A stretch of DNA of 64,000 nt from Vermamoeba vermiformis. Lineage: Eukaryota. Positions 1 to 64,000 of this stretch are shown here, in pieces (positions within the stretch are counted from its first letter, which is position 1; each line of letters starts with the position of its first letter). The stretch lies in the NCBI GenBank assembly GCA_045837725.1, contig JBEWZL010000294.1:124001-188000 (forward strand). Reading direction: 5' to 3'. The notes beneath the pieces were generated by a model. The model was not told where the DNA came from. It did not search any database and worked only from the letters and a program-made list of their open reading frames with translations. Both the position numbers and the translations under genes were made by a program.

Positions 1-221
1 GATTATGCCGGCTGCATACTTGAACTTAAGTGTTCTTAGGTACTGCTTTTGATTGATGTTGCATGTTTGTGCTTGTTTGTGTCTTGCGTAGAAGATAATC
101 GCTCGCTTTTGAACGTAAAAAGAACAAAAGTGCGCGTTGATTTTGTAAATAATATTGTATTTATATTTTTATGATAGTAACATCGGGTTGCATTACGCTA
201 GAATAAATTCTTCAGAAGTTT

Positions 222-2379
222 TTACAAGATCTTCTTGCTGTCTTCTCTTCGCTTCTTGACAAAGACGTAGCCAGCGTAGACGAAGGCTTCGACGATCAAC
301 AAGTAGAGCCACGACCACGAGAACGAAGACGAGGATTGGACATCAACGCCACGGTTTTGGTTTTGTTGGGCAACCATGCGAACTTCATTCTTGGCAGCCT
401 GGAAGACAAAATATGAGTAAAGGTACAACGATTCGAACAGACGATCAATAACACGTACTTCAACACCAGTTCTGAGTTGATCAACAGTGGACATGAGAGT
501 GCGCAAAGAGACCTTGAGCTCTTGCATCTCACGGGACATGTCTTGGTGGTTCGATGAGACCTTGTTTTGCACGCCGAGAACGTCGTTCCTAATGTACAAC
601 ACGCGATTAATATCGATCATTGATTAATGGCTGTGTGAACTTACTTCAATTGGGCAACGATGCCATCATTGCTGCCAGTGCGGCCTGTCAAAAACAATTA
701 GTAACATGGTAAGTTTGACGCGTGTCAAGGCAAGACTTACATGCAGCTACATCAGACTTGGTAGCCAAGCCCAAGACGTCAGCCTTGGTGGCCAAGCTGC
801 TGAGATCAGGACTGCCGTAAGCATTGCCGCGGTTGCCAGAGGCCATGGCGTTGATCAAAGCATCGAGCTTGTTCTCAAGAGCTGAGTTGCCAGGCTGTTG
901 TTGCTGTTGCTGAGTGTGCTGTTGGTTGAATTGTTGTTGTTGCTGCTGTTGTTGCTGTTGTTGTTGGTTTTGTTGTTCTTGAGTAGCACGAGCACGTTCT
1001 TGTTCCTCTTGACGTTGCTTCTCTTGTTGAGCCAACAATTCAGCTTGGGCACGCTCTTGTTGCAAACGTTGTTCGTCTCTGTTGCGGTCGAGCTCACGTT
1101 GACGTTCAGCAGCTTGTTGAGTCTCGCGGTCCTGATCTTCACCCCAGACTTGAGCGCGGTTGTTGACGTTAGGGTCTTGCATGGCGAGTCTGTAAGTGAC
1201 GAAGCTGTAGACGTCGTGGTTGTCAAACAAATCACCAGTCTCAGCAGTAACACCGAAGTAGCCGAGACGAGGCAACTCGAGGTACAAAGGTTCAGGGTTA
1301 CACACAGTCCACTTGCGGTGTTCTTCGAAGACTTGACCGCTGGTGTCGTACGAGACTTGGAGGCGCTTGTTGAAGTAAGCGACCTTCAATTTAATAGGGA
1401 TTTGACCGCGGAAGTTAACTTGACATGAGGCCAATTCAACATTTTTGCCGTCTTGGTTCTTGTCGTAGCTGCGAGTACCGTCGTTCAACACGATCTGGAT
1501 GCGAGGATTGTCGCGCTGCAACGCGATTAATATTGATCATAGTAGTATATGAGAATGTATGCTCACCTTGTTGTCGTTGTCAAAGGTGTCCAAGATCACA
1601 CCCAAGCCAGTCCACTGATCTTTGTTGCCAAAAATAGGACCAGGTTGCGAACGCTCCTTAGTGAACCAAACAGCCATACCTTCGTGCAGCATATTAGAAT
1701 CGTGTTTAATAGCAAATATAAGATCCTATTGTACTTACCGTCGGCACCCAAACGAGCAGGTGAGTCGGGATTGGGAGAAACACGAAGTTCGGTCAAAACC
1801 AACCAGTCAGAGTAGCTGTTGGGCTACACAGAGTGTTAGAACATGATTTTCAGGTATTTTGATTGAAGCAATGATAGTTACTGGACCTTAATTCAATTTA
1901 GGAAAAATTTCTTGAAGAGTCAACGGGATGACGTGGATTTGAATTTCAATAAATAGGCATAATAGCAAATATCGAATAATACGATTATAAAAATACTTAC
2001 GAAAGAGTTCCACAACCAGCCCTTGCGGCCTTTTTCAGTCGGGGTCAAGCGGATGAAATCATCCATAATGACAGTATCACCACCAAAACTCCAGCCTAAA
2101 ATCAGTATTAATATATTGCTATTTTTAATGCAATATTATGCTATCGTTTTCGGAAAAACAATCGCCTAAAAGTGGATCAATTATTTTTTTCAAATTATTT
2201 TTTCTGCATGAATTATAACCGCTGATATTCCAAATCTGATAATACATACCAGTGAAGCTAGTAGTTCTGAACGAGTGACGAGGCAAATATTCCTCAAAGA
2301 GACCACTTGGAAGCAGCGAATCTTGAGCCAAGCTGCCCATCACAAACAAAAGTCCGAGTGCTAAGAGATAAGACCGCAT
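222..2379 (-). CDS. LMAN1: L-type lectin cargo receptor, ERGIC-53/LMAN1-like (multi-exon)
   Basis: Signal peptide MRSYLLALGLLF; lectin motif GYFGVTAETGDLFDNHDV; polyQ/coiled-coil stalk; C-terminal TM helix; dilysine tail KKIL. Joins ORFs 2125-2379, 688-1521 and 222-620. Confidence 0.85.
895..980 (-). repeat. CAA/CAG polyglutamine tract in the lectin stalk
   Basis: Run of TTG/CTG triplets on + strand, encoding QQQ on the minus strand. Confidence 0.9.
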
Positions 2380-2589
2380 GGTGCTTATTTAACAAAAAAT
2401 CGCTAGTATATATTAAAGATAAATATAAATCGGCCGATTGTTGCTCAATACGTGCAAAAAGAAGACAAATAAAACCAGAAAATTTTGTTGATTGTTGATT
2501 TTGTGATCGAATTAAAGCGAGTTGCAACGTCAGGGTTGCACTTTATTTGTATAATATACCCTGTTTGTACATAATTGTAGTTGATAGAT

Positions 2590-3956
2590 ATGAAGATCTC
2601 ACCCGCTTTCAAGCCTCATTTCGAGTCCTTATTAAAGACACGAGAATACGATATTACAATTAAGGAGACTGATTCTAGCATTAGAAGCGGTCAATATCAC
2701 GACCGAGTTACAATTGGCATCAATTACTGCAAGCGAGAATTGCAATGTAAGTGATAGACCTTCGTGTTGAAATTCAATCTGGTTAGAAAAATTATTAATC
2801 AATTATTTTTAGGGAAAATAATATTAAACCACGATATGCCACAATTACCTCCTGATTTTATGCTCAATGATGGCTTTGAGGTAATTATTTCGAAAATATT
2901 ATTTTTCGTACTTTTATTGTAACTTTATTTTGTTAGCATATTATCAAATATCAAGATATTCAGTCGCTTAGACAATGGAATGTCAATCAGCCCGATTCAT
3001 TGTGGAATATAATCAAAGAAATGATTGGTCAATTTAGGGTAAATTACAAATATTCAAAAATTAATTGCCAAATTTACCAATGGTCTAATAATTATATAGA
3101 CTAATCAACGAAACATTCTCGCAAAATCACTGACCAACGAGAGATTAAAATTCGAAATTGAAACATTGGACGGTATCGAGGTATGAGCACGTGTTGTTGA
3201 CGCGTCAGATCTGTTCTAATCCTTCGCTTGAATTAGGGAGTACAAACCTTTTATGATAGGAATAGAGGAGAGGTGTGTAATAAATTAGTCATATCATTCC
3301 TTCAATATGTAACGCCAATTCTTTTAAGGTTCGATGTTTGATCCCGCTGGCCGACTTCAACATTGCCACGCTGCTGGGAGGTAAATTATAATATAAATAC
3401 TCAATATAATGTAACATTAATTACTATTCGTACGATTCTAACGGCCATTGTTGATTATCTGATACGACTGAAATTATTAAAAAATACTGATTACATAAAG
3501 TCTACTTTGCGGTCGAGTTAAATACGTACCAATAAGAATATTAACACTATATAAACAGCCAAAGAGCCCAGCAAAGACGGTGTCGTGACGCTATTCGTCA
3601 ATTTCGATGCCGCAGAACATCCCTTCAAAACACCTGAAATAACGCTCGATATTTCTAATGTGTGGGCTGAGCTGTTGAACGGCATGGCTGTAAGTACTAG
3701 ATAGACGCATATATTATATAATACGACTATGGCGCTTAGTCAATGTAACTTGGCAGAAACTACCGAGCTGGTCGTCCAACACGTGCTTGCTCGACTACAT
3801 TCCGAGCATCAAAGACGTGCTCAAAGAACACTTTGAGAGCATTAAGATCCGAAAACAAATCATCAAAGAGTTCACTATTGGATTTGGCGGGTATGTACTA
3901 TAACACCGGTTCGGTTCTATATATGATGCTAGATATCTATTTTTGGTGCATATAAG

Positions 3957-3995
<39 letters not shown>

Positions 3996-4523
3996 ACTAA
4001 GTCACCTCTTCTATTCGCAGCGTATTGGAGTACGATTCAGTGGCGTATCGCAAGTTGAGTTTGATGGTCGATTTCAATATGTATCCTGTCATCGTTATTG
4101 GTACGTAGTTTATTATATACTTACATATAGCGCAATAAGTTCTATGCACCTGTTCATTATCATGTATGAAACTGGAGTATTTTTAGCGCAGTTTTTAAAG
4201 AAATTAGGTACCCTGAAGATGCTAATGTTATTATAATAGTACAACTATCTTCGTCGTTCCCTAAAGAGTGTCCGCAGCTGATAATGCAATCGTTTCAACA
4301 CACTGGATCGACTGGACGGCCGCTGCAAAAAGTATTCACTGATTACCCTTACAGCCCGCGCTGGGATGCTGCCGAGCTCGTAAAGAGGATCAAGTACGTT
4401 AATATGCATATATTCATATTAGTATTTTGTTTGTCGACTTGAGCTAATGTTTAATTTTGCGCATCTAGAGGATTTATTGTCGACAGTTTGCCTGCGTTCA
4501 AAAAAGCCTGCTCGGAAGCTTGA
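2590..4523 (+). CDS. BABAM2: BRISC/BRCA1-A complex member 2 (BRE), many small exons
   Basis: ATG 2590 (MKISPAFKPH). C-terminal exons give DYPYSPRWDAAELVKRI...LPAFKKACSEA*, matching the BRE YPYSPRWD motif. Mostly missed by the ORF track because exons are short. Confidence 0.8.
3959..3992. repeat. (AT)17 microsatellite in a BABAM2 intron
   Basis: Read directly from sequence. Confidence 0.95.
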
Positions 4524-5064
4524 GTGACAACATCATGTAATAAAGTACTGCCTTAATTTTAAAATAAGCCGTCCAGTTGGACGAAAAGGCGGATCTTGTT
4601 GTCTGGAGTAGCTCTTATGCTCCAATGTCCAGACCAGACCTCAAACGCTGCTAATGGAAGGCAGGGTAGGCGAACAGTACGCCTGGTGGCCCGAGATATT
4701 TTACTTGAATCTCGCGCCATGTGCTTTGAATTCAAATTCTGACAAATTTCGCAACTTTGATCCAGCGAAGAAATTTGGCGCAGAGCAATTTTTTGTTTTA
4801 TTATTCACTCCGTAACGTTATCAAGCACCACAATGCAACTCTAAGAACATTTGTATCTGTTTGCTATCTTATTTTGTTAGTTCTCTTTTGAATTAACAAA
4901 ATGCTTCTCACCTCTTCTTAACGTTACCTCTACATCTGACAACCAACGCAGTAATTTGCAACGTAGTGCTACTCACTATGTCTAAACACACCTTACAACA
5001 TCTACTACCTCTTTAGCCTCCCGAATGGGACTACTCTCAAAAGAATTTCAAACTTGATTCAACA

Positions 5065-6153
5065 ATGGGTCTGCAAGTAGATTTACGACAATTGGACTTG
5101 ACTCTCCACATGCTGGAGGGCAAGTCCTTCTCCTTTGGAAAGGACAAACTAGAAGAGCTCTTCACAACTAAAAAACGAAAACTTCACGAGATACTGGAGG
5201 AAGATGAAGAATTGCAGCTGCCGAACAAAAAGCAAAAAGTTTTATTAGAAACAGTCGCCACTGCAACCGCCACTGCTGACACTCCACAAGATTATGTCGC
5301 AGTTCAAGTGCCGCAAGCTAAGCCTCAACTCGATCTTTCAGCAGATTTGACCTTGTCTTTGGTCTCTGCTGCTCGTCGAGGCGATGCCGCTCAAATTCAC
5401 GCACTTCTCGCACACGACAAGAAGCTCGCCAACGAGTCAGTGTGTGGCAACACTCCTCTCATGTACGCTGCTTTCTACGGCCACGATTCAGTCGTGTTGA
5501 CACTACTCAACCACGGCGCTGATCCCACGCGCACCAATCTCTCCTCGATGACTGCACTGCACTGGGCCACACTCGGACAACACCCTGACACGGTTGCTGC
5601 TCTCATCTCCGCTGGTGCTGAGCCTAATGCAGCCGATCGACGTGGTCAGACAGCCCTGCACTTGGCCGCTCGTCTCGGCAATGCCGCTCTCGTGCGCACA
5701 CTGCTCGCAAGCGGAGCAAATGTGTCGCTGAAGACTGCTGCTGAACTCGATGGCACCACTGTGCTACACGAGGCTATTCAATCTGGCTCAGTCGAAGTCG
5801 CACGCCTGTTAGTAGAACGTGGCCGCGCTAATGTAAATGCCAAGAACGACAAGGGCCGCACTCCTCTGCACCGCGCAGTGTGGCGCGCAGATGTGTCGCT
5901 GGCCAAGTACCTACTCGACGTTGGAGCACAAGTCGACGCGCTCGATGAGAACGAACGCACTCCGCTCCACTGGGCCGCTTTCTTCGGTGCCACACACGGT
6001 GATGTGATTACCTTGCTGTTGCGCCACGGAGCAGACATGACACGCCGCGACAAACTCAAATTGACAGCTGTGCAAATCTCGCGTGTCAAGAAATTTGACA
6101 ACGCCTTGAAGATTTTCGAAGAGTTCCGCGCGAAGAAAAATGAAAAGAAATAA
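5065..6153 (+). CDS. Ankyrin-repeat protein
   Basis: About 7 ankyrin repeats (GNTPLMYAA, TALHWA, GQTALHLAA, GRTPLHRAV, TPLHWAA) and basic NLS-like segments. An upstream exon cannot be excluded. Confidence 0.9.
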   Translation: MGLQVDLRQLDLTLHMLEGKSFSFGKDKLEELFTTKKRKLHEILEEDEELQLPNKKQKVLLETVATATATADTPQDYVAVQVPQAKPQLDLSADLTLSLVSAARRGDAAQIHALLAHDKKLANESVCGNTPLMYAAFYGHDSVVLTLLNHGADPTRTNLSSMTALHWATLGQHPDTVAALISAGAEPNAADRRGQTALHLAARLGNAALVRTLLASGANVSLKTAAELDGTTVLHEAIQSGSVEVARLLVERGRANVNAKNDKGRTPLHRAVWRADVSLAKYLLDVGAQVDALDENERTPLHWAAFFGATHGDVITLLLRHGADMTRRDKLKLTAVQISRVKKFDNALKIFEEFRAKKNEKK

Positions 6154-6215
6154 CGACCGGAACGTTGTATTGTAGCATTAGTTATGAAGATAAACCTTCT
6201 ATTTATTTCACACAA

Positions 6216-8002
6216 TTAGTGCAGTGTCCCGTACTGTGGCAGGTTCTGCAGTGCAATAGCCTCCTCTTCGTTATTGAGCTCTGGGTGGTCCGCTGCAGCA
6301 CGTCTTCGATCGACTTCGAATTTGACATGACGCACGAACATGCCGACCCAAGTGAGGTTCAAGGCAGATGTGACTGCCATCAGCAGAAAAGCGTATTCTT
6401 CCTTATACTTGTCGTATCTGTAATTTACATGGAAGCTGTCAAACGTACCAATCAGCACTGCCACGAGCGGCATTGGCACGACGATAGTGTACAACGCAAA
6501 GAGTGTCCATCGCACGGCTGGTTTCATCTTCCAGTACTCGCCTAGCTTTGTAATGTGGTGCGTGATGCTTGGTTTGAGTGCGACAACACTACCAATCGTG
6601 ATGATGGTGGTGAATGCCCAGGACACGAGTGACGTCTGCGACACGACATATGACGTGTTGTTTGTGTAGCGACTTTTGGTTGAATACGGATGCAACAACA
6701 TGGAGAACACGGGCTGATAGGTGACATTCGCGGTGTTGAACTCGTAGCACTCTGGCCATTTATCGTTATGGGATGGCTCACGGTACGTGTCGTTGATTCT
6801 CCTTGTTGTGAACTCTGTCGTCAGTTTGGCCTGCAACGACCGCTGAGTAGTGACAGCGGCTAAGAGGTCGAGTGGTGACGTTGAAATCATTTCGACAAAG
6901 TTGACGTACAAGTGAAGCACCGGAATGTCGATGTACACTCCTGACGCTTGGAATTCTTCTTGCATTGTGACATCGCTGAACACACCTGGTGGTGGATAAG
7001 ATTTGACTGGTGGATACACTGGCGTGAAAAACTCCGCACTGACCATGTCGCGTTCGAAATCATAGTGTCCCTTAATACGCGGTGCGCACACTGTAAGGGG
7101 TTGGAGGTAATATGCATTGTAGTGGTAAGTTTGAAACAGTTCTGCTGAAAACGTTTGTCTGGAGCCGTTCACTGAAGGGAGTTTACAATTCACGTTAAAT
7201 TCTTTGTTGGTGGAGAGCATCACCGATTGATCGGCACTGATGTTGTGTGGCAGAGTAAACACGACACCGTAATTTGGTTGCTTGAAGGGCAGTAAGCCCA
7301 AGAGCCTGTTCGACGAGTAGTTGACAGTGCCTGGCTCATCGTGCGTGATGACCAGTGTCGTCATGCTGATTACTACGACCACTGCAAATACAATGGCCGA
7401 TGCGAATCCTCCTGCCGCTCGTTTTCTGCTGTCTGCGCGTTGCTGTTTCTCGTTCAAAAGCACGGGCTCGCTCGATTTGTGCTCAAAATCATCGAAATTG
7501 AGGCGAACATCAAGTAGTCGAAGTACTTTAGGCACTTGAGGTATGGGCAACAACAGCAGGAACACCACGAGCTGCATGAACACGATCGTGGACAAGATTA
7601 TTATTGTGGCGATCAGTTGCAAGGAGTTTCTGGTGTCATCCACATTTTCAAAACCTAATGAAGTCATTAAGGCCTCGAAGTTAAAACTTTGACAAAGTGC
7701 ATCTGTGACATTTTTCGTGATCTGCATTTTGGAACGACATTTACCTGTAGCTATAACAGCGGGTTGACATGTGGTCAGCATTTTATAAACATTGAATTGG
7801 CTGAGCAGATTTTTCGTTTTTACAGCATTTGGACGGAGTTTTAGGAGTGGACGCAAGTTCTGTCCTGTTTGAGTGTTTGGACAATATTCAGTTCCAATTC
7901 AATCTTCTCAGTCGTTTATAATATTATATTACGAGTAATTGAATAACAATAAAAATATAACAACATCCAAATTATACTTCCTCGTTGGAAGCTATTTTTC
8001 AT
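6216..8002 (-). CDS. Multi-pass membrane protein of unknown function
   Basis: 546-aa ORF 6216-7856 with about 5 hydrophobic helices and a large N-glycosylation-site-rich loop. A possible first exon 8002-7933 (MKNSFQRGSIIWMLLYFY) joins in frame via a GT-AG intron 7932-7865. Start uncertain. Confidence 0.6.
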
Positions 8003-8167
8003 CGTTGCTCGTGTTATTGTACCATGACGTAATAATTCTCTAATATAATGCAATGCTGCGTTTATGTCCAGGAACGGTCTTGGAAGTTTCCACTGAATAG
8101 TTGCTTCTTGCAATTTTCTGCGGTGGTACACTAAATTCTATTTTTGCTCGAGCTAGCTTTAGTAAAC

Positions 8168-8761
8168 ATGAAGACCCTTCTCTACACCACCTTTTTCTTG
8201 TTTGCTGCGCACGCAGTGTATTCTGCGTACCTGTTAACGCCCATGTTCAACAATCTCTGCACGGATGTGGACTATCAACAAGGCGTTACGATAATTCCTT
8301 ATGCTTGCACTTATAGAAAAGGAAGAAATTCATATTCTCAAGGTTCATGCCAGGGAAATAAATTAGTCGAGCAACTATGCTCCGATCCAACTTTTTGCGA
8401 TAACGCCGGTACACTCTGCACTCCTGGTGGCAATATCTCGTTAGGATGCAGCAAGGATGGATACAAGAGCTGCATGGACGATTGGGTGCCTCTTCCTACT
8501 TTGCTGGGTACCGACCGCTATCTGACGATCTTGCACAGCGACATCAGCTACTGCCGCAATCCCATTGTTTACAACGTCTATCCTCTCTACAAGTGCTTGC
8601 AAACCGGCATCCCACTTTTTCCTTCAATGTATGTGGATTGTACCAACAACACTATCTCCCGCTTCACTGATGCAAATTGTGTCGAGTTGGGTGCCCAAGA
8701 ACAATTCGATATTACTCCGGATTGCTACGGAACGATCGATTTTCAGTGTACTAACCCTTAA
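8168..8761 (+). CDS. Secreted cysteine-rich protein, intronless
   Basis: Signal peptide MKTLLYTTFFLFAAHAVYS and about 14 Cys; no family recognised. Confidence 0.7.
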   Translation: MKTLLYTTFFLFAAHAVYSAYLLTPMFNNLCTDVDYQQGVTIIPYACTYRKGRNSYSQGSCQGNKLVEQLCSDPTFCDNAGTLCTPGGNISLGCSKDGYKSCMDDWVPLPTLLGTDRYLTILHSDISYCRNPIVYNVYPLYKCLQTGIPLFPSMYVDCTNNTISRFTDANCVELGAQEQFDITPDCYGTIDFQCTNP

Positions 8762-8949
8762 TTATAATTAAACATTACAAAGCGTTACCTATTTGCCCTT
8801 GCAACTCAATAGTTCAAAATATAACGAATTAGCGATAGAGTAAATAGGAATGTAAGTTATGTAAGAAGAAAGCGTAATAAATCATCACCAATCGAGTGTT
8901 TTGAGTTTTCCTGGGCGGTATTTTATTCCAGGAACTCTAGGTAAACCAT

Positions 8950-9683
8950 TTATTTCTCGCCTTGTTTCTTTCTTCTTCGATAATTCTCATCATATTCGCG
9001 TCTGCGTTGCTTCACATCCTCTCGCTGACGGTACTCCTGTTGGTATTCGCGTTGGCGTTGCTTTACATCCTCTCGCTGACGGTACTCCTGTTGGTATTCG
9101 CGTTGGCGTTGCTTTACATCCTCTCGCTGATAGTACCCACGCGGATCAAACAGTCCAGGAGTGACCAGATGAAGGGGAGGAGGTCGAATCTGAGAAAATT
9201 GGTTAATTCCCTCCTTGATCTTGGCCCTTCCAAAACGAGTTAGATCGTATTCAACTCCTGAGTATCTCCAGTGGTCTGAGAATGCGAAACAATTGGGCAA
9301 CGGAACCGATCCGTACTTGTGGTCACAGGTGCATTGGTGGGTATTTCCTAATAAAGAATGAATTCGTATTAATTTCCAGGAATTATAGGTAAAGAAACCT
9401 GTGTTTACTTACGTCCTGTTGTTGGATCGACAAGTCGTATTCTTGTTTGCTTGTCCCGAAGCATCATTTCTTTAAAGAGCCTGCATGCGTTTCTTTTGAG
9501 ATTAATGCGATGGGGTTCGAATATGATATGCCAAGGGTTGAGGCATTGCTTGTTGTGGCAGAGATGTGACGCATCCAACGCGCATCGGGGAACACCAGGG
9601 TAAAAGAGGTACTGGGCAGTGTCGATAGGGTTTTGTTGATATAAGTGAATATTTTGAAACAGTATCTTGCCAACGTGGGTCAT
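8950..9683 (-). CDS. His-Cys box (His-Me finger, I-PpoI-like) endonuclease with C-terminal tandem repeats
   Basis: SHLCHNKQCLNPWHIIFEPHRINLKRNAC matches I-PpoI motif spacing. Removing the GT-AG intron 9412-9348 joins ORF 9405-9749 to 8950-9300 in frame and adds CTCDH...C. 222 aa from ATG 9683; the frame stays open up to 9797. Confidence 0.8.
8993..9130 (-). repeat. 51-bp tandem repeat, about 2.7 copies (YRQREDVKQRQREYQQE)
   Basis: TATTCGCG recurs at 8993, 9044 and 9095; copies are nearly identical. Confidence 0.95.
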
Positions 9684-9777
9684 ATTGATGCGTACTGGCG
9701 GTAGGTATTTTTTTTGCGCAGGCAGTAACTTTTTCTCATCAAAAAGCAATAGAGTGCAACAACTTAATTTTATTGCA

Positions 9778-10752
9778 ATGGAAAGACGTAAAGCGAATCA
9801 ATTAAACATCGTTGATCGTGTTATTCCACCCAAATCTGCCGCTAAGACTGACGTACGTGTTACTCACATATTTTAAAAATTGATATTTATTTTGCTTTGG
9901 TTTTGACGTTCTGTTGTTCTGTTCAGAAGAACGAATTACATTAACGAAAATTAGCAAATAATAATTTATTTATTTTATTTTATTTACAGGTTAGTCTGAG
10001 TGCTTTCTCGTTTTTATTTTCAGAATTTGTACAGTATGCTCATAGAAAAGTAACGCATATTAAAGATCTGCAACGAAGGTAATTTCATAACAAATTACTA
10101 GCTGACGTCGCTGAGATTAATTATCCGATTAGACTTGCGGACGTCGGTTACAATGTAGGTCTTAGACTCGCTGAATTAGTGCCGTGGAAAGAAAAAGCAG
10201 TCAAACGTGAGACTCGATTGCTGCGGATCTTATACTTCATATCGAACACAACTTGGAAGTATTTGTTCGGCAAAGATGCCGTATTAGAACGTAGTACTGA
10301 GAAGGAGGACCAATGTATGTATCATATATTCGATAGATTCTGGTATTTACTAAGTTAAAATTGCTCGTGCAAATGTGACCAGATCCGGTACTAACTTATC
10401 CACGACACAGATATGATCACAGAGAACGAGCCACTCATGAACAAATATATATCTATCCCTAAAGACTTGACTGGTCTTAACTGCAGTGCATTCCTCGGAG
10501 GTCTTGTGGAAGGAATTTTGGATGCCGCTGAGTTCGTAAGTTGCTGCTTTTAATTCAAGATTACTTTAGTACCTAGCCTTATGAGACACATCATATATCA
10601 TCCAAGCGAGAGGTACTAATTATGAGTCATATTCACAGCCCGCTAAAGTGTCTACACACTCAGTGGAGATTGCCGGACAACGATTCCCCCGCACAGTGAT
10701 TTTGATTGAATTCACGCGCGAAGTGATTGAACGAGACTCGCGATTGTCTTAA
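9778..10752 (+). CDS. TRAPPC5: TRAPP complex subunit 5 (Trs31)
   Basis: Spliced product MERRK...IVDRV...VSLSAFSFLFSEFVQY...KRETRLL...LNCSAFLGGLVEGILDAAEFPAKV... Confidence 0.92.
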
Positions 10753-11000
10753 TAGACCTACTGTATTGTATATATATAAGCGGACTAAGTAAATGTTCCA
10801 CTCTGTTGTACAGTCATCTGCTCGTGGATCCGATCTGTTAACAACAAACGGTCGCTGAGTGTCCGAGTGCTAACGGTGCGAAGGCACTGCAACTCAATGA
10901 CACTAGATTTCGATAATTATAACAATCACGTAATACCTGTCTGGTCACGAGGAAAAAATTGTGTTCGGCCGCTGACGTCAGCTTGTTATCAGACTACGAG

Positions 11001-12253
11001 ATGGGCAGCAAGAGTGGCGAGTATAAGTCTCAAACTAAATATGCATTCTCCGTATCTGAGGAGAAGCCTAAAGAGCCTGAACCAGATCCAGAATTAATCG
11101 AAGATCCCCCAAAGAAATCAGAAAGCGACTTGAAGCCGAAAGTGTTTGGTAATTGGTCACAATAATTTATTGGTATTATATAAGTTGCTAATTGCAATGT
11201 CGCAGCGTTTTTTTCGGATCTAGCAACGAAAATTAAAACTACATCGGAAGAAATTAAGCAAGACTTGAAAAAACTCGGTGAAGAGCTTACTAAGAACAAT
11301 GATGGTCCTATAATCGAGAAAGGTAATTATTTTTATTTTCAAACAATTCAATAAAATTGTAATTATTTTCAGAGCAACCTCGCCCTAAACAACCTGAATT
11401 ACCTCCATGGGACGTATTAAATATTGCAGATAAAGAACTGTACGAGGAAATTAAAAGACAAATTCTGCTCATTCCTACGGTAAGTCACACAAGCCTTAAA
11501 CTAATTAATTATCCTAATAATCGCGTAGTCACGACGAAATTTGTTAAATGCACCACCAGAGACTGAAATAGATTTCAAATTTTCAATGGAAGAGTATCTA
11601 CCGATGGCAATGGCCACACTGAAGGAGGATCAGAATTTAAACACAGCGCGCTTTGTGCTCGTACCGAAGAGCATTTCAGAGCACGAATTTTGGCGCAATT
11701 ATTTTTACAGGATACACATCATCAAACAGGCGTTTGGATTGACTGGCACGAACAACGCTGGTCAGCAAGCCTCGAGTCCTGTTGCACCCGTGAAAAATAC
11801 AGATAATGTCGCAGTACCTGCCAGTCAAAACAACGACAATAACACGAGCGATAATGCCAACAAAAAGAGCGAAGAGAGTGCCAGCAACAGCAGTACACCC
11901 GCGCCGAGTCAACTGGAGAGCTCGAAGCGTAAGTCCGTTAATGTTTTTCTGAGCGGAATTTGACCGTGACATTAGCTGAGGAGGTGAAAACTACAAAGCC
12001 CGAAGATGACACGATTGAATTTGCGAGTGATTATTATGAGGGCGGTGAATGGGCCGGTGATTTGAAGGCTGAACTTACCAAATTAGGCATTGATGATGAC
12101 GAGATTGACATCGGCGATGCAGTCGGAGACACGCTTGAAGGTAGTAATGCAATAATCATTGTAAATTATTAACGTTGCTGATTATTGAATTTAGTAATTG
12201 ACCCCAGTGACTTGGAAGAGGAGCTGAGAAAACAAATCGAAGACATGGATTAG
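11001..12253 (+). CDS. BSD-domain protein (SYAP1/DOS2-like)
   Basis: EDQNLNTARFVLVPKSISEHEFWRNYFYRIHIIKQ is the BSD signature; acidic C-terminus. Confidence 0.82.
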
Positions 12254-12432
12254 AATCGGTTGTAGCTCTGCTTGTGTACAATGAAATAGTTTTCAAAATT
12301 TCAGTATTTTATTTACAAGCGCCTCGTCAGTGGCTAATTCAAGTCTTTCTATAATATAAGCAATATACAATCGACCCCTTACTGGTTGTAATGCTAGTAA
12401 TAACAGAGTTAGTCTCGAGTCCTTGGTTAGAA

Positions 12433-13970
12433 CTAATAACGCGGACTTACATCGTCATCGTGTTGGTTCTGAGGGTGATGGCCACCTTGCATGCCATGTT
12501 GTGAATGGGGATTGCCACCGTGATTGCCTTCAGGATGAGCACCTTCATTCAGCATCTGTTGCGCGTGCAGTGACTGCAAAATGGAGTGTGGTTGGCCTCC
12601 ACCAGGTCCTTTGAATGACCAGTTGGGAGGAACACCGTTAGGACCAGGAGTGAACGAGGGTCCTAAGTTGAATTGACCGTGCGGTGGTCCATAGTTGAAC
12701 ACAGGGGTGCGGAGGTAAGGAGGCAAATTGATGCCGAGTGACGAGCCCATTCCCAAGCCAGGCATACCTTGTCCTCCTTGATTCGGCATGCCTTGGCCTT
12801 GTTGTGCCATTTGAGCAGCAATTTGAGGATTCATTTGACCCTGTCCTTGGGGGTTCATCGGCTGTTGATTGGGATTTTGTTGACCACCAGGAGCTTGAGG
12901 AGGTTGTTGCATCATGTTAGGATTCAACATTTGATGATTAGCCAATGCTGCAATAGGATGCATGCCAAGAGGTCCACCCATGCCATAAGGAACATTGCCC
13001 ATAGGTACTTGCATGGGCTGTTGTGGTTGGGGATTGGATGGTGTGGGCATGTCATTCGTAGCTGCCGCAACCAATCCACGCAACTCCTGTTTGTTTTGTC
13101 CTCGTGTTACCTTCTGTGCAGTGTTAGACGACCAATCAGCGTAGTAAGGAGAATGAGGTTCCAATTTTACCTTCTTTTCTTCAGGTTCGGTAGTGAAATT
13201 AGCGGGTTGATCGGGAGGGACAGGCTCTTGACTGCCACTAGGCATGAATGAACCACTGCCCTCCAGCGAGCCTGAGGTGCTGAAATTGTGATTGGCACTC
13301 ACGCGGCTCGTAGACATAGAGATTGGTGGAGCACCGCCAGCACTCATGTCCGGAGCATTGAGACAAGCTTGAATTAAGTTCTTGCCCTCGGCCTTGGTGA
13401 TGAGTGGCTGCAGCTTGTTGGTCGCAAATGTGTAGACGTGACCTGTCTCGCTCGCCACGAGCAACAAAACTTGCGTGCCTGTAAGTGTCGCCAATTCGTA
13501 GGCCTAAATGATGCGTTAAACATTTGATGGATTATGAAAACGAGTAAAAGGAAGGAGAGGTGACTGCGGCAAATTATTTCCAAATATATTAGGAAAGTCA
13601 CGCAGATTAACAACCTAAAACGGCAAGTCCCTTTTTGAAAATTGAAGAAGTTGCAAGGGCCATCAAACGGCGTATTATGTACCTTTTTCATAATGCCAGA
13701 CTTTCGCTTGCTAAATGTAATGTGACGTCTGCTCTTGTCGTCGATGAACTCGATGTTGATCTTCCTTCTTCCTTTTCTTTCGCGTTTGCCACCATCTTTA
13801 TCTACTTCTGGGTGCTCTTGGGTTATTTCGTGCATAACAGGGCCATTTTCAGGAGTAGTTTGCTCGCCACTTTCATTGTTTGAATCAGGCGATGCAGGTC
13901 CTCGGAAGCTTAACCCTGACAAAGGGCCAGAATTTTGATTTGGTTGGCCTGAACTCTCAGGTTGATCCAT
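12433..13970 (-). CDS. SRF: SRF/MCM1-type MADS-box transcription factor
   Basis: GRRKINIEFIDDKSRRHITFSKRKSGIMKK|AYELATLTGTQVLLLVASETGHVYTFAT...LIQACLN; Q/P/G/M-rich C-terminus. Confidence 0.92.
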
Positions 13971-14453
13971 TCTACATAAAAATATATTAGATTTAGAACC
14001 CAGATACTGGTTTAAAATTTAAAGTAAAAGCTCCATCCACCGAAACAATTTAAAGAAACCGCCCCTTCATCAAAGATACTTTGCGTGCAACAAAATTTTT
14101 AAGGTAAAATACGAATAAGGAAGGCTCGGTGAACCATCTTACCTTTTGTAGACTCGTGCAATAAAAAAGGAAACAGCACAAAAAAAAAAGATTACAACGG
14201 AAAAAATAAAATTGATAAAATCCGATTTATCGCCTAATCAGGAGTAACGACAGCAGTCGTAAATCTTCACCCGTATCAGTAATTCGTTCAAGGAACCTAG
14301 CTGGCAAAGGCGTTGCACATCCGAGAAGATCTAGAATGTGAATATCGACATTTCTTCGGAGCCTTTGCGGAACAAGTAATAAGTTCTTTCCAATCAATAC
14401 AGGTCGATTGATTAAAATCCGCAAAATTTACATTTACAAAACACGGATCAGCA

Positions 14454-16171
14454 TTATTCTTCAGCTTCATCGTCAGCTCCGATAATAATTCTGCGGTCCT
14501 TGAGTGATTCCTCGAGACTGGCTGGCTTTTTCATGCATTGGGCGGCATGCTTTGCCTTCCAGTGTGCTGTTTGACAGTCCTTCGTGCAGTAGCGCACCCA
14601 CTTGCAACGAGCGCAACGCTAATACTGCATTAGTATTGATGGCTCCGTGACACTGACACTTACCGCAAATTGAGCGGGGAACTTTTCAGTCTTTTCACAG
14701 TGCTCTCTATTGCCGCACCAGAACAATTGTTGACCGAGAATGTATTTGACGAACTAGGCAATGGTGTTAATATAGTCAATCGACAGTAGGAAGCATTACA
14801 CGTACTCCAAAGAATTGTTCGGTGACAGCGCCAGGGACTAAACGCACGGGGTCTACATCGGTCTTGAGAACCTTTTCAATGGCACCAGCCTTCTCAGGGG
14901 TGTTGTAGTATCGATCGAGCATCAGCACAGCCGCGGTCGTGCAATTCTCCATTACATTGCCGAGACCTGCCGTGAAAAAGTCCTGCAGCAATGTTAGCTC
15001 TTAGGGCAGTAAGTGCCACAACACATACGCGGGTGAGACCTTCAGGCCAGTGGTGCAGTCCTCCAGCTGTTGGGGGCAGGGGCGTCACGAGCTTGCCTTG
15101 CAATGGCTTGGGCACTTGCAAGAGATCCATCACAGTGAACTCGTACACGCGCAACAGATTGACTGTGTTGTAGTAGTTCTCGCGCATAAAGTACTCGCCG
15201 ACTTCCGCGTCGAAGGGCATAGTGTAAAATCTGCCGATTGTGTTTGAAGTAAAGGTAATGAGCTGCTCGAGCACAGAATCTCCTTCTTTAATAATATCCT
15301 GGTGATACCGTTAGATTTTGTGAACAGATCCGATTAGTGCACATTTACCTTCTTCTTTTGTTTGCCGAGCGGCATAACTCGCTCGCACACATTCACGAGC
15401 TCGATCCAAGTCTCGATCAGGTTGAAAGACGATTGCATTGCGGGAGTAGTACCAGTATCTAAACGAAATATGAGGCGGAGGAATCAAAAAATATTGCAGG
15501 CCGAATGTCCGACGATTTCCCACACGAACAGATCTAAAAAAGGAAACTTCGCACTTACACAATTTAGAGCCTTCAGTTGCTTGATCAAAGCAGCAGTATA
15601 GCTTGGATACGGCCATGGGGATGGGGAATAGTGGGAACGAAGTTATCTAAACACTGTCAATGACGAAATTGATTGAGATCAGCTCTTACCAAACCACCGA
15701 ATTTGCGGGAGAATGACAGCAACTTTTTCTTATTAGAGTCAACAATCGATTTGCCTTCTTGTAATGCTTCGCGGACATTCTTGTTGGTACCGAATAGTGA
15801 AGTTTGGAAGTTCGTGCCTGTCAACTGATCAGATCGTGATCTATCGTCGTAATTTTATTCTCCAAAATTGTAATTATTTTTCCAATAAACGGGGGAAAAA
15901 ATTTTAGCAGAAGGAGAGTGTAAATATCAATTAGACGAATTAAATAATTTTTCTATTTACCTTTGTCAGATGAGGTGCTTTCGATTAGCTTGATTTGCGG
16001 TACTTTCTTGTTAGCATTCCATCCACGAACTAATTCAGCGCGGATCTGGTTCCAATCAGGTGGAGTGTTCAGCTCCAAATCCAAGGTGTTGTCTTTCTCG
16101 TTCAAGGCAACTTTCGAAAGTTCCTCCGTAATTTTGGCAACGTCGGCTGCAGTATTAGATGAATCACTCAT
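14454..16171 (-). CDS. MYND zinc-finger protein
   Basis: C-terminal exons give CARCKWVRYCTKDCQTAHWKAKHAAQC; starts MSDSSNTAA at 16171. Confidence 0.75.
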
Positions 16172-16333
16172 GCTTGTCGTGTACTGATGACTAGATCCAG
16201 AACAACTGCCAAAAATGATTTATTTTATCAAATGCCTGCGAAAATTCGAGTTTGTCTCTTTATTGAACTTACTTTCGGATTCACCTTATATTAGATTATT
16301 CAGAAAATCAGATTACGTTACCACGCAGCACTC

Positions 16334-17972
16334 ATGTTCAAGCAAATTGTGTCCAAAGTTGCGAGAATGGCTCATCAGGTACGCGGCTACAACACTGCCT
16401 TGCGCAGCGTGCCTGCTTTGAGACTGAACGACGGTAACATCATGCCTCAACTTGGCTTAGGGTAAGTACCATCCAATACAGTCGTATTTGCTTGTGCGAC
16501 GATTAAGTTCTGAGCACTTACGCAGATTTCAATTTGGAAAATGCAGAAATTAAAGCAAATAATATTTTCGGAATATCCTTAACATTGTTCTGTCATATTT
16601 CTTAATTTTAGAGGATTACAAATAGTTCAATCAAATTAAAAGTTTTATCATATTTTCAGCACGTGGCAGAGCAAGCCAGAGCTAGTCGGTGCCGCAGTGG
16701 AACACGCGGTGAAGGTCGGTTATAGACATATTGGTATGTAATTCACGAATATGTACCTTTGTTTCATTCACTAACGCAAGACAGACACTGCCTGGATCTA
16801 CCAGAACCAAAAGGAATTGGGCGATGCAATTAAGAAATGCATTCCTAAATATGGTAATAGCGATCGTATTGTATTGAAGCTAATTTTCCAAGCCTGATTG
16901 TTACCCTTCTCAGTGCAATCGCGAGCGGAATTGTTTATTACATCCAAGTTATGGAACACAGAGCACAAGCCCGACAAAGTCAAACAAGCTTGCAAGAATA
17001 CCCTTAATGTACATAATATCACAGTCTTCAATCGAGTCTGATTGTTCTTCTAGGAATTGAAATTGGACTACCTCGACATGTATCTCATTCACTGGCCCGT
17101 AGCGCTCTTAAATGACAATGAAACTGTTGATCGATCGGCGAATATCAAGTAAGGCGGCACTTATTTATTAATTATGAGTCGTGCTGATGGATTGCTATCT
17201 GTAGGGAGACTTGGCAGGCCATGGAAGTATGTGTCTTAAACTTTTATTTTCCACCGACTAGTGCAATGCCAATTGATATATGTAATACTAATAATAACAA
17301 TACAGACCCTAATCGAAGATGGACTCGTGAAAAGCATTGGTAAGTTGCGATGTCCCAGTGAGTTCACGACGATTTCTTACTTTGTGCGGTTGAACCATTA
17401 GGTGTGAGTAATTTCAGCGAAGAACACCTGCACACTTTGATTGAAGAGACGGACGTGATACCTGCTGTCAATCAGGTGGAGGTACATCCACTGCTCACTC
17501 AGACCAAGCTGCTCGATTACTGTCAACAGAACGGCATCGTCGTCACTGCGTACAGTACGTACACCATAGTCCTAGTGTCACTCGTACTCACGTGTCACTT
17601 TCACAGGTCCACTCGCGCGTGGCTCAACGAGTCAGGCGGCACAAAACGATCCCAAATATGACCTGTTGAATCAAAAGACGGTGCGTTGTACTTGTATAGT
17701 TTGAGTTTAATGCAGTGCTAACACGAGGCCTATGACAGGTGCGCGACATTGCCGCCAAGTACAACAAAACACCCGCGCAAGTGTGCATTCGCTGGGCCTT
17801 GCAAAAACAACTGATTGTCATCCCCAAGTCAGTCACGCCACGCCACATTGAAGAGAACTTGCACGTGTTTGACTTCACGCTCGAAGCTGACGACATGACC
17901 GCGCTGAACAAGTTGAACATCAATCACCGCACCGTCGTGCCCAAGTGGTACAAGTTCCCTGACCAACAGTGA
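16334..17972 (+). CDS. Aldo/keto reductase
   Basis: LNDGNIMPQLGLG|TW, GYRHID, LFITSKLWN, YLDMYLIHWP, IGVSNF, PAVNQVEVHP, VIPKSVTP. Arg-rich N-terminal extension may be a mitochondrial presequence. Confidence 0.92.
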
Positions 17973-18161
17973 GCGATGAACAGCAGGAGCTCGATGTGTG
18001 CACTTCGAGGCTTGAGATCTCGATGTGCATTGTAATATATGGATGTTAAAGGCTTGTTAATTATGATATAAATGCATCATCGGCATTCACTTCATGCGTC
18101 ATGTTATTTACATTAGATCCGTACAACAGATCAACTATAGTACAGTGCGATGCTAGTGATT

Positions 18162-19061
18162 CTAGTTCTTCTCGGCAAGTGCATCAGACTTGGCTTTCAT
18201 AGCGAGCCATTCATTGTGCAGTTCTTTCAAATCTTCGCGCAGATCTGACTTCTTCCAAGGCTTGAACTCGATGAAGTGGATGCACTTAATCTTGTCTGCT
18301 TGTTGTTTCCACGCCTTGTTGAAGTTGTAATTCAAATAAGTGGTCTGCAGTGCATTGTAAAAGAACGGCAAGTGATTCCATTGGCTGAAATACACGTTCA
18401 AAAAGCCTTGATCTGCGCCGTCGTGCGAGTGGATCGTGGGCAACTTGTCCATCATGTCCTTGAAGCGAGCAGCACTCGGCACTAGTACCATCATGCCCGA
18501 GTTGAAGTAGTCGCAGCAATCCTCCACTGCACTCAGTTCTGGCTGTGCAAACAGCTCGTCCACATTTTGCCGCACGAGAATGTCTGCATCCATGAACACC
18601 ACTTTATCGTATTGCGTCAATTCCCACACGCGTAATTTAGTCCATGTGTATGTAAAGTAATCGCGCAATTCATCTTGTTTGGGCCTGAAACAGCAATTCG
18701 TTAGAAAAATTATTTAAAATTTATTAAAAATAGTGATAACGTACGCCGGTGATTCAATGTCTTTTACGAGCACTATGTCGTCGAAATAAATATGCAGCTC
18801 TTTTTTAGCTTTTTCATACAAGCCGGGAGTGGCCATGAGCACGATCTTCTTCGTCGTCTTGCTTTCGCGCAATGAAGTCGCCCATACTCGCGCTGGTAGA
18901 AAATAGCTCTCAGTCGACACGAGTGTTACATAGGCACCGTTGTTTGAGTACTTGGATCCATCACCCAAGTTGTAAAAAGCAAACGTCAGCAGCACAAACG
19001 CTGCGAGCATCAATATGACGCCTTTAAACGACTTTAATGATAGTCCTTTGCGTGCGTGCAT
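18162..19061 (-). CDS. GT8 (glycogenin-like) glycosyltransferase, type II membrane
   Basis: N-terminal TM; AYVTL, TKLRVWELTQYDKVVFMDADILV, FNSG, DQGFLN, IHF...KPW. Confidence 0.88.
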
Positions 19062-19176
19062 TTGTCAATGTAATTGCTGAATAATGTGCAAAATAAACGT
19101 CTCGCTTGAAGAACAGCAAACACGTGACTTTTTAAGCCATTTTATGTTGATCTATTTATGACAATATTGAAAGTGA

Positions 19177-20515
19177 CTAATTAGGTCTGACACTCGATTG
19201 CACAGTATTGCCGTTGATCAACAACTGCACGTTGGTCGGACAAGGATAGCCGAGGTTCTCTGCGATCCAAGTTGTGCGCGGGTTCTCCCAGTTGGCACTC
19301 TGTTGCATTTGCACCCAGCCCTTGCCACAGTCTACAGCCACTGACGAGGCTCCGGGCACAGCCACCTGCAGTGTAGTTGTTAGGACGAGCTAGGTTCTTG
19401 CTCCAGTGCACGTGTTACTTACAGCGAGCCACCACATGTTCGTGCCACCGTTCCAGGTAATGGTGAAACTGCCGCCAGTGGAGGGGGGAGGAGGAGGAGT
19501 GCTCGAGCCACAGAGCTGCTGCCACTCACACGATGAGCCACCCATCACTAGCGAGGCTGTTAGTGACTGTCACGCGCTACATGTCTGCTACGTACCATTA
19601 GGACAGCTGCCCCAAGTAGTGCTGATAGTGCCCTGTGCCGTGGGGTCATAGTAGCCTGCCCACTCTGAGCCTGGTGACTGCGAATTAGTGACACGTGTCA
19701 AATGTAGACCACCATCACGGACTTACAAGGAACTTGGCAGTATTGAATTCTGAAGGCACCGCGACCTCCAGCAGCAGCCTTGAACGCAGCAGCGTGCGAT
19801 CTGTTCATGAATACCGTTAGTCACGTGTCAACATTGCGTGTCAAAGTGTCACTCACTCGTCCAAGTCAAAATGTGTCACAGCATCAAAGTTATCTGTTAG
19901 ATAAGTGTCAGCATATTACTAACGCTATTATAGGACTTCATACTAGGTGCATCAGGTCTGCCAGCACACCAGACTTGATTTTCAGGGGCGGGACACAAAT
20001 CTGCAATTTTGACGACGATTTCAGGGCCGTTATTAGTGCACCAAGAGCCATAAGGATCGCCATATGCCTTAATACGATAGCAACGACCACAAGCAGGACC
20101 TGCACCTTGACCACTGCCCACGCCAAAGTCGTACTCGCTCAATGCAGCGGTCGGGTATTTGGCGACTGATTTACAGGTAATTTGAATCAACGACTCGCTG
20201 TATATTAGTCAAAGCTATACATACTGCCTGTCTGACAATTGCATGCGCCTGATTGGCCGTTTTGAAAGCTTGCTGTGTCGTACACGGTGGCCGTGCCTTT
20301 TAGAAAAATTCATTAGTTATGTCGTTTATAGTTCAGATATTCGTAAATAAGACTAAATAATTATTGAGTCGTGGCTTGTTTATTAAGTGTTTAACTCGCT
20401 AGTTAAGCTATATAATTGCAAAACTTTAACAACCAACTTGAGCAACATTGGCTAAACAGGCAGAGAACGCGTGAATAACAATTAAGCCAAGTAATAACGA
20501 GGCTCTTGTGTTCAT
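19177..20515 (-). CDS. Secreted expansin-like / GH45-like DPBB protein
   Basis: Signal peptide; GACNC, GPACGRCY, IADLCP, THFDLD; Pro-rich linker; C-terminal GTNMWWLA...GWVQMQ resembling expansin domain 2. Confidence 0.78.
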
Positions 20516-20616
20516 TGTGAGGTTAGAAAGTGAAATTATAACCAAACAAATCAAAACGTCATTACTTTTCGCAGCTGTCATTCATTTCTCAATCGCGCAG
20601 TTTAGCAACACATCTA

Positions 20617-21808
20617 ATGAAGATTATACTCTGCACGTTATTATTTTTTGTAACGTGTACCTCATTGTGCAGCGCAGAACAAGTTACAGGCTTATTTCTT
20701 GGGGATGCAGTTTCCTCTCAAGTTCAACTGAATCAAAACAGATATTTCGCAGCCAGTATTCCCTCCACTACGAACAAACATTCGATTTTACTAGTTGATG
20801 TTATTGTTTACGCAAAATTAGCCGATAATACAGACTTGGTGGTTAGTTGATTGTCGGATCGTCAGATTGATTATGTTAATACGTCGTGCAGGTCTATTTA
20901 AGTCAGTCACCCCTGCCTACTAGTTCAACACCCGGTGTCATTGTTTCGACACAACGGTAAGGATTGAAGTGCACCACATTACTGCACGTGATTGGCTGAC
21001 ATTTGACGCGCAGTGACACGTTCATTTCACCCGCAGACACGCGCAACACTTACACACAGCTCATGACTCTCGTTGAGACTCCCAACAGCGGCACATGGTT
21101 CGTTACAGTGTCGTACACAGGCTCTGATAACAGCAACAACACTGTGGCCTTCTCATTGACTGCGCACTTTACAAGTAATGCTCTCACTCCCGTCACTCCA
21201 CAGCACTAACATTCTGCAGCGATGGAGCCCATAGTCAGTGGCGTGAATGGCACCATGGCGGAGGGGCAAGAGTTCAGATTGTTCAAATTCTCTCAGAGTG
21301 ATTTGCCCCCGAATGTGATGCAAGATCCGCTCGGTGTCTTCTTGTACTTCCATCTCACATCTCCAACCGCATTCAAAATGTATTTGCGCGTCGATCAAGT
21401 GCCAAGCGAATACGTATTTGACGTGGACAGCAATCTAAGACGTCAGGTAAAGTGGTACCAAGACACAACACCACTAATGACACGTGTCACTTGCAGTCCT
21501 CGCCCTCCATTGCAGAGCTGTTCGTGAATGGCGTGGACAAAGACATCTTGCTCATGGTGCGCAGAGATGGACGACAGAGCGTTGAGTTTGGACTGCGCAT
21601 GTCAACACTGCTGCGCTCAGACAATCCAGTCTTCGTGTCCACCTCTGCTGGAGTGCTCGCCGTGCTCGTCATTCTCGCAGTGTTGCTCGCAGCAGCTGTC
21701 ATCGTCCTCGCAGTGTTCGCTGTCAAATACGTCAAGCCTGCCTGCACCAAGAGCTACTACCACAGCGACCTTGGTGACACGTTGTTGTACAATAAAGAGA
21801 GCTCTTAA
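20617..21808 (+). CDS. Type I membrane protein of unknown function
   Basis: Signal peptide MKIILCTLLFF, beta-rich ectodomain, single C-terminal TM (GVLAVLVILAVLLAAAVIVLAVFAV). Confidence 0.65.
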
Positions 21809-21869
21809 ATTAATCCGCACTGCTAGACTAACAACGCACATTTATACTACAGCCCGTGAATGTGATCAG

Positions 21870-24064
21870 TCAGTTCGCGTGCAACATTTTGCGCAGCTCT
21901 TCAACTGTTTCTTGATTCTTCGCGGCACTCTTGACGGCCTCGACTTGTTTGTTGAGTTGATATTCAAACTTGTCCAACAACACCTTCTTCACGGACTCGT
22001 AAGTGTAGCCCAAGGCACCGAGTGTCACGAGCACACGATAGAGACTGTCTTCGCTGAGAGGTGTGTTCAACAGCTGTTGCGTGATTAGTGCTGCTATTAA
22101 TGCGTGCATAATACCGTACCTCGAGTGTCATCGTGGCTAATTCATCGACATTCTTTTGGTTGTCTTCACCTGGCTCGGAGTGTGAAATAAACAGCGTGGC
22201 ATAACTGCGAGGGAGTTAGAGCACTAATGCACAACTGATATAATATATATTCTTACTCTAACAGCACTGTGGTGAGACCGAGTTGTGTGCGCGCATCATC
22301 CAAATTGAGGGCCAGACAGTGCTGCAACAGTTCGGAGAATATTGACCGAGCAATGCGACGACCAGGCAAGAACTGGAACAAATTGGCTACAAATCTGCAC
22401 GATGTTAAGTACCAAGACAGCAATGGTTAATTAAACGCACCTCAAGGTCATGAATTGATTGGGCACGGGGGATTCAGACTCAGAGATGTTATTGAGCAGT
22501 GAGAGAATGACTGGTGCGGGTTAATAGAGAATTGTGTGTTATAATTGAGCGAGTACTCACAAGGTCGTTGATCCTCCGCCTGATAGTACTGCGTGGCATG
22601 TGGGTGAGTGACGAGTGTGCGGAAGAAGTCCATGCCTGTGAGCGACATTAGATGGCGTCAAATACAGCGCAGTAGGAGAGCTTACAAGGGAAGCGCTGTT
22701 TGATGGGCCAAGACAACAGCTTCTGCACAGCTTGGAATTCTTGTTTCGTGAACGACGTCACGTGATATTTGCTGGTCTGGGTGAGTACCTCAATCACGTG
22801 ATCAAAGTGCTTGAGTTCTGCGTCATTCAAAGCAGTCGGATCTGACTTGCTCGCGAGCTCAGCATTGACTTCTTTGATCTTTTTGATCACTGGCGGCAAA
22901 TTAACTGAATCAAACAGAACGAACATCTGGGTTGGGAAGTGTTTGTACGGGGAGGGTGCGGGTTTGACAGGTGTCACTACAGGTGTCACAATAGGTGCGT
23001 TGTTGTTGTTGTTCGAGTCAATCAGCGTGTTCTCCACGGCAGCACGTTTCTTCTTGCGAGCCTTGTCAGTGGACTCGATGACTTGTGTCTTTTTGCCACC
23101 GAGCTTCTCAATCTCGTAGCGCAACAGCTGCGTGACACGTGTCAGTTAGGAACTCCTAACGTCACAACCACGTGCTACTTACCCGCTCGAGTTCAGCCAT
23201 ATTAGAGAGAATAGAGACACCTTCAACACGCACTGAAGCTTGACCGTGCGTGAAGAGGTAAAACAGCGGTGAAATTGAATTGTATTTCTTGGCAATGTCC
23301 TGGCAGCTGTTAGAAAAGAGTTAAACAGTGAACTGACACGTACCTTGCACTCATCAATATCGAGCTTGATGAACAAGAGACTCGGGTACTCCAAGCTGAG
23401 GTGACAAAAGGTCGGATAAAAGTGCTCGCAGGGTTTGTACCACGAGGCGTAGAAGTTGACCACGCACTGCTAGGTGTTCAGTACTTAATGCGAGTGTTGT
23501 GCTGCACTTACAATCTTCGACTCGGTGGATAGCAGCAAACTATCGAATTGGGCTTGATTCTGCGCCGTTAATGTCACTACCGCACCACTGTCCTTGGGCG
23601 CTGGATGTCGCGTGAGTCAAAGCGCTGAATAAGCAGTAGTGTTCATTACCTAAAATTGCTTGCATTTGATGATCTTTGGAGTGTCGCTTATTCTCAACTT
23701 GCTTAGCATAGCATTCCTCGCATAGGTCATAGTCTTCACAGGTCAAGCATCTGCGCGAAATTATTACCTTTATTTTTAAATATTGTAGTATTATATTCAC
23801 CTGTATCTAGACCCTGTAAAGTTCTCTTTGCCACAACCTGGTATTTTTTAGAAACGTAAGTAATAATTTTCAGCAAATTGAAAATCCGGATTTCAACCCC
23901 AAATTGTCTAACTGTACAGTTTCCCATATTATCGCTAACATACCATCGCACGATACACCTTCGTGAGTTATTTGCTCCTCTTCTTCTTCATCATCCACAT
24001 CCATAGTGTCTTGCTTGAATGCTTGTGTTATTTCATCAAGAATGCTTTGTTGCTCGGGATTCAT
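21870..24064 (-). CDS. ZZ zinc finger - thioredoxin-like - PUL domain protein
   Basis: HEGVSCDG|C...RYRCLTCEDYDLCEEC...H...H (ZZ); VVNFYASWYKPC...FIKLDID (Trx fold); HFP...VIKKIKEVN...LLSWP...RFP...DFFR and YRVLVTLGAL (PUL-like). Confidence 0.75.
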
Positions 24065-24265
24065 GATAATAGAGTACTATACTGCGACTAATAGTTGTTT
24101 ATATAAACACGCCTTGAAAAAACTAACCGCTCGCGCAATTATTAGTCAATTTCCGAGAGGTGACGTGGTTCAACGCTCTTCGTGATAATAGGTCTTATGA
24201 TATTTAATACAAATATACACGTTGTTGACTATAAAACAATACGCTGTTCTTATCGGCGTCATTGC

Positions 24266-25771
24266 CTAGCTGTTCTTCAACGTGTCCTTCCAGCTCTAAC
24301 GAGGTTAATTAGTAACTGGTAATTCTAAAGCAATATATATTCAATACATACGCGATGGTCGTATTGGGTCAAATCATCGGCCTTGGCAATCAGTTTCAAA
24401 TACCGCGCGACATAATAGAGCTCTTTGTCGTTGTTCTTAGTTTCTTCTGAATAATAATACGCCTTGATCTTGATGCCCTATTGAATATGCCACATAAGAT
24501 CATGTTCAATACACTGTTTGAGTGTCACTTACACACTCCCTATTCATCACAAAGTTCTTCTCCAAGTCATCGACGTGCACAGTATTCTTCGCGTTGTACT
24601 GTGGCAATTTAGCCCATATGATGCCCAGTGCTTTGACTTCGTGTTCTTTCAGCTTCTTGTCTTTCTTGTTATAAGAACGTACTTTGAACATGCACTCGCG
24701 ATCCAACACTGTTTGAAGTAGCTAATCAGTACCTATTTCCGATACTATATAACAGTAACATTTGCACGCACCGAATGCAATTTTGAATCGCGGATGAGTG
24801 AGCAGACCAAGCTCAGTCAATTTGACTTCGAGCCACGTCCAGCTAGTCTGCGACCACACTGCCAAGTCATAGTCATCGTAGCACGATATCTACGTGTATA
24901 TTAGAGCTTCTATTATATGGATATGTGAGGTCAATGCTTACCATAAAGTCTTCAAGTCCCGGGCGCGTGATTTCTAAACACGAGTTAGTGCAGCACTTGA
25001 CGAACAATGTGTCACTAATGTACGTACCGTGCAACGATGTCGTGATGTTTTTTCTGCTCTTAAAGTCGAATAGCGTGTAGTCCAAGTCTAGAACTAACAA
25101 CTTCTTGCCAGGTCTCAGTGGATTGATCAAGCGGATCTCAGTCTGAACACGTGTTAACTATCGTCTACACACTCCAATCAATGAACCTACGCGTGCTGCC
25201 ATTTCACTGAGCTTTCTCTTTCGTGCCTCGAGCTCACCCAGTTCATCGTCTGAGGGCATGTAGTCGAGGTCAAAGTCATTGAACACAGAGGGTGTCTCAT
25301 CTGGTTCTTTAAGCAGTTGATCTTCAGGTGTGCCCATTAATATAATTCTAATATGCAACATTAGATTGAACATCGTATTCAGCGCTGTACCTGTTGGGCT
25401 CGTTCTTTTTCAGCAACAGATCTGACATTAGCGTCTCGTCAGTCACTTTGCCTTGCTGTGTAACGAGAAATTTAGCATGTAATTTATCTCTAATATTTAT
25501 TGAGCGCATATCGTACCTTTATTTTCAGGCCTAAAAGCTTTTGTCTGCAAATTAACAATATTATTCCCACGTCATATTATTAATTTGTTAACGATCCTTA
25601 CCTTATGGGCAATATATCGGTCATATCAAATGCTCTGTATTTTAAGTCCACAACTTTGGAAGTTGGATTAAGCAAAACAGGATTCAAATCCTTTCCGTTC
25701 CACTTAATGAGGAATTCAAAGCACTCTGCATTGGTATTGACTTCCAAAGGACGCGGTGCAGAACTATCCAT
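24266..25771 (-). CDS. UBLCP1: Ubiquitin-like domain-containing CTD phosphatase 1
   Basis: N-terminal UBL (IKWNGK...RQKLLGL...IILMGTPE); INPLRPGKKLLVLDLDYTLFD HAD motif; AVWSQTSWTWLEVKLTELG; NTVHVDDLEKNFVMN. Confidence 0.92.
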
Positions 25772-26098
25772 ATTGTTGCTGCTGTGTTTATCTTTGTTGC
25801 TTTGAGAATTCTTTGTCCGAGATCCAAACAAAAAATTATTTCGATCGGAGTTTCTCAACCCGGGAGCAATGCATCTCCCAGTTCTATAGAACTAGTGCTA
25901 GGTTCCACATAGATATTAGTTAAATACCCACGTGGCTGATCACGTGTTCACAGTGTTCGGAAAAGTTTCAACCAAAATTGCTGTTCAATCATTTCGATCT
26001 TCGAAACTAGACAGATAACCACATCGTCCTTGTTGGTTACTACCCGTAATATTTATTTTGTCCGATAATTCAATCTCCCTTCAGTCACTCAAAGCAAG

Positions 26099-27065
26099 AT
26101 GTTGAAACTCAAGAGAACTTACGATGACATGGCCTTTGGTTCAAGCCCCTCACCTGCTTGCTCCCCGCACAAAATTACATTTTTGGACAATAACTCCGAG
26201 GGCTCTCCTTTCAAACGGGCTCGCACCAGCACTTATAATCCGAATCAAGGCTTCTTATCCACTTCTCCTCGTGAATCCAACTTCCCTACCACGAATTTTA
26301 ACATAGACAGTAAGCACTACTTTTTTTTATAATTATTTTGATTGAACATCACTATTTCAGCAAAATCCAGGATGGAGTTTTTTATTATTTTGAAATTTTA
26401 AATGAAATTCATTTTCTAAAACGCATTTTTATGACACAAATAAGCACATAATCATATGGTTAATATATTGCGAATTGGCTTATTCTTGGAAAGATTGGAT
26501 TGGTTATTCTCTTAATGATCTTAATTCTAATTCGTTATCTTCTGATATTTATCCCTTATTTACTTTCATCATCTCCTATATCCCCTTTATTGACAATATA
26601 ATTGTGACCAATAATTAATCATTTGACCGTTACGCAGATGTGGACGAGAAAAAATGGATCGAATGGTTGCCCGCCAACAGCCGTCGCAAGCTTCTGCATT
26701 ACGTCCAAAATACCTTGCAGAAGACCCAACAAGAGGAGAAGGCTAATATTGAAAACAATCCATTCCAACCTCACCTTTTGAACCCGCAAATCCAACCCAC
26801 CAAACCCGCTCAACCTAATCCATTCAACCAACCCTTGAACACTAACTTTGACAAGCCCATCAGCAAGACTGACAGAATTTTCTCGATTGAAGATGTGAAG
26901 CAGATCATTCAAAGTGCTATTGAAGAGAGAGAAGATGAAATCCGTAAAGAGTACGATCGCATCCTCGAAGAAACTCTTCAAGATCAGTTCAAAAAGTTCT
27001 CTCAATTCAGTCAAGACTATATTGACAGACAGCTCAAGGATAGCACTTACAACTACATGATTTAA
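26099..27065 (+). CDS. AKIRIN: Akirin
   Basis: N-terminal LKRTYD...SPFKRAR; C-terminal FSIEDVKQIIQSAIEEREDEIRKEYDRILEETLQDQFKKFSQFSQDYIDRQ...NYMI matches the Akirin coiled-coil end. Confidence 0.85.
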
Positions 27066-27369
27066 TCAAAGAACTTTTGTCAGCTGCATCCTCTCTAACA
27101 ATTGTAATATAACACCACCTCGGCATAATACTCGCAGTCATCGAATACGACTATTATGAACCTTTCACCTTGTATTGATTTTTGTTTTAAATATCGGACG
27201 TATCTGTTTTGTAAATAAATTTGCGTAGTCTAGATGACAAAGTTTTGCTTTAGATTAATGCTAGCAAGCACTCAGTAATAGATTGGTATGAACATTTATC
27301 ACTGGAATTCAAATTTACAGGCAGAATAATCGACAATTTACACAAGTGACAAAAAATTCATTGCTAGGT

Positions 27370-28915
27370 CTATTTTCGCAATTGACATTTGCCGTTCTTA
27401 GCGCAATAACAACACGCCCAAGTGGGTTTGTGATTGGTAATGTACTCGGCAATGTTGTGGCCCTTGTGACAGGTCTCAGCACAGTTCTTACACAGCCCTA
27501 ACAACACCACGGCATTAGCTCGAGTTCAACAGTTCAGCAGCCTGACTGTGACTTACAGTTGTACTTGCAGTCCTTGCACGTGTAGTAGTCCATCACTTGA
27601 CCCTTGTCCTTCTCAAACACGTCTTTGAAGCACTGTTTCGGCTCATCACTGCGAACAGATTAGCACTGCAAGCCCCGCTCAAACACAGCTGTCACGTACC
27701 TCTTGAGCAGCAGTGGGCCGCTAATCACAATCTCCGCACCTGGCTCGAGTCCGTACTGCAGAATCGGTCGCTCTTCATCAGTGACAGTCGACTCGGCCTT
27801 GTTCTTGTTGTTGTTCTCTTCAAATCTGTTTTTGATCGTGAACACAGCGGCACTCCAGTCTTTGATCGGATTGCTGAGCTTGTCAAACTGTTCCTTCAAA
27901 TAGCTCTTCAAGTCCTTCACGTTGTCTGTGGGCTTGATCACCACATTCTTGAATCGAATGTCTTTCGCAGGCACGTAGACAGTGACAGTGACGGGCAGGA
28001 ATGAAGGCAGGGGCATGGCATTGCTCATGTAGGTGTCGTAGGACTCTTGTAACAGCTGCACGCACTCGTCAAAGCTCTTCACCAGGGCTGCGATCTTTTC
28101 CTCTGTGTCGCGCTTCAATCGATTGACTTTGCGATCAATTTTCTCTTTAGCTTGTTCTAAATAGGACCATTAATAGTCTCGATCAGTGTATCAACAGCGC
28201 TTAGTACACACCTGGTGTTAATCCTTTTCTGTTGGAATATTTCTCTTTTGTTTTGAGCATTTTTTCGGTGCATTCAGTGCGCAGTTGCTCTTGGGTCTTT
28301 TCGTACTTTGTTTTTAATTTCTGCACGTAGTATCATGTAAGTCACATGCTTGTACTGGAATATTGACACCACCGTACCTGATAATAGTCCTCAAAAGTAA
28401 TTAAGCTCTTTTTCATGTGTCGATGAAATATCGTTTCAATTGGTGAAAGTTGTTGATTGCCCTTGTTTCCGATATCGTTGTTATTGCTGTTAGCGCCATT
28501 TACATTATCACTGCTCGCTCCGAGTGGTTTCGCCTTGATCAAGTTCTCAAAATATTCTTTCGACGCTTTTTCTTTCTCTTCTTGCAATATTGATATGATG
28601 CGATCTATTTGTTTATTCTTAATCAATTGATTTTGTGTTGTCTTCGTGTTACAGCACGGACAGCTGTGTTTTCGATCGAGGCACTCGCTGATGCACGTCT
28701 TGCAAAAATTATGACCACAAGGCGTCATAAAACATTCTTTGATCAGTGTGAAACATATGGGGCATTGGTATTCTTCATATAGAGGCTTTATCTAAATTGT
28801 TTGAAAATTTTAGCAAATTCTTTGAGTAATTTTAGAATTTCGGATCTCTATTACTGGCTTAATTACGTACGGGGATTGACAAACTGATATCCGGATCATC
28901 CTCTATTTCCATCAT
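27370..28915 (-). CDS. RING-finger E3 ligase candidate with ubiquitin-like and C-terminal UBR-type zinc finger
   Basis: CPIC...TPCGHNFCKTC...CPCC (C3HC4); coiled coil; VVIKPTDNVKDLK...LQYGLEPGAEI (Ubl-like); YYTCKDC...LCKNCAETCHKGH...CYC. Confidence 0.78.
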
Positions 28916-29171
28916 TTCGAAATTTACTATTGAGTCGGTGTTAGGTGTGGTGTATTGTTAACGAGCGAATTCAAGACTCACTCGACAGTTGAAAAATTTA
29001 TTACCTACACGATCGTTATTGTATATTATATATTGAATATGGACACTAAAGAGCGTATGAATAGCATTGTCACATTAAGGAAAAGTGATTTTATTCACAG
29101 AAAGAGATACAAAGTTAGATGTGCTTGTGTTGTGTCTTCAATCAACACACGCACATCGGTGGTATTGATAT

Positions 29172-30439
29172 TTAGAGGTTCATGGCGTTGAGTACTGTCT
29201 CGCCGCGCTTGAAGCCAGCAGACCAATCAGTGGGGAGTGAGTAGGGCTGAGTGATTTCTACTCCTGCTGCTGTGATCTTGCCCAATTGGATCTGCGCGAC
29301 ATTGTGTGAGTAATGTAATCATGTGACATTAATAGGCATATAATATGTACCTTGTTGATTGTTCGTGCATCGCGGTAGAACAAAACACGCATGCAATCTT
29401 CGAGCAATTGTCTAAATACAGGTGATTAGTCATCGCGAATGTAACATCAATCATTGCTGAATATCGTGCTGTGTGGTATATAAGAGATTGTTAAATACAA
29501 CACTACTTACTTGGCCTCCTGTTCGGTGAGCAGTGAAGTGTTGTTGTCAGCCAAGCGCTTTTGAGCTCGGTTGCGCATGATGGGACGAGCCAAATGTGCG
29601 CCATAACCAGTGGCGAGTGTTGCGTCCTCGTACGATGAGCCGTGCAAGTCGACATAGCCCAAGAAGGGTCCCTCTTGCGACACACCACCCACGACCAGTT
29701 GATTCCAGAACGGGTCAAACTTGTTGCGTTGGTTGTAGAGCTTGCGCGTCAAATAGTTCCAGACCTCTTTGGGCGATCTCTTTTGACCGTCGTCGCTGAT
29801 GAAGTCTTCCTTGCTGCAGACTCGCTGTTAGTACTGAGGGGATGCAGATCTAGCCTGCCATTGAATGGTGTGATACGTACACTAAGTCCTCGAGATCGTG
29901 CAGCAGTGTTTGTGCGTCAGACAATTCGCCGCTCATGCCCACAATGGTGTGCGTACCAATAGCGTGCAAGCGCTGAACATTTCTGAATCTGGCCATAGAG
30001 CCGTATGAGGCTATTTATTGCATCAGTATATTAGTAATTATATTTTTGGTGTATTAACCGTAATCCCGTGATGAAATTTAAATTGTGACAAACGCTTATT
30101 GTTTGAAAAATTTTCAGATTTGCTTCAATTAAGATTAATAATTACCTAAGGTATCAGACGCCATCATAATACCGTCTTTATATTTAATAGCTAATACTGA
30201 AGCACCAGTAACCATTGGGTCTCTTTTAAAAAATAATTATTAATTTTTAGTCAAAGCAATTTATTTATTATTTGAGCCAATTTGACGACAAATTAAATTA
30301 TATTGACGAATAGTGGTATTGTTACTTATGATACGTACTGAGTGTGTGTAATTGGTGAAGCATGAGCTGGGATTTGAGCAGTGTGATGCTCAGGAATTTC
30401 TGGGCGTAATAAAAATGAGCCTTGACCGTGTTGAGCCAT
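29172..30439 (-). CDS. PSMB4: 20S proteasome subunit beta type-4 (beta7/Pre4)
   Basis: PMVTGASVLAIKYKDGIMMASD...SYGSMARF...YNQRNKFDPFWNQLVVGG...ATGYGAHLARPIMR...MRVLFYRDARTIN. Confidence 0.93.
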
Positions 30440-30586
30440 AATTACTATATTATATAATAAACACTGGTATTCGGTGGTGTTTTGCTGCTAAATAATTGGT
30501 TTGAAAAGGAAATTTGGCGTGCAAAGTTTTATTTTGTCATTTTGAGGGGCGAACTACGTGCTTTATTATTTCAGGCTCTATGAACA

Positions 30587-33500
30587 ATGAACGATAAGCT
30601 AGAACATCGGCTGTATATAACTTGTAAGTACAAGCGTAACGGAACCAAATTTCCGTTGGATGGCAGCACTAACATTCGCGTGTACTAGATAGGGATCATC
30701 ATGGATGGGAGCACGTTGAATCACGGTTACAAAAATATATGATAATCCAAGACCTCAAATGGGTCAGTAAAGACGATGTATTCACGCAGGATGTAGTTTG
30801 CGATGTGGACGTTGGTTTCCTAGCACAAGCACAATATGATCGCATGGCTGGCCAGCAAGCCACACTACCTTTTGTAAACTTGCACCAAGAGCCATATGTC
30901 AAATTATTCTTCGGTAAGCACGCAATAATAAGATCTCAGATCCAGCTTATTTTGTAATTAGAGCTTCAAATATAACTAACAGCAATTTTAAAATATTATT
31001 GAACATTTTTTTACTAAAATTCTAACAACATTATGACAATATAATTTACCGACAAAGTATTTATTAACCGATCGTGGTTCAGTGGCCCCGAAGGACTACG
31101 AAGAATACAAAACAGATGTGAGACCAGTGCTGCGCGACTGGGTGAATTCATTTCAAGACAAAGACGTCGAGTATTTGATCGTGTACATTGACCTCAACAA
31201 GAAGCAAGGCATGCTCGACAAGCTCAATCTGCGCAGTATATTCGGCAATCTGCAGACTGAATTCAACAAGACCAAGTACGATCGGTGAGTACCCCTCGAT
31301 ATGTGCCGCACTATAGCCCTGTCTGACGCGCGCAGTGTCTGTCAATTCAAGCCAAACAGTCGCGAGGAGAGTGACAGCACGTGGCAAGATTTCTGGCTGC
31401 GACTCAAAGAGGCATTGGGCCGCAGTGTGGAGCGCGTGGTGGAGCAGTACAAGCGCGAGGTGAAGAAGTTGTTGGGCGAGCGACCGCTGCCTGGCTGGAA
31501 CTTCTGCAAGTACTTCACCGTCGTGGAGGGACTCGCCTTTGTGTACGAGGCACTGCGCCTGTATGAAGACGCGCTCAATCTGTACGACGATCTCGAGGCC
31601 TTCCAGCTGAGTACGTGCGAATATATACCGGACTGATGCATATGATGCGTGTTGACACCCCTCGCAGGCATGGATGAGCGCGAGATTGCACTGCCCCTCT
31701 TCGGCGGCAATGAGAAGGGCGATGACAGTGGCTCGGTGCTCGACTTCAACAAGAAGAACTACCGCATGAAGATCGCGACCAGCACCATCACTGAATTCGA
31801 CTTCAGACAGTACTTGTTCGCGCGACAATGCAAGGTGAGGTGGAGGGACGGTCTTAGTCAGTGATGTTATATTAATGTGCTGCTTACAGCTCCTCTTCTG
31901 TCACGGCAGACCAGTCAAGCTCGCTGAGCGCGCCATGAACTTCATTCGCACCTTCACGCGGCTGTTGCACGCAGAGAAGTTCAACGAGCGCTACTGCAAT
32001 TCGTGGGCATTCACAGCTTACATGGATGTGGCGGAGACCCTGCGCGCCACTATCTTGCGCGGTGGTGTTGGCGGTGCAGTCACCAATCTGTCGCCGCTCA
32101 AATCGACGGACCCTGCAGCGATTGCGGAACATCTCGCTAAAACTCCGAAATTGTCCGCACGCAATTTGCAGAGGTTGAATTACCTTCTCGGAGACATTTA
32201 TTATAATGCCCGCGTGACTGTAAGTGCGATATGATATGGTGTTGTTATTAATGACCCAATTTGCAGCTGGAACACTTGGGCTCGAGTTACAATCTGCTGC
32301 CACGTGACAGACGAGTCATTTTGAGTGAAGAGTCGTTGAAGCAGTTCAACATCACGGGCCTGGAGAGCACGAACACGTCCAACCAAGTGTTGCCGACGAA
32401 CAGAAAGCTCTTCTTGGAAGAGGGCAAGAATGACGTGCAGCTGATGGAGATCTTGGACAGCGACTCCAAGCCCGAGGAGAAGTTGGAAGAAGAGTCGCTC
32501 GATAAAGAGAACGCGCGCAAAGCTTTGGAACAGCTGTCACTCTCGCAATCCCCGCCACCCGATGCTATTATTCCCCCGCCTGAGGGAGTGCACGTTGAAG
32601 GTGAGCCGTTGACAGATGTCAAAGAGAGCACTGAGCCAGTGCCCATGAGTCCAGAAAAGAAAAAGAAGCGTCGCCGCGGATCATTGCGCTCCAAGACTGA
32701 CAAGAACAGCGACGAGAGTGACGAGAGCGAGGATGAGGAGGACGAGGACAAGAGTGACAGTGTCGATCAGAGTGCTGCAGCAACTGACTCCGCGGACCCA
32801 GCACAACCAACCGAGGATTCAGTGCATGACTCGTCCGAGCAGTCCAATGTGAACACAACGAGTGCCCAGGATGAGACGAAGAGCAGTGAGAACACAGCCA
32901 GTGAACTGACCAATCAGAGCACTGGACAACAGAATGCACCCACCACTGCACAGACCAATGAGAGCAAGCCTAGCGAGAACACAGCCAGTGACGTCAAGAC
33001 TGACAGTCCTCAGCAGCCTGTCAGTGACACGCAGTCCGCGGCACACAAGACTGACGAGCCCAAGAGTGACAAGAATGACGTGCAGTCCACCCCTTCAGTC
33101 AGTGAGAACAAGACTGAGGTGCCGAGTGACAGCAAGACTGCGCAGAACACACCCAGCACTGAGAACACTGCCGTGACACCTGTCAAGAGCAGCACTCCAA
33201 CCAACACGAAGCGTGATCTGTCGGGCAAAGTCGACTTCAACAAGATTCGCGATGGCACATTTGAGATCACACACCCCATTCTCATTACTGGCACTGCGAA
33301 TGAGGCCTCATTTGACAAGTTGTACACGGTACGTAGACTTCACTTTGACACGTGTCATTCACTCACCTCTTCCTCGCAGTCTCTGACAAACAAGGCTATT
33401 CAATGCTTCACAGACGTAGAGCGACATCGCAGTGTGATGCGTTTGAGTCAAGAGCTCGGCAACCTGCACTTGTAAGTCACTGTTTGACACGTGTCATTGT

Positions 33501-36241
33501 GCGATGTCTAACGGAGTGCTCAGTGTGCGCGGCAACTACGACAATGCAGTGACGCTGTTGAAGAGTGTGCTCAACTTGACCAACAGCGCAGCTTCAGCGG
33601 GCTCATCTGTCGACAACTGGCACCCGCTGTCATTTGTCGTGCATCACCGCCTCGCTCTCGTGCACCTGATGAACAACAACTTCAACGAGTACGTAGCCAC
33701 TAGTGTCTGCAGTGCGTAACTAACAAGGACGCAGCTTCTTGACCTCGCTGATTGAACTCTTGTCGCCACCCATGTTAGCGCTGCTCGACGACAGTGATGA
33801 GCGCGCACGACTGCAGCAGTGGTACTTTGATCTGCTGCTGCACGTCAGCAAGCACAAGCTCTCTGTGGGTACGTGCATTATTGATTGCATTCACTCGACA
33901 CGTCTAATCGTACAGCAGTGAGTGAGCAGTCCATGTCGAGTGTCGTGGAGCCAGCCATCTCATTCCCGGGCTTTGGATTCACGCGCCAGTGCAACATGCG
34001 CGACACAGTCACGATCAATGTGCACCTCACTTCCTCGCTGCCTCAGGTATGCTAATGTCGCGCTTGTGCTGGTGAACTAACGCTGTGCTAGACATTGGTG
34101 GCGGATAAGTTGTGTTTGCAACTATTCTCACAAAAAAGAGCTGCAAAGACTAGCAAGCTGTTGAGTGGCGACAAGACACCGCGCGGTGGCGAAGAAAAGC
34201 CCAATTTTGTGGTGATTGATTTGACAGGTGTCAATCTCGTGCCCGGCAAGAATGTCTACTCGTTGACATTTAAGGCAAGTGACAGCAATGAATCATTGCA
34301 GGTATTCTAACAGCGCTGTCCAGCCTCCCTCCAAGAGCCGTTACATCTGTTACAAGTTGTGGATTGAGATTGGCAATCTGATTCTCAGTCAGACACTGCT
34401 GCCCCCGAGCATTGACAACCCTCATCAACTGCAGCGCAAGCACTACAAGACCTTCAACTACAACAACATTGCCAACAATCAGCGGATCTGGTCCATCAAT
34501 GTCGCGCACTCCTCGCCCACTGCGCTGCTGCACGTCAATCTGCCAGGTAAGTGCACCAGTGTCCCACTAGTCCATATTCAATACACCACTAAAACATCAC
34601 GCACAGAGCACGGTCACATGGTGGTCGGGTGCTGGCAGACAGTGCAAGTGGTGATTGACACGGAAGAGGATCAGCTGACCAACAAGCCCAGTCTGTACAT
34701 CAAGAGCAAGAACTTGATCACCACTACTGGCTCCGCGGTGCAGACACCCCTCGAGGAGTCCTCTGATGGCATCGCTGACACGCCACTATCTACGCCCGCT
34801 GAGGAGAAGAAGGACGAGAAGAACAAGGACACTAGCAACACCACCAATAAGGGACCTGTTGAATTCCCGCTCGTGATCCCCGACAAGTGTCAGTTGAAGG
34901 CCAAAGTGACCACTGGCGACACGACCAGTGAAGGTGCGTGCTCTATCAGTAGCTCGCGTGCACACAGACTAACGACCCCTCGCAGTGACGGTGCAGCTGG
35001 TGAATGGTCAGGTCACACTGCCCACACTCGGCACACACGCGCGCATTGAATTTGACTTGCCACTCAAGGCCCTGCACTCGACCGATCACATTCACGAGGT
35101 GTCCTTCACTCTCAAATATCGCGAGGCCTGCAACGAGAAGTTTGTGATCAATCAGCTCTCCGACCTCAACTTCATTCAGCCCTTCAACACGGCGCAGTTC
35201 ATTCTCGCAAACAAGCCCAACAATCGGTACGTGCCTCACTCATATGACAGCTGTCTGCTGTGCTGACTGTTGTGACAGCATTCTGTTGCGCGTCATCTTA
35301 GAGTCGCTGTGTCCCTCGCCCATTGAAATCATCGAGTACAGACGCGATGCCAGTGCTGATGAGAGCAACAAGGACTACAAGGCTGTGCTCGACTGCAATC
35401 ACTACATTAAGGCCATGGTAACACTATTATCATATACATTACCCTCGCTCTAACCCTCGTGCAGACGATCAAGCCCAAAGAGAAAGTCAGTCTGTTGTTT
35501 GAACTCGAAAAGCTGGTGCAAAAGAGCGCGACACAGGGCACGTCAGGGGCCCTCAAGACCTCCGACGAAGAACTGATCAACAACGCCCTGCTCGTGGCAT
35601 TCACCTTCTATTATCGCTTCACCAAGTACGAGCACAAAGAGATTGGTCGTGTCAAAGTAGATCCGCGTCACAACATCTACAACACCCCCTACCTCGAGTG
35701 GAAACACTTTGTGCATTTTGATGAGCTCAATAAGAACCCCATGCTCGAGCGCACATTGACAGGCCCCATGCCAAGCGATCAATACGACTACGAGTACAGT
35801 CTCAGCACACCGCACACTGACGAGCCACATCTCAAAGGACACTGGATCCAAGTCACCGTGCGCGTGCATCGACTCACCAAGACCTCCACGGCACCCCCTG
35901 CAGAGATCTCGTTCAGACTGGAGTACGACACTGCCTCGTGGCTCGTGTCGGGCAAGATCCGCGGCTATTTGCGGCCCTCAGCGACAGGTCACGAGCACGT
36001 GCTCAACTTCAAGATGTTGCCGCTCGTCGCTGGTCAATTGCCCCTGCCCTCGCTGCAGCTCGACAATCTGTCGCTGCTGTTCAAGTCCACGAACATCAAT
36101 CACTACTACTACGCGAACTACGCACAGCGCGATGACACGTCACGTGATCAGCACGTGATTGTGTTCCCGCAGACCAATGTGATGAGTGTCACCGAGAAGA
36201 TAGTGCTCAACGATCCGCTCAGCAAACCTTACTTTACTTAA
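30587..36241 (+). CDS. TRAPPC10: TRAPP II subunit TRAPPC10 (Trs130)
   Basis: LPGWNFCKYFTVVEGLAFVYEALRLYEDALNLYDDLE, FDFRQYLFARQ, C-terminal WLVSGKIRG...LPLVAGQLPLP; long S/T/E-rich insert at 32.5-33.2 kb. Confidence 0.87.
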
Positions 36242-36309
36242 GTAACCTCACTTGTAATAAATACACCGTATGTCTGTACAAATCACTGGCCCTCGTGCTC
36301 GTGCAGCAC

Positions 36310-37621
36310 TCACTTCTTGCCTCGTCGCGATGGTTGACGACGTTTGGGCGCAGAGTCCTCAGTAGTGTCCTCTTTCTTCTGGCGCTTCTTCACCTGTTCG
36401 TCGCTCGGCTCGTCTGTGCGCTCATCGCTCTTGCGCTTGCGGTTGTTGTTGCGCTTCGGCTTGTCGTCGGCGAGTGCACCAGTGGCCTTAGCAGCACCAC
36501 CAGTAGTGAACTTGACGGTCGGATCGTGCGTGAGCGTCAACTTTTTGTTCTGTTTGAGGTGCGCGGGCAGTGTTTTGATGTGATTGATCTCCAGATCCAG
36601 CTTGGTCAGGGTCTTGATGTTGAACAGCTGCTCGGGCACTTGTTTGAGCTGATTCGCGAACAAGATGAGTTCCTGCAAGTGCTGCAACTGTCCAATCTCG
36701 CTCGGCAGACTAGGAATGGCATTGTGTTCGAGCACCAACACGCGCAGATTGGTGAGCTGACACAGCTGCGCGGGGAATGCACTCAGTTTGTTGCCGCTCA
36801 AGTTGAGTGTGTGCAGATTGGTCAATTGGCCTATGCTCGCAGGCAGTGCGGTGAGTTTGTTGTTGCTCAGATCCAACTCGCGCAGTTGTGTGTTGAGACC
36901 GAGGGACTCGGGCACCTGTTTGATGTCTTTGCTGTGGTTCAGCTGGTTAGTTACCATATTAGGCAAGTACAGTGTCTGCAGCACTCACCGTGCCCACTTG
37001 AGACAAGTGACACCCATGTCACGTGCGCGCGTGAGTTCCTGTTCGATCACGTGCTCGTCCCACGAATAGGCCTTGGACATGGTGCGCTCGTACTCCATGT
37101 TCTTCTGCAGGTCTTCAATGCTGTTCGCATTCAAGTGCTTGTTGTTGCCGACGTGTTTCAACAGCTCCTCGAGCTCTTCAATGGTCCACGGTGCCTCTTC
37201 ACCGCCCTCGTCTTCATCGGCTTGTTCACCGCCCTGTCGCGGATCAGTTCACGAACGTCACTTTGATGCAGGTGATACACTACCTCGTCTTCGAGACCCT
37301 CTTCGCCAAACTTGTTGTAGTCCTCTCGTTTGGACGGATTCGACAGCACGGCGTAGATCTTGACCAATTGCTGGAACTTCTCTTTCGCTTCCTGTTGCCC
37401 ACTATGATTATTTGGCCGTCTGCACAATAATACTTTTAACCGTGTACTTACAGAGTCATCAGGATTCTTATCTGGATGGTATTTAAGCGCTAATTTGTAA
37501 TACGCTTTCTTGATCTCATTTTCACTCGCGCTGGGTTCAACACCGAGGAACTGCAAGCATTAGATCATCATTTATATGCTCGTTGACTTACTGTATAGTA
37601 TTCAGTGTGAAGGACTGCCAT
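36310..37621 (-). CDS. DnaJ (J-domain) - leucine-rich-repeat protein
   Basis: LGV...[19 protein letters not shown]...Y.VLS; about 5 LxxLxLxxN repeats; basic NLS-like tail. Confidence 0.82.
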
Positions 37622-37762
37622 GTGTGGTGTTCTCGATTAAGAAATAATTCAAATTGGTTTGAAAAACCGTTGTAATAAAAACGCGGCAAAGCCAAGGTCA
37701 AATTTCACACGCTGAAATTGAACGTTAATGTAACCAACTGATAGAGTAATAACACAGTGTAG

Positions 37763-39698
37763 ATGTCTTTTGTCAACGGTGCGTCGGGTAAAGTCCCAAT
37801 CGGGCAACCAAAGAAGCCTTTACCGAATCTGCCCAACCAACCAAAGCAAATCGCCAACGGTGGTAAACATTAAATATTAGCTCTTTCAGTACTAGTAATC
37901 GATTTTGACCTTCCGCTGAACAATTAATCATTCAATTTACTCCAGAATTCAATTTAATAATTTCTAATTGTTGTAATTAGCACCCAAGAAGACTTTCGTA
38001 CCCAATAATAACAACAATATTAATACACAACCCGCTACAAATCCACTGCAGCGAGGGCTGCCCAAACAACCAGTACATCGCATGAGTGTCGGGCCCAGCC
38101 TCGCTGTACCCAAATATGGAGCGAGTACAGCAGCCAATCAGAACCGATTCACGGTGAATTTGTCCGCGCCGAACAGTCCTGTCAACAGCCCTGGTCGACC
38201 AGTGCCCAAGAGTCCTGCTGTCAATCCTGTCACGCAGCCACCTCCAGTCGTCGGACGACAGCGCTCACAGACCACAGCTGGTCCAGTCCCCGATTTGACA
38301 CGTGCCACGCCACCACCGCCAGTGCCGGGCAAGAAACCTGGGTTGACAGCTGTCAAAAAGCAACCTCCACGCGCACTGCCCATAGCGAACATTGCTGACA
38401 ATCGGTACTCGATTGGTCCTGTCATTGGCACGTAAGTCTCCATTCGACACAATCACGTGATTCTGACACGACACATGTCAGCGGAGGATTTTCACAAGTT
38501 TGTCGCGGCACTGCAAATGAGACGAACACAGCAGTCGCGATCAAGGTAATAGCAGCTGTGATTGAAAGCCCAACTGACCGCGGCGCAGATTGTCGACAAA
38601 CAAGTCACCACGCAGACTGATCGCGAGGCCCTGGCACGTGAAGTGGACATTCTTCGCAGGTGTCAACACGAGAACATTGTGCAGCTGATTGAACACATTG
38701 AAACTGATGTCAAGGTGTACATTGTCATGGAACTGTAAGTGACACCTGTCATTCACTCGATCATAGTTACTGACACGTGTCATCAGTCTCAGCGGAGGAC
38801 CTATTGACACTTCTAAGCCCTATTCAGAAGCTGATGCCAAGAAAATAATGCAACAACTGCTGTCAGCTGTCAAACTGCTTCATGAACGAGGTGTCATTCA
38901 CCGCGACATCAAGCCCGAGAACATAATTCGCACTGCACCGAATGAACTCTCGATCAAATTGATTGACTTTGGTCTCGCTACTTATTTGGGTGCCTCTGAT
39001 GTGCTCTATGATTGGTGCGGTACTCCGGAATTTCAAGGCACGTGCTTGCAGTCCTTTGATTGAATGACTAATCACCTCACTGCAGCCCCCGAACTGGTCA
39101 CACAAGCTGGCTACAATCACGCCGCTGATGTGTGGAGCATTGGTGTGATATTGTACTTGTTGTAAGTCTGTCTTTGCTGTGTCTTTGCAAGTATTTACAC
39201 CTCGTGGACAGACTAAGTGGACAATTGCCATTTGTGGACAACAACACAGCCAAGCTCAATCTGAAGATCCGCAAAGGCGAATACAATCTGACAGGAGCCG
39301 AGTGGCAGGCAGTGTCCGAAGAGGCCAAAGATCTCGTGCGTCGAGTGCTGCACATCGACCCCAAACAGCGCTACACCGTCAGCCAGGCACTCAATCACCC
39401 CTGGTTCACTGGCCAGCCCCTCGCGTCACTCAACACCCCCGCTGCTGATGTCAAGCCTGCCCCGCGCAATCGAGCAGTGGTCCAGTGGGACTTCACTGCA
39501 CGCACTGAACTCGAACTCTCTGCACGCAAGGGCGAAGTGCTCACCTTGCTGAGTGTGGAGGGTGAGTGGGCCCTGGTAGAGAATTCGCGCGGTCACGGTA
39601 AGTGATCACGTGCTGGTGTCAAATAGCAGGACTAATTAGTGACAGGTTGGATGCCGTTTAATTATCTACAAGTCACACCCACGCTGTCCAAGAAATAA
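37763..39698 (+). CDS. CAMK-family Ser/Thr kinase with Pro-rich N-terminus and C-terminal SH3
   Basis: [44 protein letters not shown]3 [21 protein letters not shown]...W...GWMPFNYL. Confidence 0.88.
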
Positions 39699-39761
39699 AT
39701 ACATCGCTCTAATTGTTCCGCTCACCTAACCACAGTTATTCCGCCCCTCATTTGACACACT

Positions 39762-40933
39762 TCAATCGTCGCTCGCCTGATCAGTGCCAGTGCCACTCAA
39801 CACCCACACGCTTGTCTTCTCTTTCTTGCCGTCCACTTCACGCATCGTATTCCGCCGCTGAAATTTCTCCGTGGCTGACAATGTGACACTGATCGATGCT
39901 TGCCAATTCTGAATTCTCTTGTCAGTCACTAATATACTGCTAGTCATTACGTACTTGATTGGTGAGGAAGTCAGTGAAGTTCTTCTCAATGTACGCGCAT
40001 ATCTCGCGGTGTGTAGCAGATCCGCCGAGATTAGCGAGTGCCTGTTCGACCATCTTCACGTACGTCACTCCGCGTCGCTTCTTGCCCAGCTGCCCTTGAT
40101 TGCGCCGCTTGGTGCTCATGGGGGCTATGGACTCTACACTGCCTGGTCCCTCTTCCGCGCGTCGTTTGCGCGTGACAGGACTGCGCTCTTCATCGCTCTC
40201 AGGGGTGTGCTGCTCCGTGGTGGGTGTGACTGCAAAGATCTGAAAGCACCAGTACGAGCCTGCAAAGTCAATCAGGGCTGGATTGGGCAGTGCCACACGC
40301 GCACGTGGACCACGGTATTCGTAGCGCTGCTTGCCAAGCTTGAGCGCAAAGGGCTTGGAATGTGTGGCTGAAGACTCGAGCACGTAACAGCCTCGTGCAT
40401 AAGAATAGCGAATAGTCCACTGATGGGTCAGCAGATGCGGATCTGAACCAACACTCACGTCACAAGGGTCCTATCGCAACATCAATATCACTACTGCGAT
40501 AGTAGTACACTAGCAGACGTACCTTGGCGTCCCACCTGCCAATGGAAATTGACAATTTGTCCATGCGATACGGTCGCTCCATGATCTGATTGGACAACAC
40601 TGCGAAGAATGGCGGCAATCCCTCTCCTATACTTAGCAACAATAGGCAGCTGTTAGTGTTGCTTATAAGACATGATTCGCAAAATCTTAACTGCGTCGCG
40701 AAGCAACAATGTTCTCTAATGCGTCTTGCTTGAGCGGCAGTATGCCGTAGTGTAGCAGCGCTTCCTCGTCGACTTCGCTCGTCTGTGAAGCAGATTAGCG
40801 GTTGTGTTGAATTGACACATCTAACGTGAATTTGGAAATCATGCCATAATTTAATCTGAAACTCAACAATAATTATTCATCTTACCCACGAGCTTATTGT
40901 TGGCTCTGAGTCCAGATCCCGATCGTGTTCCAT
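39762..40933 (-). CDS. FHA-like plus forkhead-like winged-helix protein (Fkh/FOXK architecture)
   Basis: ISIGRWDAK...CDVSVG (FHA-like); TYVKMVEQAL...THREICAYIEKNF...NWQASISVTLS...FQR...W (forkhead-like). Confidence 0.65.
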
Positions 40934-41086
40934 AATATCAACAACGGGCAATAACCTTCGTTTGATCGTAGGCCAATATTCCAGCAGCTACGAATAACAC
41001 TACTATCGAAATTCAATAGTAATTACACGGCACGTGTGTTCTTATATACAGCGGCGAGTCTTTAAGCTTTAAATAATTTGGTTTAA

Positions 41087-43540
41087 AGGAGCATTCTGCG
41101 TTACCTGGTAACGCAATTTTTGCTCGTTATCTTTTTCTACCGAACACCACACATCACCATTATAATATTGCTTATATCTTATTGTATTTGTTCGTCCTTA
41201 ACTCCTGTAACACCAAAATAGAAACAACTAAGCTAAAACATTCCGCATTCGCATCCAAATCCGTAGTTCCGTGGTTTAATAATTCCAATTTAGTAGTAAA
41301 CAAATACAAGTATGTACATAATCGTATAATTGCATGTCAAATACTTAAAATAAGTAAAAATAAATTAAATATTATTTCTTCGAAGCTTCATCCATCGCTT
41401 AACATGCGCCGAGTGAGCAAGGAGAGCAAGGCGGCAATAAATAAGAGACAGAAAAAATTCAGAGCGATTAATGGGCGAAATCAGATATCATTGAGCAAAT
41501 CTGTCGCTCCCAGATTTTACGCGCTTCGGGAGCAACTACAACTCAAGTCTAATTCGCAATTGATATCCATATTGATAGATCGATATATTTCAAGTCAATC
41601 AGTACCAGCAGAAGATGTAGATAACTTGAATCTGGCTGCTTCGTTGTCTGATTTGCTTCCCGCGACACCAGTTGATCCAAACTCTATTCCAACAACCGAA
41701 GAACTTCGCAATCAATTCAAGTTCTCCTTTGCACTCGTGCAGCGTTCTCAACTATCTCAATTAATTACAGCCTGCTATTGTTCATGTGGTGGTCGCTTGT
41801 ACACCCAGCACGAAACTACCTTCAAAGGCAGCTTGAAGTATCAAATTAAGTGCAACACATGTGCTGTTAGCTTTGAATGGGCTCCTATATCTTATTCCTC
41901 AAGTCAGTTTCCCGCAGCTGCAGTAGTGTTAGCTTGTCAGTTGTCAGGAATTACGCACTCAAAATGGACTCATTTTGGCCAGACACTTGGCTTACCATCG
42001 ATCTCAAATGATTTATGGTACACTACTCTCGAAAGAACTATCAATCCCCTTATTTTTCAAAGCCACATTAATGAATCTTACGAATTGTTACGCGCAGCCG
42101 CCGCGACCAACGAACCACAAATTGTAGTCGCTGATATGACATGGGACTCTTCTAGAGATGGTTGTTATGGTGTTGAAGCATTTATGGACTATAATACGAA
42201 GAAAGTACTGCACTTTGAAGTCATACCAAGCAAGGATGCTGGCCGATCCGTTCATTGCGAAGTTATCGGCTTCAACCTTGGTCTTGCACATCTGAAGCAA
42301 TACATACCAATCAAAGAGGTCATATATGATGCTCATGGGTCTATTCCAAAGCAGATGCGCGAGCGACATCCTGACATAGAGCATTTATCGACTGACTGCT
42401 GGCACTGGGTCGAAAAGACAGAGAAAAAGGCAAACAAGTGCTTTGAAGCAAAGAAGAAAGAATCTTACTGGGACCAATTGAAGGATAAGCCAGTATTCAT
42501 CAAGAAGCATGCCTGGTATTGCTTGCATCACTGTGGCGGTGACTCGGATCTATTCGTGAAGCTCTTATCTAACTTTGTCAACCATGTTCAAAACGATCAC
42601 TCACTATGCTATAGCTACAATAATAATGCATCATGCGCCACCCACAATTGGGCTTCATATGACGACTTGGCTGACTTGGATGCGGATGCGAAGAATCCTG
42701 TGCCTTTCACAATCGTAACAAATAAGGAAGCCTTGGATGTACTTGACAAGTTTATGAAAAAAGGAATATTTGGCAGCAAAGGTGCCCCGAAGGAGATAGC
42801 TGGCCGTCTTGTGCGTGCGCGTCACTCTAGTGAACTTGAATCGTACTTTCATTCATGTCTAGTCTACACACCAAAATACTGCCATTTCTCAAAAATAGAC
42901 AATTTTAGTGCACTACGAGCAGTTGGAACACTAAATTGGAACGCAGCGAAAGATCCAGTGGCCAGAGATGCAGGCCTTGCCGTTTTTGAGCGACAAATTA
43001 TTAAGAGGCTTGCTCTTGATATATTCAAAGACCCAATCGATGCAGCAGAGCTCACAGAATTTTCAATGGCAAATATCTACAAGAAGTACTTCATCTTGCA
43101 GGAGCGAGAACGACGCGAAGCTGAAAAGGCAGCCAAAGAGGCCCAAAAAAAGCTTAATCAACAGAAAAAATTGACTAATGCTCCTGCAAATGACACACCG
43201 AAGGTTGCAGGCAAGCGAAAGCGAGAAGACAATAAATCCACAACGGAAAAAAAGCAAGAAAATTCCAAATCGAATCCAAAGCGGCGGCGCACCACTACTA
43301 AAGATGAATACAATTTTTTAGTAGCTTATTTAGACAAGGATTCACCTTTATCGGACCAAAGTTTCGAAGAAATCCAAAAAAAGCTTGGATCGGAGTGGGA
43401 TGCAGCAAGGATAAAATCATGGCTGCGAAATAATAGACAAAGGCAAAGGAAAAGTAAAAATAAATAGTAAGCTCGTGTGGTGTTCCGTTCAATTTTTCCC
43501 GTTTGATTGGTCACGTCAACCAGGGCGCCAGAATGCTCCT
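41087..43540 (+). mobile_element. Kolobok-type DNA transposon, 2454 bp, apparently intact
   Basis: TTAA (41083-86) | AGGAGCATTCTG ... CAGAATGCTCCT | TTAA (43541-44): perfect 12-bp TIR, TTAA TSD, RR..YY termini, one intronless transposase ORF. Confidence 0.88.
41404..43467 (+). CDS. DDE transposase (Kolobok-like) with C-terminal homeodomain-like module, 687 aa
   Basis: Zn finger CxxCGG...CxxC; candidate catalytic motifs ADMTWDS, IYDAH, DCWH (C/DxxH) and ELESYFH..YTPK; tail KRRRTT...EEIQKKLG...IKSWLRNNRQRQRK. First convincing ATG at 41404 within ORF 41182-43467. Confidence 0.85.
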   Translation: MRRVSKESKAAINKRQKKFRAINGRNQISLSKSVAPRFYALREQLQLKSNSQLISILIDRYISSQSVPAEDVDNLNLAASLSDLLPATPVDPNSIPTTEELRNQFKFSFALVQRSQLSQLITACYCSCGGRLYTQHETTFKGSLKYQIKCNTCAVSFEWAPISYSSSQFPAAAVVLACQLSGITHSKWTHFGQTLGLPSISNDLWYTTLERTINPLIFQSHINESYELLRAAAATNEPQIVVADMTWDSSRDGCYGVEAFMDYNTKKVLHFEVIPSKDAGRSVHCEVIGFNLGLAHLKQYIPIKEVIYDAHGSIPKQMRERHPDIEHLSTDCWHWVEKTEKKANKCFEAKKKESYWDQLKDKPVFIKKHAWYCLHHCGGDSDLFVKLLSNFVNHVQNDHSLCYSYNNNASCATHNWASYDDLADLDADAKNPVPFTIVTNKEALDVLDKFMKKGIFGSKGAPKEIAGRLVRARHSSELESYFHSCLVYTPKYCHFSKIDNFSALRAVGTLNWNAAKDPVARDAGLAVFERQIIKRLALDIFKDPIDAAELTEFSMANIYKKYFILQERERREAEKAAKEAQKKLNQQKKLTNAPANDTPKVAGKRKREDNKSTTEKKQENSKSNPKRRRTTTKDEYNFLVAYLDKDSPLSDQSFEEIQKKLGSEWDAARIKSWLRNNRQRQRKSKNK

Positions 43541-43837
43541 TTAATGTTTTGTTTGAAGCTTCAATGGTTAATTCATTAAGTAATGCACCAGCAACTATAG
43601 GTCGACATTAATCCGCAATTTATCCTCTTTATTTGTTAACAACAAAAGGTTCGAATCGCAGTCCTGACCAGCTAGAACAAATCTGGCTTTCAGCAACAGT
43701 ATAATCGTGGTGGTGGCCGCCGCGTTTTAATTAATATTGCGTGCGGTATATACTACATAATCAATTATTCGACTGTTACCAAAACTCCGAGTGTTCGTAG
43801 AAGGTCTGTCATTCAGATTCGCACACTTGCAAATGGC

Positions 43838-44266
43838 TTAATGTTGTTGGGAATTGCGGGAAGCGCGTCGTTGGTTACCAGTGCGCTTGTTGTAACGAGG
43901 TCGCTTGTTGTTCTTGTACGCAACTTGCGGCTTCAATTCAGTGTCCTCTTCGTCGCTCGATGAAAAGTCCGCCGAATGTGAGGGAGAAGAGACGGCAGAA
44001 GACGGAGATGAGGGAGACATGGCTGGAGATGACACAGGTGAGGTCATGGTGGGGGAGGACGGGGTTTGTCGCTTCAAAAAAGAGGGCAAAGGCAAAGATT
44101 CGGGCTCCGGAGAATATTCGAATGCACCACCAGCATATCGATGTTCTGGAGAGAGCTTAGAAGGTGAGACGGACAAGTTGGTAGGGTCGCTGACTCTTCT
44201 TGGTTTGTTGGTAATTGGGGTGAATGTGGTAGGGAAAGGTACTGGTCTAGCTACTTGAGTGGACAT
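43838..44266 (-). CDS. Edc1/PNRC-like decapping co-activator
   Basis: YAGGAFEYSPEPESLPLPSF matches the YAGxxF...LPxP motif in an otherwise disordered S/P-rich protein. Confidence 0.75.
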   Translation of the reverse strand: MSTQVARPVPFPTTFTPITNKPRRVSDPTNLSVSPSKLSPEHRYAGGAFEYSPEPESLPLPSFLKRQTPSSPTMTSPVSSPAMSPSSPSSAVSSPSHSADFSSSDEEDTELKPQVAYKNNKRPRYNKRTGNQRRASRNSQQH

Positions 44267-44877
44267 TTGGTGTTGATTTTGTTTTAGATAGATATGGTTG
44301 GTTATTGGTAGCTGTTGGGCTTATTTAATAATTGTTTGCGACCGGTCGTGGATGACGCTTGGTCTTTAAAGAGCAGGGTTACTGTACAAAGAGTAGGTGT
44401 TGCGTGGCGCTAGGGAGCTGCGGAGTCTCAACGTAGAGTTGACTCGTTGCTATGATGATGTGTTGTTCTTCGTTTCGGTGCGAACTTGCAAAATCCCAAA
44501 AACGAAAGAGAGAATTTATCCGTCGTGAGCTCGTTGACTTTTCTTTGACCAAAGTTCAATGAAAGACAATAAAGGGAGATTTCTTGAGAGCCGAGAAAAA
44601 TCGCAGGAATTTGAATTAGCGGCGATGTACCAACGCAAGAATCTTTGGCTAACAAGAACACGAATCTCGGTGCTTTTTTGTTGGCATCTTCCTGATCTAA
44701 CCTTGCTTGAAGGATATTTCGTTCTCCGTTCTCCCATATTGTTATGATTTTTCGCTCAGAAATTAGTTGAGACTCTGATATTAATAGTCTGTCGTAAAAT
44801 AATCTTGCGCACAATCCATTCAGGACCTCCGAATAATCCTGATGATCTAGAGGATAAATTCCTAAACAATTTTAGCC

Positions 44878-45646
44878 ATGGGTAACACACAAGGCAACCG
44901 ATTAACGAAAGAAGAGATTGATGATCTTCACACTTCAAGTCATTGTATGTAATATTGGTAAGGTGTAAAGACGCTAACTGTTGCAACTAGTTGATCAAAA
45001 GGAGTTGAAAGATCTCTACAAACAATTCAAAAAAGAAATTCCAAGCGGCGGCATCAACAAACGAGACTTCAAGGAGTTGTTGAAAGGCTTAGGAGTGGTA
45101 GATGTATTCTTACAAGATTTGATTTTCAACACCTTCGATTATGACAAAGATGGCCAAATTAATTTCAAAGATGTTACCACTGGGTTGTCTATAATAGCTC
45201 GTGGTGACCCTGATGAAAAGCTTGAGCGTGAGTATTAATTCTGAAATTATTGAATTAATTTCAAATTGATTTTGTGATATGTCGTTATTGCTTGTTGTAA
45301 CATGCTATTATCGCTATTAGTGGCATTCAGACTATATGATTTGGATGGCAACGGTGTGATTAGCCGCGAAGAAATGTCGCAAGTGATCGAGTCTTACTAC
45401 AAGCTGGTGGGTCCTCTGATCAGCTCTTCAGGCAAGAAGTACGAGACCCCTGAGCAGCTCGTGGATGAATTCTTCGAACAGATGGATCAGAACGGCGATG
45501 GCGTCATATCGTTGGAGGAGTACAAAGAGGGTGCGATGAAGAACCCCGATATCATTCAGGTATGTTAATATAAGCGCTGTAGTCATCCGATTAATAGCGT
45601 ACTAATCGTCCACATTTAGCGCCTCAAGCTGTTCACTGCCCTGTAA
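44878..45646 (+). CDS. NCS1: Neuronal calcium sensor / frequenin-like EF-hand protein
   Basis: MGN myristoylation site; FKKEIPSG; EF hands DYDKDGQINFKD, DLDGNGVISREE, DQNGDGVISLEE. Confidence 0.85.
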
Positions 45647-45738
45647 ATAAGTTCTGCATCCAGTTTGCTAATCGATTAGCTCAGTCCACACCTTGTATTT
45701 TAATAAAGCCTATTTATATTAATGAACAAGCACTGTCT

Positions 45739-48700
45739 TCACTTGAAGTCAGTAGGTACAAAGGGTGATGCGCACAGATCTGCAGGCGTGCTGTTGATGT
45801 TCAGCGCTGGTTCGTTGCTGTTAGCATCGCTCGTCTCTTCAGTGAAATCAGTCAAAATCACGTGGTGCACGTAGTCCCAGTCAATCGTGCGACTGCTCAC
45901 AACGTTTCGGAAACTTAGATTGCCAAATTGGGATAAAAATGACAGCAAAGCTTTGTATTCCATTTTTGGACTGGCATTCTCAGCAGGCAAGCCCTGATCA
46001 GTGGGAGCCAGACTGCGCACATTGATCAGTGGTCGGCGATTGGTTGGTTTGTAGGGCTGCGACAAGATTAGTTTTCATTTCTGAAACAGAAAAATAGTTG
46101 CAAAGATTACCATGGGATTGCTGTCTGGCGGAGCAATGCGATCAATGAACGGCACAAAATGAGCTTTAAATAGCTCTCCTTGCTGCAGACCATCGCTGAC
46201 GAACATCCATTTGTGACTGTGAAGGAGTTAGTGCAGAACGCGCGTTGACACGTGTCAAAGGGTGACTTACACATTGAAGTCCTCGCAGGACAGTATCGAG
46301 GCTAAATCGACAAATTTGGCCGCTGACAGCACGGCATCGTTCTCTTGTGTCGTGAACACGCGTATCTAAAAATAGGGCGTTAGGCGGCACATTGCCTGAT
46401 TAGGTCATCGAACGCACCAGTTCAGTGATCACCACGGGCCAGAATGACGAGAGTGACTTGAAGTTACAGCGCAACAACAAGACGCGCAGTGTCAGCAGCA
46501 CGTGATTCAACAGCGCCGTGTTCTCTTTCAGACGCAGCGCATCCACCACGCGCTCTTGAATCAGCGGCAACTGCTCCAAGTACGTGTCGGGAGGGGCTGC
46601 GTAGATCACAAAGGCGAGTCGCTTCATTAACTTGGCACTGTGCCAGTGTCAGTGGTGCTAAATATAGAACAGCAGTGCTACTCACCGCTCCTCGTGCCGT
46701 GTTTTGATCATCTCTTGCAGACCTTGCACTGACAGCGCACGTGCGACTGATTCTGTGAACGGCGTGTCAGTCACGTGACATGTACCTCTGAGGCTACTTA
46801 CTCAGAAGATCTGCAAAGGTACTCTTGTCGCCCATAATGTGCGCTATAATTGGCATCCAGTTGTGCAGTGTCTTGACCGAGCACGTGAAGAAGTCTTGTT
46901 GCAGTGCGGCACTCGGACTGGCACCGCTGCTCTCTGCGGCACCAATGTTGAGCGCGTAGAAGTAGTCGAGCACGTCCTTCTTCCAGGTCTTGATGCTGTT
47001 GGGCAGGGTGAGCCACGACTCGATCAGCTTGACTGACAGCTCCTTGTGCAGCGGTGTCATCAGCTGGCCAGGCTGCGTGAGTCTGCCCTTTACATAGGGC
47101 CATATGTTCTGCAGCACGAGCGAGGTGATTTGTGTCACGCGGTCCTTGTCGTAGAACACCTTGTCGAGCAGCGGATTCATCGACTTCAACAGTGCGCGCA
47201 GTGAGCTCAGACTGATCTGCGTGCGGTTCAGTGAATCTTTGGCCGTACGCTTCAGCTCTGTGGGGATTGGTCAGAGAGGCGCTGTTCAGTGAACGGTGTC
47301 ACGTGACAGGTACTTACCATCGGGCTCGACCACCACAAAGCTAGCAGCACTCGGTGTGAGGGTGTCCGTGGCGTGCTCTACCGATATGGCGAGTGACTGT
47401 GGCGAGAGCACATTGCCGAGCACAATCTCGCTGTGGAGATCACCGACCAGGGCACCGAAGGACTGACAGGCAAAGTACAAGCAGCCTTCAATCATCTTCT
47501 GCGTGACGTCACCGAGGGCCTTGAGCTTCTTCTTGTCAGTCTTGGGATTGTTGAGACTGCTCGCACAGGCCTGCACGTACAAGTGGAGCATGTGCAGCGA
47601 GTGCATGAAGGCGAAGGGACTGCGCGTGTACACGACCTGCTTGAGGAAGGGCACGAAGAGATCGAGCAGCTCGAGGGTGCTGAGCTGCGAGGCCCTGTTG
47701 CTGGTGAGTGCAGCGAGCAAGTCCACGAGCACAATGTCCTTGTCTTCAATGTCTATCACGCGGCCACTCACTTGACTCGTGCTCGTCGGCACGCTGTTCT
47801 TCGCGGGGGCTGGCACTGCACTCGTGTTGGTGTTGCTGGCTGTCACGTGCTGCTGATGCGTGATCACGTGCAGTTGATGCAGCAGCTGTGTCGCCGCTTT
47901 GTACAGCGCATCGACGGAGGCAGGAGTGGCAATCAGCGTGGTGAGCAGCTCGACGATGATCTTCTTGGTCAGTGCGGCCTCGCTGGTGCTGTGCGAGTTC
48001 ATCACACTCTCCTCCATGTCACGTGACGGCGTGAATTTCCAGTACTTGAGCAGCGATTTGAGCACGTGACTGGGATAGGTGACGAAGATGGGCTCCATGA
48101 TCTGCAGGATCTGATCTTGCAGCATGTACTTGTTGTGTGTCTCGTCTTGCTGCACATCGAGTGGCAGTTTGACACCGCGCTCGCCGGGCGGTGAACTCAT
48201 CGAGCTCTTGCGCCGCGTCTGTTGCGCACTGCTGGACTTGGGGGCCTTGACACTGGGCGGACCCCACACGCGAATCAGCAGCGACATGACGGCCGGCAAC
48301 TCGCGCAAGAGTGCATCGCGCACGAGATCGGAGCTGCCGGGGGGTGGCGGGGGTGGGGGCGTGACTTCGGGGGGCAGATCCGAGGTCTGGAAGATGTCTT
48401 TGAAGAAGGTCGAGAATGAGCGCAGTCTGCTGGCGGGCACTGCAGCGGTGCTATTAATAGGTGCAGTGGGCGTGGCAGACTCGGGTATGAGCAGCATGGC
48501 GAGGATGTAGTTGAGCGACTGCAGGATCATCAGCAGGTCCTTGCTCACCAAGCTGTCGTAGCACGAGCTCCATGCTGTCACATTGCTGCTATTATTAGCT
48601 CCGGGGGCGACATCGAACGACAAGTACGAGTGTGCCATGGTGCACATGCAGCCAATCAGCGGTGGCACAATCTCCACGAGCAGCGGCTGTGTCTTGGGCT

Positions 48701-51700
48701 GACTGGCCAAGTACGTCACGGTGCTCGTCACAAACTCGAGCTAATTATAGCGCAGATCAGTATCGTCACTTGCCTAATATGGCCATCACACTACGTACCC
48801 AGTAGAAGCGAATGTTGTAATTGGTGCTGGGCTGCAACAGACCCACCAGCAGTGTCTGCAAGAACATCGGGGAGGCAGCCAGCGAATTCTCGTCGCTGTC
48901 ACGTGCCTGACTCTTGCCGTCACTGGGCCCTGGTGACTTGACCACTGGATAGAGCGAGTCTATCAGCACGCAGGTGCGCAACAGCTGCAACAGCTGCACC
49001 TGCAAGATGAGACTCGACTCGCTCACTGCTTGCGCCAGACAGCCAATCACGTGCTCTTGAATCATGTGCGCCAGTTGACGCGCCTTGGCGGGCACGGTGA
49101 TCTTCAGCAACAAGTACTGCAGAAATCCCGCGCTGGTGGTCTGCACATCGACATTGCGCGTGATGAATTCGCTGGGTGCTTTGACCGGCGGTTGACCAGC
49201 GATGAAGCGCAGTGCCATCACCACCAACAGATCGAGATAGTTCGCGGGAGGTGCGTGCAGCACATCTACGGTGCCTGTGCGCGGTGTGGTACTGGCTGGC
49301 AGTGTGCCACTCGACTGCTGCACGAGCTGTCTGTCGTACTTGTCCACGAGATCACGTGACACGGGCTTGGCGCCAGTCTGCGAGACAAATGTCCGGAAGT
49401 CGCACTCGATGATGGCACGCAGCACCTTGAACACGTAGAGTATGCGGCGATGATCGTACACGTGCTGGTACTGATAGGTCAGCGCGGACATGGCCGTGGA
49501 GCTGTCGAGCAGCACCAGCAGCAGTGGATCCAGCACTCGCTCCGCGCGCTGCAGGGACTCAGCGAGCCAAGTGCGACCAGCGAGCCGCACGAGTGGTCCT
49601 TCGTCGTGCAGCGAGTCGAGCATGAGGAACAGCGTGCGACCGAGATTGATGTGGCTGGCTTGTGGCACTTCGCCAGTGAGTCGCCAGAGCAGTGCAAAGC
49701 GTTGCATGTGCGCGACTTTGAGTTCGGGCGAGGCAGCAGCGAGCAGTGACTCGGCAATCACGTCCTCGCAGGCCTCGGGGGCGAGGTGATGCAGCTCGAT
49801 CATGAGCGAGGCAGCTTTGTAGTGAATGACGCTCATCTGCCACTGGTGCTGCGGTGCGAACACGTACTCCCACAGGCGATGCGCCATGTCGCGCGCAGAC
49901 TTGGTGGTGTTGAGCACGTAGTGGATCACTTGCGGGGTGAGCGGTCCATTGGCGGGCAGTGTGAGCAGCGAGACAAAGGTCTTGACGGCAATGGCGATCA
50001 CGAGTGGATTGTCGTCACTCACCAAGCGAATCAGCACTTTGACCCAATCGGGCACTGACACTGTGCCACCTGCCACCACGGGAGCATCGAGCTTGAACTG
50101 CGCGTGCAGTGAGAGCAGCAGCTGACTGGCGAGATCGAGTGTGTAGACAGCGGGTGTGAGGGACCACACCTGACCCACTGTGTTCACTACTGTCGTGCCC
50201 GTCGTGTCCAAGCTCTCCAGTCCACCTTGACGCATCTTCTGTCGCTTCAGACGCAGCACGTGTTGTTGTGTCACGTGATCAATCTTCTCGCGCGCACGTG
50301 CGTTCTCGGTGCGCCAGATGGGCTCCAAGAGCTGATCGATCACCATCACATAGGCGTGATGATACAGCGCCACGGCACGACGCAGTTCATCGAGCTGTGC
50401 ACCGCTCTGCTCGCTGTCGTCAAAGTGCAACTTGCCACTGATCTTCAGCGCCAACTGCACGGCCATCAGTCCAGTCTCGTTCAAGCGTTGCAGCGGTGCA
50501 CTGTCGCGCGTGGCGTGCTCGACGATGAGCTGCAGTCCATTGAGCAGCGTGCTGAGCAGTCGCGGCAAGTGATGGACCTGCACATCGGCGCTGTTGAGCT
50601 GCAACATCTTCTCGAGCAGCGTGTCGACAATCTCAATGAACGACACCTCCGTCTCACTGGCACTGAGCTGCGTGAAGGACTGGTGCAGCGAGGTCGCGAG
50701 GAAGTCCCACAACAGCTGTGGCTTGAGATCTGCGAGCAGCGCATTGACCAGCGAGATCACCTCGGAGGTGAATGCGTAGCCCTCTTTGTAGGTGTGCAGC
50801 ACGAGCAGCGGCCAGTACAGCACGTGATTGATGATCTCTTGACCAATCTCCACGCGCTCCAGCAGTGTGGTCAGCATCTTGAAGGTGTCAGTCACGTGCT
50901 TGCTGTCGCTGAACGGCTCTTCAAAGCTGCGCTGCAGTGCCAGCAACAGCGGGGCCTTGGCAAAGCGCGCAAAGTAAGTGACCTGCGCATCGAAGAGGTA
51001 GTCGTCGTGCTCGACTGCAATGGGGTTGTTGTCCTTGTCGCGGCCAGTGAGCCACTGATAGATGCGGCGATTGAGCGACACCTCTTTGCGCAGCTGCACG
51101 CGCAGGGTCTTGGCGATGAGCAGCGACCACTGTTCGAGCGTGAAGATGTGGTGGTGCACTTGAAAGCGCGTCAGAATCAGATCGAGGGCCGTGCGTTGTA
51201 CCAGCAGATTGCTGTCCGAGATGCCTGCAATCAGCGCATTCAGCACCAGGGTGTCGCGCTCAGGACACCACTCCTCCAGCACGTGGCGGTCATCGTCGTC
51301 ACGTGACAGCTTGGGCATCTTGTCGTACAGGTAGTGCAGCGAGGCAATGCGGGCTGTGGGATTGAGCAGCAAGCTCTTCCACACGGCCGTGTTGAACTGT
51401 CGCAAGTGACCGCGGATCGGACCACACGCGTTCAACAGTTCACTGAATATTTCCATAACGGGCTTGTAGCACTCGGCGTTGAGATCTTCGAGCCCTGGTA
51501 GAAGTGACATGACGAGTCCTTCGAGACTGGTGATCACGTGGGCTCCGAGTGGAATCACGTGACTTTTGACCCAGCCGAGCACTGCCATCTTGACCTGGGA
51601 AGAGGCCCAGGGGAACAATGAGAGCGGCCCTGGCAACCAGAGCGCGAGATCACGTGACAGTCTGGTGGCACCGAGTCGTGTGCTGATAGCCCCGAGCACT

Positions 51701-52132
51701 TCGAGGGACTTGAGATGCACACCACTGGGCAACGCGGGACTGCAACACTGCGCTACACGCTTGCTGAAAGTCAATTTGTCTGGTACGATGGGGATCTGCT
51801 GGTACTTGTCGAGCACCTAGTGGGGGGAGAGCGGTGTTAGCGCAGCGAGGGAGATCTGGCTTCATGGTGCGTGGAAAGGGTATATACTGGTATTTATATG
51901 CATTACTCATCGCTACGCTTACCTTTTGAATACGTTGCAAGCACTTGATCAGATCTGCCCACTCCTTTGCTCGATCGAACAGCGCTAGTTGAGCTTTAAA
52001 GTCATCGACGAATTGTTTGAATTTTGGATTGTCTTTGAACTCTTCATAATCTATTGTATCATCGCATTAGCTCTCAGAGGTGAAATTGACTGGTTAGCGG
52101 GATCAGGAGAATTACTCACCATCTTGTTCCAT
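45739..52132 (-). CDS. DOP1: Dopey / DOP1 family protein
   Basis: FDRAKEWADLIKCL...KRVAQCCSPALPSGVHLKSLE...LLPGLED...SLNRRIYQWL; C-terminal KRLAFVIY...SFWPVVITEL. Confidence 0.92.
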
Positions 52133-52332
52133 GCTGTGCGCTAGAGACCCGATAATTAATATGATCGTACAACTATCTCCTCGGGGTGACTACTAGTGCC
52201 GCACTCGCTGTCAATAAAATAACTGTTTTGCGCAGAAGGTTAATCAGAAAGTTACACGCACACAAGATACCGCGTAAGAGTGACGAGGTAACTTTGTGTC
52301 GTAATATTCATATTGAATGTACGTATTGCACT

Positions 52333-53876
52333 ATGAGCACCAGATATGTCAAGACGAAGAGCGCAGTCAAAGCACAACCAGCAATCAGATCTGGCACCTC
52401 AAATAATACTAGAGCAATTATAATAGGAGCGCTAGTGCTCGTGACTGCAGTATTTATTGCCTACACGCTGCGTACAGAGCAAGATACGGCAGATATCGCC
52501 CCTCCGACCCGTTCATTAACAGCACATCCCACCGTGCCCGTGATCACCGTGCACGACGCGCACGACACGACATTTGTGCAGCGCTACATCAACAAGCAAC
52601 TGCGCACACCAGAGACGCGAGAGCTCTACCGTAACGCGACGGATTGGCCCTGGCCGGCAGTGTTCCGCGGCACTGCGGTCACGCGCTGGACAGCACTGCG
52701 CACGTGGTCTGCAACGCGATTGGGCAGTGTGTTGGGGTGAGTGTTTGCAACTATTTTCGTGTCACGTGTCACTAACAGCATTCGCAGCGATGTGGTGCTG
52801 AAAGATGTGTATCGCAACAACAATACCATATTTGGACCGTACTACGATGCCAGCAGACCACTCAGTCACGTGCCTGGCATCACACGTGTCAATCCGCATC
52901 AGTTGATCGACCTCACCGCGCGCGAGTTGTTCATGAAACTCGCTGCCCCAGTGACCAACGAGAGCTATTACTACTACAGCGGAAATATTCAGCACGTGGA
53001 GGCCCTGGTCGATGACATCTTGCCATTCGATGTCATGCTGCAACTCGATCCGAGTGGCACGGATCAGAATGTCAACGTCTGGTTCGGCATGAGTGGTGTC
53101 ACGGGTAATGACCAAATAAGGCAATACCCCATTCACTAACAGCACTGACAGCGGCCAATCACTACGACGGCTACGACAATCTCTACGCGCAGATACACGG
53201 CACCAAGCGCTGGGTGCTCGTGCCACCGAGTCAGTCGCGCGCCATGGCCCTCTATCCCTTCCTGCACCCTCATCACGCGCAGTCTCGAGTGGACACGCTC
53301 GCACTCGCCGAGGCCGCACCTGAACTGCGCGCACGTGACTGGCCCCGCGCACTGAACGTCACGCCGCTGATCATTGATCTCGCACCGGGAGATTTGCTGT
53401 ACTTGCCCTCCATGTGGTTTCATCGCGTCGAAGCACGTGACGGAGTGTCGCTTTCAGTGAATTCGTGGACCCGCACACCCGAGTCAGCACTCATGAAGCA
53501 GATCGCGGAACAATTGCCGTTCACGAATGAGCAGTCACGTGACGACAAGCTCGCAGCTGCAGTGGAATATCTCCGCGCACTGCTCCGCGCCAGCAAGGTG
53601 AATGCGCGCCAAGACTTTACAGATATTTATCACGAGCGCTACGAGCCACTGATCAGGGCCGGTGAATTGCCGCTGACTTCTGTGCGCTGTCCTGACACGC
53701 AGGGCACATCTAGCACGACCCAAGCACTCGGCCAGTCCCACGCACGTCTATTCGACACGATGGGTGTGCACACGCGCAGAATATGGCGTCATAATCACCT
53801 CGAATACGTGCTCTATTTCGCACTCGAACAAGATCTGCTCAGCGTAGCACCAGTGCTGCAGTGTCTCGCGCAGTAA
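52333..53876 (+). CDS. JmjC (cupin-8) 2-oxoglutarate/Fe hydroxylase with N-terminal TM anchor
   Basis: NVWFG...HYDGYDNLYAQIHGTKRW...LAPGDLLYLPSMWFHRV (HxD...H); TM AIIIGALVLVTAVFIAY. Confidence 0.85.
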
Positions 53877-54052
53877 GTGGTGTATTTGGCTACTTCTCCC
53901 CTCCACTCGCGCACATCACTGACTGGTCACGTGACACGAGTGCACGCAACGGATATCAGACCGCGATCACGTGCTTGTCAATTCCCGCAAAATAAAATCA
54001 GCAGTTTGACTTGCGGTTATTCTTTGAAGCCAACCAACACTACACCGCAATC

Positions 54053-55812
54053 ATGTTGGCTATCTCGTTGGATATCAGTCTGCGTCAAATGTGCTACGAG
54101 ACGTCGACTTTTATTCTCCAGCACTTGGATCACCCCTACCACTTTGTCATCGAGGCGTTTTTGATCGTGTTCATCTTTTATATCTTCTTTCAACGCAGTT
54201 ACAAGGAAAAAACTAACAAAGACACCTTGACCCCTGGTGTAAGTGTAATTGACTGGTTTTGTAACGACTTTTGTGCGGTGAAATTATTTTCAAAATACGT
54301 TAATGCTCATCTGGGCTTAGTAACATTCCCGTTACGCGTCATGATTGACAATTATTTAGGAAATTGAAGCGTTGATCGAGGAATGGCAGCCCGAACCATT
54401 AGTGGCGAAAAAACAAGCAGATCCTCGAGTGATAGATGTCGACCAAGCGCAAGCCAAAAAGAGATACGTGATCGACAGCATGATTGATCGCGAAGTAGAT
54501 CTCAAGGTCATTCCTGTTAATCCTAAATCCAAGAATGACAAAGAGGTCAAGATCAAGGCTTTGAACATGACGACAGTTGGCTTTCTTAGCGCTCAAACTC
54601 ACCCGGAGATTTTGAAAAAGAGCGAAGAGGCGATTAGAAGATATGGACCTGGTAGCTGCGGACCTAGAGGCTTTTATGGTACCATTGACGTCCACATCGA
54701 CCTCGAAAAGAAATTAGCTGCTTTCATGGGCTTTGAAGAAGCTGTTCTCTTTGGCTCAGGATTTGCTACTATTTCTTCGGTCATTCCTGCTTTCTCCAAG
54801 CAGCCTGACTACTTGCTCGTCGATAAGGCCTGCAATTACGCCATTCAAACCGGAGTGAATCTGTCGCGCAGTGAAGTGCGTTGGTTCAATCATAACGATA
54901 TGAAGGACCTTGAACGTATTCTCCAATCTCTGAAAGATGTCTTCATCAAGAAGCAACAGAAGGTGTTTGTTGTTGTCGAAGCACTCTACGGCCACAGCGC
55001 AGATCTGGCACCGCTCAAAGAGCTGATTGCTCTTAAGGTATGTAGCATCCAGGAGACATCAATTTATAGACAGCATAATTGACCCATTCCCTCTAGTCCA
55101 AGTACCCCATCCGCTTGGTAGTCGATGAATCCAACAGTCTCGGTGTAGTCGGTGAACAAGGTCGTGGCTTGGTCTACGAGACAGTCAAGCACCTACCTGC
55201 ACCAGGTCCCACTCAACCCCCTCACGTCGAGCTGGTGTGTGCCTCGCTCGGTGGACCCATGGGAGCTATCGGAGGCGTGGCACTGGGCTCCAGTCTGCTG
55301 TGCGCGCACATGCGACTCAACTGCTCGGGCTACGTGTACAGCTGCAGCAATCCACCCTACGTCACTGCTGCGGCGTGTGCACTCGTGGACATGTTGACTA
55401 GCGACAAGCAACTGCATCAGCAGCTCAAGACCAACATTCAGCTGCTGCACAAGACCCTCGCCAAGACAGAGCTGTCAGGACTGACATGTGACACCTGTCA
55501 AGACTCGCCCTTGGTGCACTTGCGACTCAAACGCTCCACTGGCTCACGTGACCGCGATGAACAGCTGTTGCAACGCATCTCCGATCAGGTACCGTGCATG
55601 ATATACTAGTGTGTGATAGACTTGAGCACTCACCCCTCGTACAGCTGCTCGACAAGGAACAGATCTGCGTGTTGGTGCCGCGCTGTGTGAAACAAGAGCG
55701 CTTCAAGCCCGAGCCCAGTCTGCGACTCTGTGTCTCTGCCGCGCATCGCAGCGAGGACATTGCGCGCACCGTGAATGCTGTCGCCAGTGTGGCACGTCAA
55801 GTGCTCGTGTAG
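54053..55812 (+). CDS. SPTLC1: Serine palmitoyltransferase subunit LCB1
   Basis: IEEWQPEPLV, YGPGSCGPRGFYGTIDVHIDLE, SVIPAFSK, LSRS...FNHND, VDESNSLG; lacks the PLP lysine (ASLG), as expected for LCB1. Confidence 0.92.
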
Positions 55813-56109
55813 GTCTATTGCCTTATTTGGAAAGTGAGGCCCGAGCTGTCTCACGTGCCAGTGTGATTAGAGCTCAAACACGTGTATTGTAACTATAAAT
55901 AACCCTTCTCGTTGTAACCTCGTGTCTTGCTGCAGCTGCGCCATAGTAGTGCTCGTGTAACTTCTTGGCGCGTGTGAGTAGTGTGGAGATCAGTGCCTGG
56001 CATGAATTCAGTGAAAATGAGGTTATGCTGAGCAGCACGTGACAGCTGACATTTGTTGCAATCAGTGCAGCACACTGCCACAAGTATACAGATATATATA
56101 TATATATAC

Positions 56110-58675
56110 ATGGGAAATACTGACAGCAAAACACAGCTGCACACAGCACTCACCAAGCTGGCGAGCGAGTCTATTCCAGCAGAGCAAGATGTCCTGTGGT
56201 CGAGTTTCTGGCAATTACCGACATCTACAGAAGTCATATTCAACGCATTTAATAGCAATGAGTTGCATGACTTGCGCAGTAAGCAACCGGAGAATTACGT
56301 AACCTTGATCCAAAAGGTAATTAATTATTACTGACTATTATTAAAAGCCATTGTGATAATCAGAATATCATGAGATATACAATAATTATATTTATTGGTA
56401 AATTATGCATTAATTCATCGTGCTTTGAATTTAAGGTAGTCAGCCACTTGGAGCTCGTTACCAGCACATCCAAGGCCTACAGTGCCGATGAAACACGTCA
56501 TATACAGAACTGTATCGCACTATTAACGCGACTAGTACCGGCTGGCTTTGAACAGTTTGACTTGCCCGATCAACTCGACAGCTTCGAGCAGCGCGTGTTC
56601 TGGACTCGTGCGCCCGAGACAGTGCCACGTGACAGCAGTGTGGCGGAGACAGTGCCACGTGACAGCAGTGCACCCGAGACAGTGCCACGTGACAGCGGTG
56701 TCGATGAGGGCGCTAACAACAGTGCCACCACACAGCCAGAGCCAGCCAATCACGAGTCTGCACCGCTCACTGCACCTATTAATAGCTCCGAGTCCGCTCC
56801 CACAGACAATTGTTCCGCACTGGCACCGCGCATACTGTCACTCGTCATCAAGCTGCTATTTTTGCCGCACTTCACCGCAGCAGTCCACCATCCCCAAATA
56901 TGGTATAGCGGTGTAGGTGTGCCTGCTGATGCTAAAATTAGCAGCACGACAGCAGCGATGGCCAGCAATCGCGTGTTAACTTTGCAGTTGTTGCTGGCAG
57001 TGCTGTCGCACGATCTATTTTTGTCACCTGCGCTCTATTTTAAGCGCAGACTGCGCAATGCGTGGCTGGACTACTTGACGCACCCGCCACGTGACAGCAC
57101 CATATATGGTCAAGTGCCGCACGTGCTGTACTCGCTGCTGAACACTGCCCTGCGCTACGATCCGATTGGCTGGGGCGTGCCGTACAATCACCTGCTGTTC
57201 AGCGATCAGCAAGAGGAATTGCTATATAAGGTAATCGGTGATCGATCTGTCGTAACTGATATTGACTTGCTATTTAAGGCATTGCAAGTGCTAGCGCTCA
57301 CTCTTAATTATTCCGCTGATCCCTGGACGGAGGACGATGCACCGTTCACTGAACAGCAAGCGGAGATCAGTGCCACCGACAATCTATTTATAGCCACACT
57401 GCGCGAGATTAGCGATCGCAGTTCACTCGATCAGCTGTACGGCATGTTCACTGCCTTATTTGGCAATCCTCTGCGCGCCAACAGCACTTACTTGCCAAAT
57501 TCGGCCAAAGAACTCAATTGCCACCCGGAGTTGTTGATTCTATTTTGGGCACTGATTCGTAATCACCCTGTAAGTTGTTATTTCCTTTTATGGAATATCC
57601 AGTCAGTTCTGACTTGCCAAATATAGGCGTTTCTGAAATATCTGATCACCGTGCAGTGCACTGCGCGCAAAGATCTGACAGGTAACTGCAGTGTTATTGC
57701 CTAATTTGGACATAGAGTACCACGCGTATCAATTGACTGACGCTCTGTGTAGTGCTCTACGCGCTGTTGCATCGCATCTACCAGGGCCGCAAAGATCCCG
57801 CGCAGCTCGGTCACGTGCACTTGACAGCACTCATCCTGCTCGTGCTCAGCTCGGAGCGGGACTTTGCGATTTCACTGAACGAGCCACTGACGACCACCTA
57901 CAAATCTCAACTCGATCTCCCGCGCTTCACAGGCACGCACGCAGATCTGCTGGTGCTGGTGCTGCTGAAGCTAATTATGGACGGCCACAAGCGACTCGAA
58001 GCACTGTGGGACTGCATCTTGACGGTGCTGGCCAATGTCTCGCCCTACTTGAAGTCACTTGCCACCGTGACTGCAAACAAGCTGATCAAGCTGTTTGAAC
58101 TCACCTCGCGTCCGAGCTTTGTGCTGGCCCAGGAGCGCAATCACCGCTACGTGTTCTATCAGCTCGAGCTCTTCAACAACGTGCTGCAGTACCAGTACGA
58201 GGGCAACACGCACCTCGTCTACGCCATCATCCGAGAGCGCGAGCTGTTCACCAAACTGGTCAGTCTGCGCATTGAACCCGCGCCTGAGAGCGAGGAGCAC
58301 AAGGAACACTTTGTGCCCAGTCCTGAGTGGCTGCAGTCCTGGCAGTCACGCTTGCCCGTCAACACTGTGCTGCGCTATCTCTCCAGCATTGTGCCACAGC
58401 TCAATGACGTAGTGCACGGTGACGCCTCAGACTCGCAGGCACTGCTGGCATTCTTGAAGCGTACCACTGCTGTGGGTCTATTGCCCGTGCCGCATCCTAT
58501 TCTCATACGCAGATATCATGCCACTGCTGCTTCAGCACTCTGGTTGCACTCCCATATTTGGGGAGTGCTGTTAGTACACAATTTAAAGCCCACCCCTCTG
58601 TGGAGCACGGGTGTTAGACTTGTACAGCTGCATTCATCTGCAGACGGCAATGGCAACAAAACAGAGAACAAATAA
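56110..58675 (+). CDS. HID1: HID1 (Ecm30-like) Golgi protein
   Basis: MGNTDSK...FW; YDPIGWGVPYNHLLFSD; LLVLSSERDFAISLN; GTHADLL; YQYEGNTHLVYAIIR; GLLPVPHPILIRRY. Confidence 0.92.
56613..56700 (+). repeat. 30-bp tandem repeat x3 in HID1 (ETVPRDSS..)
   Basis: GAGACAGTGCCACGTGACAGC at 56616, 56646 and 56676. Confidence 0.95.
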
Positions 58676-59015
58676 AGCTCAAGAGTATTACCAATTTTGA
58701 GCAAATTAGAATGGTCAAATTGCCACAATCCATTTGTTTAGATAGAGTGGAGAACTCCATCAGAAAATGCTCAACATACATCCACCCTGGGGGTCAGTCT
58801 TGCAACATTGAACAGATATGGTCAACCGTTGTATAACTATTACAGAAAAATGACAAAATGGGAACATAATGGATGAACTGGAAATGTTTGCTTTGCAAAG
58901 AACAGTCGGTCCAAAAGTGTTCTCAAACGGACTATCCTCTTGAGATATTCATCTTTAACATGCAATGTGTTTCTTTTTATTTCTGACATGTCAACTATGT
59001 TGCAAACGATTAATA

Positions 59016-59833
59016 GGAGGACGTCCTGCCCAAATTAGACAGGGTGTCCGTCCATAGACAGGGCGTCCGTCCAGGGACATGGCGTCCGTCCGTGGACAGT
59101 GTGTCCGTCCAGGGACAAGGCGTCCGGATCTGGACGGGGCGTCCGCTGAAGATAGTTATTAACGAAATTCAATTCTGTTTGCTGCAGTAGGTAGAGCATA
59201 TATAGGATACTACTAGGTATGAACTTTCCATCCACATCAGCTTCCAGCCACTGGAGATAGAGAAAGAATTGTAATCGCCATACATTGGAAAGATGGATAT
59301 TTTGGCAAATGGATGTAATTTCAGCGTCTTTATCAAGAAAATAACGTATTTTTGCAACCAGGACCTGTTTGGGGCACAAAGAACAGTTTTACATCCTATC
59401 CAAAAATTGTGTGCTATTTGAGCTATCATCTTACAGATATGTAGTTCTGCATAGAACTGGCCAGATATGGATTGTTGTGAATGAGAAGTTTCTCATAACA
59501 AAGTGCAAATGTTGAATCTTTCTATTGAACTCTGACATGCCCGCTATGTTGCAAACGACTCTGTATGTCATGCCAAGCCGTAGGTATCAAAATCTTTGTT
59601 ACTTGAGCCATTTGGAGCTTGATTTCAAAAAAAGAGGAACTTTCTCCAGCTCAATCCCTAGAGCTTGGCCAGCAAGGAAACCATCAAACTCATCCAAAAT
59701 ATAGGTATCCACGACAATTAGGTGCTATTAGCCTTTTATTCCATGAGAACCTAGTGATGGCAGACGCCCTGTCCAGGTCCGGACGCCCTGTCCAAATCCG
59801 GACGTCCTGCTCAAATTGAGCAAGACGACCTCC
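59016..59833. mobile_element. Putative non-autonomous TIR element (MITE-like) with subterminal repeats
   Basis: Left GGAGGACGTCCTGCCCAAATT versus right (reverse complement) GGAGGTCGTCTTGCTCAATTT; GGACAGGGCGTCC-type repeats at both ends; ATA flanks both sides; no coding capacity. Confidence 0.6.
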
Positions 59834-59994
59834 ATATAGTATAGTTGGTTGAGTGTGCAGATGAATGGCTTCATACTTAATGCTGTAAATTCAAAAATTG
59901 CTGTCTACAATATCTTTGATGATTACTTTGTCTACTTGTTACATAGTGATAGTGCTAGGTATTTTCAAAGTTGAAAGGTATTGAGGCAAATAGA

Positions 59995-60750
59995 ACAAAG
60001 TTCTGCTGCAGAAGTTCTTTGCAGAACAATGCCATTTTCAGCCTCCAGCGCTTAGCCCAAAGCCTCCTGATGCCAACAGTAGTGCTTCTTGGGCCCGTTG
60101 GTATTAATGGCAAAGTTTGGTTTAAGTTGGTCAATTACTAACATCAGCGGTGCAGTACGGACAATTACGGACACCCTGCTCACCACGTGCAGGACGACCT
60201 CCCCCAGGTTCAAACCAGCCGGCATACCTGATTTTTTATATTTTATGGCTCGGTACCTGCTCAAGGTGGACTGAAGCTGTCACCACACTGTTGCATGGGT
60301 TCAAATCCTGTGTGTGCATTTATTTTTATCCTCATAGTCGAATGATCTTTGTCAGGGATACGCAACTTGTCTGGGCAGGATCTTAGCCAGGCTGGACACT
60401 CACCTTGGCTGGCTATGTCATCCGGTGTACACTGGATTGGCCATCCTCCACCATGTGCAAATTGGGGTCTGTTGAAGTTCTTTGCAGAACATTGCAATTT
60501 TCATCCAGCCCAAACGTGATGCCAAGAAAAAAGTTCTGCTAAATTTCTTGCAGAAATGTGCCATTTTCAACCTCCGGTACTTACCCAAAGCCTCCTGATG
60601 TCAACAGTAGTACTTCTTGGTTGCCAGTGCTAATGGCAAGTTGGTACAAGTTGGTCAATTCTTGTGTCCAGGGTAGACATCCGCCATTGCATTGTCCCTA
60701 ATGGACACCCTGTCCCTACAGAGCTTCCCAATTGGGCAGACTAACCTCCT
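59995..60750. repeat. Diverged ~540-bp tandem duplication, each unit ending in a copy of the same GGAGG terminus
   Basis: GCCATTTTCA.CCTCC...CCCAAAGCCTCCTGATG.CAACAGTAGT.CTTCTTGG at about 60031 and 60560; terminus-like CCTCC ends at 60202 and 60749. Confidence 0.7.
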
Positions 60751-61016
60751 GGGATGTCCAGATATTCTAAAAAGCCAATCTCTTTCTTTTTAGACATGAT
60801 CTGCCAACTCTGGAGTCAGTAATTGATTTTAGTTGGGTCCTTGGTCAGCACCTCCACAAGTAGTTATCAACTTATGGTACTAGCTAACCAACAATTTACT
60901 TGGACATAAGTTGTGGCAAAACTCAGGCAACTGCTCAGGAAGGCCAAACCTGTAAGCTTGGTACAAGCAATCAGTACGTTACTCATTAAATGGAACGGTG
61001 AAGTTTATTAGTGATT

Positions 61017-64000
61017 TTACTGCTTCAGAATGCGAGTGAAATAGCGAGCCACTACCTCACTCAAAGCACGGTCCTTGGCTCTGATCTTTACTTCACACTG
61101 CTGGGGCTCAAGCTTGGCGTGCAACAATACCATGGTTGGTGTAGTGTTGATCAAGCGCGAGGCACCAATCACCTCTTTGCCAATCACTTTGATCTGCGTG
61201 AAGTTCATGGCGTGAATCAGCTGTCCAAACTGCTCGAGGGACAGCACTTTGTTCTTGAACACGAGCTTGGTCTCGCACGTGTGAGTGCCCCACTGCTGGC
61301 CAAAGCTCTCCGTGGTCATGTTGTGCGCACGGAGCAGGTCCGGCAGATCGATCGGCGCAGTGAACTTGAGCGTCTTGTCCGCGGCGTGACTGCTCGTCTT
61401 GTAGGTGAGTGTGGCACTGAGCGTGGGATTGAAGATGAGTTGTGACAGCACGAGATCGATCAGCACCAGCACTGCTGTGTGCGGAGGAATGACATTGATC
61501 GTGAGCACGTGATCGGTGGCACGTGTCAAATCGACGACTGAATCAGCGCGATAACTGACAGCAAAGTTGTCTGGTGGCACTACTGTCACGTGCAGATCTG
61601 ACAGCACGGCATCGCTCTTGTTGCACACGAACAGCACCACGCCGAGAGATTGCTCTTGCCAAATGTGGAAATAGTTGATTTGAAGTTGCGTGTCATTGGC
61701 GATCTTTTGCGGCTTCTCGTGCGATCGAGGTCTGCCGTCGATCTAAAAATAGCTCCAGTGAGTAATTGAAAGCATTGCCTTATTTAGTCATACCTCAGTT
61801 TGAATGAATGGGGTAGTTGCCAAATTAGGTAAGTCAAAGTTATCCTCAAAAGTGGGGTCAAGTTGTCTTGCCAAATTAGGCGAAACAGCGATTGGAGTGA
61901 TCAATGTTTGCAGCTCTTTCGTGTCTGGCGTGCTGGGTGCAAATGCGTCAAAAATAGACACAGTGGAGCTATTATTAGTAGCAAGAATCGGCTGATTGAA
62001 GTCGAACGACAGCAACGAGTCCACCGAGCCCTGGTTGACTGTATTGTATGGCGAGCCCTGGTTGATCGTGTTGAATGGCGAGCCCTGGTTGATCGTGTTG
62101 AATGGCGAGCCCTGGTTGATCGTGTTGAGTGGTGAGCCCTGGTTGATCGTGTTGAGTGGTGAGCCCTGGCTGATGGTGCTCAGCGGCGAACTTTGCGTCA
62201 CGTGCTCGTTGGTGTGCAGCGGACTGGACGAGTCAGGCACGTGCTCGTTGGTGCTGGTCGGCGTGCGCTTTTTCTTTGCTTTAGTTTTCTTGGTGGCACC
62301 TTCGAACAGCAGTGCGGCCATCAATTCCTCTTGCGTGGGCTGGTGATTGACAGGTGCCACTTGATCACGTGCTCGCACACTCGGACTGGCGCGCGGTGGT
62401 GTCACAGTGCCAGGCGTGGACTCACGTGGTGCGGAATTACTCGGCGTGACAGGAGTGACAGGTGCCACTGGCTTGGGCGCGGCAGCTCCGTAGCCAGATT
62501 TCGACCAGGGTCCACTGACCTGCTTGAGACTCGCAGCGGAGAGTGGTCCCGAGGGCACTGCGGCAGGCGTGGTGGCACTTGGCACGTTAAAAATAGACTT
62601 GCTCTCCTCGGCAGTCTGCTCGAAGATTGATCCGCTCGATTTGGTGGCACTTCCCGTGGTGGGTGGTGCTTTGTAGGTCTCGAAACGCAAAGACTGTTCG
62701 CGGCCAGGCTGCACTCCCGATTTGGTAGTGTCACGTGATGTATCCACGCGCTGATAGTCACGTGCTCCTTGACGCAGTGCTTGGCGCGTGTACTCGTCCA
62801 AAAATGTCAATTTGCGATCTACTTTGACGGGTCGATCGAACAACGTGGCTAATTTGGACACAATCACGTGATCGCGCGGGAGATTGTTCAGGATGGTTAC
62901 CAAATTAGTCAAGTCACGTGCAATTTGCTGAGTGACCACGTGACGCGAGGCAGTGTATTTGAGCACAGTCTCGAGGGTGGTCGAGGAGACAGGTGCCACC
63001 TGCCAGTCACGTGACACGCGCTTGGCGAGTGCCATCAGAATCCACGCGCGCACTTCACCGCGCGAGTACTGTCGGTCGAGCAGATCTGTCAACATGTCAC
63101 TCGCGGTCACGTGACGATATTGCTCGAGATCGCGCAGGAGATTTCCGTACTCGCCGAGAATCCACGCAATGACTTGGGCCAGTAAGTCGGGCACGGATTG
63201 TTCTTGCAGCTTGTCATTACCATTTTTGGCAATGAGGTATTTCATGGCGTGCTTGACCGCGTGACGGCGCAGCGTGAGATCTTGCTGGAGATCTCCCGTG
63301 CCAGTCTGCAGCACGGTGAGCAGCTGATCGAGGTGCGAGGGTTGCACCAATTCTGCGCCTAAATATAGACACTTGAGCATGGCAGCAATGTACCAGGCAG
63401 GGGAAGGTGCAAATTTCTCGCAGAGAGCGGTGATCTTGCCGATGAGATCGCGGCGGAGATAGAGGTCCGTGCTGCTCTTGAGGTGCGCGAGCATCTTGGT
63501 GACGACGAGCGTGATGTTCTTGGGGCCCGTCATCTTGTACAAGAGCTCGAGGGTCTTGCGCTGAATGGAGTCATCGGGGTCATTGAGACACTTGAACAGC
63601 AGCACTTGGTGTTGAATCACGTGGCGCGGATTGATCTCGATCAGATCGGACAGCGAGTGCAGCGCCAAGTACTTGAGATTCGGATCTTGCGTGGCACTGC
63701 GCGCACGTGTCGACTGCGCACTGACACCGCTCTTGGGATCGAAGGTCAGCATGTGACTCACGTGCGTGGCAGCCTCGTCGACCAGGGCCTCGGTGTTGCG
63801 ATCATTTGCAGCGTGCTTGTAGACGCGCACAATGGTGTTGACCGTCTCGTGCAGCACCGAGTAGGCCGCGTTGTAGCTGGCAGTGTCCGAGTTCTGCGTG
63901 AGGTACGCGATCGATTTGTTCAGCGTCTCGTGCAACACGTGGTACAGATCACGTGCGGCACTGGCGTCGAGTTGACCGAGCACACCGAAGATCTTCAACA
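61017..64000 (-). CDS. AP4E1: AP-4 complex epsilon subunit (5' end lies beyond the window)
   Basis: Adaptin trunk NLKYL...HQVLLFKCLNDPDDSIQRKTLELLYKMT...EKFAPSPAWYI...AWILGEYG; epsilon-type LRFETY motif; ear domain in the last exons. Confidence 0.85.
62026..62187 (-). repeat. 27-bp tandem repeat x6 in the AP4E1 hinge (NTINQGSP[L/F/Y])
   Basis: GAGCCCTGG recurs every 27 bp from 62026 to 62161. Confidence 0.95.

What the first reader, a model, noticed from the sequence alone, without database searches (positions are those of the whole stretch)
8950..9797. Free-standing, spliced His-Cys box homing-endonuclease gene outside rDNA
Seen: SHLCHNKQCLNPWH-x8-NLKRNAC keeps the I-PpoI spacing of the catalytic His and Asn and three Zn-site-1 ligands. 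A 65-nt spliceosomal intron (9412-9348) restores the second Zn cluster (C...CTCDH...C), followed by near-perfect 17-aa charged repeats. Established: His-Cys box nucleases are classically encoded in nuclear rDNA group I introns of amoebae and fungi, and His-Me nucleases ride in KolobokP transposons. Here I see no rRNA, ribozyme core, TIR or adjacent transposase. Inference: a domesticated or independently mobile nuclease, possibly still active.
Basis: partly seen in the sequence, partly recalled or inferred. Interest (0 to 1): 0.7.

Follow-up and report, generated by a model that had tools for sequence, protein, structure and literature searches.

The report
Chromosomal spliced I-PpoI-like nuclease gene copy
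This is a real two-exon gene for a DNA-cutting enzyme of the type normally hidden inside ribosomal-RNA introns, but it belongs to a scattered and little-studied chromosomal gene family, and this copy seems to lack the family's usual front end.

Summary
On the minus strand, exon 1 (9683..9413), a 65-nt GT..AG intron (9412..9348) and exon 2 (9347..8950) encode 222 aa. Exon 1 matches Pfam PF05551 (48.6 bits, cut-off 27). It aligns without gaps to I-PpoI, placing H40, N61 and the ligands C42, C47, H52 and C67 on H98, N119, C100, C105, H110 and C125. Exon 2 supplies C96, H100 and C110, followed by 2.7 copies of a 51-nt repeat. The intron has no RNA support. However, a relative 66% identical in protein has an intron at the same place and in the same phase. 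The window holds no Rfam family, terminal inverted repeats or transposase, and the neighbours are housekeeping genes.

The gene is not a lone oddity. It belongs to a dispersed family of 292 representative clusters. A relative's copies lie at unrelated loci, and one of them is decayed. The family's N-terminal cysteine lies here in an upstream open frame that has no start codon and overlaps the TRAPPC5-like gene. No transcript of this copy was seen. A contig 96% identical to it, with a different 5' part, was found in an RNA-type run.

Best reading: a copy of a known nuclease family that looks intact but is probably 5'-truncated. Nuclease activity and mobility are unproven.

The parts
9413..9683 (-). 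Exon 1 (90 codons plus 1 nt) from the first in-frame ATG. It holds the beta-beta-alpha-metal (His-Me) core.
   Evidence: Translation. PF05551 at 48.6 bits, E 1.2e-12. Ungapped alignment to I-PpoI 90-125. 63-66% identical relatives P0007 and P0008.
9483..9569 (-). Catalytic and zinc motif S39-C67: SHLCHNKQCLNPWH-x8-NLKRNAC. H40 is the general base, N61 the metal ligand, C42/C47/H52 belong to Zn site 1 and C67 is the first ligand of Zn site 2.
   Evidence: Alignment to I-PpoI H98, C100, C105, H110, N119 and C125. These columns are invariant, or in the case of C67 nearly invariant, across 102 aligned family members.
9348..9412 (-). 65-nt spliceosomal-type intron, GTAAGT...TTATTAG, phase 1.
   Evidence: Sequence. 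Reading through it hits a stop after 2 codons. L002 has a 68-nt phase-1 GT..AG intron at the same place, and donor and acceptor align in the window, L002 and L003. No RNA junction was seen.
8950..9347 (-). Exon 2 with the TAA stop. It carries the rest of Zn site 2, a conserved middle part and a charged repeat tail.
   Evidence: Translation. Homologues are P0003 (38% identity over 97% of the query) and L002 exon C (E 1.6e-7).
9289..9333 (-). Second zinc cluster C96-x-C98-x-H100-x9-C110.
   Evidence: Cys and His positions. They match the family's downstream C, H and C columns (92 of 96, 87 of 90 and 95 of 95 occupied rows) and L002's HRCIRDH...PDC. C98 is not conserved.
8993..9130 (-). Tandem repeat of 51 nt (17 aa, core ...YRQREDVKQRQREYQQE...), 2.7 copies.
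   Evidence: TRF score 255, 96% matches; the repeat finder family D1. Similar REDVK-type repeats occur in P0003 and in the otherwise unrelated P0004, P0005 and P0006. No Pfam family matches.
9684..9797 (-). In-frame open frame upstream of the ATG (38 codons, no ATG). It contains Cys codons at 9761-9756 that align with the family's N-terminal Cys.
   Evidence: ORF list. Column 298 of alignment A3 has Cys in 87 of 87 occupied rows, and the window's C13 aligns there. Relatives extend N-terminally through this region. The frame is closed by TGA at 9800-9798.
9770..9852 (+). Exon 1 of the divergent neighbour (TRAPP-component gene, TRAPPC5-like by my reading of its N-terminus). Its ATG is at 9778. 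It overlaps the upstream frame of the nuclease gene in antisense.
   Evidence: Spliced contigs in runs X1 and X2 match with 0 differences and show joints 9852|9990, 10076|10131 and 10314|10411, all GT..AG. PF04051 on the 10083-10358 ORF.

Best explanation

Shown: the domain, all invariant catalytic and zinc-binding residues downstream of the ATG, an intron whose position and phase are shared with a 66%-identical relative, and a setting among housekeeping genes with no rDNA, ribozyme or transposon.

Inferred mechanism: a beta-beta-alpha-metal nuclease. H40 activates water, N61 holds the single divalent metal, and two structural zinc sites (C42/C47/H52 plus an N-terminal Cys; C67/C96/H100/C110) hold the fold, as in I-PpoI. 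The charged helical 17-aa repeat tail probably serves oligomerisation, DNA contact or nuclear import.

Inferred about this copy: it is probably 5'-truncated. The part that relatives encode upstream, including the fourth ligand of zinc site 1, survives only as an open frame with no start codon that runs into the TRAPPC5-like gene. Any product would therefore start at Met 9683 and lack that ligand.

The family as a whole behaves like a birth-and-death or selfish nuclease family, with non-syntenic copies and one decayed copy in a relative.
For: - Domain: PF05551 at 48.6 bits against a cut-off of 27. Ungapped match to I-PpoI 90-125. A profile of 20 family members hits only I-PpoI among 177,635 PDB sequences, E 1.1e-9.
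- Conserved residues: H, C, C, H, N and R are invariant in 102 aligned members, and the window has all six.
- Intron: position and phase are conserved, and the flanking TAG|GAAATA and the donor align in the window, L002 and L003.
- Exon 2 has homologues, P0003 and L002 exon C.
- Family size and spread: 292 representative clusters at E<=1e-3. 62 of the 64 best carry PF05551 at E<=1e-4.
- Dispersal: L002 lies between SMC and aminotransferase genes, and L003 lies beside U-box and SAM genes. Their similarity is confined to about 1.5 kb of gene body.
- Decay: L003 has a stop in place of the invariant Cys, Ile in place of the invariant Arg, a frame break in exon C and a roughly 520-nt deletion.
- 5' problem: there is no ATG in the 38 upstream codons. 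The family Cys aligns to that frame. TRAPP exon 1 at 9770-9852 is confirmed by spliced contigs. No L002-like N-terminal exon exists anywhere in the window.
- A second copy: a 728-nt contig in run X1 is 96% identical to 9443-9697 and then continues with 469 nt unlike the window. Its first 30 of those letters keep the frame open and are absent from the window.
Against: - Nothing downstream of the ATG is broken. Both exons are open, the splice sites are canonical and the repeats are in frame, so the copy may be fully functional from Met 9683 or from an undetected 5' exon.
- The upstream frame staying open for 38 codons has roughly a 0.16 chance under random sequence (my estimate). That mildly suggests it is still coding.
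- The alignment of the upstream Cys rests on MAFFT and on spacing, not on strong similarity.
- The 96% contig could be a divergent allele and not a paralogue, and run X1 is only guessed to be RNA.
- Failing to see a transcript in contigs is not evidence that there is none.
- The six listed differences from that contig split 3 synonymous to 3 non-synonymous by my hand count, too few to show constraint.
Confidence: 0.6

Rival explanations
1. A fully functional host ('domesticated') nuclease gene. It would be translated from Met 9683, or from an unrecognised 5' exon or non-AUG start, and used by the cell for DNA repair, recombination or defence.
For: All invariant catalytic and zinc residues downstream of the ATG are intact. 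The intron sites are intact and conserved. The upstream frame is open for 38 codons and carries the aligned Cys. The gene sits in a compact, gene-dense housekeeping region. C34 in PRCALD is shared with the closest relatives and might replace the missing ligand; that last point is my inference.
Against: The N-terminal frame has no start codon, and I found no plausible upstream coding exon between 9798 and 9990 on reading the sequence. The frame overlaps the TRAPPC5-like exon 1 and 5' UTR. No transcript of this copy appears in two RNA-type contig sets that do hold the neighbour. Relatives are non-syntenic and one is decayed, which is unlike a conserved host gene.
Confidence: 0.22
2. An independently mobile, free-standing homing endonuclease gene. 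The gene body alone would be the mobile unit, spreading into intergenic sites next to conserved genes by cutting empty alleles and being copied in during repair.
For: The nuclease is of the His-Cys box homing type. Copies lie at unrelated intergenic places next to housekeeping genes in the window and in L002 and L003. Similarity between L002 and L003 stops exactly at the stop codon and about 130 nt before the first ORF, with no terminal repeats. A decayed copy fits the gain-decay-loss cycle of homing genes. A near-identical (96%) second copy exists in the same organism's RNA-type data.
Against: No target site, empty allele or cleavage is known. A conserved spliceosomal intron and 66-80% diverged copies point to old vertical paralogy and not recent homing. 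Ordinary segmental or retro-less duplication explains dispersal equally well. This copy seems truncated.
Confidence: 0.13
3. A remnant of a known carrier, either an rDNA group I intron fragment or a KolobokP-type transposon, transferred or degraded in place.
For: These are the two published homes of I-PpoI-like nucleases (PMC9587614 passages read; PMC9548176 abstract and section 6 read).
Against: No Rfam family reaches its gathering score in 64 kb, so no rRNA or group I intron is detected. No DDD/E transposase or other transposase domain appears in 22 ORFs scanned. There are no long terminal direct repeats or TIRs around the gene. The gene fills almost the whole interval between two unrelated genes.
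Confidence: 0.03

Closest known systems
I-PpoI (Physarum polycephalum rDNA group I intron His-Cys box homing endonuclease; PDB 1a73, 1a74, 1cz0)
   Same: It has the same SHLCHN-C-NP-H...N..RN.C core with identical spacing of the catalytic His and Asn and of four zinc ligands. It is the only solved protein hit by the family profile and the best, though weak, structural match.
   Different: The window's gene is not in an intron or in rDNA. It is interrupted by a spliceosomal intron between the first and second ligand of zinc site 2. About 28 residues separate C67 from the next Cys, against 6 in I-PpoI (spacing C125-C132 as cited in PMC9587614 and from my own knowledge). It has a C-terminal charged repeat tail. 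Its N-terminal part is absent from the ATG-defined product.
[not shown]
   Same: These are His-Cys box nuclease genes expressed as spliced pol II-type mRNAs with small (47-51 nt) spliceosomal introns.
   Different: [quoted passage not shown] Here the intron is downstream of the catalytic core and the gene is chromosomal between protein-coding genes.
KolobokP transposon-encoded His-Me finger nucleases (Kojima and Bao 2022, PMC9587614)
   Same: They are I-PpoI-like nucleases outside rDNA introns in eukaryotic chromosomes, multi-copy, with the eight His/Cys pattern.
   Different: KolobokP nucleases lie next to a DDD/E transposase between long terminal direct repeats and were reported from 7 animal phyla. 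None of these features is present here. I could not run a direct phylogeny against them.
Uncharacterised free-standing PF05551 'hypothetical proteins' in public genomes and metagenomes (for example P0007/L002, P0008, P0011-P0023)
   Same: They share the subfamily: 63-66% identity for the closest, the same N-terminal ...SHV.KL... segment, the same intron place in L002, and the same exon-2 motif.
   Different: Relatives have a longer N-terminus with a CW motif and, in L002, a Ser-rich first exon. L002 lacks the 17-aa repeat array.
SMAD MH1 and NFI DNA-binding domains (inactive His-Me finger derivatives)
   Same: They share the distant fold class and appear as weak sequence and structure matches.
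   Different: Those have lost the catalytic residues, according to PMC3384342 passages read. The window's protein keeps them, so a purely DNA-binding role is less likely.

Membership tests
Pfam PF05551 (zf-His_Me_endon) | Score at or above the curated gathering cut-off (27 bits) | tested here: met
   48.6 bits, E 1.2e-12, residues 35-76 on profile positions 64-103 of 131. Only the central third of the profile is covered.
His-Cys box homing endonucleases (I-PpoI group) | Catalytic His and metal-binding Asn with I-PpoI spacing in a beta-beta-alpha-metal core | tested here: met
   H40 and N61 align ungapped to H98 and N119. Both are invariant in 102 family members. The AF2 model shows strand 74-78, strand 91-95 and helix 96-118 of the 130-aa frame.
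His-Cys box homing endonucleases (I-PpoI group) | Eight conserved His/Cys forming two zinc sites | tested here: inconclusive
   Seven are present in the ATG-defined product: C42, C47, H52, C67, C96, H100 and C110. The eighth, the N-terminal Cys equivalent to I-PpoI C41, aligns only to the upstream frame that has no start codon.
His-Cys box homing endonucleases (I-PpoI group) | Encoded inside a nuclear rDNA group I intron | tested here: not met
   No Rfam family reaches its gathering score in the 64-kb window. The neighbours are TRAPP, BSD, SRF-TF, ankyrin and other protein-coding genes.
His-Cys box homing endonucleases (I-PpoI group) | Site-specific double-strand cleavage of an empty target site (homing) | not testable with these tools
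   This needs recombinant protein and an empty-site substrate, or population data.
KolobokP transposon nucleases | Adjacent DDD/E transposase | tested here: not met
   No transposase family appears in 22 window ORFs scanned, including both flanking genes. The 560-aa ORF at 6216-7898 reads as a multi-pass membrane protein (my reading).
KolobokP transposon nucleases | Long terminal direct repeats (about 450 or 660 bp) with short TIRs | tested here: not met
   The only direct repeats within 6000-13000 are the internal 51-nt repeats and pairs of 36 nt or less. There are no terminal inverted repeats.
HNH_3 / I-HmuI-type homing endonucleases (PF13392) | PF13392 match | tested here: not met
   No PF13392 hit for exon 1 even at E up to 10, although 19 of the 64 best database relatives do carry it. 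I-HmuI is not hit by the family profile.

The most novel reading that the evidence does not exclude
The family would be the first example of free-standing homing endonuclease genes living in ordinary nuclear chromosomes of a eukaryote. In this reading, intron-bearing I-PpoI-like genes copy themselves as bare gene bodies into intergenic sites next to conserved genes and then decay. The window's copy, wedged against the TRAPPC5-like promoter, would be a recent arrival.
Probability: 0.12. Interest if true: 0.7.

Novelty: new variant of a known kind. Interest (0 to 1): 0.4.

Why it matters
His-Cys box nucleases are textbook residents of nucleolar group I introns. The only other published home I found is the KolobokP transposon. 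This locus and its relatives show the same catalytic module as ordinary spliced chromosomal genes, in several dispersed copies that arise and decay. If some copies are active, they are either a cellular use of a homing nuclease or a new way for such genes to spread in nuclei. They would also be a source of compact, possibly sequence-specific nucleases. The point is modest: databases already hold hundreds of such unnamed proteins, and this particular copy may be crippled.

Tried and rejected
- Whole-genome copy census: no genome is held for this window.
- Earlier scan notes: none for this genome or sequence, and the word searches returned only unrelated phage findings.
- RNA support for the junction 9413|9347: raw RNA runs X21 and X23 gave 12 and 3 reads, all on the TRAPP gene at 95-99% likeness, and none on the nuclease gene. 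Contig runs X1 and X2 hold no contig of this copy between 8899 and 9442. Coverage is too thin for a verdict.
- Word-index homologue search with the 130-aa frame found one candidate only. The profile version gave 23 proteins, almost all unnamed.
- ESM Atlas on exon 2: best score 0.80, with recognition below the useful range. I treat it as no lead.
A smaller alignment found only 3 weak viral loci (43-44% identity over 25-33 residues), which I did not pursue.
- Upstream exon hunt: tblastn with L002's N-terminal exon found nothing in the window (best E 0.82). The paralogue's 30 loose letters are absent from the window. By eye I found no ATG-plus-donor combination on the minus strand between 9798 and 9990.
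- The ATG at 9809-9807 followed by TGA at 9800-9798 is antisense to TRAPPC5-like codons. I regard it as coincidental.
- The repeated motif near 8000, 9807 and 11836 lies inside the TRAPP coding exon at 9807 and is probably chance.
- Two ORFs with identical coordinates 26619..27065 on both strands are not a palindrome.
- Pfam on the repeat-bearing proteins P0003-P0006 gave nothing significant.

Full report
**What is there.** Two adjoining stop-to-stop frames lie on the minus strand, 9797..9405 and 9408..8950.
- From the first ATG (9683), exon 1 runs to 9413.
- A 65-nt GTAAGT...TTATTAG intron occupies 9412..9348.
- Exon 2 runs from 9347 to the TAA at 8952..8950.
- The spliced frame is 669 nt, 222 aa. 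Without splicing the frame stops two codons into the intron.

**The domain is real.**
- phmmer against all PDB sequences aligns residues 32-67 without a gap to I-PpoI 90-125. H40, C42, C47, H52, N61 and C67 therefore fall on H98, C100, C105, H110, N119 and C125.
- I built a 102-row alignment from the window frame plus 101 of the 150 listed database relatives. I left out 49 by hand, mostly long or multi-domain proteins and the truncated P0027. In it, H, C, C, H, N and R of this core are invariant, and S, H, E and C67 are nearly so. The window has all of them.
- A profile of 20 family members hits only I-PpoI chains in the PDB sequence set (E 1.1e-9) and does not hit I-HmuI.
- Exon 1 has no PF13392 (HNH_3) match even at E up to 10.

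**Exon 2 and the intron.**
- Exon 2 starts ...NTHQCTCDHKYGSVPLPNC. This supplies the remaining ligands of the second zinc site (C96, H100, C110).
- The linker between C67 and C96 is long (28 residues). P0016 and P0022 show a similar, shorter insertion.
- No RNA read or contig crosses the junction, so splicing is not shown directly.
- The comparative evidence is good. A metagenome relative, L002 (66% identical in exon 1), has a 68-nt GT..AG intron at the same place and in the same phase 1. It is followed by NIHRCIRDH...LPDC.
- In a three-way DNA alignment the donor and the acceptor context TAG|GAAATA line up, while the intron interior differs.
- A Logan-derived protein, P0003, matches 97% of exon 2 at 38% identity, including REDVK-type repeats.

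**The repeat tail.** Tandem Repeats Finder reports a 51-nt unit, 2.7 copies, 96% matches, at 8993-9130. It encodes a strongly charged 17-aa unit. Similar units occur in P0003 and in three otherwise unrelated proteins, one of which looks like a zinc ribbon. No Pfam family covers it. Its role (coiled-coil pairing, DNA contact or nuclear import) is my inference only.

**Surroundings.**
- The window is ordinary eukaryotic chromosome. It holds lectin-like, ankyrin, TRAPP, BSD, SRF-type, glycosyltransferase, TRAPPC10, Dopey, Hid1/Dymeclin and adaptin genes.
- There is no Rfam family and no tRNA in 64 kb, no transposase domain and no terminal repeats around the gene.
- Downstream, 190 nt away and convergent, is a Cys-rich ORF with a signal-peptide-like start (my reading).
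- Upstream, and divergent, is a TRAPP-component gene. Its exon 1 (9770-9852, ATG at 9778) and three GT..AG junctions are confirmed by spliced contigs with 0 differences in runs X1 and X2.

**The 5' end is the weak point.**
- In relatives the residues matching MTHV... are internal. Upstream they carry 30-50 more residues with a CW motif. In L002 there is also a further Ser-rich exon, joined by another phase-1 intron.
- In the 102-row alignment an N-terminal Cys is present in all 87 rows that have a residue in that column. By position it is the counterpart of I-PpoI C41, the fourth ligand of zinc site 1 (ligand identity as cited in PMC9587614 and from my own knowledge).
- The window's counterpart lies at 9761-9759, in the frame upstream of the ATG. 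That frame is open for 38 codons but has no ATG and is closed by TGA at 9800-9798.
- It overlaps, in antisense, the first codons and 5' UTR of the TRAPP gene.
- tblastn with L002's first exon finds nothing in the window. I saw no usable ATG-plus-donor on the minus strand up to 9990.
- Hence the copy either starts at Met 9683 and lacks one zinc ligand, or it has lost its front end.

**A second copy.**
- Run X1 holds a 728-nt contig that is 96% identical to 9443-9697 (10 differences). It then continues for 469 nt that do not lie on 7900-11200.
- The first 30 of those letters keep the reading frame open, by my hand reading, and occur nowhere in the window.
- The TRAPP contigs from the same run are identical to the window. 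I therefore read the 728-nt contig as a paralogue, or a strongly divergent allele, with the longer 5' part.
- X1 and X2 contain spliced sequence, so they are at least partly RNA. The contig is therefore probably a transcript. It stops 30 nt short of the donor, so it says nothing about splicing.
- Of the six differences listed, three are synonymous and three are not (my count), which is too few to judge.

**The family.**
- A full HMMER scan of 1.84 billion representatives with exon 1 gives 292 clusters at E<=1e-3 and 7 at E<=1e-10. The best are 66% and 63% identical.
- Of the 64 best, 62 carry PF05551 at E<=1e-4, 19 carry HNH_3, and several have two to five tandem nuclease domains.
- Almost none has a name. 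One JGI entry is called by the Pfam title.
- In one metagenome, L002 and L003 lie at unrelated places, between SMC and aminotransferase genes and beside U-box and SAM genes.
- Their similarity (80-88% in DNA) is limited to about 1.5 kb of gene body and ends at the stop codon.
- L003 is decayed. It has a stop where the invariant Cys should be, Ile for the invariant Arg, a frame break in exon C and a roughly 520-nt deletion.
- Only three weak matches were found in IMG/VR viral contigs.

**Literature.**
- Jablonska et al. 2017 (PMC5714182, passages read) list the I-PpoI group as 62 eukaryotic (fungal) sequences, and place PF05551 in both the I-HmuI and I-PpoI groups.
- Kojima and Bao 2022 (PMC9587614, passages read) describe I-PpoI-like nucleases in KolobokP transposons.
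- Lian et al. 2022 (PMC9548176, abstract and section 6 read) show spliceosomal introns in rDNA-intron His-Cys box genes.
- A Naegleria paper notes PF05551 ORFs on rDNA plasmids (PMC12482156, one passage read).
- My searches for 'zf-His_Me_endon', 'PF05551', 'I-PpoI-like' and 'His-Cys box' with 'free-standing' found no paper on chromosomal, spliced, free-standing members. This covers only the held library.

**Verdict.** However, the gene is one copy of a dispersed, already catalogued and unstudied family, and this copy probably lacks its N-terminal part. Nuclease chemistry is well supported by residues. Activity, expression and mobility are open.

Noticed in passing
window 9770-10535 (+): The divergent neighbour is a TRAPP-component gene (PF04051; its N-terminus looks TRAPPC5/Trs31-like to me). 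Four exons (9770-9852, 9990-10076, 10131-10314, 10411-10535) are confirmed by spliced contigs in two runs. Its ATG is only 95 nt from the nuclease gene's ATG.
   Followed up: partly
window 8000-8020, 9807-9825 (+) and 11836-11856 (-): A roughly 20-nt motif, CATCGTTG[C/A]TCGTGTTATT, recurs three times within 4 kb. The copy at 9807 lies inside the TRAPP coding exon (codons N-I-V-D-R-V-I). It is probably chance.
   Followed up: partly
L003 5001-5600: A relative's paralogue is a clear pseudogene. It has a stop in place of the invariant Cys of SHLCHN, Ile for the invariant Arg, a frame break in the last exon and a roughly 520-nt deletion of the first exon.
   Followed up: yes
P0004, P0005, P0006 (proteins): REDVK/RDDIK-type charged repeats like the window's C-terminal tail occur in otherwise unrelated proteins. 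One has a C-x2-C...C-x2-C zinc-ribbon-like motif and a composition that looks bacterial. No family is known for the repeat.
   Followed up: partly
window 8135-8761 (+): This 208-aa frame has a signal-peptide-like start and many cysteines and matches no Pfam family. It looks like a secreted Cys-rich protein gene convergent with the nuclease gene.
   Followed up: no
window 6216-7898 (-): This 560-aa open frame has no Pfam match and several hydrophobic stretches. It looks like an orphan membrane protein.
   Followed up: no

Follow-up and report, generated by a model that had tools for sequence, protein, structure and literature searches.

Hyper-abundance of the palindrome CACGTG in gene bodies of Vermamoeba vermiformis and its possible maintenance as a DNA-level site

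We find that the palindrome CACGTG occurs 102 times in the window, the whole 64-kb stretch of Vermamoeba vermiformis DNA analyzed here, and that this six-letter word is apparently dense enough in these eukaryotic genes to override codon choice and to alter protein residues. No report of CACGTG hyper-abundance in any nuclear genome was found in the literature searched. We suggest, tentatively and at somewhat less than even confidence, that CACGTG is maintained as a DNA-level site, for which a dimeric bHLH-Zip-like protein would be the candidate reader.

Abundance and placement of CACGTG

All but three of the copies (those at 3188, 3780 and 16660) lie within 17589-63955, and the 99 counted there agree with the preliminary description of this DNA, which had estimated about 99 by eye; its expectation from base composition was 12-16, and an order-0 Markov model gives 13.7. 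Models of higher order predict 22.4 (order 1), 26.9 (order 2), 50.0 (order 3) and 74.6 (order 4) copies, and in 100 dinucleotide shuffles the mean was 22.3 (sd 4.8, maximum 37), with none reaching 102. By z-score CACGTG ranks first among all hexamers in the window. Over the whole window the enrichment ranges from 4.6- to 7.5-fold, while the densest 2-kb bins exceed base composition 16- to 26-fold and the dinucleotide model 6- to 9-fold.

It might be supposed that nothing acts on the hexamer itself and that its excess simply follows from composition, codon usage, codon-pair bias or amino-acid content. The window has an excess of CA/TG (1.28) and GC (1.23), its ORFs prefer CAC for His and GTG for Val, and under the order-4 model the excess drops to 1.37-fold. 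However, that model is not an independent null, because the enriched pentamers CACGT and ACGTG are already contained in it, and the excess is still 4.6-fold when dinucleotides are the reference, 3.8-fold with trinucleotides and 2.7-fold with synonymous shuffles. The last figure derives from 26 ORFs of 150 aa or more, which contain 67 CACGTG where 500 protein-preserving synonymous shuffles average 24.9 (sd 3.9, maximum 35) and codon-order shuffling gives 11.8 (maximum 22). Introns are enriched too, CGT is chosen far more often in motif contexts than elsewhere (see below), and ORFs of the same window that lie outside the field of sites show none. The by-product reading is contradicted by the shuffles and we give it hardly any credence. 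The enrichment is independent of composition and codon usage, and both the count and the excess after di- and trinucleotide and codon controls, on which the preliminary description had let its claim depend, are reproducible.

Most copies lie within gene bodies and so are clearly not a set of promoter E-boxes, which the preliminary description had thought them to recall less than HIP1 or uptake sequences; intergenic copies also exist (e.g., 25929/25941 and 55852-56036). Density is comparable across sequence classes, with 67 sites in 19.1 kb of host ORFs and 10 in 2.07 kb of introns. The two richest genes (Table 1) are a Dopey-family gene, with Pfam matches to Dopey_N (8e-68), TPR_DOP1 and TPR_DOP1_M, and the AP-4 epsilon gene AP4E1; our tallies are close to the roughly 24 (45859-51651) and 20 (61276-63950) noted previously. 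The densest genes are long and probably weakly constrained. Several exons inside the motif-rich part are nevertheless free of CACGTG (34267-35049, 54360-55082, 21528-22088 and 18162-18713).

Table 1. Coordinates of the features discussed, in positions of the window.
Feature	Position	Strand	Remarks
Motif-poor block	1..16600		2 CACGTG among 56 ACGT; host-type genes
Field of 100 CACGTG	16660..63955		Unrelated sequence contexts; long housekeeping genes densest
TGACACGTGTCA 12-mer	19689..19700		In predicted minus-strand intron 19678-19726
TGACACGTGTCA 12-mer	21478..21489		In short plus-strand GTAAAG..CAG interval, intron by eye
TGACACGTGTCA 12-mer	23133..23144		In predicted minus-strand intron 23128-23182
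TGACACGTGTCA 12-mer	33346..33357		In predicted plus-strand GTACGT..CAG intron of ~51 nt
TGACACGTGTCA 12-mer	33485..33496		In predicted plus-strand intron 33472-33523
Predicted 52-nt intron	38735..38786	+	TGACACCTGTCA at 38740 and TGACACGTGTCA at 38771
Transposase-like ORF, 796 aa	41077..43467	+	0 CACGTG
Dopey-family gene region	45859..51816	-	25 CACGTG; exons include ORFs 46798-47298, 47286-48740 and 48766-51816
Predicted 54-nt intron	46217..46270	-	TGACACGTGTCA at 46246
Predicted 49-nt intron	46753..46801	-	GTCACGTGAC at 46770-46779
30-bp tandem repeat, 3 copies	56608..56708	+	Within HID1/Dymeclin gene; GCCACGTGACAG in each copy
Repeat-bearing stretch of foreign-looking composition	58701..61200		Single CACGTG at 60184; repeat family D3
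AP-4 epsilon (AP4E1) gene	61017..63998	-	Incomplete at window end; 20 CACGTG; Pfam Adaptin_N, AP4E_app_platf

In 39 short introns called heuristically (2072 nt in total) we count 10 CACGTG against 0.40 expected, about 25 times as many, and nine of the introns carry the word, at variable positions from +9 to +40; the predicted intron 23128-23182 has a second copy at 23169. All seven copies of the 12-mer TGACACGTGTCA in the window fall inside short GT..AG intervals read as introns, so that its intronic placement, as claimed earlier, stands, whereas the number given then was six, the copy at 21478 having been overlooked. The short GT..AG intervals with CACGTG are predicted introns, two of which have consistent RNA-derived joints: one in a contig from run X7 that joins 38731 to 38787 with 3 letters between, consistent with intron 38735-38786, and one in run X21 that joins 46752 to 46807 (11 reads, 5 letters between), consistent with intron 46753-46801. 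Placement in transcribed gene bodies, introns included, could suggest an element read in the transcript, such as a splicing or export enhancer, an RNA modification site or a pairing site. Yet an RNA signal has no need of perfect dyad symmetry, and a palindrome of 6 to 12 nt that lacks a loop cannot fold back on itself; the sites differ in where they lie within introns, and some are intergenic. We consider an RNA-level role quite improbable.

Dyad symmetry, codon imprint and orthologous positions

Of the 286 occurrences of CACGT on the strands of the window, 204 are followed by G, the half-site words CACGT[A/C/T] have O/E values of only 0.55-1.0, and in the densest 2-kb bins nearly every ACGT is realized as CACGTG (16 of 18 in 62001-64000 and 10 of 11 in 50001-52000). 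The full dyad is thus favored over half-sites. The flanks show a graded consensus, t-R-T-CACGTG-A-Y-a: when half-sites are pooled by hand, position -1 is T in 41%, G in 30%, A in 19% and C, the rarest flank, in 10%, position -2 is a purine in 81%, and RTCACGTGAY occurs 18 times in the window against 0.47 expected. Two flank types are preferred, GTCACGTGAC and TGACACGTGTCA, which are not obviously the sites of one single protein.

These flanks fit a dimeric protein, and among the 64 hexamer palindromes CACGTG is exactly the canonical E-box/G-box. We therefore suggest that CACGTG with its graded flanks, and with TGACACGTGTCA as the form favored in introns, may be a dyad-symmetric DNA recognition site whose density would be kept up at ~2.5-7 per kb through many gene bodies, in exons as in introns. 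The candidate reader would be a homodimeric bHLH-leucine-zipper-type protein of the Cbf1/USF/TFE class, and a G-box bZIP could read the TGACACGTGTCA form. What binding would do can be guessed at: it might act through chromatin, or 'license' a class of genes that are long and modestly expressed. To our knowledge there is no precedent for transcription-factor sites every 150-400 bp inside coding exons.

The motif has left an imprint on codons and residues. CAC-GTG encodes 33 of the 38 His-Val pairs, where independent codon use predicts ~40%, and the pairs themselves are more numerous than the 18 expected from amino-acid frequencies. CGT is used for 29 of 32 Arg in the context xCA-Arg-Gxx; its share of all Arg codons is 83/330, and ~18% outside motif contexts. 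By single ORF, CACGTG realizes 9/9 His-Val pairs and 5/8 [STPA]-Arg-[VADEG] triplets in ORF 48766-51816 of the Dopey-family gene, and 8/8 His-Val pairs in ORF 61788-63998 of AP4E1. The ORF sites occur in all frames, as had been stated, with frame 2 rare (33, 29 and 5 in frames 0, 1 and 2).

The enrichment is also present in a relative, represented by the metagenome contigs L001 and L002 (81.8% nucleotide identity over 2970 aligned bases), where L001 has 15 CACGTG against 1.3-2.6 expected and L002 has 8 against 0.6-1.0. In AP4E1, the one gene in the one relative to which the orthologue test applies, all 13 of the sites of L001 and 13 of the 20 in the window are orthologous. This conservation exceeds that of control hexamers of the same composition (74/149 and 74/212; Fisher p 2e-4 and 0.014) and of xxCGxx hexamers (62/178 and 62/198; Fisher p 3e-6 and 0.005), control words being conserved at 31-50% overall. 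Third codon positions are identical in 30 of 35 cases within sites and in 516 of 769 outside. Such conservation is no proof of selection, as a strong ongoing repair bias would also yield it.

The seven AP4E1 sites of the window without a counterpart in L001 all align without gaps to hexamers with one to three mismatches, i.e., they are single- to triple-base substitutions, four of them purely synonymous. This bears on an insertional origin, in which the copies would stem from a tiny palindromic mobile element, from transposon excision footprints or from 6-bp in-frame insertions. Other short palindromes are indeed mildly enriched (8-mers 243 vs. 193, 10-mers 79 vs. 50), the TGACANNTGTCA family has 14 members where 0.21 is expected, and three copies of CACGTG were multiplied by the 30-bp tandem duplication in the HID1/Dymeclin gene (Pfam Hid1/Dymeclin matches in ORFs 56325-57626 and 57737-58675). 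However, this is the only place with copies from local duplication; the flanks of the 102 sites all differ and are unrelated beyond ±3 bases, and apart from this repeat a search of the window found no dispersed repeat family behind CACGTG. Together with the gapless alignments, this makes insertion a very remote prospect.

Against 45 distant AP-4 epsilon homologues, the His of the AP4E1 His-Val sites is shared in 17 of 308 alignment cells, compared with a mean identity of 26%, and residue changes associated with CACGTG hit columns that are invariant in 45/45 of these homologues. Three close lineages keep His-Val at 8 of 10 AP4E1 sites. The residues encoded by these sites are lineage-specific, and the upkeep of CACGTG seems, judging from the codons and alignments, to be forceful enough that synonymous codons become fixed and amino acids are exchanged.

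DNA poor in the motif and the possibility of a drive

CACGTG is absent from the transposase-like ORF, presumably the 'Kolobok' in which none had been seen before. No Pfam domain was found in this ORF; its Atlas feature matches, at 0.81-0.92, are to clusters of Mutator-like and THAP transposases and amount to no more than a lead. RNA depth is 0, as is depth in the soil-metagenome run X6 over 41338-43338; this young transposon is silent and an insertion polymorphism. The single site reported for the 58.7-61 kb repeat nest is also borne out. The nest has a CpG O/E of 0.46, a CC/GG value of 1.09 (0.62-0.72 elsewhere) and a tetranucleotide profile that correlates with the rest of the window at just 0.26-0.35.

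The block 1-16600 is nearly free of the motif as well, and none of its 4 His-Val and 6 [STPA]R[VADEG] opportunities is realized as CACGTG. Its genes, which include a TRAPP subunit, a BSD-domain protein, an ERGIC-53-like lectin and a MADS-box factor, are of host type (Pfam Lectin_leg-like, Ank, SRF-TF, TRAPP, BSD and zf-His_Me_endon), and the genome dinucleotide signature is attenuated here. The proposal that CACGTG is a self-mark of the host thus holds for the transposase ORF and fails for this block: the motif marks some host DNA, not all, and given the CACGTG-free exons too, any function is not general to host genes.

A drive without function could also produce such a pattern, and we regard it as somewhat unlikely. 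The preliminary description had put a mutation or repair bias beside a bound or methylated mark and preferred neither, and our results are compatible with both. Here a repair or gene-conversion bias would turn near-matches into CACGTG and restore mutated sites, limited by purifying selection on proteins. It could possibly take the form of a CACGTG-directed cytosine methyltransferase with a Vsr-like T:G mismatch nuclease, a pairing suggested for HIP1 and demonstrated at CCWGG in E. coli, or of a CACGTG site that, once bound, protects its own chromatid against breakage. A drive would account for comparable density in every sequence class, for the near saturation of synonymous opportunities, for the displacement of otherwise invariant residues, which is drive-like damage, and for the origin of all seven lineage-specific AP4E1 sites by substitution. 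The neighbors that CpG deamination would produce, CATGTG and CACATG, total 25, where 62 are expected from dinucleotides and 32 from trinucleotides. Moreover, density climbs where the dinucleotide signature (excess of CA/TG, deficit of CC/GG and TA) is stronger, which looks like a mutational gradient, being nil in the young transposon and next to nil in the block of attenuated signature; long, modestly expressed genes are densest while the very highly expressed locus at 43.3-44.7 kb has none. The link to the signature and the peak in long, probably weakly constrained genes fit a drive at least as well as a function.

On the other hand, a drive makes the E-box identity of the palindrome a 1-in-64 coincidence, to which the Cbf1-type flanks must be added, and it requires an exemption for the block 1-16600. 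One-step neighbors are not drained overall (357 observed vs. ~349 expected under a trinucleotide Markov model), though a reversible process need not drain them, and gains in AP4E1 are one-sided, with seven in the window lineage and none in L001. We know of no sequence-specific repair system of this type in any eukaryote, and none was found in the literature searched.

Comparison with known systems

A maintained recognition site, as we tentatively propose, invites comparison with several known systems. 'Self' oligomers such as Chi, DNA uptake sequences and the intron PATC clusters that protect germline genes of C. elegans from silencing are enriched in resident genes, wanting in invading DNA and read by a host machine. 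The absence of CACGTG from the transposase ORF is reminiscent of these, but they are oriented or periodic and non-palindromic, and CACGTG, unlike them, is nearly missing (two sites) from 16.6 kb of host-type genes. Very-short-patch repair (Dcm/Vsr at CCWGG in E. coli) shows how a short palindrome can become more frequent across a genome, coding sequence included, through a site-specific methylase coupled to repair. That bias is bacterial, has a much weaker effect and is recognized by the loss of one particular neighbor word, whereas the neighbors of CACGTG are not clearly drained.

The core is identical to the E-box/G-box bound by class-B bHLH-Zip proteins (Cbf1, USF, TFE/MITF, Myc-Max) and plant G-box bZIPs, and the whole-dyad preference is what is expected for a homodimer. 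The dominant flank type GTCACGTGAC, which we take to be the 'CLEAR' site of TFE/MITF, turns up in papers titled on TFEB and TFE3. Known E-boxes are sparse and lie in promoters, enhancers or the centromere element CDEI, whereas most CACGTG copies of the window are found in coding exons and introns, where they reach 7 per kb and override codon and residue choice. GTCACGTGAC also equals the Cbf1 target site GGTCACGTGACC used in a study which reports that Cbf1 binds the Pho4-type CCCACGTGGG ~300-fold more weakly (bioRxiv 10.1101/2022.03.17.484790).

The closest likeness, already pointed out in the preliminary description, is to HIP1 (GCGATCGC), the highly iterated palindrome of cyanobacteria, which is reported to be 15- to 300-fold over-represented genome-wide with a periodicity of 10-90 kb (Xu, Lawrence and Durand, 2018, PMC5861425). 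Both are short perfect palindromes, over-represented many-fold after composition and codon controls, within and between reading frames and with an imprint on codons; both are conserved in position between related genomes above control words, neither is a peptide or RNA motif, and for both selection versus biased repair is debated. HIP1 is, however, an 8-mer of another sequence on bacterial chromosomes, while CACGTG, six letters long and with graded flanks, belongs to a eukaryotic nuclear genome, where its enrichment over the window is lower and it lies in spliceosomal introns as well as exons.

Abundance and anatomy of CACGTG

We find 102 copies of CACGTG in the window, and the word ranks first among all hexamers by z-score. 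Base composition predicts 13.7 copies, dinucleotides 22.4 and a trinucleotide Markov model 26.9. Dinucleotide-preserving shuffles (n=100) gave a mean of 22.3 copies (sd 4.8, top value 37). A two-fold excess persists under an order 3 Markov model (50.0 expected), and a 1.37-fold excess under order 4 (74.6 expected), a model that itself contains the enriched pentamers. Given the O/E values of ACGT (1.1) and CpG (0.97) in the window, the excess does not come from a CpG or ACGT effect, and other palindromes in the window are merely mildly enriched. CCGG (O/E 0.24) and CTAG (O/E 0.35) are strongly avoided in the window, and CCTAGG (0 copies), GTATAC (1), GGCGCC (2) and ACCGGT (2) are rare.

The preliminary description had put about 99 copies in the window and gave the range 17589-63955, in which 99 of the 102 indeed lie. 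Its estimate of about 24 for the Dopey gene was off by one and that of about 20 for AP4E1 was exact (see the table), and it was right in seeing none in what it called the Kolobok, presumably our 796-aa ORF, and one in the repeat nest at 58.7-61 kb. It had also named control for composition and codon usage as the check that the excess would have to withstand, and the excess survives the dinucleotide, trinucleotide and synonymous-shuffle nulls.

Features of the window, by window position
Positions	Strand	Feature	CACGTG	Observations
1-16600		Motif-poor block	2	56 ACGT; 0 of 10 codon-level opportunities used
8950-9408		ORF in motif-poor block		Holds a 51-bp tandem repeat, 3 copies, at 8978-9136; the repeat adjoins the 9405-9797 ORF
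9405-9797	-	ORF in motif-poor block		Matches the zinc-binding loop of His-Me finger homing endonucleases (PF05551, 2.4e-12)
38735-38786		Motif-bearing intron		RNA-derived joints consistent with excision
41077-43467		ORF, 796 aa	0	
41338-43338		Interval without reads		No RNA reads; zero depth in soil-metagenome run X6, flanks covered
43300-44700		Very highly expressed interval	0	Summed contig depth 281-715 (run X7, with contig joints) and about 160 reads per strand (RNA run X21), single digits nearby; 'opposite strands' joints 44099/44192 and 44114/44143; many loose read ends
43838-44320	-	ORF		Weak PNRC motif match alone
45859-51816	-	Dopey region	25	
46753-46801		Motif-bearing intron		RNA-derived joints consistent with excision
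58701-61200		Foreign-looking segment	1	Holds diverged repeat family D3
61017-63998	-	AP4E1	20	
61998-62213		27-bp tandem repeat, 6 copies (9-residue repeat), family D1		In AP4E1 coding sequence

A dispersed repeat, a MITE or an introner-like element should share sequence beyond the core, and we reject these as sources because the flanks of the 102 sites are dissimilar past ±3 bases. The repeat search of the window found no dispersed family with CACGTG, solely a 30-bp tandem family in the HID1 gene, whose three copies account for three CACGTG. As to spacing, 16 gaps between sites are of 30 bp or less against 9.4 ± 2.6 expected (p ~0.014; two of the 16 belong to the tandem repeat), and this mild short-range clustering was the only signal in a check for helical or nucleosomal periodicity.

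The whole dyad is favored over its half-sites. Counting both strands, CACGT occurs 286 times and is followed by G in 204 of these, CACGT followed by A, C or T is at or under expectation, and in the two densest bins CACGTG makes up 16 of 18 and 10 of 11 ACGT. A drive might show as depletion of the one-step neighbor words; none of them is clearly drained, though this cannot decide the matter if the process is reversible. When half-sites were pooled by hand, position -1 was T in 41%, G in 30%, A in 19% and C in 10%, and position -2 was a purine in 81%; RTCACGTGAY occurs 18 times where 0.47 are expected. The sites carry the flank of class-B bHLH-Zip sites, T at -1 and a purine at -2 around a CACGTG core. 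A second palindrome family, TGACANNTGTCA, is found 14 times (0.21 expected), and in many copies T...A flanks lengthen it to a 14-base palindrome. Its centers are CG in seven copies, CC or GG in five, GA in one and GC in one, a variety from which the arms TGACA/TGTCA seem important independently of the CACGTG core; by eye, several copies with a non-CG center apparently lie within reading frames.

We suggest, tentatively, that the CACGTG copies may be maintained sites of a putative dimeric DNA-binding protein. The hexamer is identical to the universal E-box/G-box, the whole dyad is needed, the dominant flank GTCACGTGAC is of Cbf1 type with the Pho4-type C flank the rarest, and, as described below, the positions are conserved above controls. 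For Cbf1, one study takes GGTCACGTGACC as the target and reports an approximately 300-fold discrimination against CCCACGTGGG (bioRxiv 10.1101/2022.03.17.484790).

Imprint on codons, residues and introns

By our own count, about 62 of the 102 copies fall within ORFs that are 150 aa or longer, and a separate list of 26 such ORFs holds 67. Shuffling synonymous codons in these 26 with the proteins kept leaves 24.9 copies (sd 3.9, max 35, n=500), and shuffling codon order leaves 11.8. The word had been described as present in all frames, and this holds, with 33 sites in frame 0, 29 in frame 1 and five in frame 2, the last of which requires Thr-Cys or Thr-Trp, both rare.

Codon contexts were counted in 19 ORFs (6367 codons) of the motif-bearing part, which lies beyond about 16.6 kb. 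His-Val pairs number 38 there against 18 expected from amino-acid frequencies, and CAC-GTG is the spelling of 33 of them, a share that independent codon use would put at about 40%; in Dopey (9/9) and AP4E1 (8/8) all such pairs contain CACGTG. Similarly, Arg is written CGT in 29 of 32 xCA-Arg-Gxx contexts, the overall figure in the same ORFs being 83 of 330 Arg codons. A check for ACGT avoidance at Asp-Val (GAC-GTN 11/23), Asn-Val (AAC-GTN 4/14) and Tyr-Val (TAC-GTN 9/10) pairs gave weak tendencies on small numbers, and we do not claim such avoidance. The enrichment is a DNA-level pressure and not a matter of codon usage, and it is independent of the encoded peptide, being found in coding and non-coding DNA and in several frames.

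Short introns carry the word as well. Strict heuristic calling beyond 16.6 kb gave 39 of them (2072 nt), a set that may hold errors and omits some introns recognized by eye; it contains 10 CACGTG against 0.40 expected. About 16 copies were judged by eye to be intronic, and two looser callings produced many false candidates within coding sequence. The density is 4.8 per kb in the heuristic introns and 3.5 per kb in host ORFs, with a peak of 7 per kb. The CACGTG-containing 12-mer TGACACGTGTCA, described earlier as lying inside several short introns, does fall within short GT..AG intervals, in seven of seven copies; the six listed then fell one short. Among the 15 of 69 RNA-derived joints listed, introns mostly measure about 46-65 nt, while a few reach about 100 nt. 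An artefact of composition or codon usage is ruled out by the shuffles, the codon nulls, the codon contexts and the intron enrichment taken together. Most copies lie in long ORFs and introns, which is not the sparse placement of promoter or enhancer E-boxes, and we reject that explanation. A signal acting at the RNA level is unlikely, since the enrichment is of perfect dyad symmetry and sites are found between genes too. An Rfam scan of the window returned no families.

Conservation of sites, and DNA that lacks them

Pfam identifies eukaryotic housekeeping genes for Dopey, AP-4 epsilon, HID1/Dymeclin, TRAPPC10, a JmjC protein, an aminotransferase and a kinase in the window. The best named match of HID1 is an MMETSP transcript of Trichosphaerium (Amoebozoa) at 55%, and AP4E1 has no named relative over 33%. 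A JGI protein, P0154, matches AP4E1 at 86% identity by BLASTP (91% in our own alignment), and a metagenome scan with it retrieved two contigs, L001 and L002, whose overlap is 100% identical and which we therefore treat as a single 6.5-kb contig of a relative. This contig and the 64-kb window form the evidence base. L001 is 81.8% identical to the window over 2970 aligned bases and holds 15 CACGTG (1.3-2.6 expected), and L002 holds eight (0.6-1.0 expected).

In aligned AP4E1, 13 of 13 L001 sites are kept in the window, compared with 74 of 149 same-composition hexamers and 62 of 178 xxCGxx words (Fisher p 2e-4 and 3e-6). From the window to L001, 13 of 20 sites are kept, compared with 74 of 212 and 62 of 198 (p 0.014 and 0.005). 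CACGTG sites are thus conserved above matched control words, in one gene and one relative. Third codon positions of conserved residues are identical in 30 of 35 cases within sites and in 516 of 769 outside. The seven window-only AP4E1 sites all align without gaps to L001 hexamers with one to three mismatches, purely synonymous in four, so sites arise by substitution and not by insertion. These seven show no insertion or excision footprint, and an insertional origin is ruled out by this together with the unrelated flanks and the lack of a dispersed family.

In a distant comparison with 45 AP-4 epsilon homologues (mean identity 26%, alignment locally uncertain), the His of His-Val sites is shared in 17 of 308 cells by our own tally, and motif-encoded residues are mostly lineage-specific; some stand in columns where, in this locally uncertain alignment, all 45 homologues have one residue. 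His-Val is kept at eight of 10 sites among three close lineages. The 40 of 869 differences listed, from strains about 2% and 6% diverged, span one motif site, at 35996; no change in its core is listed, and the adjacent 35995 is A in the RNA run X21. In an RNA run under the species label of the probable source, reads over 32000-51999 are mostly 90-95% identical (2169 of 3169 reads), from which we conclude that the label spans clearly diverged lineages.

Three parts of the window lack the word or nearly so. The 796-aa ORF is, as a lead only, transposase-like by Atlas features, and the interval without reads has the look of a silent element whose insertion is polymorphic between strains. A comparison of the two largest ORFs free of the motif showed no similarity. 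The segment at 58701-61200 is foreign-looking in composition (CpG O/E 0.46, CC/GG 1.09 and thus without deficit) and has a tetranucleotide correlation of 0.26-0.35 with other window parts. The first 16.6 kb encode host-type proteins, namely a TRAPP subunit, a BSD-domain protein, an ERGIC-53-like lectin and a MADS-box factor. Their dinucleotide signature is a weakened form of that of the motif-rich parts (CC/GG 0.83 vs 0.62-0.72, CA/TG 1.16 vs 1.27-1.41), with lower GC3, and the boundary at about 16.6 kb is abrupt, from host-type genes almost without the motif to the motif-rich remainder. As these are ordinary host-type genes, CACGTG marks part of the host genome and not all of it. The boundary may reflect recent acquisition of the block, a change of chromatin or recombination compartment, or a join in the assembly.

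Possible origins and likeness to HIP1

The pattern could also stem from a drive by repair or conversion, such as has been debated for HIP1, the highly iterated palindrome of cyanobacteria. In its favor, exons and introns are equally dense in sites, the synonymous opportunities are almost saturated, conserved residues are displaced, the density tracks the general mutational signature, young DNA is without CACGTG, and density peaks in long, probably weakly constrained genes. We regard a drive as somewhat less likely than maintained sites of a dimeric protein. Conservation does not separate it from maintenance as protein-binding sites, since a strong bias would also restore sites.

A further idea, which we rate as improbable, joins elements of both in a self-spreading eukaryotic counterpart of HIP1, in which bound sites are shielded from breaks and gain by gene conversion. 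Here a dimeric CACGTG-binding protein would coat gene bodies and protect the DNA under it, perhaps against silencing or against breaks tied to meiosis or repair. Breaks in heterozygotes would then fall on the unbound allele, which would be copied from the bound one, and the site, being over-transmitted, would build up with residence time and rewrite codons and residues. Long-resident genes would in this way be set apart from more recent arrivals, among them transposons and the 1-16.6 kb block.

If the copies are maintained sites of a dimeric protein, the likely readers belong to a well-understood class, the bHLH-Zip proteins, and few of the sites act as ordinary promoter elements here. We point out that a DNA word here dictates about 90% of synonymous choices at compatible codons and replaces residues aligned to conserved columns of distant homologues (about 26% identity, locally uncertain), with consequences for codon-usage models, gene prediction and selection inference in this lineage. 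The sharp division between motif-rich genes and the motif-free transposon and gene block might serve, from sequence alone, as a clock or as a marker of compartments for this genome. The system also offers a tractable experimental route to the old question of whether a hyper-abundant oligomer is kept by selection or by repair drive.

In listings of the literature covered, mostly outside subscription journals, we found no report of an iterated genome-wide CACGTG, or of another HIP-like word, from the nuclear genome of a eukaryote. For HIP1, an association with a cognate DNA methyltransferase has been proposed. HIP1 is described as hyper-abundant in cyanobacteria, located within and between ORFs and conserved above expectation (PMC5861425). 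In the window and one contig of a relative, CACGTG is likewise a short perfect palindrome many-fold over-represented after composition controls. It shares with HIP1 its hyper-abundance, its presence in and between ORFs and its conservation above expectation, but unlike HIP1 it is found in a eukaryotic nuclear genome, occurs in spliceosomal introns and has the E-box as its word.
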